A stretch of DNA of 64,000 nucleotides from a virus (taxonomy: Duplodnaviria; Caudoviricetes). The notes under the pieces were generated by a model that saw nothing but the letters and a program-made list of their open reading frames with translations, did no database searches and was not told where the DNA came from. The DNA lies in IMG/VR virus record IMGVR_UViG_3300037400_005125, positions 1 to 64,000 of that record; one strand, 5' to 3'. This document shows positions 1 to 64,000 of the stretch, piece by piece. The translations under genes were made by a program, and so were the position numbers. Numbering within the stretch: position 1 is the first letter of the stretch; each line of letters starts with the position of its first letter.

Positions 1-372
1 TTCAACCTCAACATCACCATACACTGGAGTCGCTTTCATTCCACAATCAATAGCATATTTGAAATCAAAATTGTTTTCCGTCTCATATATAACTGGAATA
101 ATTCCATTATTGATACAGGAGGCAATCAAACAGTTTTTAATTGTTGATTTTCCAGTGTTAGACCAACCTGTTACAATTGTAAGATATCCCTTTGGTATTC
201 CAGGCAATTTGATTGCATCTGAGAATGCTTCTGGCAATGGTATGAAATCCATTGGTTTATCTGCTACTGAATTCGCATAATCAGTGTCATTTTTCATGTT
301 AAGCTCAAGTTTCTCCTTCAAAGAAGCGATACTTGGTCTCTTAAATTCCTTTTTCTTTATTGGCTGCTTCAT
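1..372 (-). CDS. RecA/UvsX-like recombinase, N-terminal part (runs off left edge; not in supplied ORF track)
   Basis: Manual translation from ATG at 372: MKQPIKKKEF...LPGIPKGYLTIVTGWSNTGKSTIKNCLIASCINNGIIPVIYETENNFD...; Walker A GWSNTGKST followed by the RecA-type hhhhETE strand; open to position 1. Confidence 0.8.
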   Translation of the reverse strand, partial: MKQPIKKKEFKRPSIASLKEKLELNMKNDTDYANSVADKPMDFIPLPEAFSDAIKLPGIPKGYLTIVTGWSNTGKSTIKNCLIASCINNGIIPVIYETENNFDFKYAIDCGMKATPVYGDVEVE

Positions 373-563
373 GCTATCATAATATTTTCATCTTTTATTT
401 TCCTAAAATATCTGTCAACTAACAGTACGTCATAGTCATAACCTAAATTATCACGTATAGTCCCATCTGCCATTGACACGTATACATTACCTTCTGTGTA
501 CCACTCCCCAAGTGTCTCATTGCAAATAAAAGCCATACCTTTCTTTATGTCACTGTTCACCAT
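369..563 (-). CDS. hypothetical protein (64 aa)
   Basis: ORF overlaps the tdk stop and the recA start (operon-like packing). Confidence 0.6.
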   Translation of the reverse strand: MVNSDIKKGMAFICNETLGEWYTEGNVYVSMADGTIRDNLGYDYDVLLVDRYFRKIKDENIMIA

Positions 564-1176
564 TTTCTGCTAGTTTTTTATCTCTGATTTTATTCTTCCA
601 ACATTTCCTACAAAGAGACTTATACATATCATTTCCACCGATTACAACTTGGTCACCTTCTGTTACAATCTTTCCATTTTCGTCAAATCTTGCGTTTATT
701 GATGTTTTACTTTCACCACAAGCACAAGTTGATTTTATCTCCTCTAGGTCATCCGCTATCTCAAACAACCTTTTGGATGCTGGGAAAAGTTTAGATTGGA
801 AATCAGTTCTCAACCCATAGCATATAACACTTATACCAAGGAAATCTACAACGTCTGATAGTTGGTCTACCTGCTGTTCTGTCAGAAATTGACACTCATC
901 TACGAGTATCCACTTAAGTTCGATGAATTGTGAAGCTAAGAAGTTTCTGTACTCCTTAACCATGCGATATATGTTGATATCGTCATCAACACTTATACAT
1001 TTTCTCTCAATTCCGACTCTTGAACGTATGATACCCTCACCATCCCTAGTATCAGCAGATGGCTTGAGTACCATAATTTCAAGACCGTTTTCTTCAAGAT
1101 TATGGGCTGTGGTCAATAGTAGCATACTCTTTGCACTATTCATACAGCCGAATTTGAAGTAAAGTTTATTACTCAT
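550..1176 (-). CDS. tdk: thymidine kinase
   Basis: FGCMNSAKS P-loop, VDECQF, YGLRTDF and C-terminal CxCG...CRKC zinc site of type II TK. Confidence 0.95.
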   Translation of the reverse strand: MSNKLYFKFGCMNSAKSMLLLTTAHNLEENGLEIMVLKPSADTRDGEGIIRSRVGIERKCISVDDDINIYRMVKEYRNFLASQFIELKWILVDECQFLTEQQVDQLSDVVDFLGISVICYGLRTDFQSKLFPASKRLFEIADDLEEIKSTCACGESKTSINARFDENGKIVTEGDQVVIGGNDMYKSLCRKCWKNKIRDKKLAENGEQ

Positions 1177-1203
1177 TATGCTTCATAACATTACTAAATT
1201 AGT

Positions 1204-2217
1204 TTAAAATGGAAGACTGTCACCATCTTCTTCATCTGATGTGTCAAACTTAGTACCATCTATTATACCACTGGTTGCAGGGGATGCAACCTCAGAATAA
1301 TCTCTTGCCTGTTCTGTCATTGCCTCTTCCATTCTCTGTTTGTTGGCTTCCTCCTTAATTTTGTCAGCTTCAACTTTATTCACGTACTTTTTTTCTTCCT
1401 TGCTGAATACTGGAACGCCACCTTCTGCAACAATTGCCATATAATCATATGGTTTAACAGTATAGACCTCATACCATTTCTTCTCGTCCTTAATCCATTT
1501 CTCGCCAAGTTCATAATCTTCTGTGAGTGGGCATGGGAAGCCACCATCAAGTATTTGTATTGCCGTCTTACCATCTGAACCCTTGTTAAGCTTGATTATG
1601 AGGTCAAGACCGTTGTTTAAGTCAAAGATGCTATAATCATTACCCTTTGCCTTTGCGGACTCTCTTCTTACCTCAGCAAGACCCATAATCTGGTCGTGTA
1701 CGCCTTTTCCTTGCCTATTGTCTGGGAACATCCAGAATTTAACACCGTCTTCCTCATGACCACGCTCAATGCAGCGAACAATCCACATATCCTTAGCCCT
1801 ATTCAAGAACTCTATGTCACCATATTTCTTCTTTGTTGGCTCGTCAAGTGCCTTGCCCTTAAGCTCACGTGCTTTCACAGAAATATCACAGAATGGACAT
1901 TTATCACCCATCAGTTTTCCGTCTTTCTTGTTCTTTGTAGGACACACGAAAGACTTCCATCCGTTGGATGAAATTTCCTTATTTACACGTACAGTGTGCA
2001 TATGAACCTTTTGGAATGCTGTTCCACTATCTGGGGTGATAGGGAGCAATCTGATTGTAAGTGTTTTTGAAGTCTCATTTTCACCCAATTTCGCTTGTAA
2101 ATAATTCTTGGTGTCAAACTGAGTCTTCTTAACTTTTGGTTGTTGTGTATGCTCTTCTGCATACTGTCTTTCGACTTCATCTGCGCTAATGTTTGCGCTA
2201 AACTTTTTGTTTTCCAT
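1204..2217 (-). CDS. single-stranded DNA-binding protein (T4 gp32-like)
   Basis: IRLLP...HMH, CP..CPFC zinc motif, FDLxxGxDL, acidic C-terminal tail ending DSLPF. Confidence 0.85.
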   Translation of the reverse strand: MENKKFSANISADEVERQYAEEHTQQPKVKKTQFDTKNYLQAKLGENETSKTLTIRLLPITPDSGTAFQKVHMHTVRVNKEISSNGWKSFVCPTKNKKDGKLMGDKCPFCDISVKARELKGKALDEPTKKKYGDIEFLNRAKDMWIVRCIERGHEEDGVKFWMFPDNRQGKGVHDQIMGLAEVRRESAKAKGNDYSIFDLNNGLDLIIKLNKGSDGKTAIQILDGGFPCPLTEDYELGEKWIKDEKKWYEVYTVKPYDYMAIVAEGGVPVFSKEEKKYVNKVEADKIKEEANKQRMEEAMTEQARDYSEVASPATSGIIDGTKFDTSDEEDGDSLPF

Positions 2218-2280
2218 TAATTAAAATTGTTAAAAATATTATTGATGCACACCTAACTGTGTGCTTAAAATTATCTAATG

Positions 2281-2312
2281 CAAAGATATATAAAAAATGT
2301 TAAAAAAGCAAA
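2281..2312 (-). promoter_or_regulatory. Bacteroidota sigma70-type (early/host) promoter for ssb-tdk-recA
   Basis: Minus strand TTTG (2309-2312) ... TATCTTTG (2281-2288) matches the -33 TTTG / -7 TAnnTTTG consensus. Confidence 0.85.
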
Positions 2313-2365
2313 TTTTTCCCCAACAATTTTTAATAGTTTTTAACTGTTGGGGAAATATATACTCA

Positions 2366-2617
2366 CTATTGAGAATTCCTTATTCTCATCAGTTCTTTCT
2401 TTAGTCCATTAAGATTATACTTGTCATATAATCTAGCGTTTATTCCTGATATACCACCTTTAAAACCTCTAACTGTATAAAACCTATCTATCGCATGTAT
2501 TAATTCATTTATTACATCGATGCCAAGTTCTGATGGTGGAATGTCCATGACTGGTTCATCTTCAGAATCTTGAAGAATTCTATTAAAGTCATTTTCTCTT
2601 ATAATAACCTTTTTCAT
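2366..2617 (-). CDS. hypothetical protein with leader-like N-terminus (MKKVIIRENDFNRIL)
   Basis: ORF track; coupled to the upstream ORF (start overlaps its stop). Confidence 0.65.
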   Translation of the reverse strand: MKKVIIRENDFNRILQDSEDEPVMDIPPSELGIDVINELIHAIDRFYTVRGFKGGISGINARLYDKYNLNGLKKELMRIRNSQ

Positions 2618-3465
2618 TACAGTTTAAAGAGTTTGTCAAGCGTCTGAATGTCATCGTCATCAATGCTGAAACTCTTCTCTATATCGCTTGGTAGGTCATT
2701 GACATCATCAGCAGTTATTGCATATTGGTCTTCCGTTGATTTATCGTTGTCAGTATAAATCTCATAGTTTGGCTTATCCTGCATCTTCTTTTCCCAGAAA
2801 TCACCAGGTGTTACGTTGAATGGATAAGAATCATATACGCCACGCATGTCAAGTTTCTCAGTCTGTGTTGGATTTCTCTTCTCGAACTCTGCCTTAAGAG
2901 TTTCAAGTTCACTATTGTTGCTGTCAAGAGCTGACTGTAAGCCCTCAATCTTATCGATGAGGTCTGTAATCTTACTGTCAACCTTCGAGAAATCTCTTCC
3001 AAGATGATTCTGCTTAACGTATATTTTCTTCTCTGTATCTGTAAGACCTTCTATATCAATGGCATCATCAGGCATACCTCCTTCATCTTCCATTTCATCG
3101 TCGCCAGTTCTCTGGTCTGCAAATGGGTCTTCACCAGTATCAGGTCCTACTGGGGCTGATGCGTCAGGCATTGGCTGTCCCATTGCATTTGAGTCTGCCC
3201 CCATTTCCTGTCCTCCAGGGGCTGCATTTGGGTCACCACCCATTGCATTTGGGTCACCTCCAGCCATAGGGCCACCTCCTGGCATACCTCCCATTGCGTT
3301 AGGGTCTCCACTAGGCGCTCCACCCATTGCATTAGGGTCTTGCTGTGCATTTGGGTCATCCTCTCCTTCTTCCTGCATTACATGCCCAAATGTCTCGCAC
3401 AACTGCATGAAATGTTTGTGTGCCTCGTATAGATTATTTTCTTTAAGGTACTTAATGTTAGTCAT
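2617..3465 (-). CDS. hypothetical low-complexity/coiled-coil protein, possible head scaffold or core
   Basis: DPNAMGG repeats, acidic tract and a coiled-coil segment; the function call is inference. Confidence 0.55.
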   Translation of the reverse strand: MTNIKYLKENNLYEAHKHFMQLCETFGHVMQEEGEDDPNAQQDPNAMGGAPSGDPNAMGGMPGGGPMAGGDPNAMGGDPNAAPGGQEMGADSNAMGQPMPDASAPVGPDTGEDPFADQRTGDDEMEDEGGMPDDAIDIEGLTDTEKKIYVKQNHLGRDFSKVDSKITDLIDKIEGLQSALDSNNSELETLKAEFEKRNPTQTEKLDMRGVYDSYPFNVTPGDFWEKKMQDKPNYEIYTDNDKSTEDQYAITADDVNDLPSDIEKSFSIDDDDIQTLDKLFKL

Positions 3466-3472
3466 TTTTGTA

Positions 3473-3763
3473 TTAATCGTTCAAAAGCTCTTTATTATCC
3501 TCTGTGAGAATTGTCTTGGAACTCTCTGTTCTCTCGATAAGTCCCTTGTCTTTCTTCACCCTCTTAACAGGTGATGCAGGCGTACCGTTAAGTGCAGCCT
3601 GTGCCATAGCAATTTTCTCTTCTGTTGTCATAACGCTTTTATTTTCATCAATCTTATTTTCCTTTACTGGTGTTACCTCTTCTTTAGGAGTAATATTCTG
3701 AACAAATACGTTTTCCTTCTGAGGTTTAATACTTTGTGAATGTTTCATTATAAAACGTGTCAT
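3473..3763 (-). CDS. hypothetical protein
   Basis: ORF track; preceded by sense-strand TATTTATA at 3780-3787. Confidence 0.7.
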   Translation of the reverse strand: MTRFIMKHSQSIKPQKENVFVQNITPKEEVTPVKENKIDENKSVMTTEEKIAMAQAALNGTPASPVKRVKKDKGLIERTESSKTILTEDNKELLND

Positions 3764-3792
3764 AATATCAATATTTTACTATAAATATCAGA

Positions 3793-4197
3793 TTATTTAA
3801 AAAATACTGAAGTATCTTCTACTTTAGATAAATTTGATACTGATAAAACGCCATTCGTTAATATTATAAGTTTATTCTTGTATTTATTCCAATCAACAAC
3901 ATACTCATTGTTAGGCTTATCATTAGCCTTTTCCTGGTCAATAAGTTTATTTAGTGCATTTATTGAAAACAAACACCCATTTTTTACATGCATGACTGTT
4001 GCATTGTTAATCTTCTTGATAAATCTGTCCTTGTCAAAAGTTTTAAATGTTACAAGATATTCAAGGTTGTTGGTATCAATTTCATAGATGAAAACTCTAT
4101 CTAACTTTATACCAAATCTTGTCTTAATCATTTCAAGAAATGACAATATTTTATTCTTCTTTACGAATGTTCCTATTATAACACCATTTGTACTCAT
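3793..4197 (-). CDS. hypothetical protein
   Basis: ORF track, operon-packed. Confidence 0.7.
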   Translation of the reverse strand: MSTNGVIIGTFVKKNKILSFLEMIKTRFGIKLDRVFIYEIDTNNLEYLVTFKTFDKDRFIKKINNATVMHVKNGCLFSINALNKLIDQEKANDKPNNEYVVDWNKYKNKLIILTNGVLSVSNLSKVEDTSVFFK

Positions 4198-4208
4198 TGT
4201 TTATTTTA

Positions 4209-4799
4209 CTAAGTTGAAATGAAATATGGCATTGCATACTTCTTATTACCCAAGTGTCTCTCAAGTTTAATCAACCATTTTACTGAACCATCGAATATTT
4301 TATTACTTGGGTTAGAGATTAGAAGGTTCATGACCTTATCACGTTTTATCCCGCAATATTCTAGAATATCAAGGGACACACCCACAACCTTTCCCTCATA
4401 CATTGTATACAAAAGGTTGTTATTTATATAAATATTTTTTCTTTCCGTAGAATTAAAGATATTATATATTTTTTTAATTTTACTATATCCTAAAGTTAAT
4501 ATATCTATATAATAATATCTTATATTTTCTATTACGTTCTCGAAAATATATTTGTAGAACTTCTTCAGGTCTTGTTCAAACTCAGAACGGCTCTCGCTCT
4601 TCTTGAAAGTCCAGAATAAGCCAGGGGCTAACCTCCTGTTCAAAATAGAAGTATACCCATTATGCTCCTTTGCTTTAGACCAACCTACCATAAGGATAGG
4701 CTTTGTGGAATCAGCTTCTGAAATGTCTTTCACTTGCTCCACAAAGCCCTCAATGTCGTTTAATTTTTTATCAGTTATTATATATCCAAGTGTTTTCAT
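4209..4799 (-). CDS. hypothetical protein
   Basis: ORF track; directly downstream of a host-type promoter. Confidence 0.75.
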   Translation of the reverse strand: MKTLGYIITDKKLNDIEGFVEQVKDISEADSTKPILMVGWSKAKEHNGYTSILNRRLAPGLFWTFKKSESRSEFEQDLKKFYKYIFENVIENIRYYYIDILTLGYSKIKKIYNIFNSTERKNIYINNNLLYTMYEGKVVGVSLDILEYCGIKRDKVMNLLISNPSNKIFDGSVKWLIKLERHLGNKKYAMPYFIST

Positions 4800-4803
4800 A
4801 CTG

Positions 4804-4835
4804 CAAAGATATATAAAAAAAGTTAAAAAAGCAAA
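4804..4835 (-). promoter_or_regulatory. Bacteroidota sigma70-type promoter
   Basis: TTTG (4832-4835) ... TATCTTTG (4804-4811); nearly identical to the promoter at 2281-2312. Confidence 0.85.
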
Positions 4836-7800
4836 TTAACTTTTCTTTTTATTATGGAATCTATAGATTGCATATGGCTGTAATGAAGAATATACATTCA
4901 TATTGTTTTGTATAAAGTCAGAACACCAACCCCTTGATGAAGTATATAAACAAGCATGGAATTTTCCACCACCATTAGGTCCAAGTATTGCAACATCACC
5001 AGCTTGCAATGATATATTTGGATTTCCACGTGGTGCAACTGTTCCACTATCAATTTGTACAAATCCATTTTTTTCAAGTATTCCATGATAGCGTAAATTC
5101 GTTGCATGACCATTACCACCACAAGACATTCTGTTTTTTAGTGGTCCACCACCTGCTGCTATTGCATCTTCAACATAAGAAGCACATTTACTAACTCCAC
5201 ATTTAGTTTCACTGCCAACAGTTCTACATCCTTGGTTATGTGAAATTATCCAAGCACAAGCTTTTCCTACATCCCACCCATCAATAGAGCCAGCATCACC
5301 ATGACTAATTTCACTTGGGTTCGCATTATTATTTGTACCACCATTAAATAGTGTGTTACAGTCAGTTGGCTTGAATTTGTCAAGGCATGAAGGTGAATTA
5401 CTGAACTGTGGACACTCAGTTGTAAACACGTTCTTATCGCCTGCGCCATACTTCTTTCCAAGACTCTGCATCAGCTTTTCGTTACACTCGTCACCATTAA
5501 GTTTTCCTGATACATTACCACCACCGTTCTGTACATAGATTCTTCTTTCATTGTTTTTAACAGTTTTACCAACTTTTAAGAGAAGTTTGTCTGGATATTC
5601 TGAAGGTGAATTTTTATAAACCCAGCTCATACTTCCAACGTGGTTGTAATATTCAGGAGAATTAAGTATTATATCAAACAGAACAGCTAACTTTGTGTAA
5701 TCATTACCCTCTATCCTTATCTGGAGATAGGTTTTATCATTATCACGATATGCTGGAATTAGATTTCCAGAATAAGAGCCTGTTGAATTAAGAGATTTCT
5801 GAACAGCATTGAAAAACAGCTCTGTAAATGGTTTTTTACTGGTTTTAGCTGTATTTATTTGTCTAGTACTTTCGTAAGAATCAAAGAATTTTTCAGCCAT
5901 GTCTTGTCTTTTACTTGCATCATTTCCTCTTTCATAAGCTGCTCTAAAATGCTCTGCTGCAACCCTTGCAGATGAATCCGAAAGTAATTTTTCCTTTGAA
6001 AACTTTCCACCATTTTTAGGGTCAGTTACATTACTAATTGTGTCATTAAGGAATTTTATTTGAGTATCTACTGTTATACCAGATTTACTAAATAAATTTT
6101 TTAAGCCAGACTTGTCTAATCCTCCAGTAACACATTTTTGATTAGGTTGACCATATCCATCTGGTTGCTTTAATATTAGGTGAGATAGATTTTTCTCTTT
6201 ATTATTTCCGTTGTTATCTCTCCACTGACAAAGTCCTCCAGATTTTCCACCGTTATCAAACGCATTAACACTAGTGTGGTCAAAATGAGGTAATGTTTCA
6301 ACCCACATATTACCAACTATACCAGCAGCAGCTATTCTAACATCCTTATCAGAGCAATCGTCTTTGTTATATAAAACCTTAGCTATTTTATCCATTAAAG
6401 TCTTAGCTTTCTCTAAATCTGAACCAGACAAATAAACACTATCATCATTCTCAATTGGGAACACCTGATAAGGACAGTCGTTTGTTGTATCTGCCATTAG
6501 ATACTTCTTGTCCTCATTGTATGTACCGCCCTCATTGATTGCATCTTCTTCATCTGTGAAAATATCAGTGACAATTTTGTTGGAATACTTGCTCATCCTT
6601 ACACCAGTTATAGTAGTTGTCATATCACCAGGTCTCAAAGAATGTTTTACTTTTGATATGAGATATGAGCCTCTAAAGAATGGAACATTAAGTAGCACAA
6701 AATACATGAGTGGCTGCACAAATGCACAACCCATCATTTCCACGTTACATGTATATGACTGGTTAGAATAGATATCATATAAGTCTTGTGCTCCTACACC
6801 TTTAGCTGTCTTATCTCTGCTTGCAGCAAGTATAGAGTGCTTTGCAACGATAGCCTGTTCCGTTGTTGTTGGGTTAGACATATCTACATTAACACTCTTG
6901 AAATAGTTTTGGTATTGTCTACCATATGATACTCCAAAAGCAGGTATTTTGTAAAACCTTTTTTCGTCACCCCTTGATTTAATTGGCAATGGAGTATCAT
7001 ATTCATCATTAAGCATAAAACCGTCATCCTTATACTCACCGTTTGCAACATTCAAATTCCTAGATGACTCATATGTATAAATCACTACGAAATCTGGGAA
7101 TGGGTCTGGTCTAGACATACTATTATAAGGTACTGGAACAAATAAGTTGTTTATACCATCAGATAGCATCTTGAAATTCTGAATACATTTCATCATGCAT
7201 CTATGCTCTCCATATACTTGTGCGAAGAAACTATACAACATAACATTTGTATCCATTGACTCTGTTGCTAGTTTTATAATCTTTGACAATTTTCTAGGGT
7301 TTATAAGAAGCTTATCTCCGATTTTATTATAAAACGAGTCAATAAAGAAGAAATTGTTACCAAGTGGGTTTTGTTTTTGTTTTTCATTAAAGAACTGGTC
7401 AAATTTCCATGTGTCAAAAGTTGTTGCAGCAGCCCATTTGTCATAGATTTGCTTCAAATACCTATACAGTTCAATCTTCATGTCTTCTGTTGTTTGTGTA
7501 GGATTTTGAGCTATCGTTGTTGGGTCACCTCCTCCTTCCTCAAGACCGTTTATTTGTCTAAGTGTCTTCAGGAAAGAGTCAAGATATACCTTAGCTTGTG
7601 TTTCACTAACATAATATGCTTTTTCAAAGTCGCTATCCTTTGATTTGGCTGAACCATCTGATGCAACAGTAAGATTTATTATACCAACCATAGACATCAG
7701 ACTATTTGTAATGGATTTTATAACATCTGAATTTTGTCTGAACAAAGCCCTTTTTACTGTTGCACCACTTTCTCTGTCAAACATTACCTTTTCATAGTGT

Positions 7801-10800
7801 ACATGAGAAACTTTATTGGTCTTATTCATGTCCTTTATTTTAAGCTCATTGAATTTAGCTTTATAAGAAACACACCAATCTCTAAAGTGCTTTACATATG
7901 AAAGTTTGCAAGCAGTTGACATGCCGTTTATTACTCCTGTCAACGCCTCAAATCCGTAAGGTACAACGATGAATTTTCTAGCATAATCCACATTGAATAC
8001 ACTAGTAAATGGAACGCTCTTTCTGACACCATTAGAATCAATGAATGAATTACAATAATACGCTGCAATAACCGCACCAATCTGCAATGAAGCGATATTA
8101 GGTATATAAGCAAACGACTTGTTATTGATGTTGTCTGCAATTTTATCATACTTTATACCAGTAAGGCCCATCAGAAAAAATGCCATTTGTACTTCTTCAC
8201 TGGTAATAACTTCACATTCATTCTTTATGAAACTAGAAAGATTAACATATTCTGGTGTATAGAAAAAAGATTTTGATTGGTCTATTGAATATTTACCATC
8301 AACCTTCTTAAATCCAAAAGATTCTGTTATGGTGAAGGACTGTATAGAACCATTAATCATTTCATCAAAATATCCATCCTCTGAAAAACGGTATTTTCTT
8401 TCATCGTTTGCCTCGCTTTTAGTAACACCACCGCCATATGCAAGTGAAGTATCATCAAACCCATATATCGTATACGTATTACCAGGTTTTGCAAGGTATG
8501 CTTCATCTATGCACCTGTTGAAAGATATTGGGTAATCACTACTAGGTGGTGCTATAACACCAGCTAAATTTTTACTAACATCAGGTTTAATTGTTGTAGA
8601 AACAAGATTTGCTACATCAGAGTATTCTGATACTGTGTTAGATTGTGCATTCTGTAATATTTCCCAAATATCTTTACTTTTGTTAGTAAATTTTACTGTG
8701 TTAAAGAAACTGGTTTCTCCATCCCTAGTTATTGCCCTTCTTAGGTTGTTACCACCTATTTTTTCGAAAGAATCAATGACAATAATATCTTCATCTTCAA
8801 TTGGGTATTTTCCAGCATTTATGGCATTAAATGAACTTTTAAGCTTTTTAAATGACATGTTTTGTAATGGGTGCAGCGCCATACCAGATGAAGCTGACCT
8901 GTATTTAGTAAGCCACATGTTTCCTGATGAAAATAGCATTTTACCATTTCCATTATTATCTTCCCATGCAAGTTTTCCTTCAATACTTCCTTTACCAGTT
9001 ACAATTTTAATAATATCTTCTCCATTTTTGATTGAACCGTTCTCTCCTATTGCACTCATCAATTTTGGGTTCTTAATCTTGTTGAGCTTGTGAAAGTTGT
9101 ATGCTTCTATTTTACCTAATTTTTCAGCAAGTGCCAACCAGTTTGACTTATGTTCTTTTCTGAAGTGATTCAATGAAAGTATTCCAAACATTCTCATACA
9201 AACCTTTCCAGCAAATGCATCTATGCTGTTTGTTATATCATCCTCATTTCCATAAGGATTCTTTTTTATTACAAAATCATAACTTGTTAAAGGCATTGGC
9301 ATGATACTAACAGCAGTATTATCTACTGGCTCTGATTCTGAATTTATATTGTTTACAGCAGCCTGTATTTCTTTCTCAAGTTCGTATATTTTACTAACAC
9401 CGTTGAAAAGACCGTTTATCATATCAACTTCCTTAAAGCCAATGCCATCAGTGAAATTTCCAGCCCAGGCATCTTCACTTTTTGAATACCCATCAGCATC
9501 AGTGGTAAGTACAGTTAATCTTGGAAATGGTGCTACGTTATCATCTTTTTTATTGATGTCAACTACACCAGAATCACCAGACTCTATACCAAGTTGTGAC
9601 AACGTTCTTGACTTTGTTTGGTCAACAACATCATACATCATAGCCATAAGAGTTTCAAGGTGTGCCATCACAATTTTAGTAAAATTTTCTATCGTTGGAT
9701 ACCACCCCATCTTTTCATACATATGCTTGTTAAGTGCTTTCCTCTTCTGTATTTTATCATCCTTGTTCCTATTTGCATCTTCTATGAGAGAATTTATTCT
9801 CCTTTTCAAATCTGTATAGTCAAGGTCTATAACAAAAGCACTAGTATATTGGTTTTCTCCATCATCATACAATTTCGCTAATACATTCTGTTGATGTGTT
9901 GGCTCATTGCCAAAAATAGTTTCTATAGCTTCTTTCCTTGGTAAAATATTATCAGAATGAAAACCATCAAATGTTAATATATTCTTTCTATTATTGTACC
10001 AAATAGGTCTGAGGGTTCTAATCTTTTTATAAGCAAAATTTTCTTTTATTCTGTCTAACTGCCTATATGCTTTTCCAGAATTGTTATATTCGTCTATGGC
10101 ACTTTGTAAATTATCACTTAATTTCCTGAATGATTCGTCATATTGTAAAAACTCTTTAGACAAATCATTTTCCTTTATGTTCTTACCATTTGTGAAAATT
10201 ACTATAAGTTTATAGTCTTCATCTTCCACCCCTCCAAAAGCATAACAATAGTCAGTTCCATACATAGAAGTACAATTTATATACAGCGAATCATACCAAG
10301 ACTTATACATATTTCTAAGCTTGGTAAGCGTTTGTATTTCTATTTCATGTGTTTTGCTTTCTTCGTCTTCTGTTGTATCGTGTGATTCGTTGTCAGAATC
10401 ATTCATAAGAGTTTCAAAATCTCTTCTTATTTCATACAACTTAGGCATCCTAACAGTAGAACCATTTTGATTTGGTAATGTGAATCTACCAGACTTTACC
10501 TGACTGTCCCAATATTTTTCACCAATGTAATCAGAAAATGGTGCAGCCAAAAGTGCATTAAATGAAACGTCAGCCATAAAGGAATAGGCAAATCCTATGA
10601 ACCTTGCAGTAACATCGAAATTACCGTTAGATGAGTTAAATGCTGTATCAAATTTATCACACATAACCTGGTATGATACTGGTTCTCCGTAAAATCCCTT
10701 CAATACAATGGTAAACTTAGGTATTGGAAGAGTAAAGAATGAATGAAAAAATGATTGTGCTATATTGTCTTTAGAAAAACCCCTAATTCCGTTAAAAGAC

Positions 10801-11312
10801 AAATCATCATTAAGTTCACTTGGCTGAAATAATGACATACCTCTTACGTCAGTGAACTTAATTGTAACAACAGGCACAGCAGTACTATTATACTCAACAT
10901 CAACAGATTTGATACCAAGCATTTCAGTAGTACCATAGTCTACCAGGTCTGTTATATACATGTCAGCATAATAGTTAGTGAGAACACTTTTACCATTTAA
11001 TTTAGCTTTCCTTACCTCGTTATTAGAAGATGACTCATATCCTCCAATCATACTTCCACTCATGAAGCTAACGTTGCTTTTCTCACCGCTTCTGTCCTGA
11101 TATGACATAATAATAACCTTATTTTCGGTATCCATATCAGTACCAACACTCTTTCTTCTTGATGAAAGCTCAACTATTATGTCAAGAGCAATACAGTAAT
11201 CCTCAAGGTCTGGTGCTCTATCATAAGTCTCACCGTCGTTAGCTGCTGCTGTAAGTCCACTAAACGTGTAATTAGGTTCTACATATGCAACAGATGAATG
11301 GTTTCTTGCCAT
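4836..11312 (-). CDS. giant baseplate/tail-associated protein with a phage-tail-lysozyme domain and a C-terminal CHAP/NlpC-like amidase
   Basis: AAAGIVGNMWVET...GGLCQWR...TQIKFL...AEHFRAAYER...RQDMAEKF (tail lysozyme family); CASYVEDAI...GKFHACLY...WCSDFIQ (Cys/His amidase); located in the baseplate cluster. Confidence 0.75.
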   Translation of the reverse strand: MARNHSSVAYVEPNYTFSGLTAAANDGETYDRAPDLEDYCIALDIIVELSSRRKSVGTDMDTENKVIIMSYQDRSGEKSNVSFMSGSMIGGYESSSNNEVRKAKLNGKSVLTNYYADMYITDLVDYGTTEMLGIKSVDVEYNSTAVPVVTIKFTDVRGMSLFQPSELNDDLSFNGIRGFSKDNIAQSFFHSFFTLPIPKFTIVLKGFYGEPVSYQVMCDKFDTAFNSSNGNFDVTARFIGFAYSFMADVSFNALLAAPFSDYIGEKYWDSQVKSGRFTLPNQNGSTVRMPKLYEIRRDFETLMNDSDNESHDTTEDEESKTHEIEIQTLTKLRNMYKSWYDSLYINCTSMYGTDYCYAFGGVEDEDYKLIVIFTNGKNIKENDLSKEFLQYDESFRKLSDNLQSAIDEYNNSGKAYRQLDRIKENFAYKKIRTLRPIWYNNRKNILTFDGFHSDNILPRKEAIETIFGNEPTHQQNVLAKLYDDGENQYTSAFVIDLDYTDLKRRINSLIEDANRNKDDKIQKRKALNKHMYEKMGWYPTIENFTKIVMAHLETLMAMMYDVVDQTKSRTLSQLGIESGDSGVVDINKKDDNVAPFPRLTVLTTDADGYSKSEDAWAGNFTDGIGFKEVDMINGLFNGVSKIYELEKEIQAAVNNINSESEPVDNTAVSIMPMPLTSYDFVIKKNPYGNEDDITNSIDAFAGKVCMRMFGILSLNHFRKEHKSNWLALAEKLGKIEAYNFHKLNKIKNPKLMSAIGENGSIKNGEDIIKIVTGKGSIEGKLAWEDNNGNGKMLFSSGNMWLTKYRSASSGMALHPLQNMSFKKLKSSFNAINAGKYPIEDEDIIVIDSFEKIGGNNLRRAITRDGETSFFNTVKFTNKSKDIWEILQNAQSNTVSEYSDVANLVSTTIKPDVSKNLAGVIAPPSSDYPISFNRCIDEAYLAKPGNTYTIYGFDDTSLAYGGGVTKSEANDERKYRFSEDGYFDEMINGSIQSFTITESFGFKKVDGKYSIDQSKSFFYTPEYVNLSSFIKNECEVITSEEVQMAFFLMGLTGIKYDKIADNINNKSFAYIPNIASLQIGAVIAAYYCNSFIDSNGVRKSVPFTSVFNVDYARKFIVVPYGFEALTGVINGMSTACKLSYVKHFRDWCVSYKAKFNELKIKDMNKTNKVSHVHYEKVMFDRESGATVKRALFRQNSDVIKSITNSLMSMVGIINLTVASDGSAKSKDSDFEKAYYVSETQAKVYLDSFLKTLRQINGLEEGGGDPTTIAQNPTQTTEDMKIELYRYLKQIYDKWAAATTFDTWKFDQFFNEKQKQNPLGNNFFFIDSFYNKIGDKLLINPRKLSKIIKLATESMDTNVMLYSFFAQVYGEHRCMMKCIQNFKMLSDGINNLFVPVPYNSMSRPDPFPDFVVIYTYESSRNLNVANGEYKDDGFMLNDEYDTPLPIKSRGDEKRFYKIPAFGVSYGRQYQNYFKSVNVDMSNPTTTEQAIVAKHSILAASRDKTAKGVGAQDLYDIYSNQSYTCNVEMMGCAFVQPLMYFVLLNVPFFRGSYLISKVKHSLRPGDMTTTITGVRMSKYSNKIVTDIFTDEEDAINEGGTYNEDKKYLMADTTNDCPYQVFPIENDDSVYLSGSDLEKAKTLMDKIAKVLYNKDDCSDKDVRIAAAGIVGNMWVETLPHFDHTSVNAFDNGGKSGGLCQWRDNNGNNKEKNLSHLILKQPDGYGQPNQKCVTGGLDKSGLKNLFSKSGITVDTQIKFLNDTISNVTDPKNGGKFSKEKLLSDSSARVAAEHFRAAYERGNDASKRQDMAEKFFDSYESTRQINTAKTSKKPFTELFFNAVQKSLNSTGSYSGNLIPAYRDNDKTYLQIRIEGNDYTKLAVLFDIILNSPEYYNHVGSMSWVYKNSPSEYPDKLLLKVGKTVKNNERRIYVQNGGGNVSGKLNGDECNEKLMQSLGKKYGAGDKNVFTTECPQFSNSPSCLDKFKPTDCNTLFNGGTNNNANPSEISHGDAGSIDGWDVGKACAWIISHNQGCRTVGSETKCGVSKCASYVEDAIAAGGGPLKNRMSCGGNGHATNLRYHGILEKNGFVQIDSGTVAPRGNPNISLQAGDVAILGPNGGGKFHACLYTSSRGWCSDFIQNNMNVYSSLQPYAIYRFHNKKKS

Positions 11313-11315
11313 ATA

Positions 11316-11636
11316 TTAATTTTCTAAACCGTATAATTTATCATATTTTTTTATTTCATCCTCATATCTCTGTATAGCATTTTCAAGAGGATATGGAATT
11401 CTAAGCTTAATGTCTGAATCAAGTAAATATTCTAGTGAACCATATTGTGGATTTGATTGTAGAATAAGCCATCCAAAGTTTGGGTCATTATAATACTGAT
11501 ATGATAAAAGGTCAAGCCTTGTTTTACCATGCTCATAATAAACGAAACAATCTGTGTTACTCTCTGGTATTTTAATGAACGGAACTTTCAAATAAGCCCC
11601 GTCCACTATGAAATTCTTATATCTGTTGTAATTCAT
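11316..11636 (-). CDS. baseplate wedge / LysM-like protein (T4 gp53 / P2 gpX-like)
   Basis: TRLDLLSYQYYNDPNFGWLILQSNP...LRIP motif. Confidence 0.8.
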   Translation of the reverse strand: MNYNRYKNFIVDGAYLKVPFIKIPESNTDCFVYYEHGKTRLDLLSYQYYNDPNFGWLILQSNPQYGSLEYLLDSDIKLRIPYPLENAIQRYEDEIKKYDKLYGLEN

Positions 11637-11647
11637 TTGATAAAGTT

Positions 11648-14600
11648 TTATGCATCCTCATTATCCTCATTATAAGGGTAGTTAAATGGCTTATAAGCTA
11701 TTTCTTTACCTGTTCCATTAGGGTTGTATTCAACACGTTCTGCACGGTTATCATAAACGCCAGTATTCGCATAGTAATTGAATGATACTGCGTTCTGAAG
11801 CCTTGCAATAGGTCCTGCAAGGTCACTACCTCCTATGAAGTTAAAGTCAATATTAATTTTTGCAAACATTGGCATAACACCAATACCCTCTGGATTTAAA
11901 TCCCATTGAGGGTCGTCATAGTTAATAGTTAACGAATTTATAATAATTTTCGTATAATAGAAATCACCTATCCTCAACACACAAACTGGAGGTCTTCCAA
12001 ACGCTAAGTTATAAGCTGTTTGTACATTTGGGTCACTATTACCTATTGTTGCTCCCTGTCTTGTACACTGATGTAAGAAAGTAAGCCTTGCATTAAATCC
12101 CTCTGGAGAAATTGCATGATAAGCAGGGTCAAAATACTTGATTTTATCGGTTATCAGATTATGAAGGAAAGGACTCTTCTTGTCAAGAAGTTGGAAAAAT
12201 TCTCCTTCATTATCATATCTCTTCACAGTACTTGTTTTTACTGTTATACCCTGTTTAAGAAAAGAATCGTCATAATTTGTCGCTGCTGTGTCTGTATAGT
12301 TTTTACCAGTATTTCTTTCAGCGTCTTCAACAGTGAAAGAATCTGGATTAATTATTTGGGGCACTAAAACTTTCTTCGGTGTTCCATCTTTCATCATAAT
12401 ATACTCAACAGCCATGTAAGTACCCTTTTCCATTAACTTTCTACCTTCTTCAGTATTTTCTAGCCAATCTCTACCAGCACTAATAGAGCCTTTTGATTTA
12501 CTCTTATTTGATGATTTTGTTACTGTGTTGGTTTGGTCTAGTATCTTTCCATTTTCATCAGTAACAACATTTCCATTTTCATCAGTCTGTACTGCTGAGT
12601 CTTTATTTGACGCATTTTCTGTTGTGCCAACCTCATATTCTATTTTAACATAGGCACTTCTCCAGAATTTTGTCACTGGGTCATTAACGTCATATTTATT
12701 TCCAGCCTTTTGAACCCCACCAGTAGTAGAGTTCTTCGTATCATGAAACTCGAATTTTCCGTTACCAGCTTCAGGGAAACCTACACTTGTCATCCATTTT
12801 TGTAATGTTAGCGCTCTGTTTTTAGCAAGAGAGTTGTTCCTAGTTGTATTAACTTTTTCACTTTTGTTATTACCCTGTGTTGATGCATGACCATAGAATG
12901 TTATGTTAGTTATTTTATGAGTACCTTTACTAACACCCTCTTTAACCTCTTTAACTAAATTTACCTTCTCTTCTTTATATAAACCACTTATAGGTTCTTT
13001 TACGCCTTCAAGTGCTGCATACATATCAGTAAGACTTACAATGGTGTCATTTTCTTTGTCTATATCGATTTCAAACTCAGATTTTATATACCCAGAATCA
13101 TATATACCAGTGCTATTGTACTTAAAGCTCTTAGTATCCATATAATTCTCCTTAATAAGACAAGTAGTTCCGTTACTACCATTAAGCTGCTGATTAGCAG
13201 TATCATTGTCAACCCTATAATACCAACGTTTTCTATACCACTCAAACGGTCTTGAATTGATATTTTTACCTTGCGCTGCACCAAGAGATAATGCTGTAGA
13301 ACCAATCTGTTTAGCTAGTGTTGGACTACCAAAAGGTGGCTCACCACCATCGTAAAAAGCGTTTATTTTTTCTGACTCACCATTTTCATCTGTTAAATAC
13401 TGTGCTTTTCTCTCTGTTGTCTGTGTATCAGCATAAGTACCTCTTATTGTTTCATAGTTAGCTTTAAGAGGCTTTTCTGCTACTGATATACCATTTTCTC
13501 GCATCTCGTAGCCACCATATCCAGTTTTACCATAAACAAAGACTTTATGGTTCATATCAGCCATAAAATCATCTGCGTTCTTGGTCATTTCATTAACCCT
13601 TTTCTGAGTACCTATACCATTCAATAGATAGTGTATTGGATTTACAATACCTCCATCATCTTTACCGCTATAATTGTTAGGATAGAACACAAAACAATAG
13701 ATTGCTTTTTTAACTGGTTCAGTCTCATCTGGTTTTGGTGGGTTAGGCTGTGGAACATTATCCTTCTGTATATCTGGTTTTACTTCAGGTTTTACATTTC
13801 TAGACCAATACTGTTGTGGCTTTGCTGTAAGCATATCACACCCAGCAAAGAATCTCAAAAGAGTTTGCTCCTGGTTGTTTATTTCATCAACACCGCCAGA
13901 ATTACCTGGTATTAGTTGTCTTCCATTATTTTTTAAGTCGCCTCTTGGGGCATCGTGTCCAGTCCAATAGTCAAGTATTGCTGGGTGGTCAATCACCAAC
14001 GTAAAAGAAAGATTACCTCTTCTTTCTGTGTTTGTATATGTGTAGATGTTTTCACCACGCCCAATGAACTCATTTGAATTCCATTTTACACTTACACTCT
14101 CATTGAACTGAATATCATATGGTGGAAACCACATTATACGACCACCAAGCGGTCCTCTTTGTTCTGGTGACAGCCCATAAGGTTCAAATTCAGATTTCTT
14201 GGCTTTATCGTCACGCCATGCAAGATTCTCAATTGAAAACATGCACCTTTTCGTAGACACAGACTTTTCCTCCTTACCCTCAAAATAATCTTTGAGCTTG
14301 GCTGTAGGTGCAATATTTACAAAATTATTATTATAATTAAGAGTTCCGTGTGTGTCTAGCCTATTGCTACCACTTCCAATTTTATAATTCTTACTACCAT
14401 GTGTGCGGAATGAAACGTTACCATATTCGCCAGATTGTTCTTTTTCAAGTTGTTCAGCAGTACTAATCAACCCACCTTCAAATGGTCTAATTGCATCAAT
14501 CATCCTATGATACTGATGATGGTAAGTCCAAACTCTACAATATGGGTTATTGTATCCATTTTCCCTACTTGGGCTAACTTTCAATAAGTTTCTACCATGA

Positions 14601-15274
14601 GACATACCATACTTGTCAGTAACTGCTGTTTGGGTAGGGTTGTTTAGCCTTCTTGAATCATCACTGTTTGTATGAAATCTTGCAACAAGAGTGTTATAAG
14701 CACCACTATTGAAGTTCTCGTTTGTTTTCTTTATGAGGTCACATGTTGACAGGTTCTGGAAACTGCTAGAATACTGTCCACTTGCAGTACCAACATTTGA
14801 TTCTGCGCTATTAATAACCATGTTATTAGTGACACCATCATTCGATTCAGCGTAAAAATATCCAGTTTTGCTATATATCGTATCATTTGGAACAAAATCT
14901 GGCATCCACCTTCCAAGAAGGTTTACATGGTCTGTGTAAGGGTCAGCAAACTTAACAGTTGGCTTTTCCTTATAGAATGTAAATTTAGGACACCAATATT
15001 CATTACCACTACCATACATGATACTACTGATTGTAGTACCTTGTTGATAGTTTCTCCTTACATGGTCGAATATATAAAGATAATCTTTACCAAGTAAGCT
15101 AACTGGTTGCCTTCCAAGGGCTTGTACAAGCAAAGTAATATCCTCATAGGAATTGGTCATTCCTATTGTTCTTGATATAAAATCGCTATTACTCAATAAA
15201 TCACTAGCTGCATTTTTCAATATGTCACCAGTGTTTTTGAGTATATCCCTTGCGTTCTTAGTAGAAATTGCCAT
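11648..15274 (-). CDS. baseplate/tail-tip protein with an internal OmpA-C-like segment
   Basis: WNSNEFIGRGENIYTYTNTERRGNLSF and PPVCVLRIGDFY...WDLNPEGIGVMPMFAKINIDF tube-initiator-like halves; GHASTQG...NNSLAKNRA OmpA-like motif. Confidence 0.65.
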   Translation of the reverse strand: MAISTKNARDILKNTGDILKNAASDLLSNSDFISRTIGMTNSYEDITLLVQALGRQPVSLLGKDYLYIFDHVRRNYQQGTTISSIMYGSGNEYWCPKFTFYKEKPTVKFADPYTDHVNLLGRWMPDFVPNDTIYSKTGYFYAESNDGVTNNMVINSAESNVGTASGQYSSSFQNLSTCDLIKKTNENFNSGAYNTLVARFHTNSDDSRRLNNPTQTAVTDKYGMSHGRNLLKVSPSRENGYNNPYCRVWTYHHQYHRMIDAIRPFEGGLISTAEQLEKEQSGEYGNVSFRTHGSKNYKIGSGSNRLDTHGTLNYNNNFVNIAPTAKLKDYFEGKEEKSVSTKRCMFSIENLAWRDDKAKKSEFEPYGLSPEQRGPLGGRIMWFPPYDIQFNESVSVKWNSNEFIGRGENIYTYTNTERRGNLSFTLVIDHPAILDYWTGHDAPRGDLKNNGRQLIPGNSGGVDEINNQEQTLLRFFAGCDMLTAKPQQYWSRNVKPEVKPDIQKDNVPQPNPPKPDETEPVKKAIYCFVFYPNNYSGKDDGGIVNPIHYLLNGIGTQKRVNEMTKNADDFMADMNHKVFVYGKTGYGGYEMRENGISVAEKPLKANYETIRGTYADTQTTERKAQYLTDENGESEKINAFYDGGEPPFGSPTLAKQIGSTALSLGAAQGKNINSRPFEWYRKRWYYRVDNDTANQQLNGSNGTTCLIKENYMDTKSFKYNSTGIYDSGYIKSEFEIDIDKENDTIVSLTDMYAALEGVKEPISGLYKEEKVNLVKEVKEGVSKGTHKITNITFYGHASTQGNNKSEKVNTTRNNSLAKNRALTLQKWMTSVGFPEAGNGKFEFHDTKNSTTGGVQKAGNKYDVNDPVTKFWRSAYVKIEYEVGTTENASNKDSAVQTDENGNVVTDENGKILDQTNTVTKSSNKSKSKGSISAGRDWLENTEEGRKLMEKGTYMAVEYIMMKDGTPKKVLVPQIINPDSFTVEDAERNTGKNYTDTAATNYDDSFLKQGITVKTSTVKRYDNEGEFFQLLDKKSPFLHNLITDKIKYFDPAYHAISPEGFNARLTFLHQCTRQGATIGNSDPNVQTAYNLAFGRPPVCVLRIGDFYYTKIIINSLTINYDDPQWDLNPEGIGVMPMFAKINIDFNFIGGSDLAGPIARLQNAVSFNYYANTGVYDNRAERVEYNPNGTGKEIAYKPFNYPYNEDNEDA

Positions 15275-15310
15275 ATAGAAAATATACTTTCTTTGTATTT
15301 TATTTAAATA

Positions 15311-18187
15311 TTAAGTTGTTGTTTTAATTTTACCATACAATGATGTTGGCATAAATGCTCCACTTACATAAGCCGTATCGTTAACTGCCTTAAGGTTAAA
15401 CTGATTTGTAAAATATTCAGACACCTTCTGAGCAATGATATCATATGCTCTACTGTCAAGCTCACGAGTATTTCCACCACCCATATCAATTCTTATAGTG
15501 CCACCAACATTAACTCTTATCGCATCAACTGTAACTTTATTATTTCCAACATTAGAAGTAGATGTGTTCTGTGGAACATAGATATATTCTTTCTGTCCTA
15601 CAGGCATTGCCTGAATATTATCAGTAAACATCTTCTGCTGCTTTTCATTAAGGACAATCTCACCCTTCTTAAGCCATGTTAATATATCCTCACCTTCTGG
15701 TTTTGTAACCCTACCTACTGAACCACCAGAAGAGTGTTTCTCAGTTGTGTTGTTACTTACTGTCATGATAGTATCTCCAGCATTGGTTATGTTACCACCA
15801 ACTGCACCACCAACAGAGTGTTTCTCAGTTGTAAGATTCATAATGCTACTACCAAGATTAGTGACATTACCTCCTATAGTACCACCTGTTGAATGAGATT
15901 CTGTTGACATGTTCATAATAGTATCTCCAGCATTGGTTATATTACCACCAACTGCACCTCCAACAGAATGGGACTCAGTTGACATGTTCATAATAGTATT
16001 ACCAATATTTGTTGAACCGCCACCAACAACACCACCATTTGAATGATATTCTGGGTTTTTGTTAATAACATTTGTAATAATATCGCCAGCTTTACTACTT
16101 GCTCCACCTATTGTTCCACCTGTTGAATGGGTCTCTGGTTTTACTTGTACAGCATCTGCTGCTGCTTCTCCACCTTTACTTCCAAGCCACCCAACTATAG
16201 CTCCACCAAGTGCTGCACCTATAGCAGTACCAACACCAGGTGCTATAGCAGTTCCTATTGCACCACCAATCCATGCCCCAAGAGAACCACCAGCCATTGC
16301 GCCTCCAGTACCAGCAATATCTCTATTTCTTTCCTTTGAAGCGTTTTCTATTTGTTTTTTCTTCTGTGCATCTGTTAATGATGTATCTTTTTCAATTTGT
16401 TCCTTTTTACTACTGTAATCTGATATTGTAGAGGCTATATCAACAGCGCCAAGAACTGCTCCAATCCCAGCAGTACCTCTAACAGCGTTTCTGAAGCCAC
16501 GTGAGTTCCTAAATAAAGTTTTCAGCCCACTCTTGCCCTTAGCAAAACTGCCGCCTTTTTTGGCACTCATTCCCCTATTAGCGTCAGATTTAGCCTGTTT
16601 CCATGTACGATTTTTATATGGTTTTGCTCCTTTTTTTGCTGGTGTAGCAGCATTTTTTCTGCCACCAAAAAGTTTTCCAATTGAGCCAGCAATGTTCTTA
16701 ACAGCACCTATAAGTGGTATGAAGAACATTGCACCAAGCAATTTAATCCAATCACTTGTGATGAATTTTCCGACTGCACCAAGAGTATCTACTACTGCTT
16801 GTATGCCAGTCATAATTTTATTCATGTTCTCCTCTTTTAGAGCGCCTTCAATAAGTTTCTTGATATTTTCAGCTATTGCCCCAGCATGAGGTACAACCAT
16901 CTTGTATATATCGCCAAGGAATGCTTGTATCTTAGTTAAGAATGGTGATATTTTTTCTGCCATCATTGCCTGCAATGAAGTAACCCATCCTTCTATTTTA
17001 TCACGAATAGAAACAACGGCTTCGGCTTGCTCTCTTACAATCTCCTCATCAGACATGCCACTGAACTTCATCATTTCATCAAATTCAGATTTACCCCTAT
17101 TAGGGTCCTGGAAGTAATCCATATTCTCATACTTGCCAGTCTTTGAACTGTACATCTGCATCTGACCATCTCTAATTTGTGTCTTGTTGAGAAGGAAATC
17201 TCTCTTGTTTTCATCACCACCAGATAATCTATCAAGGTCTCTTCCAAATTTGTTGTTCTTGTATGTTACCTCTGCGTTCTTCTTAGCAATAGAAATAGCC
17301 TCATCACGACTTATACCCATAGCATCGGCAATACCATTGACAAAGTCCCTACTCATGGCATTCATCTTAGCCATACCAGTTTTTGCATCAAACTGTGCAT
17401 ATCCACCAAGTACCTTGGTCATTCTTTCGCCAAATGCCTCAGGGTCATAGTTTGCCTCATATGACATGTCTAGTGGGTTTCCTCCCATAGCACCAGCAGC
17501 ACCTCCAAGCATTGAAAGCTTTGCAGAGTTCTCGATGGCATCCTGGATATTCATGAAATTACCAGCAGCACTTTCAAGAGATTGCATATTAAATCCCATC
17601 TTTTCCGATAGTGCCACCATTCTTGTAAGACCATCAATACCGTTTCTGAAAGTAAGTCTGTTAGCCATTGAAAGGTTTTGACCTACCTTTGCTGCCATGC
17701 CAGCAGCATCTAGTCCTTTCTTAGCTGCCGTAGCGTAAGCTTTTGATACCGCCCCTTGTACAGTACTGAGCTGTCCACCCATTGTACGCATTATGGTCTG
17801 TGCGAATTCGTTGGCAGTATCTTCACCTACTGTTCTGTTAATAGCAACCTGCATGTCAGCCTGAGCATTGCTGAGCATGAGAACTCTACCAGTTGCACGA
17901 GAAAGATTTTTTTCAAGTTTGGCAACTTCTTCAGCAGCAATACCGTATTTTTCACCAAGGTCTTTAGCCCTTGTTGTCAATACTTCTGTATAAGCTTGAG
18001 CTTGTTTTGCGGTTAAACCAGCTTGACGTGAAAACGCCATTGCAGAATCATTGAACTGCAATGCCATTTTAAACCCGCCAAATATGAGATTATTGATTAA
18101 TCTCAATGAGCTGGATATAGTACCGCTAAGCAAACTTGCTATTTGCCCCAAAGTACCTACTAACATTTTACCTATCTTAGGATTCAT
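15311..18187 (-). CDS. tape measure protein
   Basis: Long Ala/Gly-rich helical protein with glycine-zipper segments and a C-terminal GGxVG...GEIVLNxxQ motif; upstream of baseplate genes. Confidence 0.75.
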   Translation of the reverse strand: MNPKIGKMLVGTLGQIASLLSGTISSSLRLINNLIFGGFKMALQFNDSAMAFSRQAGLTAKQAQAYTEVLTTRAKDLGEKYGIAAEEVAKLEKNLSRATGRVLMLSNAQADMQVAINRTVGEDTANEFAQTIMRTMGGQLSTVQGAVSKAYATAAKKGLDAAGMAAKVGQNLSMANRLTFRNGIDGLTRMVALSEKMGFNMQSLESAAGNFMNIQDAIENSAKLSMLGGAAGAMGGNPLDMSYEANYDPEAFGERMTKVLGGYAQFDAKTGMAKMNAMSRDFVNGIADAMGISRDEAISIAKKNAEVTYKNNKFGRDLDRLSGGDENKRDFLLNKTQIRDGQMQMYSSKTGKYENMDYFQDPNRGKSEFDEMMKFSGMSDEEIVREQAEAVVSIRDKIEGWVTSLQAMMAEKISPFLTKIQAFLGDIYKMVVPHAGAIAENIKKLIEGALKEENMNKIMTGIQAVVDTLGAVGKFITSDWIKLLGAMFFIPLIGAVKNIAGSIGKLFGGRKNAATPAKKGAKPYKNRTWKQAKSDANRGMSAKKGGSFAKGKSGLKTLFRNSRGFRNAVRGTAGIGAVLGAVDIASTISDYSSKKEQIEKDTSLTDAQKKKQIENASKERNRDIAGTGGAMAGGSLGAWIGGAIGTAIAPGVGTAIGAALGGAIVGWLGSKGGEAAADAVQVKPETHSTGGTIGGASSKAGDIITNVINKNPEYHSNGGVVGGGSTNIGNTIMNMSTESHSVGGAVGGNITNAGDTIMNMSTESHSTGGTIGGNVTNLGSSIMNLTTEKHSVGGAVGGNITNAGDTIMTVSNNTTEKHSSGGSVGRVTKPEGEDILTWLKKGEIVLNEKQQKMFTDNIQAMPVGQKEYIYVPQNTSTSNVGNNKVTVDAIRVNVGGTIRIDMGGGNTRELDSRAYDIIAQKVSEYFTNQFNLKAVNDTAYVSGAFMPTSLYGKIKTTT
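15710..16145 (-). repeat. six imperfect tandem ~24-28-aa repeats (TExHSxGGxVGG...GxxIMN) in the tape measure protein
   Basis: PETHSTGG, PEYHSNGG, TESHSVGG, TESHSTGG, TEKHSVGG, TEKHSSGG in the translation. Confidence 0.85.
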
Positions 18188-18241
18188 TTTTATAAAACTT
18201 TAATATAAATACAATTGTTTAACATTTTTTAAACATTAAGA

Positions 18242-18273
18242 TTTGGGTATTACAAATATTTTATCTAACTTTG
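18242..18273 (+). promoter_or_regulatory. Bacteroidota sigma70-type promoter
   Basis: TTTG (18242-18245) ... TAACTTTG (18266-18273). Confidence 0.8.
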
Positions 18274-18299
18274 CACTGTAAAACAAAAAACATTGTATT

Positions 18300-18437
18300 A
18301 TGAAATTTTATAAAGAAGTCTGGGGTATTATCTGGGAGTTCAATTCCATTGGTGAATATTTGTGTTTTCTTCTTGGAAGACTACTAGGAGTAATTATATT
18401 TTTAGGACTTATGTATTGGTTTGTTTATTGCAGATAA
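18300..18437 (+). CDS. small membrane protein (45 aa; not in ORF track)
   Basis: Manual translation MKFYKEVWGIIWEFNSIGEYLCFLLGRLLGVIIFLGLMYWFVYCR; follows the promoter; stop is 3 nt before the SprT start. Confidence 0.6.
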   Translation: MKFYKEVWGIIWEFNSIGEYLCFLLGRLLGVIIFLGLMYWFVYCR

Positions 18438-18440
18438 ATT

Positions 18441-18854
18441 ATGAAGATAAGTTTAAATCAAGTAGCTTGTATGTTTTGCAACTACAATGAAGCATATTTC
18501 GATAATTGTCTACCAGAGCCAGAATTTGAATTAATTCATAGTTTTAGGTATTTTGGCTATTTCAGGTCTGATATTGAGGATGGCACAACTGTAAATCCAA
18601 CTATTCAGATTAGTGACCAATATGACTACACTGAAAAACAATTCTGTAACATCCTTATACATGAAATGATTCACTATTACCTTGCTTATACTGGAATTGA
18701 CACTGATGGTAGTCATGGAAATGAATTTAATAAGATGGCTAGAAAATTCAATAAAGAATATGGTATGAATATCACAGAAACTATCAACATGAACGAATAC
18801 AAAAGATTAAAGGGAACTTCAGCAATTAAATATGCCCTGGCAAAACTATTCTGA
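18441..18854 (+). CDS. SprT-like zinc metalloprotease
   Basis: ILIHEMIHY...GSHGNEF (HExxH plus distal His). Confidence 0.85.
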   Translation: MKISLNQVACMFCNYNEAYFDNCLPEPEFELIHSFRYFGYFRSDIEDGTTVNPTIQISDQYDYTEKQFCNILIHEMIHYYLAYTGIDTDGSHGNEFNKMARKFNKEYGMNITETINMNEYKRLKGTSAIKYALAKLF

Positions 18855-18886
18855 ATCTATCTGATATTTATTGTAAAAAATATACA

Positions 18887-19561
18887 ATGAATATTCGACA
18901 GATAATAAGAGAGGCAATAGATAAAACATTAATGAAAAGATACCAAGGGCAATTAGAGGGGTATCTTGGTACTTTTGGGATAGATACAACACCGCTTGGT
19001 AACAACCCAAGAGGAGTTCAATCTGTACAAAAATTTAATGACTTTGCATTCGAAGTTGATTTTGCACTAAAGCATAACTTATATAAACCATCAACAGGTA
19101 CTAGGGTAAACAGTACCCCACAAGCTGCCCCACAGAATAATTTAAGGCAGAGGCAGACTAATACTGACGATGGGGTTGTCACTAAAACAGTAAACACCGT
19201 TACTGACTGGGCTGACGATGCATACCAGTACGCAAGGCAAGCTGGGCTTGATGGATTTGACCCTTTGGTTGGTGGAACTATTAGAGCGTTTCAAAATGGA
19301 TATAATGGAATGCAAGATAAGTGGAATGGTCAAAATAATATACAAGCCCAACAGAGACAACAGCCTCAAAGACAAACACCAAATAGAAGAAGAAAGCCAA
19401 GCGGTACTGATTTGACAACTTTGATGGGAGAACCATATAGAAGGGCAATACAAGAAATAAATTATGCCATACAGACAATACCTGGAGTTAGAAGTCTTCG
19501 TTATTTAAATGATACAATAGTATTGCTTGGAAATATAAAAAATGCACTAGGACAGCCCTAG
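18887..19561 (+). CDS. hypothetical Gln-rich protein with leader-like N-terminus (MNIRQIIREAID)
   Basis: ORF track; preceded by TATTTAT at 18865-18871. Confidence 0.7.
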   Translation: MNIRQIIREAIDKTLMKRYQGQLEGYLGTFGIDTTPLGNNPRGVQSVQKFNDFAFEVDFALKHNLYKPSTGTRVNSTPQAAPQNNLRQRQTNTDDGVVTKTVNTVTDWADDAYQYARQAGLDGFDPLVGGTIRAFQNGYNGMQDKWNGQNNIQAQQRQQPQRQTPNRRRKPSGTDLTTLMGEPYRRAIQEINYAIQTIPGVRSLRYLNDTIVLLGNIKNALGQP

Positions 19562-19572
19562 TGCATTTTTAT
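19535..19572. terminator. bidirectional intrinsic terminator
   Basis: AATGCACTAGG-acagc-CCTAGTGCATT flanked by A- and T-runs between convergent genes. Confidence 0.85.
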
Positions 19573-19573
19573 T

Positions 19574-19897
19574 TTATTCAAATATGTCATCACCAGTAAC
19601 CCCCTGGCTCATATTGGTATACATACTTATATCAGTAGAAGAACTTGAATTGTTCATTGCATTTTCTCTGGCTGTCATATATTCATTATACTTGTGTATA
19701 TAGTATTTTCTATCACGTATTGGCATCCTATCCAATACATCAAGAGGAATCTTTATGAACATATGGCAAGCGAACAGTTCTTCTTTAAGATTCTGTTCAT
19801 AGGTCGGGTATATTGAGGAAAACAGAATCGTCCCAGTTAAGAAAGGTTTTGAAAGAGCCACCTCCCAGACTCTCAGGGCGTTGTACTTCAATATCAA
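19574..19897 (-). CDS. baseplate hub / tail assembly chaperone partner (true start uncertain)
   Basis: YEQNLKEELF...LDRMPIRDRKYYI resembles the small gene following hub chaperones; overlaps the upstream ORF by 101 nt. Confidence 0.55.
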   Translation of the reverse strand: MILKYNALRVWEVALSKPFLTGTILFSSIYPTYEQNLKEELFACHMFIKIPLDVLDRMPIRDRKYYIHKYNEYMTARENAMNNSSSSTDISMYTNMSQGVTGDDIFE

Positions 19898-21098
19898 AGT
19901 TAATTCCAGGTCTGTTCTTCTCTATATACTTTCTAAGGCTAAGAGCGTCCATTGCTGGCATCATATTAACATATTTCTTAATAAACTCCCTGTCTGTATT
20001 CCCATTAACTGCCATAATCTGTAGAAGCAAGCTGTTTGTTACAAGTTTGTTGAACTTTGAATCGTTAACTTCCTTCAACTTCTTTGACCATTCTCCCATG
20101 ATGGAAATGGCATTTCTCATAACCTTCTTATCAGATTCTTTTAACAACTTATCAGTAGATATTGATGCTGCTAGGATTTCCCTCTCAGTATCAAGCATAT
20201 ATGCCCTAGTTCCATTACTTTCGATTTCATTAATCTTTTGTAACTGCTTCTCTTGCTTTCTAGTAAGATATCTGAATTTCAGCTTATCTTTTTTAACTGG
20301 TGTTTCGAACTCAAACCATCCATTCTCATCACCAATCAGAGTAAATTCTTTTGGCTTTAATGTCGTTAAGTCAACAACACTCTCAATTTGTTCACCAGTA
20401 TCTGGGTCTGCAACAATTATTGGAAATTCAGCACCATAGCTAGTAGCCCTCAAGAACAAAGTAATGGCATCTACATCACCACCAATAAGGTCATCTGGAT
20501 TAATTTCCTTGTTTACAATCTTATTCTTCAACAAGAAATCAATAACAAGTCCATCCTTGTAAAGGTTTGGCGAAGTAATGATGTTCTCGTCATATGCTGT
20601 AAGATATGCAACTGGAATTCTATCCATCTTGTTCTTATAACACTGTCCATTACTTGGAAGCTGAATTACATCATATTGAACAGATGGGTCAATGTCATTG
20701 AACATTGTCTCTTCTGCTATTACAGTCTCAGTATTTACTAAAGAAGGTGTTTCAACTGTAGTATCAGCAACACTTGGTCCTGACAAATCCTCTTCCTCTG
20801 TTTTATAAACACTAGGGCTACTTGGCTCTTCACCAAGCATATCGAAAATAGACATGTCAGTGTCTCCAAACAATGACATGCTACTCTGTTTCTTTTTCTC
20901 TTTCTTTGCCCTCTCAAGAGCTGTAGGGTCAATAGAATTAATGTGGTCGATAACTTCTTGCTGAGCACGTTCAATCTGGTCTGTCTTCTTTCCTCTTTCC
21001 TTAACCTCTCTCTTCGTCTTCTCAAGCATTTCATTATTAGCAAGCAGAGTCTTAATCTGATTCTGCTGCTCCTCAGTCAGTTCTTTCTTATTTGCCAT
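19797..21098 (-). CDS. baseplate hub assembly / tail assembly chaperone (T4 gp26-like)
   Basis: DVIQLPSNGQCY...YLTAYDENIITSPNL...GDVDAITLFLRATSYG...FRYLT...PGI pattern. Confidence 0.7.
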   Translation of the reverse strand: MANKKELTEEQQNQIKTLLANNEMLEKTKREVKERGKKTDQIERAQQEVIDHINSIDPTALERAKKEKKKQSSMSLFGDTDMSIFDMLGEEPSSPSVYKTEEEDLSGPSVADTTVETPSLVNTETVIAEETMFNDIDPSVQYDVIQLPSNGQCYKNKMDRIPVAYLTAYDENIITSPNLYKDGLVIDFLLKNKIVNKEINPDDLIGGDVDAITLFLRATSYGAEFPIIVADPDTGEQIESVVDLTTLKPKEFTLIGDENGWFEFETPVKKDKLKFRYLTRKQEKQLQKINEIESNGTRAYMLDTEREILAASISTDKLLKESDKKVMRNAISIMGEWSKKLKEVNDSKFNKLVTNSLLLQIMAVNGNTDREFIKKYVNMMPAMDALSLRKYIEKNRPGINFDIEVQRPESLGGGSFKTFLNWDDSVFLNIPDL

Positions 21099-21101
21099 AA
21101 C

Positions 21102-21719
21102 TTATATCTTATCGATTATCTTTATTTTATTCACATACAATATCCAGTTGTCACGCTCTGAATTATCCATTATCTTGCAATCCTCCAATAATGCATAAGT
21201 ATCTTCTCCAGCACTATTTTTAAAAAGCATTTTCATATTTCTCTTAGGCTCTTTGGAAGCAACCCACACTTCTCCAGCCTTATTTATATAGCTGTTTATC
21301 TTTGTGTGCTCTTTGCTCCACATATTCATTTCGGTCTCGAATTCTTCCTCAACTGTGTCAAGATTGAATTCCACCATTTCAATAAACGATTCCTGTCTTG
21401 CAAATGATGTTATAAGTCCATCAACAGTTTCATCGTCACCATCCTCGTTATAAAGTGTGGCTTTACAGCTTGAATAAGACACTTTATCGTCGCTCTGAGA
21501 CATTCTCTGACCAAATTTGTATGTCTGTCCATCCTGACCAGAGAAAAGCCCTGTACGCCCGTTTTTCATGTCAATACCATACTGCTCTACAATATCCTTG
21601 TTTTTGTAATATTCATCAGATACGGCACTAGCATACTCACCCTCACCGTAGTAGTTGTCACTTGCGGTAAAAGCATCGTCATTATAGTCATAGTATGGCA
21701 AATATAACGTAACTTCCAT
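21102..21719 (-). CDS. hypothetical protein
   Basis: ORF track. Confidence 0.7.
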   Translation of the reverse strand: MEVTLYLPYYDYNDDAFTASDNYYGEGEYASAVSDEYYKNKDIVEQYGIDMKNGRTGLFSGQDGQTYKFGQRMSQSDDKVSYSSCKATLYNEDGDDETVDGLITSFARQESFIEMVEFNLDTVEEEFETEMNMWSKEHTKINSYINKAGEVWVASKEPKRNMKMLFKNSAGEDTYALLEDCKIMDNSERDNWILYVNKIKIIDKI

Positions 21720-21742
21720 TGTATTATTAAATATCGGTAATT

Positions 21743-22270
21743 TTATTTTATCTTGTTTATATGCCTTTTATTCTTTTTCTCAGTGAGAGTTGCCTTTTTA
21801 TCCTGCATATAAAGTCGTGCCTTGAGTTCCTTCAACACTTCACCAGGTTTCTCGTTTATATCCTTTTCCCATATTCTGAGGATTGGTATCCCATGAGCAA
21901 GCGCCCACCTGTTTTTATATTCATCAACTCTTATGTTCTTTTTATGCATTGGCTTTAACTTATCTTCTGACACAACCCTTGGGTCTGCATGATAATAAGA
22001 ACCATCAACCTCAATTATTATGTTGTGCTCTGGAAGATAAAAATCAAACCAACGACCAATGTCCTTTGCTTCAAATTGATAAATATACTTAACACCAAGT
22101 TTTTCCAAAAACTCAGTGGCAAATTTCTCCTCAAGTTTTGAAGTTCCAGGAAGGTGATGCTTTGTTGATACTACCTTCCTGGTCTGGTATGGTTTCCTAA
22201 CCACTTTATTTTTAACTGCCTGAGTATTTCCTCTTTTTTTAACGACCTGCTTCATAGGAAACTCCGTCAT
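21743..22270 (-). CDS. Vsr/DUF559-like endonuclease
   Basis: SKLEEKF...WFDFYLPEHNIIIEVDGSYYH...GIPILRIWE. Confidence 0.85.
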   Translation of the reverse strand: MTEFPMKQVVKKRGNTQAVKNKVVRKPYQTRKVVSTKHHLPGTSKLEEKFATEFLEKLGVKYIYQFEAKDIGRWFDFYLPEHNIIIEVDGSYYHADPRVVSEDKLKPMHKKNIRVDEYKNRWALAHGIPILRIWEKDINEKPGEVLKELKARLYMQDKKATLTEKKNKRHINKIK

Positions 22271-23045
22271 ATAATATTCTAAGCGTTATAACAGTAGGCT
22301 CACTTTCATCATATCTCAATGCTGTTGTATATATTTCATCAGTGTCCAGCCTGCACCCATTAAACTTCTCCTTGTACATAATTTTTCCTGAAGCGTCAAG
22401 GTGTTTGATTTCAAGTGTAAACTTCCTGTTTTCGCTTGTCATTGAAAGATTCTGCATTACAGGTACACCACTGTCTGTAACAAAATCATAAATGTCAACG
22501 TAAAGGCATCTATTTCCATTAACCCTTTCATTGAGTACCTTTTTAACCATAGTTTCAGGAATACCAATGACACTCATATCAAGAAGAAATCTGTTACAAA
22601 GAACAATATTGTCAACATTTAAACTATTTCCAAGGTCATACATAGTTCCAGAATTTTTCTTTTCCTCAACCTCCTTATCTTTCTTTCTTATATCCTCAAA
22701 AAAAGAATGGTCTTGGCATATTCCACCATTACCAAAATATCTTTCTGGCTTCTTATATTCCTGTTTCTTTTTAATATTATCAAAAATATTTATCCCACTA
22801 TTACGAAATATTTCATTATTTTTTTCATCATTATCTCCTTCTATTTCTTTCCTTATTACCTCAATTTCATTAATCGTAGAATCAATCATTGATTTCAGGT
22901 TCGCTATTGACCTGCTGGAACTGTTTTCCCTGTTAAAAAGGTCATGCAAACTGTTTATAAGCATCTTATGCTCATTTATCTTCATCTTCAAACGTCTTTC
23001 AGCATCGCTAAGACTACTAGTTCTTTGTTTTCTTTCCATATCCAA
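22239..23045 (-). CDS. tail tube paralogue with N-terminal coiled-coil extension
   Basis: C-terminal half (NRFLL...LEIKHLDASG...LRYDESE...ITLRILYD) aligns by eye with 25704-26192 (NRWLL...VELEMLDPTG...LDYSSDE...IQITLRFDY). Confidence 0.6.
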   Translation of the reverse strand: MDMERKQRTSSLSDAERRLKMKINEHKMLINSLHDLFNRENSSSRSIANLKSMIDSTINEIEVIRKEIEGDNDEKNNEIFRNSGINIFDNIKKKQEYKKPERYFGNGGICQDHSFFEDIRKKDKEVEEKKNSGTMYDLGNSLNVDNIVLCNRFLLDMSVIGIPETMVKKVLNERVNGNRCLYVDIYDFVTDSGVPVMQNLSMTSENRKFTLEIKHLDASGKIMYKEKFNGCRLDTDEIYTTALRYDESEPTVITLRILYDGVSYEAGR

Positions 23046-24399
23046 CTAATTTCATTATACTATCTTTATTTTTTCTGAAAATATATTGTCTATACCTAGA
23101 CATTTTTTTATTAACAGAATTATCCATACTATTTTTGTGCCTCCTGTAATAGAACACAACATCATCTGTCATATATACCTTTCTACCCCCATCAAGCAAT
23201 CTTATTAGGAATTCCCAGTCTTCATATGCATCCATTTTTTCATCATATTCTCCTGCCCTGAAATAATCTTCTCTCCTATATATGAATGAAGAATATATAT
23301 GATTTGAAAGAAGTAAAAGCTTGTAATCGTAATCAGGTAAGTTCCAGTCTTTTTCAGTGCCATCATCCCAGAACATTTTAGCCTTTCCATAATATAAAGT
23401 GCAATCTTCGTGTTCTGACAGATATTTAACACCGTTTTCTATGTAAGTTGGAGATATTTTATCATCTGGGTCTAAACACATAATGTACTCAGTATCAACC
23501 GCACGTATTCCTATATTTCTAGCGGCACTAAGTCCTTTGTTTCGCTGTTTTATGTAGATAAACCTATCATCTCCTTTAATCAACTTTAATATCACATCTT
23601 CTGAATTATCTGTACTACCATCATTAATTATTACGCACTGCCATTTATTGTAGGTTGATTTTTTAAGAGATTCCACAGCCTCGGTTATGTAGTTAGAATA
23701 ATTATAACATGGAATTATTACAGATATGTCTGGCTTTTTACTTATACCTCTTAAATATCTGTATTTCTCTTCCCTTATTGTCTTTTCGTCTGATGAAATA
23801 CCACCAAGATAAAATTTTCCGATATTAATATCCACATATTCATATGAACACTTTTTTATAAGAATTTGATTAAAGAAAAATATCCAGTCAGATATTATCT
23901 TATAATCCTCTTTATATTTTTCTTTTCTTAAAAGGTCAAGCTTTATAAAAGAAGAAGGATGGGGTATTGTATCAATTGAAAACCAAAATGGCGTTATTTT
24001 ATCTGGATATTTTTTTATTAATATTTTTCCAGGTCTAATTACAACCTCCAAATTACCATAAACAATATCTTTGCCAAGTTTGTTATAGCACTTTTCAATA
24101 ACATCATTTGAACACAGCTCATCACCGCTATTAAGGAATAGAACATATTCGCCAACACAAGCATCAATACCAATGTTCATTGCGTTGTATAGCCCCTTAT
24201 CCTTTCTGCTATGCCAATAGGCAAGTTTGTCAGAATATTCATTAATTATATCAACACTGCCATCATCACTTCCACCATCAATGATTATGTAGTTAATCTT
24301 GTCAAAATATGTTTGATTTACTACACTTTCAATTGTCCTTCTAATGTTGTTAGCATTGTTAAGATTTATAGTTACTATATTTATCTTTTTTTCTGTCAT
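23017..24399 (-). CDS. tandem double GT2 glycosyltransferase (start adjusted to MTEKKINIV)
   Basis: Two GT-A domains: IIIDGGSDDGS...FLNSGD and IINDGSTDNS...NKGLSAARN...CLDPDD...EDWEF. Confidence 0.9.
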   Translation of the reverse strand: MTEKKINIVTINLNNANNIRRTIESVVNQTYFDKINYIIIDGGSDDGSVDIINEYSDKLAYWHSRKDKGLYNAMNIGIDACVGEYVLFLNSGDELCSNDVIEKCYNKLGKDIVYGNLEVVIRPGKILIKKYPDKITPFWFSIDTIPHPSSFIKLDLLRKEKYKEDYKIISDWIFFFNQILIKKCSYEYVDINIGKFYLGGISSDEKTIREEKYRYLRGISKKPDISVIIPCYNYSNYITEAVESLKKSTYNKWQCVIINDGSTDNSEDVILKLIKGDDRFIYIKQRNKGLSAARNIGIRAVDTEYIMCLDPDDKISPTYIENGVKYLSEHEDCTLYYGKAKMFWDDGTEKDWNLPDYDYKLLLLSNHIYSSFIYRREDYFRAGEYDEKMDAYEDWEFLIRLLDGGRKVYMTDDVVFYYRRHKNSMDNSVNKKMSRYRQYIFRKNKDSIMKLVGYGKKTKN

Positions 24400-24467
24400 A
24401 TTTAAATGATAAAAAAATAAGTACGAAAACAAATAGTTTCCGCACTTATTATAAAAATTTAGCCACA

Positions 24468-25553
24468 TTAAATACTTTCCTCAAGTAGTTTCTTCGTTCC
24501 TCCTGGGTCTCTATTGTAATCAGACTCCCATACTTCTATTAACCTGATATTATGCTCCGAACAATACATTCTGAGCGCTTCATCTTTCTTTACCTTATCA
24601 ATTTGGTAAGGAGATAATTCCTCCCTTGTGTACTTCTTAGGATTACCGTGCCAATAATCGCCCTGGAATTCAACAATAATGTTTCTCTTTGGGATAAACA
24701 CATCACAATAATGACGTATCTCTTTTATGTAATGTTGAGTAGTATACTCTATGCCAAGAGGTTCTATACAATCTTTTACAAACTTTTTTTCGGCATTAGA
24801 TGACAAAGAGAATTCACCAGACATGAGTCTTTCATGCATCTTTTTTCTATTAGCTGCTATTGAGTTTTCGCTCTTTCCATTTTCTCTACATTTTTCAGCA
24901 TGTTCTGGTGATTTAGGTATACCTTTTAGTGCTTTACTTATCTTATTATTTCTTTCTTTGTTAAGATACTGTTTCATTAACTTCTTTATTTCATCATCAG
25001 AATATGTTTTTTCCCAATTTTTACCTTTGTTCCACTGTATTCTTTCTCCGTTAGCATACTGTCTTCTTCTTGTATCAGCAGAGTGATTCTTTGCAGTTTC
25101 ATTATGTCCCCAGTTATTGTGAACTCTTGATGCGTGTCCAATCACGTAGTCTCCAAAATGAGCGCCCCCTACATATGATATACTGGTATATTCACCACAC
25201 CCGCACTTACAAGTTGGTCTAATTCCATTGTATTTAACATCTGTTAGTAACTGTTCCTTGGTGATGCTATCACCATGACTTTTATGTTTGAATATGTGTT
25301 TACACAATCCATCATAAGTAACAAACCTATTATTGCAATAAGGACATTTGAACTCCCCATCATTCCTATGATGGTTTGTACACTCACCAGTGTATTTAAA
25401 GGTAAATCCATTTACCTGCTTTAATATTCCACTACAACATTTAGATATGTTACTCTTAGTAGACCCAACAGCCATAGCTGCTTCTGTAGCTGAATTATAC
25501 ACAGCAATCTGTTCGCCGTCTTTCAGTTGAATAACTTGTTTCTTTAATCCCAT
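24468..25553 (-). CDS. putative homing endonuclease (NUMOD1 + Zn finger + NUMOD3 + Vsr/DUF559-like nuclease)
   Basis: YNSATEAAMAVG...ISKCC...GFTFKY (NUMOD1); CPYC/CKCGC; ISKALKG.PKSPEH; CDVFIP...EFQGDYWHG...D...LIEVWE. Confidence 0.8.
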   Translation of the reverse strand: MGLKKQVIQLKDGEQIAVYNSATEAAMAVGSTKSNISKCCSGILKQVNGFTFKYTGECTNHHRNDGEFKCPYCNNRFVTYDGLCKHIFKHKSHGDSITKEQLLTDVKYNGIRPTCKCGCGEYTSISYVGGAHFGDYVIGHASRVHNNWGHNETAKNHSADTRRRQYANGERIQWNKGKNWEKTYSDDEIKKLMKQYLNKERNNKISKALKGIPKSPEHAEKCRENGKSENSIAANRKKMHERLMSGEFSLSSNAEKKFVKDCIEPLGIEYTTQHYIKEIRHYCDVFIPKRNIIVEFQGDYWHGNPKKYTREELSPYQIDKVKKDEALRMYCSEHNIRLIEVWESDYNRDPGGTKKLLEESI

Positions 25554-25584
25554 AAAAAAAAGATATTTACCTATATTATTCGTG

Positions 25585-25616
25585 CAAATATATAGATAAA
25601 TATCTTAAAAAACAAG
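25585..25616 (-). promoter_or_regulatory. Bacteroidota-type promoter of the endonuclease, overlapped by a 15-bp inverted repeat
   Basis: CTTG (25613-25616) ... TATATTTG (25585-25592); AGATATTTACCTATA (25561-25575) / TATAGATAAATATCT (25591-25605). Confidence 0.7.
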
Positions 25617-25634
25617 AAATTGCAACAATTTCTT
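25610..25634 (-). terminator. intrinsic terminator after the tail tube gene
   Basis: AAGAAATTG-caa-CAATTTCTT with a U-run close behind on the minus strand. Confidence 0.55.
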
Positions 25635-25703
25635 TAACTTTTTTTCTTAATTATGTAACGAATTACTTTAATAAATCTATATAACTCGTTGAAAATCAGA
25701 CAA

Positions 25704-26192
25704 TTAATAGCACAATATCGCATAGTCAAAACGGAGCGTAATCTGTATTGTTGCAAGCTCGTCTGAGCTGTAATCAAGTTCACCAAAGTCTGCTGCTGTA
25801 CACATGGTATTCTTAAGAATCCACTTTGACACAACAACACCTGTTGGGTCAAGCATTTCAAGCTCTACATCACGCTTATAACCTGCTGCGTAACCCTGTC
25901 TACCAGATACAGACTCAGAGTGAAGACGAACCCACTCCATAACTGCCTGTGAAGCAGAAGGTCCGATTGGGTCACGAAGAGTAATCTGCATTTCATCCCA
26001 TGTATAACGACCAACAACATACGTCTCAGTGTTAAGGAACTGGATTGGCTTACCCTCCTGCTTGATAGCTGGACGATGCGCTGTCTGACACCACCACTCC
26101 TGGATTCCCAAGTCTGCTGGGAATCTGAGCAACCATCTATTTTTTCTCAGTGGCTCATAATTAAGCGGCATTTTCAAAAGTAAATCACTCAT
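25704..26192 (-). CDS. tail tube protein (T4 gp19-like)
   Basis: EPLRKNRWLLRF...GRYTWDEMQITLRDPI...LDYSSDELATIQITLRFDY; close to the sheath gene. Confidence 0.9.
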   Translation of the reverse strand: MSDLLLKMPLNYEPLRKNRWLLRFPADLGIQEWWCQTAHRPAIKQEGKPIQFLNTETYVVGRYTWDEMQITLRDPIGPSASQAVMEWVRLHSESVSGRQGYAAGYKRDVELEMLDPTGVVVSKWILKNTMCTAADFGELDYSSDELATIQITLRFDYAILCY

Positions 26193-26262
26193 TTTTCAAA
26201 TATTTTTTAATCTAGATTATTTTAATATAAATACACACTTTTTTAATTTTTAACATAAAAAA

Positions 26263-26294
26263 CTTGTTTTTCTGGAAAAAAATACATATATTTG
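26263..26294 (+). promoter_or_regulatory. Bacteroidota-type promoter
   Basis: CTTG (26263) ... TATATTTG (26287-26294). Confidence 0.75.
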
Positions 26295-26298
26295 CGCA

Positions 26299-26676
26299 AT
26301 GATAGAAATATTTTTACTTATGATACTTGCACACGTGGTGGATGACTTCGTGTTGCAACTAGCGTGTTTATCCAAGCTTAAACAAAAGTCTTGGTGGGAA
26401 ACACAGGATGGTTACAAGCCACTATATAATAATGACTATAAGATGGCACTACTTATGCATTCAATGTCATGGTCAATTATGATATTACTCCCAGTAATAA
26501 TCACAAACGACATACCTGGAATAGTGTTGTTTAGCACTTTCATTGTCAACACACTAATACATTATTATATAGATGACATGAAAGCGAATAAAGGTAAAAT
26601 AAACCTTATGGTTGACCAATTCGTACACATAATGCAAATAATAACCACATGGATTGCAATATGCCAATGGATATAA
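26299..26676 (+). CDS. DUF3307-like membrane protein
   Basis: LAHVVDDFVLQ...LLMH...HYYIDDMK...DQFVHI. Confidence 0.75.
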   Translation: MIEIFLLMILAHVVDDFVLQLACLSKLKQKSWWETQDGYKPLYNNDYKMALLMHSMSWSIMILLPVIITNDIPGIVLFSTFIVNTLIHYYIDDMKANKGKINLMVDQFVHIMQIITTWIAICQWI

Positions 26677-26680
26677 TGAA

Positions 26681-26710
26681 AATGGAGATAGAGCCGAATC
26701 TATCTCCATT
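26681..26710. terminator. intrinsic terminator between convergent genes
   Basis: AATGGAGATAGA-gccgaa-TCTATCTCCATT. Confidence 0.8.
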
Positions 26711-26715
26711 ATTTA

Positions 26716-26922
26716 TTAGCCCCTCTGTAAGGCATCCAAAACATCTGGATTAACGTCGCCAGGATAATGTACGTCCTCATCACCTGGAGGAATATCACCA
26801 GGACGACTTTTTTCAACACTTAGCCTTGGATAATCATCTTTAACTTCTTTTAATATTCTCTGTACAGACTCTTTCACAATCCTGTGAAGGTCACTCTCTG
26901 TTAATCTAATAACATGCTTCAT
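26716..26922 (-). CDS. small protein consisting of the LTESDLH leader plus an acidic/Pro tail
   Basis: MKHVIRLTESDLHRIVKESVQRILKE... Confidence 0.8.
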   Translation of the reverse strand: MKHVIRLTESDLHRIVKESVQRILKEVKDDYPRLSVEKSRPGDIPPGDEDVHYPGDVNPDVLDALQRG

Positions 26923-26928
26923 ATCTAA

Positions 26929-27321
26929 TTACTTTTTACCTCCAGTATCAGTTAATACCTTATCTGACTCCAAGAATACCTTCTTGAAGAACTCATACAA
27001 TGAGCTTGTTGGGTGGTCTGAATATTTCTTCAAGCCCTCAATTGCCGTTTCTCTAATCTTACCTATAATTGGCTCATGCTGGATAACCTCCTGAGCATGC
27101 ATTGCAATTTCTTCCTCAGAATCTCCCTGCCCCATCATAGCCTGTGGATTCTGCTGAACAAGTGCTGGGTCTGGCTGCTCCTGATACATATGACCTTGCA
27201 TATGGTCTCCTTGCATCATTCCTGGATTACCCATTTCTCCCATTTCAAATATAAATTTCTCTGAGAGTTGATTCTTGAGCTGGTTCAACTCTTCTATCAA
27301 TTTCTTTGTCTTATTATCCAT
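26929..27321 (-). CDS. hypothetical protein with Met/Gln/Gly-rich centre
   Basis: ORF track; preceded by sense TATTTATA (27341-27348). Confidence 0.7.
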   Translation of the reverse strand: MDNKTKKLIEELNQLKNQLSEKFIFEMGEMGNPGMMQGDHMQGHMYQEQPDPALVQQNPQAMMGQGDSEEEIAMHAQEVIQHEPIIGKIRETAIEGLKKYSDHPTSSLYEFFKKVFLESDKVLTDTGGKK

Positions 27322-27377
27322 AATAAACGTTTATTTTCTATATAAATATTAAATAAGGTTAAAAAATAGACATAAAC

Positions 27378-27409
27378 CTTGGTAGTTTCGCTGATTTTGT
27401 CTATATTTG
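27378..27409 (+). promoter_or_regulatory. Bacteroidota-type promoter of kptA
   Basis: CTTG (27378) ... TATATTTG (27402-27409). Confidence 0.75.
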
Positions 27410-27430
27410 CACCAGAATTTTAAAGGTAAA

Positions 27431-27979
27431 ATGATGAAACATAAAGAACTTCTAACAGTTAAGGGAAAGGAACTTGCATTCCTGCTACGCCATGACAAGG
27501 AAAGCTATGAGAAAGGACTAATAGACGGCAACGGATGGCGAAACGTATCAGAACTCATTGAGAAGTACGGATATTCCTCTGAACTCCTTGAGGAAATTGT
27601 TGAAACAAACAACAAGAAACGATACGAGTTCAACGAAGACCACACGAAGATACGTGCGAGACAGGGTCACTCTATTAACGTCGATGTTGGTCTCTCTGAG
27701 GCTGAACCCCCAGCAATTCTCTATCACGGCACTTCGAGTGATGTAATTGAAGCTATATTAAAGGAAGGTATAAAGAAGGGCAGCAGACTCTACGTACACC
27801 TCTCCAAGGACACTGAGACAGCAACCAACGTTGGGTCAAGACACGGTACGCCATGTCTCCTCAGCATTGATACCAAGAAGATGTATGAGGACGGTGTGAA
27901 GTTCTACCTGTCGAACAACGGTGTATGGCTGACTGAATTCGTAGACCCTAAGTACATAAAAAAAGAGGAAGATTGCTAG
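27431..27979 (+). CDS. kptA: RNA 2'-phosphotransferase Tpt1/KptA (start adjusted to the ATG downstream of the promoter)
   Basis: LLRH...NNKKRYE...IRARQGHS...LYHGT...GIKKGSR.YVHLS...NGVWLTEFV. Confidence 0.95.
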   Translation: MMKHKELLTVKGKELAFLLRHDKESYEKGLIDGNGWRNVSELIEKYGYSSELLEEIVETNNKKRYEFNEDHTKIRARQGHSINVDVGLSEAEPPAILYHGTSSDVIEAILKEGIKKGSRLYVHLSKDTETATNVGSRHGTPCLLSIDTKKMYEDGVKFYLSNNGVWLTEFVDPKYIKKEEDC

Positions 27980-27996
27980 TCTTCCTCTTCTTTTTT
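27960..27996. terminator. bidirectional terminator
   Basis: AAGAGGAAGAT-tgcta-GTCTTCCTCTT with flanking A/T runs. Confidence 0.8.
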
Positions 27997-28006
27997 ATAG
28001 AGTTAT

Positions 28007-31000
28007 TTAAATATCGTCGAATGAAACCCCCTCTGGTGTGAGGATGAAATCGATTACGATGTATTCAAGAGCATTGTAAGGCTTGAAGTAAATCTTCACT
28101 GGAAGTTCTCTTCTCTCACGTGACTCGATTGTATCGTTAATCTCAATCCTATAGTCAGAGATACCTCTGTTGCTTCTGATACTATCCATGATTGGAGTTA
28201 CAGTTGACAAGAATGACTGTTTTGTAGTTGGGTCATTAGGCTCGAAGATAAGCCCAATGCAAGAGATTGCAACAAGCTTTCTCATTCTAAGAAGCAATCT
28301 ACGTACTGCGATTCTGTTAAGCTGTGACTCATTAATCTGAAGGTTCTTCTGACCCCAAATCTTAGGTCCATCCTGTGCAAATGTCTTGATTGGGTTGATT
28401 CTACCATCATAAAGAACGTCCTCGTCTCCAATCTTGGTGATGAAGTGTGCTCTTACACAGTCAACATTACCTCTCTCGATACCAGCAGGTGCAAACCAAG
28501 GATATGCTGTATTGTCAGTCTGTGCGAAGTTACGAACTGCGTCCTTCGTAGCTGGCAAATAGATATACTGGTTATTATCCTGGTCAAGGTATTTAACCCA
28601 AGGATAGTAAGTACATGTGTAGTTAGAGTCAATCTCTGTATCCTCAAGGTTCGTTACAGCCTCTTCTGGTGTGTACATTTCATCAACATAGTCACCAGCA
28701 CCACTTGGCTTGTCAGGAGTTGTTACAACATAGATAGAATCGGCTCTCTCTTCCTCAATCATCTCAATCGCCTCCTCAACAAGGAGCTTCTGGTTAACGT
28801 AGTCAATACCTGGAGTTGCGAATACATTGATATCTGATGCCTCTGGGTTAGCAAACTGACGGATACCACTTAAATATGCATACCAGTCAGATGTAATACC
28901 ATTCTGATTCAACTGAAGCAAGTCTGGATTTTTAATCTTATTGAATGCATATCCTTCACCACTACCCTGATTGACATATCCTCTGTACTGAGACATCTTA
29001 TATTCGTCGGTGTTGGTTCTTTCATCTCTGTAGTCATCCCATCCATCAAATCCACCATAGAAATATACAGTGAACTTACGAAGGTTAACATACTCGTAAA
29101 TTGAGCCATACATTTCTTCTTCAGTTCCGATTACAGGTGGCTCAGAAAGTGTTGAAGTTCTAGAATCAGTTGATACACACTCGAAATTATAACCCTTATC
29201 ACCATCAACTGTAAGACCACTATACGCAGTGCCACCACCCTTATTATAGTCAATTCTTGAATCAAGGTGGAAACCGCTAGTCAAGAATGCAGGGTTGTCA
29301 ATATATGCCTTGTTACCCTTGAATGTGAAATTATCTATATCAACACCAACCCAAGAAGAAAGACCGAAGTACTGTTTTCTATTCTTGATATCTGGGTCAA
29401 AGTATCTATTGTAAGCCAAGGTTGGGAACTTTATACCAGTCTTAGCATCACCAGTTATAGGAGTACCACTGTACTGAGGTATTGGATATCCCAAGAAACC
29501 TGCTGGAACTGACGTTCTAGCTGCTGTAGAATCATTTACCTCAACTGTAATATACTTAGACTTAGCCTCATACACACCATCAAATGAACCAATCTTGAAT
29601 GCAATATATCCACTATCACCAGGTATCATTGTACAATGTGTGAATCTTTCAAGTATTACAGGACTCTCATCACTGTCAAATACGTTACGTACAACCACAT
29701 CGAATGTACCAGCATCAGGTCTTACATTTTCAATAGAGACCTTAATTTCGTAGTTGGAATTGCTACCATCTGAAATAGTATGGAATCTAAACAATCTGTT
29801 AACCTCTACTTGCTCGTAGTCACCCTTCAAGTTAGATACTATCCAAGGAGTTGAAGCATATCTGTAAGCTGACTTATAATCGTTAAGGTCAAGTGTAACA
29901 GGAGTTATATTTTGTGTTACATCTGTATCTTCTTCTTTAATTGTCCTCATTTTATAATAAAGTCCATCAGCGTTGTTGAGAACAAGTGTTGCCCACTTAG
30001 CATTAACACCGATGTTAGGATATTCTCTTTCAATTCCTCCATTCATACCACCATGTCCACCAGTAAGAAGGTTTCCATACATATTTGTTGGGTCAAGCTG
30101 CTTTCCTTTTCCTTCATCAGCATCATTATATGTCTTACAAACATTATTAACTGAGCCTGGTGAATAGAATCCATAATAGTAATGCCTCTTACCGTCCTGA
30201 GTTGTGTATTGCCTTACAGTGTAAATTTGTCCAGCAGCCATCTTAAAAATTGCTGGTATGGCGTTTGCTACTTTCTTGTCATCTTTACTAAGACCACTGA
30301 AAGAATTAAGCATAGTAGTAGATATTGCAGCTTTTGTAAAAGCAGTATTTTCCACAACGTTTCCACTATCATTAATCATACCAAGCATGTAAGGTTGACC
30401 AGTTGAATAGTCGTAAGCAACAGAAGTGAATGCACTATCAGTTGTAGTTGCACTGTCAGCAAGGAATCTCATACCTACATGCTTTCTCTTAAGAGCAGCC
30501 TGTGGAATTGTCATGATAGCACTAACTGGTTCATGGTGGCAATAGTCTGCTGTATAATAAACCTGGTAACCAGTAAGTTCATCATCAATCTTGGTAAGAG
30601 TTCCATCTACAATACCCTGGTCGAGTGCTACATCGTAGAGTGACTCAACGAATACATATGCGTCACCATCGTATGGCTTTGTACCAAGTACATTGAGAAT
30701 GTATTCCTTATCACTTGGGTTAAGTGATACTGCGTACTCGAAATAACCAGCAACAGCCGCCTTAGCATCCTCATATGCCTTTTTAGCTACTGCAATCTGT
30801 TCTTCTGTACTTGCTGTATTACTCAATACTGACTTATAGTTATCCCTTGCTTCTCTAACAGGTTCTAACTCAGATTCTTCATGAGAGTCTTTCCATCCAA
30901 CAATCTTAAATCTTCCATGATTGTATTGTGAGATATCCATATTTCCAATACCGCCATCAAGTTTATACCCCTGGCATTCATCACCGTTTGAATTGATTGG

Positions 31001-31540
31001 AATGTATGGTTCAATCATCAATGCGTCAAGATTATACCCTAATTTTGAGCAATCACTAGTACCACCAGATGCACTAGCTTCACCAACATAGAATTTTAAA
31101 GTATCGTACTTTGAAGACTCACAAGTACATGCGGTGGTAGCGCCAGTCTCAAAAGACTTATAGCTGCCACGTGAACGAAGTAGAGCAACAGCCTGTCCAT
31201 TTGCTGTAACAAGCCAAGCAGGACCTGCATTATAACCACTCAAACCAAGAACACGAACAACCTTAAGTTGCTCTGACTCGCTCAAGTAAGACTTAGCGAT
31301 ATAAGGCAACTCGTATTTAGGGTACTGGCTTCCCTTGTATTTCTCCGTACTTGTTCCACCGAATATATCCTGGAACTCACGCCAATTGGCGATATCCATT
31401 ACCTGGAAAGCAGGACCTTTCTGGGTCTCACCAACAAGACCAAGTGTTGTAATACCAAGGCTACGAACTGCGTAGTTAAGGTCTATTTCCCTTGAATAGA
31501 TACCAGGTGAAACATGTATTCCTCTTGCATTATCTGCCAT
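28007..31540 (-). CDS. tail sheath protein (oversized, 1177 aa)
   Basis: HVSPGIYSREID...GLVGETQKGPAF N-terminus; ATPGID, YYPWV, WFAPAG..RG, INPI, GQK.LQ..ESQLNRIAVRRLL, LEYIVIDF C-terminus. Confidence 0.95.
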   Translation of the reverse strand: MADNARGIHVSPGIYSREIDLNYAVRSLGITTLGLVGETQKGPAFQVMDIANWREFQDIFGGTSTEKYKGSQYPKYELPYIAKSYLSESEQLKVVRVLGLSGYNAGPAWLVTANGQAVALLRSRGSYKSFETGATTACTCESSKYDTLKFYVGEASASGGTSDCSKLGYNLDALMIEPYIPINSNGDECQGYKLDGGIGNMDISQYNHGRFKIVGWKDSHEESELEPVREARDNYKSVLSNTASTEEQIAVAKKAYEDAKAAVAGYFEYAVSLNPSDKEYILNVLGTKPYDGDAYVFVESLYDVALDQGIVDGTLTKIDDELTGYQVYYTADYCHHEPVSAIMTIPQAALKRKHVGMRFLADSATTTDSAFTSVAYDYSTGQPYMLGMINDSGNVVENTAFTKAAISTTMLNSFSGLSKDDKKVANAIPAIFKMAAGQIYTVRQYTTQDGKRHYYYGFYSPGSVNNVCKTYNDADEGKGKQLDPTNMYGNLLTGGHGGMNGGIEREYPNIGVNAKWATLVLNNADGLYYKMRTIKEEDTDVTQNITPVTLDLNDYKSAYRYASTPWIVSNLKGDYEQVEVNRLFRFHTISDGSNSNYEIKVSIENVRPDAGTFDVVVRNVFDSDESPVILERFTHCTMIPGDSGYIAFKIGSFDGVYEAKSKYITVEVNDSTAARTSVPAGFLGYPIPQYSGTPITGDAKTGIKFPTLAYNRYFDPDIKNRKQYFGLSSWVGVDIDNFTFKGNKAYIDNPAFLTSGFHLDSRIDYNKGGGTAYSGLTVDGDKGYNFECVSTDSRTSTLSEPPVIGTEEEMYGSIYEYVNLRKFTVYFYGGFDGWDDYRDERTNTDEYKMSQYRGYVNQGSGEGYAFNKIKNPDLLQLNQNGITSDWYAYLSGIRQFANPEASDINVFATPGIDYVNQKLLVEEAIEMIEEERADSIYVVTTPDKPSGAGDYVDEMYTPEEAVTNLEDTEIDSNYTCTYYPWVKYLDQDNNQYIYLPATKDAVRNFAQTDNTAYPWFAPAGIERGNVDCVRAHFITKIGDEDVLYDGRINPIKTFAQDGPKIWGQKNLQINESQLNRIAVRRLLLRMRKLVAISCIGLIFEPNDPTTKQSFLSTVTPIMDSIRSNRGISDYRIEINDTIESRERRELPVKIYFKPYNALEYIVIDFILTPEGVSFDDI

Positions 31541-31608
31541 AATTCTTAAAATATTTAATTTTTATTAGTTATTTTCGTTATATATAAATATTTAATGGTT
31601 TCCAAAGA

Positions 31609-31941
31609 TTACTTCCAAAACTTAATTTCTGATACAATATTTACAAATTCTTCGTCCCCATGTATCATATAAACATAGTCTATAAACTTTTTAATATCAG
31701 TACAGTCAAACTCAATTTCATTCTTCATAATTTCATTATGATATTCCTTAAGTTTTTCTATGTCACCATATTTCTTATGAAATTCATCCTGTAACAAAAA
31801 CGCATAAGAAGTAATTCTTCCAACCTCTTTTAGATAGTTATAAAGCTTCAGAGCGTTCCCAAAGTCAAGATTAAATTTAAATCTAGCATCTATTTCAAGA
31901 AGTATTCTCTCAAGCGTCATTAAATCTTTGAGTTTAATCAT
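31609..31941 (-). CDS. hypothetical protein
   Basis: ORF track; preceded by TATTTAT (31963-31969). Confidence 0.7.
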   Translation of the reverse strand: MIKLKDLMTLERILLEIDARFKFNLDFGNALKLYNYLKEVGRITSYAFLLQDEFHKKYGDIEKLKEYHNEIMKNEIEFDCTDIKKFIDYVYMIHGDEEFVNIVSEIKFWK

Positions 31942-32002
31942 AACAATTTGTTTTTATTATTAATAAATATCGCCAAATTTTTGAAAAGACATAAAAAAAA
32001 AA

Positions 32003-32027
32003 GGGAACGATATACTTGTTGACACAA
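32003..32027 (+). repeat. left 25-bp terminal inverted repeat
   Basis: GGGAACGATATACTTGTTGACACAA. Confidence 0.95.
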
Positions 32028-32149
32028 AATAACGTTCTTACATAAGTATACAATAAATGAGGAATTATTTCAATACAGTTCATCATTTTTTTATTTAACA
32101 TCAATATTTATTTAAAGAAATAACTTAATAAATAACAAACAAAACATAT

Positions 32150-33523
32150 ATGAAATACTTAAAAAAATTCAGTACTCACTCTGAGTATGAGACATACATT
32201 AACGGTAGTGGAGCAATTCTACCAAATGTATCAATCTGTACAACTGAAGGTGATGTGCATTATAATCCAACCGTTGCTGTAACAGGTGTATCACTTAATA
32301 AAAGTGAGTTAAGCCTTAATAAAGGTGATTCTGAAATCTTGATAGCCACTGTATTACCAAGTAATGCAAGTAATAAATCAGTAACTTGGTCATCAAGTGA
32401 TGATAGTGTATTCACTGTTAGTAATAATGGTCTTGTAACTGCTGTAGGCGATAGTGGAAATGCTAATGTAATAGCAACAACAGTTGATGGCGGATTCACA
32501 GCACAATGTGTTGCAAACATCACACATGACTATTCACAAGACTACTTCACAATGGTGGTAACAAGTGGTGGTGATATTAAATTCAGTGGCTCAACAACAG
32601 CAAATACGCTGTCTTATTCAAAGGATAACGGTGCTAATTGGTCATCTGTAACAATTGCAGATACAATATCTGTTGTTGAAGGTGATAAGGTTCTATGGAA
32701 AGGAACGCCAACACCACAACCATCTAAAGGTATTGGTAAGTTCATTGGTGGTACTGATGTTAGATATTCAGTAGAAGGTAATGCAATGTCATTACTGTTT
32801 GGTGATGACTTTAAAGACCAAATAAGTCTTAGTGGTAAGAATTATGCATTATATGGTTTATTCAGGGGCAACACCAATGTAACAAGTGCTGAAAACTTAT
32901 CATTACTTGCAACAACGTCGACAACTTCCTGTTATAGCTATATGTTCAGAAGTTGTACAAGTCTAACGACAGCACCTGAGTTACCTGCAACAATGTTAGC
33001 AAATGAGTGTTATAACGGTATGTTCTATGATTGTACAAATCTAACGACAGCACCTTCTGTGTTACCTGCTACAACGTTGGCAAATAACTGTTATACCCAA
33101 ATGTTTTGTGGTTGTACAAGTCTAAGGACAGCCCCTGAGTTACCAGCAACAACATTGGCAAATAACTGTTATAGCTTTATGTTCAATGGTTGTACAAGTC
33201 TAACGACAGCACCTGAGTTGCCTGCAACAATGTTAGCAAATGAGTGTTATCAAAATATGTTCCAAGATTGTACAAGTCTAACGACAGCACCTGAGTTACC
33301 CGCAACAACGTTGGTAATTAGCTGTTATAGCTTTATGTTCAGTGGTTGTACAAGTCTAAGTTCAATTAAGTGTCTTGCAACAAGCATTAGTGCACGTAAC
33401 TGTACATATGATTGGGTAAATGGTGTTGCAGCAAGTGGTACATTTACTAAGGCAGCAAGTATGAGAAGTTGGACAAAAGGTATTAGTGGTATTCCAACCA
33501 ATTGGACTGTGAAAAATGCATAG
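32150..33523 (+). CDS. Ig-like (Big_2) + BspA-type leucine-rich-repeat protein, putative adhesin or virion decoration
   Basis: VTGVSLNKSELSL...ATVLPSNASNKSVTWSSSD (Big_2); 23-aa repeats CTSLTTAPELPATTLAxxCYxxMF. Confidence 0.9.
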   Translation: MKYLKKFSTHSEYETYINGSGAILPNVSICTTEGDVHYNPTVAVTGVSLNKSELSLNKGDSEILIATVLPSNASNKSVTWSSSDDSVFTVSNNGLVTAVGDSGNANVIATTVDGGFTAQCVANITHDYSQDYFTMVVTSGGDIKFSGSTTANTLSYSKDNGANWSSVTIADTISVVEGDKVLWKGTPTPQPSKGIGKFIGGTDVRYSVEGNAMSLLFGDDFKDQISLSGKNYALYGLFRGNTNVTSAENLSLLATTSTTSCYSYMFRSCTSLTTAPELPATMLANECYNGMFYDCTNLTTAPSVLPATTLANNCYTQMFCGCTSLRTAPELPATTLANNCYSFMFNGCTSLTTAPELPATMLANECYQNMFQDCTSLTTAPELPATTLVISCYSFMFSGCTSLSSIKCLATSISARNCTYDWVNGVAASGTFTKAASMRSWTKGISGIPTNWTVKNA

Positions 33524-33540
33524 TAAAATATTATATAAGA

Positions 33541-33567
33541 GGGATAGTTCAAGTGGACTATCCTTTT
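33541..33567 (+). terminator. terminator of the LRR gene
   Basis: GGATAGTTC-aagt-GGACTATCC then TTTT. Confidence 0.7.
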
Positions 33568-33724
33568 ATTATGCCACTTTGTTATGTGCATACCAATGAT
33601 AGTATACATCACGCTTGAACATCATATATTCAATATCCACAACAGTAGATAGTGACAATGCATCATAAGTTGCTGAAAGTTTTGTCCTTTCAGCAACTTT
33701 GTATATTTATTCAAAAGGAACGAC

Positions 33725-33749
33725 TTGTGTCAACAAGTATATCGTTCCC
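33725..33749 (-). repeat. right 25-bp terminal inverted repeat
   Basis: TTGTGTCAACAAGTATATCGTTCCC, 25/25 match to the reverse complement of the left copy. Confidence 0.95.
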
Positions 33750-33779
33750 AAAAAAAAAGAGCAACCATTACAGTTGCTC
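33750..33779 (-). terminator. terminator of 33768-35165; its U-tract is the apparent insertion site of the cassette
   Basis: GAGCAAC-cattaca-GTTGCTC with A9 on the left (U9 on the minus strand). Confidence 0.7.
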
Positions 33780-35165
33780 CTCATCTTCATTAGGGTTAAT
33801 CAATATATGTTCTTCCTCTATTTGTTCATCAAGCGACGATTCTGGTATATTTTCAAGGTCTATAACTGTTTCTGGGTCATAACCTATTAGAACCACACCA
33901 GACTCCGAATGAAGGTCATCCCTTGTTATTTTAACGGTTATTTCATCGTCTTTCAAAAATTTTATTTCATTATCAAGACTCATTACCTCCCCATTAACTA
34001 TAAGGCTAAAATCGTGAACATTATCAGTCTCTACTGAATCAAGAACCATATCCTTGTCAATTGTAAATGAAAGCTCAAGTGTACAATCATCAAATCTCAT
34101 AAATACTTTCATTACTTTATACTTATATCTGTTCTCTGGGGGAACACAGCAATCATCGTTTGATTCCACTAGTTCAGCAATTTCTGGTGGAGGTGGTACT
34201 TTTTCACCAATTACTGGTACTTCACATAACTCTGTTTTGTCTACCATAGTACTAAGGTAATGCCCCTTATGCTTTTCTGGTTCAAACATTACATCTTCTT
34301 TTGAAACCCACCAGTCTGGTTTACCTGGGTGCATACCACCTTCAGGGGCTGTTATAAACTGAACCCTTTCGTCTGGTCTCCTATTCTTTCCTCTCCTATT
34401 TATTATACCAGTTGCATCAGAATCGTGAGAAGACATAATTAGTCTTGAAGGTATTCTCTCAACCTTGTAATCTTCTCTCCTTATTATATATCCCTTCAGC
34501 TTAATCTTAAATGTCTGAGAGTAATACTTACGGTCATCAATGGTATATTCTGACTGGTCTGATATATCCTCAAGAGTCAATGGCATAGGGTGGTCATTAG
34601 GCGAAACATACACATTAATTGCGCTGAATTCATAGTGCATAAGTTCATTCATTTCATTAAGCAACTCCATCTTATTAGTGATAATAGACACAGAATACAT
34701 GAAATTAACTGAGAATGGTTGTTTCATTGTGTACTTATCATATGCCTCTGTTCCATTCTCTTGTAGTACAGGAACATAAAACATTGCAAAATCCTTATGA
34801 CCTGGTATGTTGAAATAACTAGACTGGTTTTCTCCCTTCTGTGGATTATTCTCACGAGTAATGGTCTTGAAATTCATTATCATGTTACCATAATCATCAG
34901 TCTGACTCCAGGTTTGTGTATATTCGCTAAGTCTTTGCGTTGAATACAGCTTATATGTTGGAAGTCTAACACCGTCATACTCAAGGTTGAATTTCTTGTC
35001 AACCCAATTGTACATTTCCTGGTCTATGTCAGAGTACTCAATAGGTTTTGGAAATGGCGTTCCATTCTCCAATATGAGCTTTGACATGTTCCTCCTTCTT
35101 TCAACACCATATGCGTGGTGTCTTAGTCTGAGTTTATCCCTATATGGTTTTGGCTGTATTAACAT
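33768..35165 (-). CDS. putative neck/tail-completion structural protein
   Basis: Late-type motif, position next to the sheath; PKPIEYSDID...TITRE...QPFSVNFMYSVSI resembles tail-terminator folds (weak). Confidence 0.45.
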   Translation of the reverse strand: MLIQPKPYRDKLRLRHHAYGVERRRNMSKLILENGTPFPKPIEYSDIDQEMYNWVDKKFNLEYDGVRLPTYKLYSTQRLSEYTQTWSQTDDYGNMIMNFKTITRENNPQKGENQSSYFNIPGHKDFAMFYVPVLQENGTEAYDKYTMKQPFSVNFMYSVSIITNKMELLNEMNELMHYEFSAINVYVSPNDHPMPLTLEDISDQSEYTIDDRKYYSQTFKIKLKGYIIRREDYKVERIPSRLIMSSHDSDATGIINRRGKNRRPDERVQFITAPEGGMHPGKPDWWVSKEDVMFEPEKHKGHYLSTMVDKTELCEVPVIGEKVPPPPEIAELVESNDDCCVPPENRYKYKVMKVFMRFDDCTLELSFTIDKDMVLDSVETDNVHDFSLIVNGEVMSLDNEIKFLKDDEITVKITRDDLHSESGVVLIGYDPETVIDLENIPESSLDEQIEEEHILINPNEDEEQL

Positions 35166-35189
35166 ATTTTATTATATTTTTTTATCTTC

Positions 35190-35203
35190 TATAAATATTT
35201 ATA
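35190..35203. promoter_or_regulatory. palindromic double late-type motif between divergent genes
   Basis: Perfect palindrome TATAAATATTTATA gives TATTTATA on both sense strands. Confidence 0.6.
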
Positions 35204-35224
35204 TTATATAAAAATAGATATATT

Positions 35225-35452
35225 ATGAGGCAGATTATAAGACTTACAGAAAGTGACCTTCACAAGATTGTCAAGGAATCGGTAAACAAAATACTTAAAG
35301 AAGCAAATTGGTCAAATGCATACGACGATGATTTCATGGGCCCTAACGCAAGACTAGAAGATTTATATCCAGACGAATATCCAGAAGAGGATGAAGAAGA
35401 CCCATTAACAATTGCGCATAACTGGAAAGAAGACCATCGTGGAGAAATATAA
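35225..35452 (+). CDS. small protein consisting of the LTESDLH leader plus an acidic tail
   Basis: MRQIIRLTESDLHKIVKESVNKILKEA...YPEEDEED. Confidence 0.8.
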   Translation: MRQIIRLTESDLHKIVKESVNKILKEANWSNAYDDDFMGPNARLEDLYPDEYPEEDEEDPLTIAHNWKEDHRGEI

Positions 35453-35479
35453 AAAGGACTCAGCGTGAGTCCTTTTTTT
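35451..35479. terminator. bidirectional terminator
   Basis: AAAAAGGACTCA-gcg-TGAGTCCTTTTT. Confidence 0.85.
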
Positions 35480-36317
35480 ATGCGTTTTCCTTTTTCAGTA
35501 TTTTTATATCTTTAGCATTGAAAATAACGTAATTTTTAAATGTTTCCCCTGTATTAGTATTCTCACATTTAAGAAATAGCCCAGTGTACCCTATTCTGTA
35601 TAAGAACTCGCTGGTATCTTTTTCATTTCCTAAAAAAGACTTCAAAGTGCCATAAACACATCCACCATCATAACAATCGCCAATATATTTACACTCATAT
35701 TCCCAGAAATCATTCTCGTGCCCTTTATATGCTTCTCTACCATACTCGTTTTCTGTCATGTAGTACTTGAAAAACTTCTTTGCTATTGTCATTGCCTCAG
35801 ATTTTCTAATTTTATCGTAGTTAAGGTATTTTCCGTCAGGAACTTCTACCGTATATATGTTTTTACCTTGACAATATGCTCTTGCTGTTTCAACACTTGT
35901 GGTAAGATAAACCCCATATCCATGACTTTGCTGACCAAATCCAGTTGATAAATATGCCAAATCAAACTCATTAAAATTGTGTGGCGAACCATGAAATAGT
36001 TCAAGTTCATCAATTGCTTCACGTATAATTTTACTGAATTTACTTTCTGGAACATAAAACCTTGGATTCCTATCTGGCTCTATAAACTTATCCGCATTAT
36101 AATCTGGATTTGAAAGATAACACCTCTTAAAAGTATCAGGGTCTTGGGCTATTGCCGTCTTAATGTTCTCAGTATATCCCCTTAACCCACCAGCACGTTT
36201 AAAACCAAAACCCTTAGCCTTTGCAAATCTGTGTATTACAACAGGTGGTGGTGGCTTAGGTAAATTATATGCTTTTGCTATGTCTCTTGCAATTGTTTTT
36301 ACATCTAAAATCCTCAT
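35478..36317 (-). CDS. ADP-ribosyltransferase-like protein (ART-PolyVal type)
   Basis: LFHGSPHNFNEFD...GYGVYLTTSVETARAY...GYTG...YVIFNAKDIKI. Confidence 0.7.
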   Translation of the reverse strand: MRILDVKTIARDIAKAYNLPKPPPPVVIHRFAKAKGFGFKRAGGLRGYTENIKTAIAQDPDTFKRCYLSNPDYNADKFIEPDRNPRFYVPESKFSKIIREAIDELELFHGSPHNFNEFDLAYLSTGFGQQSHGYGVYLTTSVETARAYCQGKNIYTVEVPDGKYLNYDKIRKSEAMTIAKKFFKYYMTENEYGREAYKGHENDFWEYECKYIGDCYDGGCVYGTLKSFLGNEKDTSEFLYRIGYTGLFLKCENTNTGETFKNYVIFNAKDIKILKKENA

Positions 36318-36429
36318 TTACTTCTATTTCTCCATAAATATATCCAAATTAACGTTATTTAACAGTATTTTCTTTATCAGGTGAATTTTTTTCCATAATT
36401 TTGCAAAGTAAACATAAACATATAATAAA

Positions 36430-36657
36430 ATGGCAGATAGTAATAAATGTTATTGGAAATGTGAATTTGAAGCCAACGACGGTAGTACTGTGTGTAAAAC
36501 TATTTTTGCAAAATCCACTAGAGGAGCTTTTAAGCATTCATTCGAAATGGGTGTTAGAATAGGCATGACACCAAAGTACGAAACACTTAGAAACGCAACT
36601 GCACAGGATGTGAAAGAGTTTAAAAAAATGATAAAAGAAAGAACTAGTGCGCACTAA
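36430..36657 (+). CDS. small early hypothetical protein
   Basis: ORF track; TAATTTTG -7 box at 36396-36403. Confidence 0.7.
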   Translation: MADSNKCYWKCEFEANDGSTVCKTIFAKSTRGAFKHSFEMGVRIGMTPKYETLRNATAQDVKEFKKMIKERTSAH

Positions 36658-36662
36658 ACTTT

Positions 36663-37817
36663 TTATGTTAATGATATGTGGTTGTTAGCCCTTTTACCAT
36701 TTCTTAATCTTTCCATACCACGTTCACGTCTATTTTGTATTCCTTTTTCATCATAAGGAACTTCTACATTTTTTAATGGGTAGTTATTGATATTCCCTCT
36801 AGCCCTTTCAATGGCATTTTTAGATGTAGGAAAAACATCATAGCTCAAATCTTCATCATCGACAGGGTTTCTTCTACCCCTACCTTTAACATCTTGACCA
36901 ACAAAATCAGTTAAGCTTTTATTCCTCATTCCACCCATAAATGGCTTAATCTCACTAGTGCCAAACTCTTGTGGCACAACGAACGTTCCATTTATTTTTT
37001 CAAGTTTAACAACATTTGAGGTATTTTCTTCTGTATTTGGTCTTCTATCAATTCTATTCCCAGAATTGTCAGTGTGGAAAGAACTATTGAATATCATCCA
37101 GGCTTCATCAATATCTGAACTATGATTTCTCAATATTTCAGGAACTGTAGTGTTCTTTTTATCACCAGAATTTTTATATAAACCGTTATGAGCGTTGTGG
37201 AAAGCATCGTCAGGAACAAACCTGCTCCTGCTCATCATACTTGCATATGCCACCTTTCTATTAGCCACAACCCACACAAGGCTTACTTTATAGCCACCAA
37301 CCTTTTTCAGAAAACTAAATATCTTATTTATTGTTGACAAATTTCTGCCTGCGGTGTCAAAAATAAGGTTTGGTAATCTATCTTTATTATTGTTTGACTT
37401 GAGAAAATTATTCAATTGCCTATCATAAAATCCAAGTTCCCCAGCAGTCCTATTTATTTGTGCAGCCTGCCTACTGTTTCTTAAATCCCAAACCACATCT
37501 TTGTTAGATGATTTTTTTTCACCATTTACATATGGGTCTTTAACTGAAAACGTTTTTTTGCCATTAAAACCTGGCATATTTTCCATATTTACTATATCAG
37601 CATAGGCCTCCTTAAAATAATCTGTAGAAATAATTTTTCCATGTATTGGTAAGTTTCTTCTCAAAGAAGTTGTTTTTCCAACACCAGGTCCGCCACACAT
37701 AATTACAGCCCACCCATATGTAGGTGACGCTACACCCCCAAATGTGACGGTTTTATCTTCATTCAATAAAGAATTAATAGACTCCCTGATTATTTTTCTT
37801 ATCGTATTATCATCCAT
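36663..37817 (-). CDS. zeta-toxin/AAA_33-like P-loop kinase (start adjusted to MDDNTIRKII)
   Basis: AVIMCGGPGVGKTT, IISTD, NLIFDTAG, GYKVSLVWV...R.RFVP. Confidence 0.75.
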   Translation of the reverse strand: MDDNTIRKIIRESINSLLNEDKTVTFGGVASPTYGWAVIMCGGPGVGKTTSLRRNLPIHGKIISTDYFKEAYADIVNMENMPGFNGKKTFSVKDPYVNGEKKSSNKDVVWDLRNSRQAAQINRTAGELGFYDRQLNNFLKSNNNKDRLPNLIFDTAGRNLSTINKIFSFLKKVGGYKVSLVWVVANRKVAYASMMSRSRFVPDDAFHNAHNGLYKNSGDKKNTTVPEILRNHSSDIDEAWMIFNSSFHTDNSGNRIDRRPNTEENTSNVVKLEKINGTFVVPQEFGTSEIKPFMGGMRNKSLTDFVGQDVKGRGRRNPVDDEDLSYDVFPTSKNAIERARGNINNYPLKNVEVPYDEKGIQNRRERGMERLRNGKRANNHISLT

Positions 37818-37908
37818 TATGAATAAATATCTTGTGGAAAGCATAAAAAATGGTTTTTTTTCTTGTTTTTCTCAAAAAAAATATGTAACTTTGCAAAAAA
37901 AATATAAA

Positions 37909-38163
37909 ATGGGAAAACTACTAACAAAAGAAAAATTCATTGAGACATATCTAGATGATATGACAGTGGCTGAAATTATCGAAAACCTTGGTCAAGATGT
38001 GGATGATGACGAAGATTACGATAAATTAGTATCAATGATAAATGATGCATACTCAGAAGCAATTGATAGATTTGCTGGAGATGATGGATTTATACATAAC
38101 GTTAATTTCAGAACGCTTAACGAAGATTTAATGTATAAACTAAATAAAAAAATAGGCAGTTGA
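37909..38163 (+). CDS. small acidic early protein (start adjusted to MGKLLTKE)
   Basis: Promoter CTTG (37862) ... TAACTTTG (37886-37893) lies inside the longer ORF call. Confidence 0.7.
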   Translation: MGKLLTKEKFIETYLDDMTVAEIIENLGQDVDDDEDYDKLVSMINDAYSEAIDRFAGDDGFIHNVNFRTLNEDLMYKLNKKIGS

Positions 38164-38180
38164 GGTACTGCCTATATTTT
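38152..38180. terminator. terminator between convergent genes
   Basis: ATAGGCAGT-tgaggt-ACTGCCTAT. Confidence 0.75.
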
Positions 38181-40079
38181 TATCCCATTAACCAAACAAG
38201 TTATCTGACTGTCATTTATAAATGTCTTTCTAGGTCTTCCAGGACCTCTCTTATCCAAAAATCCACACTCAAGTTCCTTTTCTTTTAAGGCATTTATGAG
38301 GTAGTAAAGAGTAGCGCCAGAATCCATATCTTCATCAACTATCAAAAAGCGTTTATTAGCTAGACTAGCCCTTAGTTTATCAACGACACCATTTTTGTTA
38401 TGTGCCATTTCTGGGTCAGCTACTACATAGAAGTCTTTCAAATAAGGTCTTACCTTTTTATCTATGTCAACAGCCTTAAGTTTTTTACCGTTTGATATCT
38501 TCATACCACTACTAAGCAAAATTTCTTCGTAATGTGTTATTATACTATCAATGTTTGCCAAAAGCATTTGATATTTTTTGCTCAATCTTGTTCTAATTAT
38601 TTCGGTAATTACTTTAGTTATGTGTTGTACGTCATATTTAGTACTTCTACTCAAACCATTGGTATATTCTGAGAAGTGATTAACTAGGTATTTATAAAGG
38701 TTTGTAACGTCAGGGCTTTCTTTTTTAAGATTAACCAATCCATAAAATGACAACTCCCTCAGCATATCTACAATTAGTGGCTTACTAACCTTTTCTCTAC
38801 TAGATTTAGTGAGAGATATGTAATTAAAATAAGAATAATTTTCTTCAACAAATATTTCTACACACTCATTAAGGTATGAGCCTATCTCTTTGATGGCAGC
38901 ATCCTTTATAGCTTCCTTTGCTCTACCAATCATCGCATTACTAAAACCGTTTTTTCTCATTTTTTCTTCATCTACGCTAACATTTAGCATATTTCTTTTG
39001 AAAAAACCTTGTCTATACTCTATTCCTGTTTTATTTGCCAAATTAATACAATAATAATGGTTGAAATTACTTGATGAAGGTGCATCGATTATATAATCAG
39101 CATCTATACCCTCCTTTTTGAGAGCATATGCTGCGCCCATTATAGATTTATCCATAAACTGGGCAACAGATGTGTAATTTTCATCATTATACCCATACTG
39201 CTGCTTATAATGCCCATTATTCTTATACGCATCAAATGGATTTGTGTGAATGCCACTAAGTGAAAAATTGCTAGCAACATCTGGTTCTATTCCATTATCA
39301 TAGGTAATGCTAGTTTTTTCTTTCTGATTAGCACCTTTCCCAAGTTTATCTATGTTTAAAGCCTTTTCTCCAGTAAATTCTTCAACCCAATCGTTAGTAC
39401 GCATGTTTCCATTCTTGATAGCATCACTGAAATTGAAGTCATACAATCTAAACAAAGCAATTAACTTCACATTTGTGTTAGGAACTTTACCAAGAGTATA
39501 TCTAGGAAGCATTGCGTCATCAGAAACTCTAGCAGGTCTTCCTGGTTTGCCAGTTCTAACTTTAGAGTTTATTCTATCATAAGTACCCTGTAAAATGTTC
39601 AGCTTATTCATTGCTTTTTGTAAACTAGCAGAAAGTTTTCTTACCTTCATTTCTTTTGGTAATTCTGAAAATACTATTCTTTTTGCACCAGCTAAAACTG
39701 TGCCCAGCACTGGTTGTATTGATGTTAAAAGCTGCTCAGCATTGGTGTACCATCCATGCTGAACTATTCTTATTGCAGTTTGATATAATTTAACTTGAGA
39801 ATACGTTTTTGTATATTCGTCTTCAAAATTCTGATAAGCATTCTTTGTTCCTGGCTTATAACTTCCATCACCAAACGCAATATCTCCCCTTTTGCCAAAA
39901 AATCTTGTGTCAGCAAAAAACCTATTTCCGTTATCTGACGCATCATTATTAACAGAAAACATTATAGAACCTCCATTACTCCTAGCGATATTTACCCCTT
40001 CGTAAATAATGTCTAGTTTATTTTCATTAACATATATTTTCTTAGGCTTTCCCTCGTTTATATCCAAAATCATATTCAC
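38172..40079 (-). CDS. large protein with a C-terminal type I phosphoribosyltransferase-like domain
   Basis: YIIDAPSSS...; KRFLIVDEDMDSGATL (PRPP-binding loop); N-terminal KKIYVNENKLDIIYE leader-like. Confidence 0.7.
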   Translation of the reverse strand: MNMILDINEGKPKKIYVNENKLDIIYEGVNIARSNGGSIMFSVNNDASDNGNRFFADTRFFGKRGDIAFGDGSYKPGTKNAYQNFEDEYTKTYSQVKLYQTAIRIVQHGWYTNAEQLLTSIQPVLGTVLAGAKRIVFSELPKEMKVRKLSASLQKAMNKLNILQGTYDRINSKVRTGKPGRPARVSDDAMLPRYTLGKVPNTNVKLIALFRLYDFNFSDAIKNGNMRTNDWVEEFTGEKALNIDKLGKGANQKEKTSITYDNGIEPDVASNFSLSGIHTNPFDAYKNNGHYKQQYGYNDENYTSVAQFMDKSIMGAAYALKKEGIDADYIIDAPSSSNFNHYYCINLANKTGIEYRQGFFKRNMLNVSVDEEKMRKNGFSNAMIGRAKEAIKDAAIKEIGSYLNECVEIFVEENYSYFNYISLTKSSREKVSKPLIVDMLRELSFYGLVNLKKESPDVTNLYKYLVNHFSEYTNGLSRSTKYDVQHITKVITEIIRTRLSKKYQMLLANIDSIITHYEEILLSSGMKISNGKKLKAVDIDKKVRPYLKDFYVVADPEMAHNKNGVVDKLRASLANKRFLIVDEDMDSGATLYYLINALKEKELECGFLDKRGPGRPRKTFINDSQITCLVNGIKI

Positions 40080-40117
40080 ACATTATTTATCCATAAATAC
40101 ATTTTCTTTTGTTAAAA

Positions 40118-40149
40118 TTTGGATTTTTGAATTATTTAACATATCTTTG
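40118..40149 (+). promoter_or_regulatory. Bacteroidota-type promoter of the DNA polymerase
   Basis: TTTG (40118-40121) ... TATCTTTG (40142-40149). Confidence 0.85.
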
Positions 40150-40214
40150 CACTAAGAAGCGATGACTGTTTTGGTACAGCCTACAACTTCAACACTAACT
40201 TAACAATTTTTTTT

Positions 40215-43200
40215 ATGGGTAAAATCATTTCTACAGAGGTCGTTAATACTTTCCTGTCTGGACATGACCCTATGGAACACATTATTACTATAGAATGTGA
40301 CTACCAGGAAGACAAGGTGAGTATTATTTATGTTAACGACAAAGGACAAAAAAGGGTCAAATTAGACGATTTCAAGCCATTTATTTGGTGTAAGAACAGC
40401 GCAGCCATCAGACTGTACGACGGTGACAGGCAGAAACTCATTAAGGCAATGAGAACCTACGGAATCAACTGCAAGAAGCTGAAAACCACTGAGGAAGGAC
40501 AGAAAGAGGTAAGCGAAAGACTTGAAAATGGCTATAAGTACATGTTCTACGCCACCAGAAGAATGAGTTATCAGACTTTCCTCAAATTCTTCAAAGAGGC
40601 TGGAGTTCCAGTCCATGATAACAAAAAAAACTCACAAGGGGAATCCAACAGAGAATTTATGGGTGTAACGCCAGTTGAACAATATATGATTCAAACTGGT
40701 AAGAGATTGTTCAAGGGTTATGACAACTATAACGACTTGAACAGATTCACGTTTGACCTTGAAACTGAGGGTCTTAACCCAAGAGTACACAGAATCAGCC
40801 AGATTGGTCTCAGAAACAACAGAGGTGTTAAAAAGATTATTTCAATCACTGGAAGTACAAAGGAAGAACTTGATAAAAATGAAATTAGTGCAATTGAGTT
40901 ATTTCTTTATATTCTTTCTATTGTTAAACCTGATACAGTTGTAGGTCATAACTCAGAGAACTTTGACTGGGATTTCTTTATTGTAAGGTGTGAGGAACTT
41001 GGTCTTTCTTTCAAAGACCTTAGTCTAAAATACTTCAAGCACCCTATCTTCAAGAAGCAGAAAGAGGCGGTTTTAAAGCTCGGTGGTGAGGTTGAATACT
41101 ATAAACCTACAGTTATGTGGGGACACATTATTCTCGACTCCCTACACGCTGCTAGAAGGGCGCAGGCACTTGATTCAAACATGAAGAAATCTGGTTTGAA
41201 GTATGTAACACAATATCTCGAACTAAAAAAGCCTAACCGTGTCTATGTACCTGGTGATAAAATCAATAAAACATGGGCTATCACAGACGAAATATTCGGT
41301 TTCTGTGAAGAAGATGGTGACTGGTACACTGTCACTGAGAAACGTCCATTGTTACCTGGTTACGAACTAAAATCTGGTAGATATATTGTGGAAAGATATC
41401 TACTAGATGACTTGTGGGAAACTGAAAAGGTAGAGGAAAAGTTAAATGAGTCTAACTTCCTTGTAGGTAAAATGCTACCTACAACCTTTACAAGGGCTTG
41501 TACTATGGGTACAGCAGGTATATGGAAGCTCATAATGCTTGCATGGGGTTATGAGAATGGTCTTGCAATACCAGCAGCAGCTCCTAGTAAGAGGTTTACT
41601 GGTGGTCTTTCCAGACTGTTGAAGACTGGATTCGTTGACCGTATTGTTAAGCTTGACTACAATTCGCTTTATCCATCAATTATCCTTACATGGCATGTAT
41701 CAACACCTATTGATATAATGAACGTCATGCTTTCATTCCTAGAATATATTCTCACACAGCGTGAGAAATATAAGGATTTGAAGGGGGCTGCTGGTGCAAA
41801 GGCTGATGAATTGAAGAAACAGCTAGAGGAATACGAGGGGATGGATGATACTTTCAAGAAGAAACTTGCAGAAGAAATTCAGAAATGGAAGATTGAAAAG
41901 ACTGGTAATGATAAAAAACAGTTACCATTGAAGATTCTTGCAAACTCATTCTTTGGTAGTTATGGTGCTCCTAACATATTCCCATATGGTGATGTTATTG
42001 CTGCTGAGAAGACAACCTGTATTGGTCGTATGTCATTGAGACTTATGATTTACCACTTCACACAGATTGGTTATACTCCTATCGTTGGTGATAGTGTTAC
42101 ATATGACACACCTATCTTGATTAGAAGAGAAGATAAAAGAATAAATATTGTGCCAATTTGCGACATATTCAATAATAACGAAGCAATTGAGTTTGGTGAA
42201 GAGCAATACAGGGATTTCTCACATAAAAATTATGAGGTTCTTACTAGAAACGGTTGGAAACCAATCGAATATGTGTACAAACATAAAACCACTAAGCAAC
42301 TAAAAAGAGTTGAAACTAAAAATGGGGTAATAGATTGTACGGAAGACCATTCGTTGTTCGATAATAGTGGTAATGAAGTAAAACCATCTACGCTTGTTCG
42401 TGGTGACAAAATCGAAATATACAATAATGACATTGATTATTTTGCTAGTTCAACCGTAACAGATAGGGAAGCCTGGTTATTTGGGTTCTTTATGGCAGAT
42501 GGCAGTTCTGTTTATTGCGACAGAACACAGAGATATTTCTCCAAACGTAAGGGTGAATATGTCATACATATGGGCAAAAGAGCTAACTGGAAGATTTCCA
42601 ATAAATCTCTTGACAGACTCAATAAGGCAAAAGAAATAATGGAAAATAGTTTCTGTTTAAAAGCATCCATAAAAGACCATAGAACATCATCAAACGTATA
42701 TAACCTTGTTGTGGAAAATGCTGAAAACGCTAAGTTTTTCTCTAATAATTTCTATACATCATACAGATATAAAAAAGTACCAGAATTCATATTAAACGCT
42801 TCTAAGGAGGTTAAGAAGGCATTTCTCGATGGTTTCTGCTGTGGTGATGGTCAAAATGACACTATAGATGAATGTATTGAATTTGGGCAAAAGTCAAAGG
42901 TTGCAATGGCTGGATTGTATTTCATTATGAAAGAATTAGGGTATAACTTCCGTTGTCACAATAGAAACGATAAACCAGAGTTTATAAGTTTCAGACTTAG
43001 GAATCATCACGGAAATCTTCTCAACGAGAATTATTCTGAGAGAAAAGAAGATGAAGTGTGGAATTGTTCTAACATTACAAGTAAATCAGAATATGTATAT
43101 GATATTTCTTCTGATGGAACGTTTGTTAATGCGCTTGGTATGGTTGTTTGCCACAATACTGATGGTTTCAACTTCCAAATGCCTCCTGAGGATAAATTCA

Positions 43201-44600
43201 GATATACAGACGAGCATCCTTATATAGGTAAAGGTCTTGGGCGTAACGTTAAGGCTGGTAAATCTTATACAAAGGTAGAGGCTGACGTTGCTGAGTTCGA
43301 GGATTTGTACATGGCACAGGCTTATAATGGTGGTATCAATAAGATGGGTCTTGGTATTGATGAATACTGTGACGCTACCATCAACTTCGCAAGAAAGAAC
43401 TATGCCGACCTTATGCCTAACGGTAAGACAAAGAAGGTAGGTAACACAATTAAATCAAGAAAAATGTCTGGATACCTAGAGAAATTCATTGATGAAGGTG
43501 TTGACCTATTACTTCATAATAACGGTTACAAGTTCCTTAACAATTACTATGATTATATAGAGAAAATTTATAACTATCAAATTCCTATTAAGGATATTGC
43601 CTCAAAGGGTAACATCAAAAAATCATTAAAGGAATATATTGCTGATTGTCAAACTCTTACAAAGGCAGGTAGCAAGAAATCAAGACAGGCTTGGTATGAA
43701 CTTGCAATCAAGGAAGGTCTTACACCAAATGTCAGTGATACAATCTATTATATCAATACAGGTACTAAGAAAGGACACTCAGATGTTAAACGTGTAACTC
43801 ATTTCTATTACTATAATGATAGTGGAGAAAAGGTAGAGGTTTCAAAGGAAGTAGAAAAATTCTATAAGAACATGACAGATGAGGAAAAATCACAAAAGCT
43901 TACAAGACTTGACCTTGCTAAAAAGAATTATGGCGAAAAGGCATTTGATGAAGATGAAATCATTCTCAATTGTAAGTTAGTTCCTAACGAAATAGTTGAC
44001 AGTGAAGAAGATGCACTTTGCAGTGATTACGAAGGGCTTGAATATAATGTTGATAAGTATATTGACCAATTCAACAAAAGAATCACTCCATTGCTTGTGT
44101 GCTTTCATCCTGATATAAGAAATAAAATTCTTGTCACAGACCCTAAGGATAAAATGTTCTTCACAGAGGCTCAATCTAAGCTCGTCAGTGGCTTCCCTAA
44201 CAAGGAGGGTGACCAAGATACCTTCGAGGCACTTATGACACCTGAGAGAAAAGAAATCGAGTTCTGGACTTCTATCAATGAAGTTCCACCATTTGTGAAA
44301 GAATGTAATATAGATTGGGATAAATTAGTTGCAGATTATAAGGCAGAAATTGAGAAAGAAAAAGATGAAATATTCCAAATAGAGAATAAAAAATATATAG
44401 ATGCACTTAATAATCTGACTGATGCTGATATTGAGGCTTTTGAAGAAGAGGGTAAACTTCCAGCATCGTTTACGTCTATAGTAACACTTGGTTCTGATAT
44501 GAGACTTTATTTTAAGAAAATACCTGATAAAACGCCATCAACTGGTGGATTTGTCTTTGACGATATCATGTACAGTTTCATTGAAACAAATGAAGGATAA
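40215..44600 (+). CDS. family B DNA polymerase (intein-containing)
   Basis: Exo motifs FDLET, GHNSENFD, YLLDD; pol motifs KLDYNSLYPSI, KILANSFFG, and VGD|TDG split by an intein. Confidence 0.95.
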   Translation: MGKIISTEVVNTFLSGHDPMEHIITIECDYQEDKVSIIYVNDKGQKRVKLDDFKPFIWCKNSAAIRLYDGDRQKLIKAMRTYGINCKKLKTTEEGQKEVSERLENGYKYMFYATRRMSYQTFLKFFKEAGVPVHDNKKNSQGESNREFMGVTPVEQYMIQTGKRLFKGYDNYNDLNRFTFDLETEGLNPRVHRISQIGLRNNRGVKKIISITGSTKEELDKNEISAIELFLYILSIVKPDTVVGHNSENFDWDFFIVRCEELGLSFKDLSLKYFKHPIFKKQKEAVLKLGGEVEYYKPTVMWGHIILDSLHAARRAQALDSNMKKSGLKYVTQYLELKKPNRVYVPGDKINKTWAITDEIFGFCEEDGDWYTVTEKRPLLPGYELKSGRYIVERYLLDDLWETEKVEEKLNESNFLVGKMLPTTFTRACTMGTAGIWKLIMLAWGYENGLAIPAAAPSKRFTGGLSRLLKTGFVDRIVKLDYNSLYPSIILTWHVSTPIDIMNVMLSFLEYILTQREKYKDLKGAAGAKADELKKQLEEYEGMDDTFKKKLAEEIQKWKIEKTGNDKKQLPLKILANSFFGSYGAPNIFPYGDVIAAEKTTCIGRMSLRLMIYHFTQIGYTPIVGDSVTYDTPILIRREDKRINIVPICDIFNNNEAIEFGEEQYRDFSHKNYEVLTRNGWKPIEYVYKHKTTKQLKRVETKNGVIDCTEDHSLFDNSGNEVKPSTLVRGDKIEIYNNDIDYFASSTVTDREAWLFGFFMADGSSVYCDRTQRYFSKRKGEYVIHMGKRANWKISNKSLDRLNKAKEIMENSFCLKASIKDHRTSSNVYNLVVENAENAKFFSNNFYTSYRYKKVPEFILNASKEVKKAFLDGFCCGDGQNDTIDECIEFGQKSKVAMAGLYFIMKELGYNFRCHNRNDKPEFISFRLRNHHGNLLNENYSERKEDEVWNCSNITSKSEYVYDISSDGTFVNALGMVVCHNTDGFNFQMPPEDKFRYTDEHPYIGKGLGRNVKAGKSYTKVEADVAEFEDLYMAQAYNGGINKMGLGIDEYCDATINFARKNYADLMPNGKTKKVGNTIKSRKMSGYLEKFIDEGVDLLLHNNGYKFLNNYYDYIEKIYNYQIPIKDIASKGNIKKSLKEYIADCQTLTKAGSKKSRQAWYELAIKEGLTPNVSDTIYYINTGTKKGHSDVKRVTHFYYYNDSGEKVEVSKEVEKFYKNMTDEEKSQKLTRLDLAKKNYGEKAFDEDEIILNCKLVPNEIVDSEEDALCSDYEGLEYNVDKYIDQFNKRITPLLVCFHPDIRNKILVTDPKDKMFFTEAQSKLVSGFPNKEGDQDTFEALMTPERKEIEFWTSINEVPPFVKECNIDWDKLVADYKAEIEKEKDEIFQIENKKYIDALNNLTDADIEAFEEEGKLPASFTSIVTLGSDMRLYFKKIPDKTPSTGGFVFDDIMYSFIETNEG
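42093..43157 (+). mobile_element. intein (355 aa) with LAGLIDADG homing endonuclease in PolB motif C
   Basis: Starts SVTYDTPILI, block B TEDHSL, LAGLIDADG motifs WLFGFFMADG and AFLDGFCCGDG, ends YVYDISSDGTFV...CHN followed by Thr(+1). Confidence 0.95.
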
Positions 44601-44635
44601 AAAAAGGGGGCTAGATTGTTTCTAGCCTCCTTTTT
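44601..44635. terminator. bidirectional terminator
   Basis: AAAAAGGGGGCTAGA-ttgtt-TCTAGCCTCCTTTTT. Confidence 0.85.
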
Positions 44636-44646
44636 ATTTAAATTAG

Positions 44647-47600
44647 TTATCTTACGTTATTATTATAATTATAACTTCTTGCACTACTTGACTCATCTGT
44701 TGAATAATTGGTATTATATCCAGCAGCTTGTGCTCTTAGTTTAGCTTCCTGGTCTGCTGGTGTTCCTTCGTCGTAATACAAGCCACAATCCCAAACATTA
44801 CTTAAATATATACCGTTCTGTTTGGTGTCAACTGAAGGTGTAACACCGCTTGGTCCTTCCTCTAGGCAAACTATTCTAAGTGCATTTGTATCTGTGAATT
44901 CTGTATTAGTTGGGTCGATGTAGTCACCAGACATATCAACTGTATACAAATCTTCATCAGTCATTGTTGCAAACTTACCATGAGAAAGTCTTGTATCAAC
45001 CTGAAGTTTTCTATTAGCACCATCCTCAACCCATGTAGATTCATTGGTACATGTTATACCGCTTACCCACATTGTCAACAATTCACAAATCTGGTCGTTA
45101 AGCAATTGGTCAGCCTCCATGAATGATGTAGCACCACTGATTATACATGCTCCCTGATATGGCTGATATGTAGCACCACTTCCACATTGTGGCATTGGAG
45201 AAGCATTTGTATAGAGCATTGCATATAATGCATCAGTTTTAGAATCTATGCAGTCAATTTCTTCTTCTATGTCATCAGATTTGTCCTCAACTCTCTTAAG
45301 ATTTAAATCAAGGATATAATCTGCACTAGCAAATGAAGTTGCACTATTAATATAAGCTCCAAACTGATTTGGCTCATATGTATAGCCACTACCGCAATCC
45401 TCTGCTATTATATGCCCAATAACAGCCATTTCTACTGCTCTAAGCTCATTCTTAGTACATTCTGCTGTTTCTACTGCCCCACTAATTGAAGAACCATCAA
45501 CATAAAGTCCGTTGTTCCTTATTTCAATGGCGTTATCACTTCCTTGGTCTGGCTTACCGTCACCGTCGTGGTCATCAGTAATCAACACTTTAGCAGATAA
45601 TTGGTCTTCGCCAAGAGGTCCTGTACTGTCAGTAAGTGTAAGCTCAATTGCACTATTCACACTTGGATTGTTTGGTAGCCAAGGATTAAACAAATCTTCA
45701 ACACTAACTCTTGTTTCCCTTGGTGTCTGAGGGTCATCTGTTGAGTGCCATCTGATTACAAGTTCCTTAGTGTCAGAATCATATGTAATAGCGTCAATCA
45801 GAGAGCCAGCATTAAGTGTGATTGTATCATATGATTTTCCACTTACACTACTACCATCAGTCTTCTCAAGAATCAATTGGTTAGTTGCTGCATTATAATC
45901 AAGCCTTACATATGCTTTAACGCCTTCATCAACAATAATAATGTTATTGTTTTTTGGAACGATTACATCAGTTGTAACAACATTACCAGTAGTTTTATTC
46001 ATCTTGGTTGTTACCGTATTGTCGAAAGTAAGAGCTGCATCACGTATTGCTTGTGCCAACTCAGCATCACCTTGTTCTCTGTCTTCTATCTCTTGCTGAA
46101 GTGCTGCAATGATTTGCTCGTCCTTTGCTGCCAACTCTGCTTCCTTACCAGTTGCTCTTTCTATTTCACTAGTAATTGTAATATTTAAACCAGATTCAGC
46201 ATTTATAGCACGGCTAATCTCTCTATCAATTGTTCCTTGAAGAATTGTATCACCACTAATTCTTCTTTCTGCTTCATCTTCAATTGAATGAGAAAGATTA
46301 TTCTCTACTGTTCTAACATAAGTTGCCTCATTGTTAATAGCTGTTCTTATATCAGTTTCAGCGCTAGTTGCCCTTGTTAGCTCAGCAGCAATAGCATCTA
46401 ACAACTCCTGGTCTTTATCAGTTGAGCGAGTAATCTCATTATTAAGTTTAGTCTCAATTCTCTGTTCCTCTCCTGTTGCACGACTAACCTCACTCTGTAT
46501 ATTACTCTGTGCTGTAGTAAGGTCGCTTCTTAAACCAGTTTCTGCGCTAGTAGCACGAGTTACTTCTTCATTAAGGCTATTCTCAAGAGCATCAATATCG
46601 CCCTCAGCAGTTGCTAATCTGCCATCCAAAACCTCTTCTGCTGCCTTTGCTCTAGCCTCTTCCTCATCAACATCAGCAATTCTATCTACAATCTCTTGTT
46701 CTATAGCTGCTGTATTTGCTGAAATCTGAGCACCAGATACGTAAAGAGAACCATCATCCATTACCAAGATGTTATCATCATGGTCATCTGTGATAATTAC
46801 AGATGCCTTAAGAACATCTTGTTCACTTGTACCACTTGCAACTCTAACTTTTTCAAGCTGAACAGCATGTGGGTGTCCATCTTCAACTCTCCACTCGTTA
46901 ATTAAATCACCAACAGGTATAACAACGTCTGGCATTCTATGACCATTTACAGTATATTCGATGATAATTGCTTCCCTTGATGGGTCGTAATAAATCTTAT
47001 CTACTACCGAATTTGTTTTAAGGTCATATGTCTTAGTTCCGTTAGTTGTTTTGAAAATAAGTTGATTTGTTCCAACTTCTTCATTAAACTCATAGATAAG
47101 GTCTACTCCTGCATATAATCCATCTGCGTTAAGCTTAATGATATTTGGTTTATCATCCTCAGCCTCTTCACTTAAATTAACCTTAAGAACTTTGATTGTT
47201 GGTTTACCATTTTCATCATTTCTTGTCTCGACATCAATTGATTCATCTTCGTTGATAACGTCTGTTAATCTCATTGATGTATCTGCGCTAACAGCATCAA
47301 TATCACTCTGAAGATTATCAATTTCATCCCTTACAGTATTTCTAGGACCGAATCCTTCACCAATCTCTGCATCAATTGCATCAAGTCTACCATCATGTTC
47401 TTCGTCTGTTGTTTTTGAACGGTCAATCTCTCTCTGAAGTTTTGCAGCCTCTTCATTAACCTGGTTCTGTAACTGGTCAAACTTATAGGTAACTGTCTCA
47501 TGAGCGTCAGTTGTGAAACCAGAACCAATTGTAGCATCTATTCTATCAATAGCTTCGTCGTGTTCATTGTCCTTATTTGTAGAACGCTCTATTTCATCAT

Positions 47601-49425
47601 CAAGTTTGTTGTTGATTCTCTCATCCTCACTAATAGAACGCTCAATTTCTGCGTCTGTTTTTGCACTTAAAGCCTCAAACTTAAATGTTACATTGTCATG
47701 AGGGTCATCTGTAAAACCAGTTCCAATCTTATTAGTAAGAACTTCCTCAGCAGCCTCAGCACGTTCTGTTTCAGCTTCAATCTTTTCATCAAGTGCCTGT
47801 TCAGAAGCCTTAGCCCTCTCGATTTCCTCGTCAATTCTAGTATTGATTGCTGCATCCTCAGCCTTTAACTCATCAAGAACATCCTTAACTGTTGTGTCAC
47901 CAGTAGGAAGATACTTAATATTGTCAGCCTCACCACGAACATAAAGTGAGTGGTTAGTGTCTGTTAAAATGTTGTTATGACCTTCGAAAATCTTTACATC
48001 TGCTGAAAGCTTGTCATTACCAGATATATTCCTAGTTTTAACCAACTTAACATCGTGTCCTTCATTCTGAACTTCCCACTCCCAATCACGAATCATTTCA
48101 CCAATTGGAATTTCAACAAACTGTGTTTTACCCTTATTATCCTTATATGTAACAATAAGAGCTTCCTTTGTTGAGTCGTAGTAAATATGTTCAAAAAGTT
48201 CAACACTATTAAGCTGGATTACAGTATCTTCCTGGCCGCTAGCCTTAAACACAAGCTTATTATCTTTTGAAACATATTCAAGTTTTGTTGAAGCAAAGAA
48301 TCCATCAGTTTTTTCAACAATTATATTATCATTGTCTGGTGAAAGTCTAATATTACTAAGTCTATCAAGAGCGTTCTTAACAGTTGTTTTATTTTGTTCT
48401 TCCTCTGTCAGGTCACTGAACATAAATCTATTCCAGTAAAGTATATTACTTGCTTTACCATCAACATAAAGATATCTTCCGTCACCTGTTCTTTCTAGAA
48501 TATTAGTAGAATCTGGGTCTTTCACATACTTTCCAGTAATAGCATCTTTCTCTTCATCCTTTATTCTAACGTCTGCACGAAGAACATCCTGCCAAGGTTC
48601 TACATGGTTGTGTTCATCTGTGTGGTCATAATCAACTTCCTCTCTTGTAAGAATAATAGGAGTTAATGAACCCTCACCTTCAACGCCCCATTCGGCAATA
48701 AGGTCTTCACAGTCAACAACAATCTCTTCACCTTCCTTCATTGTAAATACAAGTGATTCAATTGTCTTGTCGTAAATACCACTTACCAAGTAATTATTAG
48801 GCATCTTAACAGTTGTTTCAGTTATAGTACCATCACCATTACTAATAGTAAATGTAAAGGTATCGTTTTCTTTATCCCATGTTAGATTAACATATATGAA
48901 AAGTCCCTCTGGAGTAACCATGAGGTTATTATTTCTCTTGATGTCATCGTCAAACACATGTGTATCGGCAACCTTAACATCACCACTCATGAATGTACCG
49001 TCATCGGTTTTATCAGCATACAAGTTCAATGTATCTGAATTCAATGCAATAACAGTAAGACTCTTTATAGCCTTCTCAACTTCCTCAGCAAGGTCAGCAA
49101 TCTCCTGTTCTGTCTTATCTATATCAATAATACAGAACCTGTTATCACTATACTGTCCATGACCAGTTTCAACACCCTCTACATTTGTCTTAGAACCAAT
49201 TGCGAAGATAAGGTGTGGGTCAAGTTCCCCAGTTTCATCATCTTCTGTAATATTCTTATACAGAAGTACAGTAGGTTCAGCAAGCAAAGAATATCCAAGT
49301 GCCTTGTTATCTATTGCAAGACCATCATCAGCAAATCTAATCTGACTATAGATATAATCAATGGCATCCTGTCTGGTATCGAATACCTCGTCGTGCTTTC
49401 TAAATTGCAATCTATTTAAAATCAT
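44647..49425 (-). CDS. long tail-fibre-like structural protein
   Basis: Four repeated beta modules (IYYDxxxExhhh...W...hxAxVxI) alternating with EIERA-type coiled coils. Confidence 0.65.
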   Translation of the reverse strand: MILNRLQFRKHDEVFDTRQDAIDYIYSQIRFADDGLAIDNKALGYSLLAEPTVLLYKNITEDDETGELDPHLIFAIGSKTNVEGVETGHGQYSDNRFCIIDIDKTEQEIADLAEEVEKAIKSLTVIALNSDTLNLYADKTDDGTFMSGDVKVADTHVFDDDIKRNNNLMVTPEGLFIYVNLTWDKENDTFTFTISNGDGTITETTVKMPNNYLVSGIYDKTIESLVFTMKEGEEIVVDCEDLIAEWGVEGEGSLTPIILTREEVDYDHTDEHNHVEPWQDVLRADVRIKDEEKDAITGKYVKDPDSTNILERTGDGRYLYVDGKASNILYWNRFMFSDLTEEEQNKTTVKNALDRLSNIRLSPDNDNIIVEKTDGFFASTKLEYVSKDNKLVFKASGQEDTVIQLNSVELFEHIYYDSTKEALIVTYKDNKGKTQFVEIPIGEMIRDWEWEVQNEGHDVKLVKTRNISGNDKLSADVKIFEGHNNILTDTNHSLYVRGEADNIKYLPTGDTTVKDVLDELKAEDAAINTRIDEEIERAKASEQALDEKIEAETERAEAAEEVLTNKIGTGFTDDPHDNVTFKFEALSAKTDAEIERSISEDERINNKLDDEIERSTNKDNEHDEAIDRIDATIGSGFTTDAHETVTYKFDQLQNQVNEEAAKLQREIDRSKTTDEEHDGRLDAIDAEIGEGFGPRNTVRDEIDNLQSDIDAVSADTSMRLTDVINEDESIDVETRNDENGKPTIKVLKVNLSEEAEDDKPNIIKLNADGLYAGVDLIYEFNEEVGTNQLIFKTTNGTKTYDLKTNSVVDKIYYDPSREAIIIEYTVNGHRMPDVVIPVGDLINEWRVEDGHPHAVQLEKVRVASGTSEQDVLKASVIITDDHDDNILVMDDGSLYVSGAQISANTAAIEQEIVDRIADVDEEEARAKAAEEVLDGRLATAEGDIDALENSLNEEVTRATSAETGLRSDLTTAQSNIQSEVSRATGEEQRIETKLNNEITRSTDKDQELLDAIAAELTRATSAETDIRTAINNEATYVRTVENNLSHSIEDEAERRISGDTILQGTIDREISRAINAESGLNITITSEIERATGKEAELAAKDEQIIAALQQEIEDREQGDAELAQAIRDAALTFDNTVTTKMNKTTGNVVTTDVIVPKNNNIIIVDEGVKAYVRLDYNAATNQLILEKTDGSSVSGKSYDTITLNAGSLIDAITYDSDTKELVIRWHSTDDPQTPRETRVSVEDLFNPWLPNNPSVNSAIELTLTDSTGPLGEDQLSAKVLITDDHDGDGKPDQGSDNAIEIRNNGLYVDGSSISGAVETAECTKNELRAVEMAVIGHIIAEDCGSGYTYEPNQFGAYINSATSFASADYILDLNLKRVEDKSDDIEEEIDCIDSKTDALYAMLYTNASPMPQCGSGATYQPYQGACIISGATSFMEADQLLNDQICELLTMWVSGITCTNESTWVEDGANRKLQVDTRLSHGKFATMTDEDLYTVDMSGDYIDPTNTEFTDTNALRIVCLEEGPSGVTPSVDTKQNGIYLSNVWDCGLYYDEGTPADQEAKLRAQAAGYNTNYSTDESSSARSYNYNNNVR

Positions 49426-49449
49426 TTTATTAAAATATTTTCGATGTTA

Positions 49450-51765
49450 TTAAATACTTCCGAAATTAGCATCAAAGTCAGCTCTGATAAAGTGCTCTTC
49501 TATACCATCCTTCGTTTTGAATACGATATTATTTTCATCTTTCTTAACTGCTGCTGTGAAAGTGAATGGTACAAGCCTCCAGTCAATAAGTTGTCCGTCA
49601 ATCTCATTCTCTCTAGCGGTTGCACGTTCAATTTCAGCATTGAGTGCTCCCCAAAGTTGTGCTTCAACTTCCTGTGCTCTTGCGGTCTCTCCGTTGATGC
49701 CTTCCCAAAGTTGTCTCTCAACTTCCTGTGCTCTAGCAGTTTCTGCATTTATAGCATCCCAAAGCAAGTTATCAGTTGTCTCTCTTGCCTCTGCTTCAGC
49801 ATTAATTGCAGCCCACATTTGAGCATCAACGTCAAGTCTAGCCTGAATTTCATTGTTAAGGGCAGACCAAATCTGATTATCAACATCAGTCCTTGCAGAA
49901 GCCTCCTGAGCAATAGCATCCCAAAGCTGGTTGTCAACATCAGTCCTTGCAGAAGCCTCCTGAGCAATAGCATCCCAAAGCTGGTTGTCAACGTCTGTTC
50001 TTGCAGAAGCCTCTTGTGAAATGGCTTCCCAAAGTTCCGTATCACCTGAGATTCTTTCATCACGCTCTGTTTCAATTGCCCCAGAAAGTACTGCATCTGC
50101 CTCGATTCTTTCCTCACGCTCTTTTTCAAGCATTGGAACTATAATCTGTACAACTCTTTCAACAACAAGGTCATCAGTATTTACAAGAATCTTGTTACAT
50201 CCACCATCCTCTGTAAACACCCTGTATTCAATGTTGCTCTGTGCAGCCTTTGGAATCTCAATATCAATACAGTGAGATACGTGGTCTTTATCCATCCAGC
50301 ATACATTTGTGGTTGTTCCAGTTCCCTGGTCGAAGCATGGGTTTTCAACAACAATTGTGTCACCCTCATGCATTATCTTCTTTTCCCAGTAGTAACCATT
50401 CCACTCATTGATAAACATTTCAACTCTCTTCTCAAGAACCTCTCCATTGTTTACTTCAACGATTTCAGGTGTTTCTCCACCTTGAACATACTCAATAAAG
50501 CCTTCCTTGTCAGCATAGTTTGAAGCAAGCCAAATCTGTCCGCTTTCAGGGAATAGAATTGTTTTATAAAGTACTCCGTCGATATACTCACTATCATAAT
50601 AGTTGCTACCATCGTAATCCTTGACAAGCCTTACTGAATAATATGGCTTTGGACATTCAGCTACCTGAGAAACCCCACACTTATTCCAATCAAAAATCTT
50701 TGCATACACATCCTGGTCACTATCGCCATAAACGTGTGTTGAAGTCCAAAATATTGCCTGTTCCTTAAATGAAGCTGACTGTGGTCTTCCAAATGTATCA
50801 AGTGTTGAAAGTCCTGCTGGAAGAATTGATAAACCATATTTATCAATACCAACACAAGAATCTTCATTATATGATGGAGTTGCTGGTTCTTCATCAATAT
50901 ACCCATCTTCATTGTATGAACACCCAGTGTTAGGCTTTGTTACAGTACATTCACACTCTGGCTGACCAAGCCAACCACATTCAGACTTAAAATATTTACC
51001 AGCAACTTTACCAAGTTCTACGTGGCATTTGGAAGAATTGTGATTCTGGTACTCACATGGTTCTACTGAATTAAGAAGTGCATCCCAATCTGCCTTTGAT
51101 GGAATTCTCCATCCATAGCGCCTCTCGTTAGTCTGATGACTCTTGCTTTTCTGGGAATATCTTTCATCAAGTTTTTCCTGAATCTTATCAACACCAGCAC
51201 CGTTATAAAGATAGCCGTAATCATTTACATATTCTTTGGTAATATATCTAGTACCAAGTTTTGCAACTTCTGGAAGTGTACCGCCAGTAGTAAGGTCAAA
51301 TACCTCCAATACTGGTGCAAAAGAACCTGTCTTCTCAACTCCAGTAATACCAAGCGGAGCATCAATTGTTCCATTTCCTCTAAGAGTACCGTCAGTGATT
51401 ACCTTGGTAAGTATATCACTACCAATAACATCCATAAGATTGTCAGCAGTAAGAATATTTGGTATAACCACATCTTTTTTGCCAAATTCTCCATCATATG
51501 AAATAGTCAAAGTAGTTCCACTTTCACCGCATTCAGCATCCACATTGAGATTGTATGCAATGTCGTTCAAAGGAACTATTAACTTCTCGTCGTTGTTTCT
51601 TGTAAGTACAAGTGTCTTTTCCTCCCTAACGAACTCAGCACTCTTAATGTCATTGTCCTTTAAGGTCAAGAAGTTACTGTCAATCTCATTTATGGTAAGC
51701 TTACAATTTTTTGTAACGTCCTCTTTGTAAGGACTTACTAACTTATAGTAGTATAATCCAACCAT
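49450..51765 (-). CDS. fibre-like protein with FISUMP (Fib_succ_major-like) domain and coiled-coil repeats (start adjusted to MVGLYYY)
   Basis: GWRIPSKADWDALL...GKYFKS..GW...DKYGLSILPAG...FWTST...YSVRLVKD; LTINEIDSNFLTL N-terminus; 18-aa EASARTDVDNQLWDAIAQ repeats. Confidence 0.7.
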   Translation of the reverse strand: MVGLYYYKLVSPYKEDVTKNCKLTINEIDSNFLTLKDNDIKSAEFVREEKTLVLTRNNDEKLIVPLNDIAYNLNVDAECGESGTTLTISYDGEFGKKDVVIPNILTADNLMDVIGSDILTKVITDGTLRGNGTIDAPLGITGVEKTGSFAPVLEVFDLTTGGTLPEVAKLGTRYITKEYVNDYGYLYNGAGVDKIQEKLDERYSQKSKSHQTNERRYGWRIPSKADWDALLNSVEPCEYQNHNSSKCHVELGKVAGKYFKSECGWLGQPECECTVTKPNTGCSYNEDGYIDEEPATPSYNEDSCVGIDKYGLSILPAGLSTLDTFGRPQSASFKEQAIFWTSTHVYGDSDQDVYAKIFDWNKCGVSQVAECPKPYYSVRLVKDYDGSNYYDSEYIDGVLYKTILFPESGQIWLASNYADKEGFIEYVQGGETPEIVEVNNGEVLEKRVEMFINEWNGYYWEKKIMHEGDTIVVENPCFDQGTGTTTNVCWMDKDHVSHCIDIEIPKAAQSNIEYRVFTEDGGCNKILVNTDDLVVERVVQIIVPMLEKEREERIEADAVLSGAIETERDERISGDTELWEAISQEASARTDVDNQLWDAIAQEASARTDVDNQLWDAIAQEASARTDVDNQIWSALNNEIQARLDVDAQMWAAINAEAEARETTDNLLWDAINAETARAQEVERQLWEGINGETARAQEVEAQLWGALNAEIERATARENEIDGQLIDWRLVPFTFTAAVKKDENNIVFKTKDGIEEHFIRADFDANFGSI
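49880..49992 (-). repeat. 54-bp tandem repeat (two exact copies plus degenerate flanking copies)
   Basis: caacatcagtccttgcagaagcctcctgagcaatagcatcccaaagctggttgt starting at 49881 and 49935. Confidence 0.9.
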
Positions 51766-51875
51766 AATTTTATAAACTGTTTTTCTTATAATTTTCTTAA
51801 AAATAAATATCCTACACACATTGTTTATTTGCAGTTTATATATATTTATTAGTATAAACAAAACAATATATTATT

Positions 51876-52850
51876 ATGAGACACTGTAAGAACTATTGGA
51901 AAAATAAAAACAATGTATTTGAGGAGTCAAAAAAATATACTTCAAGGTCATCGTTTAACAAGCATTCAAGAAAGGCATATGATGAGGCAAGAAAAAATAA
52001 TTGGCTTGATGAAATGACATGGCTTATCAGTAAAAATGTGTTTGTTGATAAAGTAGATAATATTTACAGATATTATTTCAAAAATGAAAATGCTATATAC
52101 ATTGGTAGGACAATCTATCCAGAATTAAGGGATTATCAACATAGGACTACAGTTAACGATACTGTTTATAAATTTGCTAGTAAGAATTCCACTACCATAC
52201 CACAGATGGAAGTCATAGAAACAAACATAACAGTTCCGCAAGGTTCAAGAAAAGAAATATTTTGGGAACAGTATTATAGAGACAATGGGTATATAGTGTT
52301 AAACAAAAAAAAATGTGGTGGGGTAGGTTCTATATCAACTGGAAAATGGAGTAAATCAAAGTGCATAGAAGAATCAAAAAAATATAAAACTAGAAGTGAG
52401 TTCTCAACTGGAAATAGTAATGCATACCAAAAATCAATAAAAGAAGGTTGGATAAATGAAATGATTTGGTTAAATAATAATAGAAAATATCCTAAAGGAT
52501 TTTGGACAATAAAAGAAAACGTGTTGGAAGAAGCAAAAAAATATAACTCAAAAAAAGAATTTGAAAAGAAAAACATTAGTGCATTTTTAGCTGCATATAG
52601 ATATGGATTTATTAAAGATATGAATTGGCTTGTAAAGCAAAAACAACACAAGAAAAATCATTGGAACGAAACTGAACTTAAATCAGAGTCAAAAAAATAT
52701 TCAACTAGAACTGAATTTTCTATCAAAAACAGGGCAGCATACAATGCCGCTAAAAAACTTAGCATACTTGATGAATTATTTCCAAAACAAGAAAAAAAAA
52801 AGTTGTTGAGAGACACCCAAAAGGCTACTGGAAAAACAGGGAAAACATGA
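51876..52850 (+). CDS. GIY-YIG endonuclease with tandem KGxW..EEAKKY..EF repeats (N-terminal portion)
   Basis: IYRYYF...IYIGRT...R..QH...E...E..Y...LN; about five W-x6-EEAKKY repeats. Confidence 0.8.
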   Translation: MRHCKNYWKNKNNVFEESKKYTSRSSFNKHSRKAYDEARKNNWLDEMTWLISKNVFVDKVDNIYRYYFKNENAIYIGRTIYPELRDYQHRTTVNDTVYKFASKNSTTIPQMEVIETNITVPQGSRKEIFWEQYYRDNGYIVLNKKKCGGVGSISTGKWSKSKCIEESKKYKTRSEFSTGNSNAYQKSIKEGWINEMIWLNNNRKYPKGFWTIKENVLEEAKKYNSKKEFEKKNISAFLAAYRYGFIKDMNWLVKQKQHKKNHWNETELKSESKKYSTRTEFSIKNRAAYNAAKKLSILDELFPKQEKKKLLRDTQKATGKTGKT

Positions 52851-53131
52851 TGAATGAAGCTATGAAATATTCAACCAAAGAAGAATTCCAAAAAGGAAAT
52901 CTTTCTGCTTTTCTTGCAGCTCATAAATACGGCTACATAGATGAAATGTATTGGCTTGTTAAACAGAAACAACATAAAAAAGGATATTGGACTTACAAGC
53001 ACATTGAAGAGGAGGCGCTAAAGTACAATACCAAGACTGAATTCTTCAAAGGAAACCAGACAGCATACCGTGCTGCATTGAAAATGGGAGTAATTGATGA
53101 CTTCTTCGTTATGAATGACTATGTGCAATAA
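52847..53131 (+). CDS. C-terminal repeats of the same GIY-YIG protein, in the -1 frame
   Basis: The -1 frame is open from the A10 run (52792-52801): KVVERHPKGYWKNRENMMNEAMKY..., completing a repeat. Confidence 0.75.
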   Translation: MMNEAMKYSTKEEFQKGNLSAFLAAHKYGYIDEMYWLVKQKQHKKGYWTYKHIEEEALKYNTKTEFFKGNQTAYRAALKMGVIDDFFVMNDYVQ

Positions 53132-53163
53132 ATGAGCAACCGTGATTGGCTGCTCATTTTTTT
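53131..53163. terminator. terminator between convergent genes
   Basis: AATGAGCA...TGCTCATT followed by a T-run. Confidence 0.7.
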
Positions 53164-53212
53164 GTATATCTATACACTATTGATATTTAGAGTCAACAGG
53201 TATATAGTTCCC

Positions 53213-53728
53213 TTAAAAATTATATTTTCGTCTAAGTTCCATATATACTGCATCTGCAATTTTCATTCTCAGAGGTATTGACATAATCTGTTTGAATATC
53301 TGGGGGCATCTTGAAATAAATTCTTCTTTCCTCCATTTTAACTGCTGATTTTGCGTCCCTCCTGGGAACATCAAAAGTCGAGGATGAAAGCAAGAAAGAG
53401 CTTCTTCCGATAATTTTTCATCATTCATTACTGTATCAACAACGTTCTTGATGATTTCGTCGTTCCTGCCTTCCGATAATATCTTGTTTACAGATTCTTT
53501 CACAATTCTGTGAAGGTCACTCTCTGTTAGCCTAATGATGGTTTGTTCCTCAACTTTTTCTGGAAGTCCCTTATGTTTTGTCTCGGCAAAATCCTTTACA
53601 TCATCCATCGACATTCCTTTTGCAGCTTTCTTTATCTTGCTGCTTGCATTCTTCATTTCGCCCTTCTTGTATGCATCTACCATACCAAAGAACCTCTGTT
53701 GTTCTTTACTTTTACTTTTACTTGGCAT
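53213..53728 (-). CDS. DUF3008-like N-terminal domain fused to an internal LTESDLH motif and a small C-terminal domain
   Basis: SKSKEQQRFFGMV..YKKG...AKGMSMDDVKDFAETKHKGLPEKV then TIIRLTESDLHRIVKESVNKILSE. Confidence 0.7.
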   Translation of the reverse strand: MPSKSKSKEQQRFFGMVDAYKKGEMKNASSKIKKAAKGMSMDDVKDFAETKHKGLPEKVEEQTIIRLTESDLHRIVKESVNKILSEGRNDEIIKNVVDTVMNDEKLSEEALSCFHPRLLMFPGGTQNQQLKWRKEEFISRCPQIFKQIMSIPLRMKIADAVYMELRRKYNF

Positions 53729-53752
53729 ATTAATATATGTTATTACCTATAA

Positions 53753-54361
53753 TTATTTCAATTTAACTCTTGATAAAAAATCTTTTAAACAAGCATCCTC
53801 ATCATAGTTTATATCTCTAACTATTGAATATAAATCATCACAGTCCAAATTCTGTGTCTTCAAGAATTCAACGTCTTCATCATCACCATTTCCAAATGCC
53901 CTCTTTAGTTTCCTATTAAATGCATTTCCATATGTAGGTATATACCCTCTGAAACGTTTTCCATCCCAATATATAAAAAACAATATAGGACACTCCCAAT
54001 CACCGCCAGCATAGCATTTCAGATATGTTATACCTTTCCGTGTTTCAACTTTACCGATTGCACCAAGATTTTCGCAATCATAGTCTATCTTAGATATATC
54101 GTCCAGCAATGTTGACAATTCTTTTGGCTTTTCCTTATTGTAATTGTTACAAAAGGTATATACAAAACTATCTAGAGAAAAACGCCTTTCATTGTTCTTT
54201 TCATAAATAGATTTCATTTTCTCCTCAAATTCTTTTGGTGAAATCTTTGCTGCTGTTCTACCAGTTTTAGGAAGTTCAACATCTAAGTTAACAATATATC
54301 TTTTTTTCCCTCCTTCTATAATTAATCTCAACTGAGATTCATTTAACATTATTTTTTTCAT
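53753..54361 (-). CDS. hypothetical protein with leader-like N-terminus (MKKIMLNESQLRLIIE)
   Basis: ORF track, start adjusted to the second Met. Confidence 0.7.
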   Translation of the reverse strand: MKKIMLNESQLRLIIEGGKKRYIVNLDVELPKTGRTAAKISPKEFEEKMKSIYEKNNERRFSLDSFVYTFCNNYNKEKPKELSTLLDDISKIDYDCENLGAIGKVETRKGITYLKCYAGGDWECPILFFIYWDGKRFRGYIPTYGNAFNRKLKRAFGNGDDEDVEFLKTQNLDCDDLYSIVRDINYDEDACLKDFLSRVKLK

Positions 54362-56312
54362 ACCTATAATTATTCTCAATTATCAGTTGTTCCATAAAAC
54401 AGTTATATATCTTGAATGACTTGATATACCCTATGAAACTACCAGCAAAGTTCTTCTCAATAGGATAGACCCTGGTAGGATTCAACATATAGTTCTGTTG
54501 TATTGTCTCCGCAAGACCTTGTGTTCCACCACCAAGTGATATATTGTATGGGACACCTTCTTGCTTCTCATAAAGCTCATGTAATGCCTTCATATTAAGT
54601 TCTGGAAGGTCTTTTGTAATATAAACAAGCTTACCGTTAACATAGAACATGATTTTCATCTTACCCATAAAGAACTGAAGTCTTGCCATTACTGTAACCC
54701 ACTCACAATCAGGTATTACATTTTCGAATGAATAGCCTTCTTCAATACTTGACTTATCCCTTCCTTCTTTACTACAATCCATCGTAAGAAATCTATATCC
54801 AATTTCACCATTATCAGTAATCCTGAATGCAAGAGCATTATTGTATATATCATTATAAGGGTTATAGTTGTTAGCAGACTGGTCTCTAAGCTCATCAATA
54901 GTGTTTACAGTATATCCTGTCTTTGTCCTATTCATAAGGATAAATAAGTTTCCTGTAAACTGACTTCTCCTACCATAATACATTATCTGAGTACCTTCAA
55001 CCCAATCCTTGATTGTATGACCTTTCTTAGTCCTGTCAAATATCATGAATTTATTATCAGTATAGAAGTAATACTGATTTGCCTCGAACAGATTAAACCC
55101 ATTGTCAGTATAATATTCAAAATCAGATATATCAAGTTCTGCCTCTATATAATCAGTAGCCTCATCAACAGACAATAACTCACTTGTATCTACTATATAA
55201 TCATCACCGAATTCAGTTCCCATCTTCAGTGGATTTGGGTCAAATGTATCTTTATCCTTCTTTACCTTTTTATATGATATAGGGCATCCGCATCCTTTAA
55301 AGAACGGCATTAACGTATAATCTGGGTCTCCTATTTCATTACAACACCAAGTAAGAACTGTATGTGATGCACTTTCGTCTATTATTTTTGGTTTTTTCTC
55401 TGAAGGTATCTCAAGGTAATCATACATATCATTCCAATCACAGTAATCATCAGCATACAAATCATCATTGTAGTAACTGTAATTCGTATAATCACCAAGT
55501 TCAAATGGGTCATACCCATCGAAGTCTATTACTGGAGTGCCGAAGTTGCCTATTATATGGTCTTTCTTATCAATTTCTCCGTCTTCGACAAAATCATCAA
55601 CACCAAGTTCATAGCAAGCCTCAAGACCATCTACATCATCTTTGTCATAAGCATAAATCCACTTATTCTCAGACCTAGTTCCAATGTAAAAGAAAATACC
55701 CTTATTCTCTGGGTACTTATCATTAAGCGTTTTATCTGACTCAGGCTCAAGGTCACATTTCTTCAGGCTAAACTCGAAATATATATTATCACCACTTTCG
55801 AAATTTGATGGTAATACCTGATACTTATCACATTCAGTCTTGAAAAAACCCTGGAAAAAGCCACCATTAAATTTAGTTTGGCATTCCTCAATAGTTAAAG
55901 GATATTCATATTGTAATGTACTCCCACTTACAGCGTGAAGTTTAAGCCTAGTATCACCTTCTGGTATTTCATATTTGTTACTCTGAAATATCTTCACAAA
56001 ATCTTTATTAGATATTCTATCCTTCCTAAATGAGAATAAACCATTATCAACACCAGTGTATGTTATGTTATGAAGTGTATACCCACTTGCAAGTGCTTTA
56101 TCCCAACTATATGCGTTTTTACTATAAACCCACTCTGAGCCATCAGTGCATTCTTTATCACACATATCTATATAAGAGATAAGACAATCATCGTATAACC
56201 CATTCAGTTTTGTTAAACCGAAAGAGTCTTTATTAACGAAGAAATCCCAATATTCATCCCTGTTAATTCTCAGTTTTAGGTTATGATAGTTATTTACCTT
56301 TAAATTTGCCAT
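54339..56312 (-). CDS. hypothetical structural protein (possible LamG/ConA-like C-terminus)
   Basis: ORF track; late motif; C-terminal WVTVMARL...FYVNGKLV...SLGGG...FIGYIKSFKIYN. Confidence 0.5.
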   Translation of the reverse strand: MANLKVNNYHNLKLRINRDEYWDFFVNKDSFGLTKLNGLYDDCLISYIDMCDKECTDGSEWVYSKNAYSWDKALASGYTLHNITYTGVDNGLFSFRKDRISNKDFVKIFQSNKYEIPEGDTRLKLHAVSGSTLQYEYPLTIEECQTKFNGGFFQGFFKTECDKYQVLPSNFESGDNIYFEFSLKKCDLEPESDKTLNDKYPENKGIFFYIGTRSENKWIYAYDKDDVDGLEACYELGVDDFVEDGEIDKKDHIIGNFGTPVIDFDGYDPFELGDYTNYSYYNDDLYADDYCDWNDMYDYLEIPSEKKPKIIDESASHTVLTWCCNEIGDPDYTLMPFFKGCGCPISYKKVKKDKDTFDPNPLKMGTEFGDDYIVDTSELLSVDEATDYIEAELDISDFEYYTDNGFNLFEANQYYFYTDNKFMIFDRTKKGHTIKDWVEGTQIMYYGRRSQFTGNLFILMNRTKTGYTVNTIDELRDQSANNYNPYNDIYNNALAFRITDNGEIGYRFLTMDCSKEGRDKSSIEEGYSFENVIPDCEWVTVMARLQFFMGKMKIMFYVNGKLVYITKDLPELNMKALHELYEKQEGVPYNISLGGGTQGLAETIQQNYMLNPTRVYPIEKNFAGSFIGYIKSFKIYNCFMEQLIIENNYRYEKNNVK

Positions 56313-56337
56313 ACACTTGTCATATTATTTCTCATAA

Positions 56338-56349
56338 ATAAATATTTAT
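56338..56349. promoter_or_regulatory. palindromic double late-type motif between divergent genes
   Basis: ATAAATATTTAT palindrome. Confidence 0.55.
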
Positions 56350-56373
56350 TTAATAATAAAACCAGAGAATTAT

Positions 56374-56634
56374 ATGAAGATAATTGCTTTAAATGAGTCA
56401 CAGTATAAAAGGCTATTTGAAATTGATTCCTTTGTAAGAAGTGGTGGTGATGAAAACCAGACACCTACATCTGATTTCCACACAAAGGATGAAATTACAA
56501 CAACGGCAAAAATAAATGGAAAAGACGGTAACGTAAAAGACTCTCTTCCACCAGGAGGAATTGGAACTAATGACCCACGTCAGCAAGTTCCAGGTGACAC
56601 ATTATATACTATACACGGTAGAGGATTTAAATAA
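56374..56634 (+). CDS. small protein with leader-like N-terminus (MKIIALNESQYKRLFE)
   Basis: ORF track. Confidence 0.7.
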   Translation: MKIIALNESQYKRLFEIDSFVRSGGDENQTPTSDFHTKDEITTTAKINGKDGNVKDSLPPGGIGTNDPRQQVPGDTLYTIHGRGFK

Positions 56635-57227
56635 TGGCGCTTATATTTGAACTTCAGAACCAGGACAACAAGGTTCACATATCTAAATATGATGCAGACT
56701 TCTTCAAAGGTGTGAAGAATTCTCCTACATTTGATGCCCTTCTATCACAGGGCATCCCTGGAACACGTATAGTTAAGAAACTTGGTGCTGATGATAAAAA
56801 ATATAATGACAAATCATCAAAGAATGATGACAAACAACCAGAGCTTTCAAAAAATTCAACACCTGAAATAACAGCGACAGATGCTTCAACTAACCTTCAG
56901 AGAATAAAGGACGCAAAAAACAAATATGGTGATTCTCCAAAAAATTCAATTATAAACTCTCCTGCTGGAAAGAAAATGGAGGATATATTTAAAAACGTTC
57001 TAAAAATAACTTCAAGAAAAAACAGGCAAGTTCAACCCGTTAAACCAGTAAAGCCAACTGCAAACGGTGGAACTAAAGTTGAACCAGCGAAGGCAAAGGA
57101 AATTGAAATGCCAAAAGGAACTATACGACTTGCAGCATCAGTAGAACCAAAGAAAGTGATGGATGAGGGTAAAAAAATCTATCTGTCTGAGGAACAGCTA
57201 CTTAAAATAAAAGGACAAATAGAATAG
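56634..57227 (+). CDS. hypothetical Lys/Pro-rich protein
   Basis: ORF track; ends with KKIYLSEEQLLKI (leader-like motif at the C-terminus). Confidence 0.65.
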   Translation: MALIFELQNQDNKVHISKYDADFFKGVKNSPTFDALLSQGIPGTRIVKKLGADDKKYNDKSSKNDDKQPELSKNSTPEITATDASTNLQRIKDAKNKYGDSPKNSIINSPAGKKMEDIFKNVLKITSRKNRQVQPVKPVKPTANGGTKVEPAKAKEIEMPKGTIRLAASVEPKKVMDEGKKIYLSEEQLLKIKGQIE

Positions 57228-57231
57228 AGTT

Positions 57232-57675
57232 ATGGCAAAAAATCCAATAGAAAGAACACTTGATAATATTGGCAATGTTGTACAGGATATATTCAATGGT
57301 ACTACAGAACCATCGACAACTAGTAGCAGAGTTACAACTGGTCAGACTTGTCTTGAAAAAATGGGTATGACTCTTAGGGCACAACACCTTAGGCAAAATA
57401 TGTGGAGAAAGAATGATATTGAATATTCAAAGCCACTAGTTCTAGCAGAGTATGCTGTTCAAACAGAGTTTAAAGTTAGCACTGCTGATGAAATGCTTGA
57501 AGAAAGAAAAGAAAGGTTAGAGGAAAAGGAAGCAAAAGCTGCTGCTAAGAAAGAGGAAAAAAGAAAAAAGAAGGAAGAAAAGCTCAAGAAAAAGCAAGAA
57601 AGTGTTGCTGGTGTTCCGAAAGAACAACAGCCAGGTGGTAACAAAACATTAACTGAACCAGTTGAAAAAACTTAA
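57232..57675 (+). CDS. hypothetical protein (GQTCLEKxGM motif)
   Basis: ORF track. Confidence 0.7.
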   Translation: MAKNPIERTLDNIGNVVQDIFNGTTEPSTTSSRVTTGQTCLEKMGMTLRAQHLRQNMWRKNDIEYSKPLVLAEYAVQTEFKVSTADEMLEERKERLEEKEAKAAAKKEEKRKKKEEKLKKKQESVAGVPKEQQPGGNKTLTEPVEKT

Positions 57676-57741
57676 TAATAGCATAATTTATTCTAGAAAC
57701 TATTTATAAGAAAAATAAAATATTTAAAATTTATAGAGAAT

Positions 57742-58161
57742 ATGGCAACAGTAGAAAACGGACAGACCTGTCTTGAGAAGAGGGGTATGGAAGAAAGACA
57801 CCAGGAAATTACACGTAGTGATTATAACATAGAGAATCAGTACGGTGCTACTCACCCAGATGCAATTAGCGACGGTGATGCACAGGGTAAGGGCACTGGT
57901 CACGGTGGTCACACCCATTTCCTTCCAGACTGTACAAAACCAACAACAACCATCAACTACAGCAACTTCGATTCTGAGAATGGTGGTGGATACTACGACA
58001 TTGAAGGTAGAAATGGCATTAGTGGTCGTAAAAGAGCAATGGCTACTTCACTTTACAATAAAGAGGCACAGTACGGTCCAACCCTTGTTGATACAAGCGC
58101 AAACGTGGCAGACGGACAGTATTATGTTGGTCAGCAGATAGGTCAGAAAACAACAAAATAA
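57742..58161 (+). CDS. hypothetical protein (GQTCLEKxGM motif), probably structural
   Basis: ORF track; TATTTATA at 57701-57708. Confidence 0.75.
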   Translation: MATVENGQTCLEKRGMEERHQEITRSDYNIENQYGATHPDAISDGDAQGKGTGHGGHTHFLPDCTKPTTTINYSNFDSENGGGYYDIEGRNGISGRKRAMATSLYNKEAQYGPTLVDTSANVADGQYYVGQQIGQKTTK

Positions 58162-58181
58162 TCTGTAATTAAACAGACGAA

Positions 58182-59099
58182 ATGAGGCATATAGACCTAT
58201 CATTATCTTCAGTGCTTGATAGACTCCTGAACGAAGATATGGTCAAGAGAAGTAACAAACCTGTTGGAAACTATTATTCAACAGTTACCGAACGACTCAA
58301 AGACGCTATCAAGTTCAGGCGTTTTATTAGCTTAAACTACGATGACAGAAAGGGTGATAAGGGTACTGTAAGAAACCCTGATGGTTCTCCTAAATGGGGA
58401 AACCCTAGAGCATATCGTAGACTGATACCTTATGCCCTTTATATAAGTAACCAAAACGGAGAATTGACTCTAAGATGTTTTCATTATAGTAGTAACCATA
58501 CAAAAAGAGGACCTGAAAGATGGAAAGAAATGGTTGTTAATAAAATGAAGAACGTAAGAATACTAAAAGCTGAATTCAGTGAAGAAGACCTCCCAAGTAA
58601 TATTAACAAAGAAGGTGATAAGCATGCTGCTCATCTAATAACGATGGTTGATTTCAGGAGGAATCCACAATCTGAAGAGGATGTATTTATTTCTCCACTT
58701 GAAAGGGAAAGAATGAGATATAGAAATGATAAGAAAGGTTTCTCATCTGAAGATTTATATACAAATCAGCAAGGTCCTGTAAAACAGGTTGTTCCAAATG
58801 TCAAGACTGGCAGAAACTTGAAAACAATGAGAAATCTAGGAAAACCAGGGAAAATTGATTACTCAAAAGCTTACGACGCTTTCAAAAACTCAAATGGAAG
58901 TAATGCATTAAGAGACTGGGATAGAGCTGAAGCTGAAAGGGCTGTTGAAAGAAATGACCAACAAACACAGCAAAACAGACCTGTAACGCCAGTACAAAAC
59001 AATTCTGGACCTGTAAATACTAGAAGAAACGTTAACGATAACGAAGACGAAGAAAACTGGGATGAATATTTAAATAGACCAAACAATAATAATTTCTAA
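58182..59099 (+). CDS. WYL-like domain protein with low-complexity tail
   Basis: LKDAIKFRRFISLNYDD...RRLIPYALY...LRCF...WKEMVVNKMKNVRIL..F. Confidence 0.6.
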   Translation: MRHIDLSLSSVLDRLLNEDMVKRSNKPVGNYYSTVTERLKDAIKFRRFISLNYDDRKGDKGTVRNPDGSPKWGNPRAYRRLIPYALYISNQNGELTLRCFHYSSNHTKRGPERWKEMVVNKMKNVRILKAEFSEEDLPSNINKEGDKHAAHLITMVDFRRNPQSEEDVFISPLERERMRYRNDKKGFSSEDLYTNQQGPVKQVVPNVKTGRNLKTMRNLGKPGKIDYSKAYDAFKNSNGSNALRDWDRAEAERAVERNDQQTQQNRPVTPVQNNSGPVNTRRNVNDNEDEENWDEYLNRPNNNNF

Positions 59100-59111
59100 A
59101 TAAGATAAAAA

Positions 59112-59750
59112 ATGGCAATAAACGCAGAAGAGAGAAAAGCCAGGATTGCAGCAGCAAGAAATAACTCCCTTAGGCTTATGAAAATGGATGCAAATGGCAC
59201 GCTAGATAAGCTTATGGAAGGTAGGGCTGACGATATAAACAATTCACTAATGAGCGACGATGCAAATCTCACCAGTGAAAGCCTTATGAGGGTTAAAAGA
59301 AATACTAGTAGCGAAGGAATTCCTACTGGTAAGATGGGTGTCGCAGCAGCTAATGTTCCGTCAATAATCAGAGAATCATTCAGTAAGAATCCACCAGTTA
59401 GTGAAGAAACAGTAACTTCATCGGTTCTTGATGATATGTTCGGACTTATGGATGTAGAGCCTAAGCAACAAAGGCAACAGATTAGAGAACAAGCTGCACC
59501 AGTACAACAAAGTTACGCAAGTAACGGTGGTGGCGTAGATTACCCAATGATTAGGACTATTGTTGAAGATATTGTTAGAAAATATTCTCAGTCACTAAAA
59601 AAGAACATCATAACAGAAAACAAAGGAACTGAAATTAACACAATAGCATTGGGTAAAAATTTCAAATTCTTGGCAAATGATGGGTCAATATACGAATGTA
59701 CAATGAAAAAAGTTGGTAATATAAACAATAAGAAGAACGTTAACGGATAA
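59112..59750 (+). CDS. hypothetical protein
   Basis: ORF track. Confidence 0.7.
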   Translation: MAINAEERKARIAAARNNSLRLMKMDANGTLDKLMEGRADDINNSLMSDDANLTSESLMRVKRNTSSEGIPTGKMGVAAANVPSIIRESFSKNPPVSEETVTSSVLDDMFGLMDVEPKQQRQQIREQAAPVQQSYASNGGGVDYPMIRTIVEDIVRKYSQSLKKNIITENKGTEINTIALGKNFKFLANDGSIYECTMKKVGNINNKKNVNG

Positions 59751-59764
59751 CGTTCTTTTTTTTT
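59733..59764 (+). terminator. intrinsic terminator
   Basis: AAGAACGTTA-acgga-TAACGTTCTT plus T-run. Confidence 0.85.
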
Positions 59765-59839
59765 ATAATTTCTATTTACTAAACATTTATATCTTTTATT
59801 TTTTCTAAAAACGATAATAAAATTTTTAATATATTAGAA

Positions 59840-61057
59840 ATGGATAAGAAGATTAAAATGTTGGTAATTCCTTCCGACAGGACAGGAGTTGGTAAGTTTA
59901 GGTCAGTTGACCCTCACGTTTACATTGGTGAACATTATGCTGATGAATTTGACGTGGATATTGTTTATGACATGCCAAAAGGCAATCTTGAGGATTTCCT
60001 AAAGCAATATGACCTCATACACATACATAAACAGCTTGATAGTCAATGTAAGGTTATTGACCTTATAAAGTTTCTTGGTATTCCAGTAATCATTGATATT
60101 GATGACCACTTCAAACTTGGAGAAGACCATCCAATGTCTATTACAGCAAAGAAAGAAAGATGGCATGAGCCAATAGTTAACCACCTGAAAAGAGCTGATT
60201 ACGTAACAACAACTACACCTATTTTCGCCAATGTATTGAAGAAGATAAACAAGAATGTTATGGTATTCCCTAATGCCATTAATCCAGAAGAACCTCAATA
60301 CGCAGTTTCAAAGAATCAGGGTGATGATAGACTAAGGGTTGGTATCATCTGTGGTTCTTCTCACTTGAAGGATTTACAACTTATGGATGGTGTTGCAAAA
60401 AAAGTTAATTTGAACAAGGTACAGTTCGTACTCTGTGGGTTCGATACAAGGGGCAATAGAACAATCTATAATCAGCAAACTGGTGAAAAGACAACAAGAC
60501 CAATCCTTCCAGAGGAAAGTGTTTGGTGTGATTATGAAAGGATTTTCACTGATAACTATAAGACGATATCACCAGAGCATAAGGACTTCCTTATGAAGTA
60601 TATGGCTAATGTCGATGACCCATTCACAAATGAACCATATCGTAGAATGTGGACTAGAGATATTAACAACTATGCGACTCATTATCAGAATGTTGATGTA
60701 CTAGTAGCACCACTTAAGGAGAATGAATTTAATGGAGTTAAGTCTGAGTTGAAGGAAATAGAATGTGGTTTTACACACACAGCGTTCATAGGGCAGAACT
60801 TTGGAGCTTATACAATCAATCTAGTACCAATGATTGAGAAGGGTGGAAAAATTAATGAGGAAGGCACTGCACTACTGGTAGATTCATCGAAGAACCATAA
60901 GCAGTGGGCTAAATACATCAATAAGCTTGCAGATGATAGGGATATGTTGAAGAAGTTACAGGATAACCTATATAACTTTGTAAAGGATAGATACTCACTT
61001 GCTGAGATTTGTAAGAAGAGGGTTGAATTTTATAAAAAAATTGTTGGTGCTGAATAA
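59840..61057 (+). CDS. glycosyltransferase (GT-B/GT4-like)
   Basis: DIDD...ADYVTTTT...FPNAI...GIICGSSHLKD...DVLVAPLKENEFNGVKSELKEIE. Confidence 0.85.
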   Translation: MDKKIKMLVIPSDRTGVGKFRSVDPHVYIGEHYADEFDVDIVYDMPKGNLEDFLKQYDLIHIHKQLDSQCKVIDLIKFLGIPVIIDIDDHFKLGEDHPMSITAKKERWHEPIVNHLKRADYVTTTTPIFANVLKKINKNVMVFPNAINPEEPQYAVSKNQGDDRLRVGIICGSSHLKDLQLMDGVAKKVNLNKVQFVLCGFDTRGNRTIYNQQTGEKTTRPILPEESVWCDYERIFTDNYKTISPEHKDFLMKYMANVDDPFTNEPYRRMWTRDINNYATHYQNVDVLVAPLKENEFNGVKSELKEIECGFTHTAFIGQNFGAYTINLVPMIEKGGKINEEGTALLVDSSKNHKQWAKYINKLADDRDMLKKLQDNLYNFVKDRYSLAEICKKRVEFYKKIVGAE

Positions 61058-61064
61058 TAAAAAT

Positions 61065-61090
61065 GGAGGTAGAATTTCTACCTCCTTATT
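61065..61090 (+). terminator. hairpin after the glycosyltransferase
   Basis: GGAGGTAGA-att-TCTACCTCC. Confidence 0.65.
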
Positions 61091-61209
61091 GTTTTTATTG
61101 ATAAATATTATATAATTACTAAATAATAATATATTAAATAATATTAATATATGGCCTATATTATATAATATATATTAAATATTTTCTATTTTAAAAAATT
61201 AGTATATTA

Positions 61210-61241
61210 CTTGTTTTTTTAATATTTTTTATATATCTTTG
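61210..61241 (+). promoter_or_regulatory. Bacteroidota-type promoter
   Basis: CTTG (61210) ... TATCTTTG (61234-61241). Confidence 0.8.
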
Positions 61242-61270
61242 CACAAGTAGAGACGAAAATTAACTTTTTT

Positions 61271-62011
61271 ATGGAATTAAAACCACTTAAACACTACTAC
61301 AGCAAGGAACTTAAAGATTGCCTTCGTGATGGCGATAACAAATACATAAAGGAATATACCACAAATGGATTTAAGAAATCTTACCAGATGTGGAATGATT
61401 ATTCTCATGAATCTATTGATAAGTTCTTCAGCGATTTTATTAAAGAATATCCAGAGGAATATCTAATTGAGAATTGTAAGAAATGTCATCAGGTGATGAG
61501 TCATGTAAACTTCAACAATCTATTTGATATTTTACTCAGAAGACTTGTTATAGATGCTTTCATTGGGTTCAAAGCTGAAGATGTTGTAAGGGAGAATCTT
61601 ATGAAACATGGTAAAAAAATTCATGATTATAAAATTTTATCAAGGAAAAATGAAATTGAACTTGATACAAAATATGGTATCGATATGATGACATTCAATG
61701 ATAATGGGGTTGAAGCATTTTTCCAGGTTAAAAATACATCTACATTCAGTCATGATGGAAATTACATAAAAGGAATAAGAAAAGAGTTCTTTGATAAGGA
61801 GTATCAGGCTAACCAGTACTTTGGTGGTGAAAAGTATAAAATGTTAATTTTTTATATATACGACAAGGACGCATTCATAAACGATGGAGAGTTCAGGTTT
61901 TTTATTAACCCAGCTGTTGATAGATGTGGTTTCTTCCTAGACCATTTAATCAGAAGGGACGGGAGTTTAAAATTGAATGTAAAACAATTAAAATCAAAGG
62001 TATTATCATGA
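61271..62011 (+). CDS. hypothetical protein (possible PD-(D/E)xK-like: GIDMM...FFQVK)
   Basis: ORF track; weak motif. Confidence 0.5.
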   Translation: MELKPLKHYYSKELKDCLRDGDNKYIKEYTTNGFKKSYQMWNDYSHESIDKFFSDFIKEYPEEYLIENCKKCHQVMSHVNFNNLFDILLRRLVIDAFIGFKAEDVVRENLMKHGKKIHDYKILSRKNEIELDTKYGIDMMTFNDNGVEAFFQVKNTSTFSHDGNYIKGIRKEFFDKEYQANQYFGGEKYKMLIFYIYDKDAFINDGEFRFFINPAVDRCGFFLDHLIRRDGSLKLNVKQLKSKVLS

Positions 62012-62574
62012 TTACAGATGAAATTAGAGAAAAAAATTATGCATTGTTTTTGAAAAAGCTTTCACAGTTGGGAATTGATACAAAAGCTCTTGATGAAACA
62101 ATAGGTGATAAATTAAAGAACGGAAGCTTCTCGAACATTAATGATTTCGGTAACGCTTATCCAGGTTCTCTCATTGAGATTGTGCTGAAGGTTCTTACAC
62201 CATATGCAGTAAAACTTAATGAATTGCTTCCAGACGAGCAAAAGGTTGATAAAAACACATTAGTTAAGATTTGCTTATTGCACCACATAGCAAAGGCTAT
62301 AAGATTAGTTCCTAATGATAATGAATGGGAGGTTGAAAAACGTGGGATGGTATACAAGTATGACAGTGGTCAGCCATCTATTAGAACTGGGCTTCATTCA
62401 CTTATAATAGCTCAGAACGCTGGAATACCTTTCACAGCAGAAGAGGCAGAGGCAATGACAACTAATGACAGAGATTTGACAGATGACCAGTCAAGATGGC
62501 ACTCAAGCGTTATGTCAACAATCGTTAGACAGGCTAACGAATTAACTTATATTCAGATTAATCAGAAAAAATAA
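62008..62574 (+). CDS. HD-domain-like protein (degenerate; start adjusted to MITDEIRE)
   Basis: AYPGSLIE...CLLHHIAK...GLHSL...EAEAM...; ATGA overlap with the upstream stop. Confidence 0.55.
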   Translation: MITDEIREKNYALFLKKLSQLGIDTKALDETIGDKLKNGSFSNINDFGNAYPGSLIEIVLKVLTPYAVKLNELLPDEQKVDKNTLVKICLLHHIAKAIRLVPNDNEWEVEKRGMVYKYDSGQPSIRTGLHSLIIAQNAGIPFTAEEAEAMTTNDRDLTDDQSRWHSSVMSTIVRQANELTYIQINQKK

Positions 62575-63215
62575 TGGAAAATAACGATAGAGAGATAATA
62601 CATGGGGATGACAGAAAGGACTTCATGACTCTTGTGAAAGAGGCAATTGGTCAAGCTATATTTGAAGTCAAATTCAAGAAACTTAGAGAAGATGCTGTAA
62701 TTCCCAAATATGCACATGAAGGTGATGTTGGAATGGACTTAACAGCAGTAGATGTTGAATATGATGCTGATAATGATGTTTATGTGTATCACACTGGTCT
62801 CGCATTTGAAACAGATTTACATTATGGCATATTTTTATTTCCAAGAAGTTCAAATAGAAAAACAGAGGCATATCTAGCAAATCACGTTGGTATTGATGAT
62901 TCAGCAACATATAGAGGTGAAATAATGCTTTGTTTCAAAAATAGGACTTCATTGAGGCAGGTTGCACTTGAGAGTAGAATGATATCGTTCTGGAACGCAA
63001 TCGAAGATGGAAAAAGCGTTGAAGAAGCAACTAAAGAAAGTATTAAAGCATGGACTGAAGCAATGAATAACCCAATGTTATTTGCTCCATACAAAGTTGG
63101 TGACAGAGTAGCACAAATGGTTGCATTTGCTTATCCTAACGTTAGGCTTATTCAGAGAGATGAATTGTCCGATACTGCCAGGGGCACAGGTGGATTTGGT
63201 TCAACAGGAAATTAA
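62574..63215 (+). CDS. dut: trimeric dUTPase with insertion
   Basis: GDVGMDL, FPRSSN, GIDDSATYRGEI, RVAQMV, RGTGGFGSTG. Confidence 0.9.
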   Translation: MENNDREIIHGDDRKDFMTLVKEAIGQAIFEVKFKKLREDAVIPKYAHEGDVGMDLTAVDVEYDADNDVYVYHTGLAFETDLHYGIFLFPRSSNRKTEAYLANHVGIDDSATYRGEIMLCFKNRTSLRQVALESRMISFWNAIEDGKSVEEATKESIKAWTEAMNNPMLFAPYKVGDRVAQMVAFAYPNVRLIQRDELSDTARGTGGFGSTGN

Positions 63216-63224
63216 TATAATAAT

Positions 63225-63752
63225 ATGACACCATTACAAGTATTTTTATCTTATGCCAAAATAAGAGGCATAATGCCAGAGTTAATAAAGATTGGTTCTA
63301 GGGAAGCAGTAGACTTTTACAAATATTCAGGAGTAACAGGAAGATACGAAAGGGTTAATGCAAAGTTCCGTGATGTATTTGACAATCATTTTAAAAATCA
63401 CGGATTTGGCTGGACTCTATTCAATTCATTACTTTACAATTTCCGTAATGTAGATACAACATGGGATGATAAATTGGAAAAAGCGCATAGGTTATGGTCT
63501 GGGTTTGTAAGAAACAATACATATCTTGACAATATGAAAGTTGGTGATAAAGTAAAGTTTGTGTCCTGGAACAATGAAAGAGAAGGCACAATTCTTGATA
63601 TATCAAAAGATTATTCCAGGATAAAAGTTGCTTTTGATGTTGGTAGTAGTATTACATTTATAAATTTTGGTAATATTACTGAAATTAACGGAGAAGCGTT
63701 TGAGCCATGCTTTCATATAAAATGGAAAGGAAAAGAATATGGTATTAAGTAA
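63225..63752 (+). CDS. hypothetical protein
   Basis: ORF track. Confidence 0.65.
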   Translation: MTPLQVFLSYAKIRGIMPELIKIGSREAVDFYKYSGVTGRYERVNAKFRDVFDNHFKNHGFGWTLFNSLLYNFRNVDTTWDDKLEKAHRLWSGFVRNNTYLDNMKVGDKVKFVSWNNEREGTILDISKDYSRIKVAFDVGSSITFINFGNITEINGEAFEPCFHIKWKGKEYGIK

Positions 63753-63758
63753 AATTAT

Positions 63759-63792
63759 ATGGTTAAGAGTTGATTCTTAACCATTTTTTTTT
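63759..63792 (+). terminator. intrinsic terminator
   Basis: ATGGTTAAGA-gttgat-TCTTAACCAT plus T-run. Confidence 0.8.
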
Positions 63793-63813
63793 ATTTTTTA
63801 AACAAAAAGTGTT

Positions 63814-64000
63814 ATGGAGACAAATATTGGAGTAATTTTCTGTTCTAAGGAAAAAGATAACGAGAAATTTATAAACCACATTAAGGATACTTGTGGTTGC
63901 GATTGCCATGTATATTCGATACATAATCCAGAAGGTGTTAGCCTTTCTAAGATTTATTCTGATATGCTTAAGTCACCTGATATTCATGAGAATGTAGTGA
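63814..64000 (+). CDS. partial glycosyltransferase-like protein (runs off right edge)
   Basis: Manual translation METNIGVIFCSKEKDNEKFINHIKDTCGCDCHVYSIHNPEGVSLSKIYSDML...; resembles GT2-like N-termini. Confidence 0.5.
   Translation, partial: METNIGVIFCSKEKDNEKFINHIKDTCGCDCHVYSIHNPEGVSLSKIYSDMLKSPDIHENVV

Follow-up and report, generated by a model that had tools for sequence, protein, structure and literature searches.

A peptide of 25 residues, with the consensus (K)IIRLTESDLHRIVKESVxxILxE, recurs on numerous late proteins that are otherwise unrelated, in giant T4-like phages of Prevotella and its relatives among gut/rumen Bacteroidota, and we put the chances at slightly better than even that it is a modular capsid-targeting and cleavage propeptide resembling the capsid-targeting sequence (CTS) of T4. 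The peptide, referred to here as the tag, is present in three strong copies in a window of 64,000 nucleotides (positions 1 to 64,000 of IMG/VR virus record IMGVR_UViG_3300037400_005125, a contig of 89.7 kb), with a fourth copy beyond it (Table 1). IS1595 elements and their transposase-less cassettes bear tag genes as cargo, late promoter retained, which is a new finding.

A peptide conserved up to a glutamate

The peptides listed in a first-pass annotation of this DNA are all correctly placed once the strand is set (the reads at 26845, 35225, 53471 and 36006 were reproduced), and the strong copies have HMM domain E-values of 1e-17 to 1e-20 in a scan of 83 ORFs. The gene with copy 1, whose 68-aa product has orthologues (P0002-P0018), follows ORF 26929-27321 at a distance of 6 nt, in the stretch that separates the tail tube gene from the sheath gene. 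The 75-aa protein with copy 2 has only an acidic tail beyond the tag, and the DUF3008-then-tag architecture of the protein with copy 3 recurs in P0229.

Table 1. Tag copies and associated features, by position in the window unless stated otherwise
Feature	Position	Strand	Details
Strong tag copy 1	26845-26922	-	MKHVIRLTESDLHRIVKESVQRILKE; N-terminus of 68-aa ORF 26716-26922; E 6e-20
Strong tag copy 2	35225-35302	+	MRQIIRLTESDLHKIVKESVNKILKE; N-terminus of 75-aa ORF 35225-35452; E 2.5e-20
Strong tag copy 3	53471-53542	-	TIIRLTESDLHRIVKESVNKILSE; internal, residues about 63-86 of 171-aa ORF 53213-53728; E 1.2e-19
Strong tag copy 4	74803-75522 of the 89.7-kb contig	-	Outside the window
DUF3008 domain	53552-53713	-	Residues 6-59 of 171-aa ORF 53213-53728, ahead of copy 3; Pfam PF11450, E 1.9e-6, 28.4 bits (cut-off 24)
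Loose second-half tag	37758-37799	-	IRKIIRESINSLLNE; near N-terminus of Zeta-toxin-like kinase ORF 36663-37844; 9.7 bits, above every shuffle
Loose first-half tag	54314-54355	-	KIMLNESQLRLIIE; N-terminus of ORF 53753-54361; 5.1 bits
Loose second-half tag	18896-18931	+	RQIIREAIDKTL; N-terminus of ORF 18887-19561; 4.4 bits
Borderline first-half tag	56377-56412	+	KIIALNESQYKR; N-terminus of ORF 56374-56634; 2.1 bits; fits post-hoc N-terminal pattern
Borderline internal tag-like segment	36006-36059	-	FYVPESKFSKIIREAIDE; ends at the start of the ART-like domain in ORF 35478-36317; 1.7 bits
Late promoter-like TATTTAT	35196-35202	+	Before tag gene 35225-35452
Late promoter-like TATTTAT	27342-27348	-	Heads unit 26929-27321, then tag gene 26716-26922
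Late promoter-like TATTTAT, two overlapping matches	56334-56344	-	Heads unit 54339-56312, 53753-54361, DUF3008-tag gene 53213-53728
TATTTAT	18865-18871		Before ORF 18887-19561
TATTTAT	56343-56349		Before ORF 56374-56634
Solo IS1595-type terminal-repeat-like sequence	53188-53212	-	Abuts stop codon of DUF3008-tag gene; 4 mismatches to 25-nt repeat of cassette 32003-33749

Selection at the protein level, earlier suggested by the synonymous codons of copy 2, is borne out, since 4-9 of the 15-20 identical residues differ in codon between copies in this genome (8/19 for copy 2 against copy 1). Across 149 copies, the information content is 1-3 bits at codon positions 1 and 2 against about 0.1-0.4 bits at position 3, and both codon families are used for Ser. 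Because third positions are thus free, the peptide has been kept by selection and not by recent copying; the DNA upstream of it is unconserved.

Conservation stops exactly after Glu25, with 2-4.8 bits at positions 4-25 and at most 0.4 bits from position 26 onward, and in the orthologues of the 68-aa protein an indel begins directly after this residue. The hydrophobic-x-E ending proposed earlier is found almost throughout 473 unique copies (L/I at P3, position 23, in 94%; Glu at P1, E25, in 95%), and E8 (98%) and E17 (86%) are conserved too. The tag contains three regularly spaced h-x-E sites (LTE, VKE and L-x-E), of the kind cut by T4 gp21. It starts within the first eight residues in 150 of 177 cases, many others having a Met just ahead of it. 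Some tags are internal, or number two to four per protein, which was counted against a capsid tag, although fused multi-tag proteins are easily explained if the tags are cut.

The tag is predicted to be a short extended IIRL followed by an amphipathic helix of 18-22 residues capped by TESD; in the AF2 prediction for the 68-aa protein, residues 9-30 are helical (pLDDT about 90) and the tail is disordered. Neither the invariance of His12 nor the conservation of the polar face of this helix is explained by capsid targeting, and both were marked against it.

Late expression and head-gene neighbourhoods

The late promoter-like motif ATATTTATA, which lies ahead of head and tail genes, is over-represented ahead of tag genes. 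TATTTAT precedes the genes for sheath, tube, tape measure, portal, TerL, MCP, scaffold and protease, and in 1,410 genes its position peaks between -30 and -21 relative to the ATG. As had been proposed, it heads the transcription units of all four strong copies and, with data pooled and ORFs crudely called, stands before 54% of tag genes vs 29% of other ORFs (odds ratio 2.9, p = 1.6e-8); under the same crude calling, tag genes have host-type TAnnTTTG upstream less often (odds ratio 0.2, p = 6e-6).

When proteins are clustered at 50% identity, the tag occurs, mostly N-terminally, in 5,410 clusters (E <= 1e-3; 1,087 with E <= 1e-10), and phage records of 225-413 kb, including complete relatives of 350-413 kb, have 11-20 matches each. 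It has no entry in Pfam or PHROGs, we found no paper on it in the literature, and tblastn against 50,697 phage records gave no match and no cultured phage with the tag. All eight records that are at least 95% complete have a gp23-family match (in one of them the hit is only partial, within an open frame of 93 aa), and seven of them a Peptidase_S77 (gp21-type prohead protease) above cut-off; the tail sheath in the window is T4-like. In several genomes, tag genes group next to those for protease, scaffold and MCP; in three (G001, G002 and G004) they are no more than a few hundred bases away from the protease gene, and likewise, by coordinates, in G008. L-x-E recurs at the N-terminus of the relatives' scaffold-like proteins with a spacing of about 12 residues, and these proteins also have a VVRESLL-type segment. 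Cargo proteins are hypervariable and polar, 40-600 aa in size and less hydrophobic than other ORFs (0.24 vs 0.31, p = 3e-38), with known domains in few cases (Pfam matches in 5/122, PHROGs matches in 2/122).

The capsid-targeting proposal of the first-pass annotation is upheld in part, all that was tested here being in line with it (the T4-like clade, late genes, protease adjacency, an N-terminal helix ending sharply in L-x-E and hypervariable polar cargo), and weakened by the lack of head genes in the phage's own 89.7-kb contig (24% complete), the tail-module position of copy 1 and a kinase with a loose tag but no late motif. Some of this would equally suit a helix that docks late proteins onto another hub (a tail/baseplate assembly factor, a chaperone or a late non-virion complex), the terminal Glu being structural and not a cleavage site: copy 1 lies between tube and sheath genes, conservation of both helix faces including His12 suggests an interface that is tight and specific, a late promoter would suit whatever function is exerted late, and in one genome (G003) no strong tag lies next to the protease. 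We nevertheless judge docking elsewhere unlikely, since three regular h-x-E motifs and conservation ending at Glu25 fit a gp21-type cleavage site, tag genes adjoin head genes in several genomes, T4 offers the precedent of diverse cargo with only a CTS in common (PMC3012670) and cutting readily explains why multi-tag fusions are tolerated.

Loose copies

Looser versions of the tag had also been claimed, and the next-best hits in the genome after the strong copies, using a broader HMM, are indeed these same candidates. In shuffled proteomes, a genome yields 0.15 hits scoring >=4 bits and 0.5 scoring >=2 bits, because of which three loose copies are supported (the kinase, 53753-54361 and 18887) and two are borderline (56374 and the ART-like protein); those on the PRTase and 2617 find no support. 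The kinase ORF has a Zeta_toxin match of 28.8 bits and no TATTTAT upstream. N-terminal enrichment is 82-fold for the pattern class of the 53753-54361 tag, which was defined post hoc, and 27-fold, on small numbers, for that of 18887. The ART-PolyVal/DUF3990 matches in ORF 35478-36317, starting at residues 105/106, are below Pfam cut-offs, as is the PRTase match; the PRTase is absent from the 25 best broader-HMM hits in the genome, and 2617 (-0.7 bits) fits only the post-hoc N-terminal pattern.

Tag genes on IS1595 elements

The carriage of tag genes by IS1595 elements and their presence in host chromosomes, absent from the earlier annotation, add a layer of mobility. The elements resemble the known IS1595-family transporter IS and mobile insertion cassettes in their DDE_Tnp_IS1595 plus zinc-ribbon transposase, terminal inverted repeats of 25-28 nt, target duplication, passenger genes and transposase-less derivatives. 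They differ in that the passenger is a tag gene driven by a phage late promoter, shuttled between lytic jumbo phages and Prevotella chromosomes. Terminal repeats flank a tag gene and transposase in phage contig L050 (with a TAATTTT duplication), and a small gene, tag gene and transposase in bacterial locus L099. Copy 4 sits in a transposase-less cassette, and terminal-repeat-like sites such as the solo one in Table 1 have a null rate of 1 in 1.44 Mb. The tag occurs sporadically in Prevotella chromosomes, and its presence in 11/301 host-family genomes was counted against a capsid tag. Among IS-borne copies in bacterial chromosomes, 23/34 have kept a late-type promoter, which ties their function to late infection.

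That the tag is mainly the 5' module of such a cassette (terminator, late promoter, 5'UTR and leader), common through transposon spread and fusion to captured genes and not through need, draws on these terminal repeats and on copy 4, on the 15/31 bacterial loci where a tag gene abuts an IS1595 transposase and on leader DNA that is 85-94% identical between IS copies with otherwise unrelated cargo. We think it improbable, since a terminal repeat lies within 260 nt upstream of only 7/146 viral-locus tag genes, only 27 of the 146 have the ATACGTAT-type 5'UTR, free third codon positions point to selection on the peptide and the tag is internal, far from the repeat, in loci L099 and L088. It would account for spread and not function, and is compatible with capsid targeting. 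A bacteriocin/RiPP-style leader for export or processing, of which double-glycine leaders and prochlorosins are examples, would follow the same logic of one conserved leader on many paralogous precursors with hypervariable cores, and the L-x4-L-x2-I hydrophobic spacing is loosely like that of double-glycine leaders, but this is very improbable for a tag with no Gly-Gly site, on cargo too large to be a peptide, in phage late genes of lytic T4-like genomes, with no C39 or ABC transporter and no modification enzyme seen in the neighbourhoods read.

Comparison with known systems

In T4, gp21 cuts after Glu at L/I-X-E, and the internal proteins of T-even phages are diverse with only a CTS in common (PMC9026906, PMC3012670); gp23 loses 65 residues (PMC9958956), which in its translated sequence puts the cut after L-T-E. 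The tag resembles the gp21-removed CTS of IPI/IPII/IPIII and Alt as an N-terminal address on unrelated late proteins that ends in L/I-x-Glu, in a clade likewise equipped with an S77 protease of the gp21 family and a capsid of gp23 type, on cargo that is diverse and fast-evolving, with an ART-like enzyme among the candidates. It differs in length (25 residues vs 10-19), shows no sequence similarity, has three h-x-E sites, is often repeated within a protein, occurs 11-20 times per genome and is transposon-borne. This lack of similarity, and a length and near-invariance over thousands of clusters that far exceed what a CTS needs, were also counted against capsid targeting.

The T4 core proteins gp67 and gp68, encoded beside gp21, and the scaffold gp22 are small helix-plus-acidic-tail proteins, next to the prohead protease and degraded at L-x-E; gp67 has a helix and acidic tail as does the 75-aa tag protein, although with no detectable homology between these and the tag proteins any shared role would be by analogy only. 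In the giant phages phiKZ, 201phi2-1 and SPN3US, a gp21-related protease cleaves many proteins of the head interior after Glu (PMC9026906), but their propeptides are cut at S/A-X-E (small P3), do not share one conserved leader and belong to another capsid lineage. Delivery together with DNA is predicted for the polyvalent proteins that phages and conjugative elements encode (Iyer et al., 2017; PMC5512222); in the window, domains of the ART-PolyVal-like, Zeta-toxin-like and PRTase kinds likewise have a late gene context, in separate genes with at best a loose tag each and not in one giant polypeptide.

If the tag is a capsid-targeting propeptide, (i) late-made proteins would use its helix to dock to some conserved part of the prohead core, candidates being the scaffold, protease or portal, (ii) they would be enclosed while the gp23-type shell forms, (iii) the gp21-type (S77) protease would cut the h-x-E sites (LTE, VKE and L-x-E), freeing variable cargo inside the head and (iv) this cargo would be ejected with the DNA, the tag-plus-acidic-tail mini-proteins perhaps serving instead as expendable core filler like T4 gp67. 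The IS1595 family and its transposase-less derivatives have captured tag genes along with their own terminator and late promoter, and carry them between phage genomes and, rarely, into host chromosomes.

A leader shared by otherwise unrelated proteins

The window belongs to a viral contig of 89,720 bp (24% complete according to CheckV) that bears a myovirus tail module, a baseplate hub and several very large proteins. Four of its proteins contain strong copies of a 25-residue leader, (K)IIRLTESDLHRIVKESVxxILxE, hereafter the tag. The peptides listed in the first-pass annotation were all found, given the correct strand, and its observation that the sequence behind the motif is unrelated from protein to protein is true for all four strong-copy proteins. 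Searched against the 83 ORFs of the contig, a four-copy profile finds the copies at domain E-values between 1e-17 and 1e-20, which, together with shuffled controls, excludes chance or low complexity as the source of the tag.

Within this genome, each pair of tag copies differs at 4–9 codons for the same residue. Among 149 distinct copies collected from related loci, the information content is 1–3 bits at codon positions 1 and 2 and only about 0.1–0.4 bits at position 3, both Ser codon families are used, and no fixed conservation is seen in the DNA 5' of the start codon. Since neither third codon positions nor upstream DNA are constrained, an element at the DNA level (regulatory site, recombination box) or a recent duplication cannot account for the conservation, and both are excluded. 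In the protein logo, which covers 473 distinct copies, positions 4–25 carry 2–4.8 bits and those from 26 on at most 0.4 bits. Conserved residues include E8 (98%), H12 (87%), E17 (86%), L/I23 (94%) and E25 (95%), the last two of which bear out the hydrophobic-x-E ending noted in the first-pass annotation: as P3 and P1 they form a putative L/I-X-Glu cleavage motif at the tag end, one residue after which conservation ceases. The tag starts within residues 1–8 in 150 of 177 cases, with a Met directly before it in most others, although some truly internal copies exist. For the 68-aa protein, AlphaFold2, supplied with 16 orthologues, predicts a helix at residues 9–30 (core pLDDT ~90) and disorder elsewhere. 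Some 15–20% of tags run into a further conserved stretch, NEIGDTxxGQxxLGR, of the type found in the 239-aa protein of this contig, in the matched proteins P0216, P0222 and P0225, and in others.

Looser copies, which were scored with a profile from 177 tag copies, have fared unevenly. Five of those proposed earlier are the best matches in the contig after the four strong ones (scores in the table), to be read against shuffled proteomes, in which a genome has 0.15 matches of ≥4 bits and 0.5 of ≥2 bits; two others were not supported, that of the PRTase gene being absent from the 25 best HMM matches in the contig and that at 2617 scoring –0.7 bits. The ART-like segment stops at the start of the ART-like domain, where both Pfam matches are below cut-off, and the kinase gene has no late motif upstream. 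Pooled-loci proteins that lack the tag show two short N-terminal classes: one like its first half (MKIINLNESQFxRLFE), enriched 82-fold at N-termini, and one like its second half (MxxRxIIRESIxxhh), enriched 27-fold on small numbers. These figures are indicative only since both patterns were chosen after examples had been seen.

A second common N-terminal module, MxKYLKKFSTxxEYETYINGSGxILPNVS...HYNP, is found on several paralogous proteins, the one examined in full having repeats of type CTSLTTAPELPATTLANNCY. This module could represent an attachment domain that receptor-binding proteins share.

Coordinates of the features discussed (window or genome positions of this contig unless a locus, L, is named; loci are phage contigs or prokaryotic genomes)
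Feature	Position	Strand	Remarks
Tape measure	15311-18187		
Tail tube	25704-26192		
Tail sheath	28007-31540		T4-like
Family-B DNA polymerase	40215-44600		
Strong tag copy	26716-26922	-	68 aa, tag N-terminal
Strong tag copy	35225-35452	+	75 aa, tag N-terminal
Strong tag copy	53213-53728	-	171 aa, tag at residues ~63-86 behind DUF3008 domain
Strong tag copy 4	74803-75522 (= L001:10803-11522)	-	239 aa, tag N-terminal; outside window
Loose copy, kinase	36663-37844		9.7 bits
Loose copy	53753-54361		5.1 bits
Loose copy	18887		4.4 bits
Loose copy	56374		2.1 bits
Loose copy, ART	35478-36317		1.7 bits
Proteins with MxKYLKKFSTxxEYETYINGSG module	32150-33523; 82427-83497; 85162-86895; 86991-88604		first in window, others in genome (L002)
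ATATTTATA-type motif, examples	31584-31590; 26227-26233; 18865-18871		
TAnnTTTG(C)-type genes, examples	26299; 27431; 36430; 61271		
Transposase-less cassette	32003-33749		perfect 25-nt inverted repeats (GGGAACGATATACTTGTTGACACAA)
Transposase-less cassette around copy 4	74735-74759; 75612-75636		repeats
Solo repeat-like sequence	53188-53212		abuts stop of DUF3008-tag gene (53213-53728)
[Small gene][tag gene][transposase]	L099:3894-6333		perfect 25-nt terminal inverted repeats
[Tag gene][transposase]	L050:9878-11396		phage contig; 28-nt terminal inverted repeats
IS1595 element with tag passenger	L088; L106; L087		and 10 further prokaryotic-genome loci
IS-borne tag proteins with ~170-aa domain	L087:4506-5357; L100:4491-5351; L099:4494-5243; L088:4392-5420		
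Prohead protease gene of G001	L083:10809-12632		607 aa
Scaffold-like acidic proteins	L084:9328-10821; L083:9136-10563; L086:10912-12477		beside capsid gene

A widespread feature of giant T4-like phages

When 1.84 billion cluster representatives were searched with a profile, 5,410 clusters matched the tag at E ≤ 1e-3 and 1,087 at E ≤ 1e-10, and a word-based search yielded 151 small proteins that mostly have only the tag in common. In nearly all matches the tag is N-terminal, typically in the form MNKKLIRLTESDLHRIVKESVNRILNE. There are many proteins with 2–4 copies, and the internal ones often keep a Met directly before them, which fits the expectation for fused neighbouring tag genes. No Pfam or PHROGs model matches the tag itself (in the 171-aa protein only the DUF3008 part is matched), and of 122 tagged proteins with 100 or more residues, just five match any Pfam family and two any PHROG. 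Against 50,697 phage records, tblastn with the 26-aa tag and megablast with the region gave no match, and no cultured phage carrying the tag was found among these records. A PDB profile search produced chance matches only, nothing informative came from the ESM Atlas, neither LTESDLH nor DUF3008 turned up any paper in full-text searches, and the literature on capsid targeting and IS1595 passenger genes yielded nothing describing the tag. The phenomenon is real and far larger than the first-pass annotation could see. No description of the tag was found in Pfam, PHROGs or the searched literature, its scale is unusual, and its link with IS1595 elements is unexpected.

A scan of IMG/VR, in which at least 294 stretches encode the tag, returned 74 loci, many of them on contigs of 150–413 kb, five of which have 11–20 matches each. 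The T4 major capsid protein (gp23) family is matched in all eight records that are ≥95% complete (one match being partial, in a 93-aa open frame), and Peptidase_S77, the family of the T4 gp21 prohead protease, is above the Pfam cut-off in seven of them; the 24%-complete contig of the window has no match to either. The S77 protease of one relative is encoded at L084:8458-9153. Many window proteins have close homologues in tag-bearing giant-phage loci, and the window therefore belongs to a clade of giant T4-like phages, whose hosts, to go by MAG titles and promoter types, are Prevotella and related Bacteroidota of the rumen or gut.

The tag is also found among the head genes of these phages. In three phage records (G001, G002 and G004), a tag gene directly adjoins the prohead protease gene, which is grouped with those for a scaffold-like acidic protein, capsid protein, portal and terminase, and in a fourth (G008) it lies beside the protease gene as judged by coordinates. 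In G003 there is no strong tag beside the protease; the corresponding place is taken by two genes with looser N-termini, MIIKINESMFKKLLEY and MKIVLHENQL, the first of which continues like the strongly tagged protein P0119, so that a loose form can stand in for a strong one.

Two side observations concern these head genes. The protease of G001 (a complete genome of 349 kb) appears to be intein-bearing, since intein splicing and LAGLIDADG domain matches are found inside its Peptidase_S77 domain. The scaffold-like acidic proteins have an L-x-E roughly every 12 residues in their N-termini, and a VVRESLLDY/LIKESLMDY segment whose loose likeness to the second half of the tag (IVKESVNRI) scores below noise.

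Timing of expression

In the contig, (A/G)TATTTAT(A) is present 20–50 nt before the starts of structural genes, among them those for sheath, tube and tape measure, whereas the host-type Bacteroidota motif TAnnTTTG(C) precedes several small genes that are often on the opposite strand and interleaved with late genes. Two promoter classes are thus seen window-wide, ATATTTATA-type before structural genes and TAnnTTTG(C) before small ones. Taken over 1,410 genes from the pooled loci, TATTTAT has a sharp maximum at –30 to –21 from the ATG, and in most cases shown it precedes the genes for portal, terminase, capsid, scaffold and protease. That TATTTAT lies upstream of tag genes, as had been claimed, proved correct, all four strong copies being in units headed by the motif. 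It occurs within 100 nt of 54% of 131 N-terminal tag genes vs 29% of other ORFs (p = 1.6e-8), and the host-type motif before 4.6% vs 19% (p = 6e-6), in statistics that use simple ORF calling and take promoters from position and gene class, not transcripts. Judging by these promoter-like motifs, tag genes are probably expressed late, with the head genes.

A putative capsid-targeting propeptide

In T4, the internal proteins and Alt bear at their N-terminus a capsid targeting sequence (CTS) of 10–19 residues, which binds the core and is then removed, and which is all that the diverse internal proteins of T-even phages have in common; gp21 cleaves after Glu at L/I-X-E, and gp23 loses its first 65 residues (PMC9026906, PMC3012670, PMC9958956). 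In the translated gene, this loss puts the gp23 cut after L-T-E. The T4 genes for gp67 and gp68, which are small proteins of the core, lie next to that for gp21. The parallels with the tag are several. It contains h-x-E sites (L-T-E, V/I-K-E, L-x-E) comparable to those cut by gp21 and ends exactly at the last Glu, the phages bearing it share the protease and capsid families of T4, and the 75-aa tag protein is built like gp67, with a helix and then a polyacidic tail. Cargo sequences are polar, with fewer hydrophobic residues than other ORFs (0.24 vs 0.31, p = 3e-38), as expected for proteins that sit amid packed DNA and exit via the tail, and the tolerance of tag-gene fusions is readily understood if tags are cut. 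As for the capsid proteins themselves, alignment of their N-termini with T4 gp23 leaves the position of the maturation site ambiguous; their N-terminal region has an L/I-x-E-Ala site (LIYE-A or LLKE-A) at its end.

Owing to its h-x-E sites, Glu end, N-terminal position and late timing, and to the T4-type protease/capsid, polar cargo and tolerated fusions, the tag is best read as a capsid-targeting and cleavage propeptide, which we consider modestly probable. The address tag of the first-pass annotation is the best available interpretation, with good circumstantial support, its binding, cleavage, packaging and ejection still being predictions. The tag has 25 residues, whereas a T4 CTS has 10–19 (PMC9026906). 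The T4 model does not account for this length, for the extreme conservation or for the invariant His; the tag would represent a variant of that model which keeps the capsid-targeting principle. Between the tag and the T4 CTS (first 10 residues of IPIII) there is no apparent similarity. A double-glycine/RiPP leader is unlikely since the leader end lacks a GG, and no C39 peptidase, ABC transporter or modification enzyme was seen in the tag-gene neighbourhoods read; nor is this a polyvalent protein (Iyer et al., 2017), which combines several disparate effector domains in one chain, the ART-like, Zeta-like and PRTase-like domains being in three separate ORFs.

Transposons with tagged passengers

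An unexpected twist comes from prokaryotic genomes, scanned at one genome per species, where 31 loci with the tag were found, most of them in assemblies of Prevotella or Bacteroidaceae. Mis-binned phage contigs are excluded as their source by GC (0.40–0.53, compared with 0.33–0.41 in phage loci), bacterial neighbour genes and the presence of the tag in three cultured isolates (Prevotella sp. MA2016, Segatella bryantii DSM 11371 and Prevotella sp. tf2-5). Just 11 of the 301 host-family genomes sampled have the tag, with 1–4 matches each, compared with 11–20 in phage genomes. In 15 of the 31 loci, the tag gene is tail to tail with an IS1595-family transposase (PF12762, DDE_Tnp_IS1595, E 8.6e-43; N-terminal zinc ribbon PF12760, E 5.5e-9), the stop codons abutting or overlapping by ≤18 nt in most and being 36–70 nt apart in three. 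The element in phage contig L050 is flanked on both sides by a TAATTTT duplication and has a hairpin terminator and TATTTAT between terminal repeat and tag gene; the same element is also present in two other phage contigs, L073 and L006, and a remnant of it in L005. TATTTAT is kept in 23 of the 34 tag genes of bacterial-genome loci, typically ~27 nt before the ATG.

The genome under study has transposase-less cassettes, one of which (32003-33749) encloses an untagged adhesin-like gene, and a repeat related to that of L099, which was itself not found there. A terminal repeat of the cassette type is present within 260 nt upstream in only 7 of 146 tag genes of viral loci, which means that transposition accounts for part of the spread of the tag and not for its conservation or function. 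It is a tentative, rather unlikely proposition that IS1595 elements and cassettes carry a terminator, a late promoter and a capsid-loading leader, whereby their riders would be expressed only late and loaded into virions, whether from a phage genome or a Prevotella chromosome.

Many IS-borne tag proteins have a recurrent ~170-aa N-terminal domain (…RVSNHGTWLWTWYD…) followed by an internal tag, with a divergent small gene upstream that varies between elements; neither these proteins nor the small genes have a match in Pfam.

Implications

If the tag is a capsid-loading signal, a single 25-residue pattern would predict from sequence alone the set of proteins that are packaged and injected, that is, thousands of unknown protein families in a large uncultured clade of giant gut/rumen phages. 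This set would be the natural place to seek anti-defence and host-takeover effectors, the T4 principle of a common address with interchangeable cargo would work at a much larger scale, and a ready tag would be at hand for loading foreign proteins into Bacteroidota phages. The late-promoter tag genes carried by IS1595 elements in phage as well as host genomes would then be an unusual case of transposons trading virion cargo. Should the transposon-borne module also be real, the injected proteome would be assembled and exchanged by transposition, and genes residing in hosts or transposons could put proteins into phage heads, helping or sabotaging the phage.

Follow-up and report, generated by a model that had tools for sequence, protein, structure and literature searches.

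Introduction

Insertion sequences of the IS1595 family are marked, in the passage of PMC8101967 that treats them, by an 8-bp target duplication, a zinc-finger N-terminus and a DDE_Tnp_IS1595 domain. Members of the family that bear passenger genes have been described as transporter ISs (tIS; Siguier, Gagnevin & Chandler 2009, as summarized in PMC3129680), and the same summary covers the mobile insertion cassettes (MICs), for example MIC231, which derives from IS231 in Bacillus cereus (De Palmenaer et al. 2004, via PMC3129680).

Here, we compare with these systems a locus in an uncultivated rumen phage. The window, that is, the whole stretch of DNA that was analysed (64,000 nucleotides), lies within an 89.7-kb virus record (IMGVR_UViG_3300037400_005125; 24% complete according to CheckV) whose relatives are complete phage genomes of 409-413 kb. 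An original prediction, made from the letters alone, had pointed to perfect inverted repeats around an Ig/LRR gene and had proposed either an IS-derived, non-autonomous cassette carrying a passenger or an invertible segment. We consider it very probable that positions 32003-33749 derive from a passenger-carrying insertion sequence of the IS1595 family, of the transporter IS kind, and are themselves non-autonomous. The features of the element and its flanks, in window coordinates, are as follows.

31993-32002, unstranded: A10 run outside the left end, containing one copy of the putative 8-bp target-site duplication
32003-32027, plus: left terminal inverted repeat (passenger-side or A end), starting GGG; the 25-mer is shared with the autonomous copies G001 and RUG195
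32028-32053, plus: subterminal A-end sequence, kept among copies (alignment and nhmmer)
32055-32093, plus: inward-facing terminator-like hairpin and T-run of the A end; weak in the window copy (one stem mismatch, z -2.1)
32103-32111, plus: AATATTTAT, promoter-like motif of the passenger, kept in sibling copies (alignment)
32150-33523, plus: passenger gene, 457 aa, with a conserved 40-aa N-terminal leader, a Big_2 Ig domain and 26-aa BspA-type LRR repeats
33541-33563, plus: terminator hairpin of the passenger gene (-17 kcal/mol, z -4.0), with a T-run to about 33572
33572-33664, minus: remnant of an IS1595 transposase gene, the last 31 codons (residues 310-340; tblastn 68% identity, E 4e-9)
33665-33666, unstranded: internal deletion junction, with about 1086 bp missing relative to RUG195 (transposase codons 1-309 and the upstream region)
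33667-33699, minus: hairpin of the B end, the transposase side (-19 kcal/mol, z -4.7)
33700-33724, minus: subterminal B-end sequence, kept among copies
33725-33749, minus: right terminal inverted repeat (B end), an exact 25-nt match to the left end
33750-33758, unstranded: A9 run outside the right end, with the second copy of the putative duplication and the U-tract of the neighbouring gene's terminator
33756-33782, minus: intrinsic terminator of the 465-aa gene at 33768-35165 (-16 kcal/mol, z -5.0); its T-tract is the insertion target

Results

Terminal repeats and genome context

The right repeat is the reverse complement of the left at 25 of 25 positions, and the window holds only these two copies even when up to three mismatches are allowed, against none in 100 shuffles. 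The A10 and A9 runs lie in the same, direct orientation on either side of the repeats, so that the predicted architecture of repeats and flanks was borne out. Each 25-nt end also folds on itself (z -2.9 and -3.3), as had been proposed, but the extent of the ends needs correction: the likeness of the A and B sides exceeds 25 nt and reaches about 50 nt with a variable spacer, beyond which the two sides diverge. The possibility that a TTGACA within the repeat serves inward promoters as their -35 box (sigma-70) was considered and rejected, as a second cassette in the same genome lacks a -10 partner and a generic promoter scan returned a number of sites not above that in shuffled sequence.

The cassette sits in antisense orientation within a minus-strand run consisting of the 465-aa gene, the cassette, a 110-aa gene and a 1177-aa tail sheath gene; a search for cultivated relatives gave a tail sheath at most 31% identical to that of any deposited phage. 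The terminator of the 465-aa gene overlaps that gene's stop codon, and the right A-run is indeed the U-tract of this terminator, as originally read, with a strong hairpin running from 33782 to 33756.

Sibling copies in phages and bacteria

Further copies of the repeat, for which the original prediction had proposed a search, were found in the same genome, in related phages and in Prevotella-group MAGs, and the search for a cognate transposase with the same ends was likewise successful. Three related phages (G001, G002 and G005) and the Prevotellaceae MAG RUG195 have same-ended copies in which a 340-aa transposase gene of the IS1595 family stands beside an LRR passenger; the phages have one transposase-bearing copy each, with the LRR gene convergent with the transposase gene. 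The 25-nt ends of the window element are identical (25/25) to those of the autonomous G001 and RUG195 copies. The sibling transposase contains Zn_ribbon_IS1595 and a full-length DDE_Tnp_IS1595 domain (Pfam, 1e-42 to 1e-44) and scores 200 bits against the NCBIfam model of IS1595-family transposases, NF033547 (cut-off 75). All three features given in PMC8101967 are thus present in the sibling copies; the assignment to IS1595 is made at the level of the family.

On the passenger side, the order in these copies is inverted repeat, inward hairpin with T-run, ATATTTAT motif and passenger gene; on the transposase side, it is inverted repeat, hairpin with an inward T7 run, about 150 nt, and the start of the transposase gene. 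The RUG195 copy measures 2118 bp from one perfect end to the other; its transposase shares 92% identity with the phage enzyme, and the copy lies among Bacteroidales-type genes, where it splits a DUF5715 gene. Across the comparison, phage and bacterial transposases share 92-97% identity, and clustering at 90% identity puts them together in one group of 195 members, most of which come from short contigs; among the 40 members listed, none has a name. Only six deposited phage records have any relative of the transposase, all at 40% identity or less.

Other copies have been reduced to various degrees. In G004, an end pair encloses an LRR gene alone, and the complete relative G003 has one fossil end and an LRR gene, with no transposase whatsoever. 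Rumen and gut MAGs assigned to Prevotella, Prevotellaceae and Bacteroidales contain the 25-mer as well, and miniature copies of 306 bp (L034, beside RNase Y) and 265 bp, which look like derivatives, are found in Prevotella MAGs. Within the genome of the window itself, a second cassette at 74735-75636 has ends with two to three mismatches, T8/T9 flanks beside a terminator and a 239-aa cargo gene unrelated to the window passenger; together with a solo end at 53188-53212, this makes five ends across the 89.7 kb. A chimeric join at one end of the window element could in principle have created its repeat during assembly. Nothing was found in favour of this, and since at least five phage assemblies made independently of one another, as well as several MAGs that come from separate studies, show paired ends with the same internal layout, the probability of such an artefact is negligible.

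A transposase remnant and an internal deletion

The original prediction held that no transposase or recombinase lies inside the repeats. This is true of an intact transposase gene, which the sibling copies with identical ends do carry, but the last 31 codons of one are still present at 33572-33664. At the DNA level, the remnant region is 85% identical to positions 844-948 of the RUG195 element, and the blastn blocks that bound the deletion pair positions 1559-1663 and 1665-1747 of the window copy (win1) with RUG195 positions 844-948 and 2035-2118, respectively; the deletion, ∼1.1 kb, begins immediately past the transposase-side hairpin. At the level of sequence, the remnant proves descent from an autonomous IS1595-type copy. 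There is no transposase gene in the 89.7-kb record, which represents about 24% of the genome. In the G004 cassette, the junction is a different one and no remnant is left, which indicates that the transposase was lost independently there. An 18-mer spanning the window junction had seven matches in the viral collection, all unrelated and none with inverted repeats.

Much of this would also be expected of a fixed "moron" fossil, that is, an autonomous IS1595 copy that lost its transposase in place, has been immobile since, will remain so and is now a resident phage gene. This account departs from the non-autonomous-cassette explanation solely by denying mobilization in trans. The remnant testifies that an autonomous copy underwent a deletion, no second instance of the junction turned up in the viral collection searched, the record has no transposase, and the different deletion in G004 makes in-place loss seem recurrent. 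On the other hand, both 25-nt ends are perfect and 50-80 nt of subterminal sequence are conserved, as a mobilizable element needs; the non-coding miniature derivatives occupy separate sites in Prevotella MAGs and can have spread in trans only; and cognate transposases are present in related phages and host genomes. We regard the fossil account as about evenly balanced between right and wrong. Loss of the transposase after insertion is as possible as movement of a transposase-less form, and that the cassette actually moved in the transposase-less state strikes us as somewhat less likely than not.

Target duplication and empty sites

The A-tracts had been likened to a target-site duplication, and the sibling copies bear this out. 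On either side of the G001 copy stands the 8-bp sequence TTTATTTT, and on either side of the RUG195 copy AATATTTT, in each case as an exact direct repeat; the flanks of the L038 miniature copy match at 7 of 8 positions, those of the G005 copy over 5 nt only, and those of the 306-bp L034 miniature copy not at all. In G004, an A9 run stands on each side of the copy, and the genome of the window is empty at the G004 site, with 10 nt present, so that the duplication at this site amounts to 8 bp. Because the duplication in the window is a homopolymer, its length is not fixed by the window site alone; the A-runs are compatible with 8 bp, the size being set by the sibling copies and the arithmetic of filled and empty sites. 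Given an 8-bp duplication, the run at the window site before insertion is predicted to have been 11 T, as compared with 6 in the closest empty site. Across the eight end pairs compared, the targets are A/T-rich.

Empty alleles of the window site, which the original prediction had suggested looking for, exist in six relatives. The closest, L046, has the same terminator hairpin, uninterrupted and with one substitution, followed by T6 and then by the sequence that follows the cassette in the window; at the protein level, the two neighbours of the site (110 aa and 279 aa) share 97-98.6% identity with their counterparts in the window. L043, L044, L045, L047 and L048 are also empty, their two flanking genes lying 80-86 bp apart. 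Insertion is thus polymorphic in both directions, the window site being empty in L046 and the five further relatives and the G004 site being empty in the genome of the window. No second assembly of the window insertion site was retrieved from the viral collection with an exact 21-mer of the flanking hairpin, and the four matches to this hairpin in the metagenome collection were all chance hits in unrelated DNA.

These data also bear on the proposed invertible segment, in which a site-specific recombinase would flip the DNA between the 25-nt repeats and thereby switch expression. Bacteroidota make wide use of short-repeat invertons, and the locus resembles the invertons and shufflons of Bacteroidales in having a gene bracketed by short, perfect inverted repeats in a Bacteroidota-associated genome; moreover, the orientation of the cassette relative to the neighbouring terminator differs between the window site and the G004 site. 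This difference, however, concerns separate insertion sites rather than one locus, and no match to a resolvase/invertase or a tyrosine recombinase (PF00239, PF00589) was found in the incomplete 89.7-kb record. Flipping the unit would alter nothing obvious, since it brings along both a promoter-like motif and a terminator and has terminators at its borders; its repeats mark the two ends of a transposon of the DDE type, for which 8-bp duplications and empty sites have been seen. An inverton or shufflon is therefore extremely unlikely, and this branch of the original prediction is not supported.

The passenger gene and its expression unit

The cassette had been described as a complete expression unit, and its parts could each be located, the promoter by prediction. 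The gene at 32150-33523 is the sole intact ORF inside the repeats; its product has a Big_2 domain at residues 43-121 and BspA-type LRR_5 at 289-411, and the gene contains 78-nt DNA repeats at 32903-33370. TATTTAT lies at 32105-32111, and ATATTTAT occurs 20-50 nt upstream of 15 of the 74 genes of this phage in sense as against 7 in antisense. The terminator announced at 33541 is the hairpin at 33541-33563, and alignment shows that this region is kept in the G004 copy as well. The passenger may be a surface or virion-associated binding protein.

A leader of about 40 aa heads all passengers and is 93-95% identical among the window, G001 and G004 copies, whereas the bodies behind it differ (an Ig domain with LRRs, LRRs alone, or a fibro-slime-like domain). 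Resident LRR genes without inverted repeats start with the same promoter and leader module as well, two more of them in the record and up to six in one complete relative; because the module is shared in this manner, recombination behind the common leader probably swaps passenger bodies. In G005, a full-length homologue of the window passenger (37% identical) lies just outside the IS copy. Counted by type, the resident genes of these jumbo phages that start with this promoter and leader module are several, comprising LRR, Ig and fibro-slime-type genes.

In sibling copies, the stem of the A-end hairpin varies in sequence with pairing preserved via compensatory changes, as the alignment shows, and at the position of the B-end hairpin there are two different stem sequences among the copies. 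Stems thus vary while pairing is kept, which argues that the structure itself is what is maintained, and the hairpins would most simply provide insulation against transcription coming from outside. The B-end hairpin has an inward T7 run in autonomous copies, a run lost at the deletion junction in the window copy. An ATGAGG past the A end was entertained as a start codon of the passenger and discarded, since in the alignment it is an arm of the conserved hairpin.

Folding ends and terminator-like hairpins inside them, together with a promoter and leader common to resident LRR genes that lack inverted repeats, are also what one might see if the repeats were a duplicated regulatory hairpin module at gene boundaries and homologous recombination exchanged the cassettes, much as with the promoter-stem-loop cassettes known in T4-type phages. 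Such a module would have to be present at many gene boundaries, yet there are only five ends in 89.7 kb, and it leaves unexplained why part of a transposase gene persists, why unrelated sequences at other sites are duplicated over 8 bp, how a DUF5715 gene came to be split and how copies reached bacterial chromosomes. We judge it highly unlikely as the origin of the insertion; like an assembly artefact, it had been named at the outset as an outcome that would overturn the cassette reading, and the other copies, the empty sites and the independent assemblies speak against both.

Discussion

Comparison with known elements

The prediction of an IS-derived, non-autonomous cassette with a passenger, inserted with a target duplication, is borne out by the transposase remnant, the sibling transposases, the duplications and the empty sites. 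With the tIS, the lineage shares sibling copies that encode one zinc-ribbon and DDE_Tnp_IS1595 transposase, repeats that start with GG, 8-bp duplications and an internal gene with no role in transposition. It differs in that the window copy lacks a transposase, that the replicon is a ∼410-kb uncultivated rumen phage, and that a single module, a conserved promoter with a 40-aa leader, always stands at the front of the passengers here. With the MICs, as far as the account in PMC3129680 describes them, the window element shares the ends of a known IS around a passenger, the lack of an intact transposase, a target duplication and a predicted mobility in trans by a cognate transposase; it differs in belonging to the IS1595 family rather than to IS4/IS231 and, as the remnant shows, in having arisen by simple internal deletion of a tIS. 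By its features, the predicted element is a MIC-type derivative of an IS1595 transporter IS, and the missing transposase is all that sets it apart from an autonomous IS.

Two further comparisons are less close. The same family has, in Prevotella MAGs, non-coding derivatives of 265-306 bp with the same ends, which resemble MITEs, whereas the window element is 1747 bp long and has an intact 457-aa ORF. Phage morons are independently transcribed extra genes between core genes, and the window element likewise is a promoter-gene-terminator unit between two genes of the structural region that is missing from close relatives. To our knowledge, however, the means of arrival is rarely visible for morons, whereas here the route can be seen in the transposon ends, the duplication and the transposase remnant.

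A model for the origin of the cassette

Under the non-autonomous IS1595 explanation, the ancestral element would have comprised a 25-nt repeat, an inward hairpin, a promoter, a leader-tagged LRR gene, a convergent transposase gene (zinc ribbon and DDE), a second hairpin and the other repeat. One copy inserted by transposition within the T-run that belongs to the 465-aa gene's intrinsic terminator, beside the tail-sheath module, and duplicated 8 bp; because the target run was duplicated, the upstream terminator and the downstream promoter both stayed intact. Before or after this insertion, an internal deletion of ∼1.1 kb stripped the transposase down to its last 31 codons. What is left is an expression unit in antisense orientation, predicted to be transcriptionally insulated, for a 457-aa protein with an Ig domain and BspA-type LRRs. 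As both ends are intact, the cassette could still be mobilized by a transposase from another copy, which might be supplied from the missing three quarters of the phage genome or from the chromosome of a Prevotella host.

A more far-reaching proposal is that the IS1595 lineage is a specialized shuttle for leader-tagged surface-binding genes, its passenger side being a portable promoter with a 40-aa N-terminal anchor, behind which recombination would load new binding domains for transposition to spread. We put this forward as a speculation that is unlikely to hold; if true, genes would travel from one phage locus to another, from phage to phage, and across the divide that separates phage genomes from Prevotella chromosomes, providing a transposon-based route to diversified phage adhesion or host range.

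Implications

Insertion sequences are reported, in the part of PMC3429520 that deals with them, to be poorly tolerated by phage genomes. In the clade of ∼410-kb rumen phages, by comparison, one IS lineage recurs as autonomous copies, transposase-less cassettes and fossils. We found no report in the literature that ties IS1595, Prevotella and phages together in this manner, and the window element adds to the known elements of the MIC and tIS type. The same element, with a transposase 92-97% identical, resides in chromosomes of Prevotellaceae; an element common to both ties the uncultivated jumbo phage in a concrete way to the host that it probably infects. The locus is also a worked example of how an extra gene can enter the structural region of a phage with the neighbouring terminator and promoter unbroken, and it suggests that adhesin-like genes spread among phages by means of transposons.

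A second cassette and its chromosomal relatives

Beyond the window, the full 89.7-kb record of the phage (G000) carries a second cassette that likewise lacks a transposase and belongs to the family of the window cassette; miniature derivatives with the same ends are found in Prevotella MAG chromosomes:

G000 74735-75636 (L004 1501-2402): second cassette, 902 bp
L034 504-809: miniature derivative, 306 bp
L038 3411-3675: miniature derivative, 265 bp

The two ends of the second cassette differ by a single mismatch; the cassette is flanked by T8/T9, a terminator adjoins it, and its 239-aa cargo is without a match in Pfam or PHROG. The 306-bp miniature copy adjoins RNase Y and contains a 25-27-aa fragment that resembles both this cargo and window gene 53213-53728. 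In the Prevotellaceae RUG195, an autonomous IS copy interrupts a DUF5715 gene (L037 4109-4729; L069 2155-2373 and 4332-4943), and the interrupted locus recurs in seven contigs from different samples.

A passenger homologue and a shared leader module

One of the related ~410-kb rumen phages, G005, carries a homologue of the window's passenger (37% identity over the full length) that lies outside an autonomous IS copy, ∼400 bp away from it:

L025 6802-8226: 474-aa passenger homologue
L025 8623-11377: autonomous IS copy

The flanks of this copy match over only 5 nt, as against 8, which may reflect rearrangement between copies. The passengers have a conserved N-terminal leader of ∼40 residues (MKYLKKFSTHSEYE.YINGSGAILPNVS...), which they share, together with promoter-like upstream DNA, with resident LRR genes lacking IS ends. 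The leader module occurs at:

window 32150-32284
G000 83363-83491
G000 88482-88598
six places in G001, another related rumen phage

A 1644-aa protein of one relative matches the leader weakly (33% identity, E = 2e-4).

A solo IS end

A solo passenger-side end is present in the window:

53188-53212, minus: IS end, 4 mismatches
53114-53187: its inward hairpin side

An IS-end search of the 89.7-kb record found no partner for it. The end, with its hairpin, directly adjoins a 171-aa DUF3008-like gene at that gene's stop codon; on the interior side lies a 324-aa ORF (51876-52850, plus) with a weak GIY-YIG match (E = 0.01).

The insertion junction

The 279-aa neighbor gene (window 35478-36317, minus) matches ART-PolyVal (ADP-ribosyltransferase) and DUF3990, but only weakly and below the cut-off. 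In the closest relative, L046, the intergenic site of the window cassette holds an extra 202-aa gene on the sense strand (2981-3589), with the promoter region on one side of it and the 110-aa gene on the other. This gene is absent from the window, which makes the junction a hot spot where genes are gained and lost.
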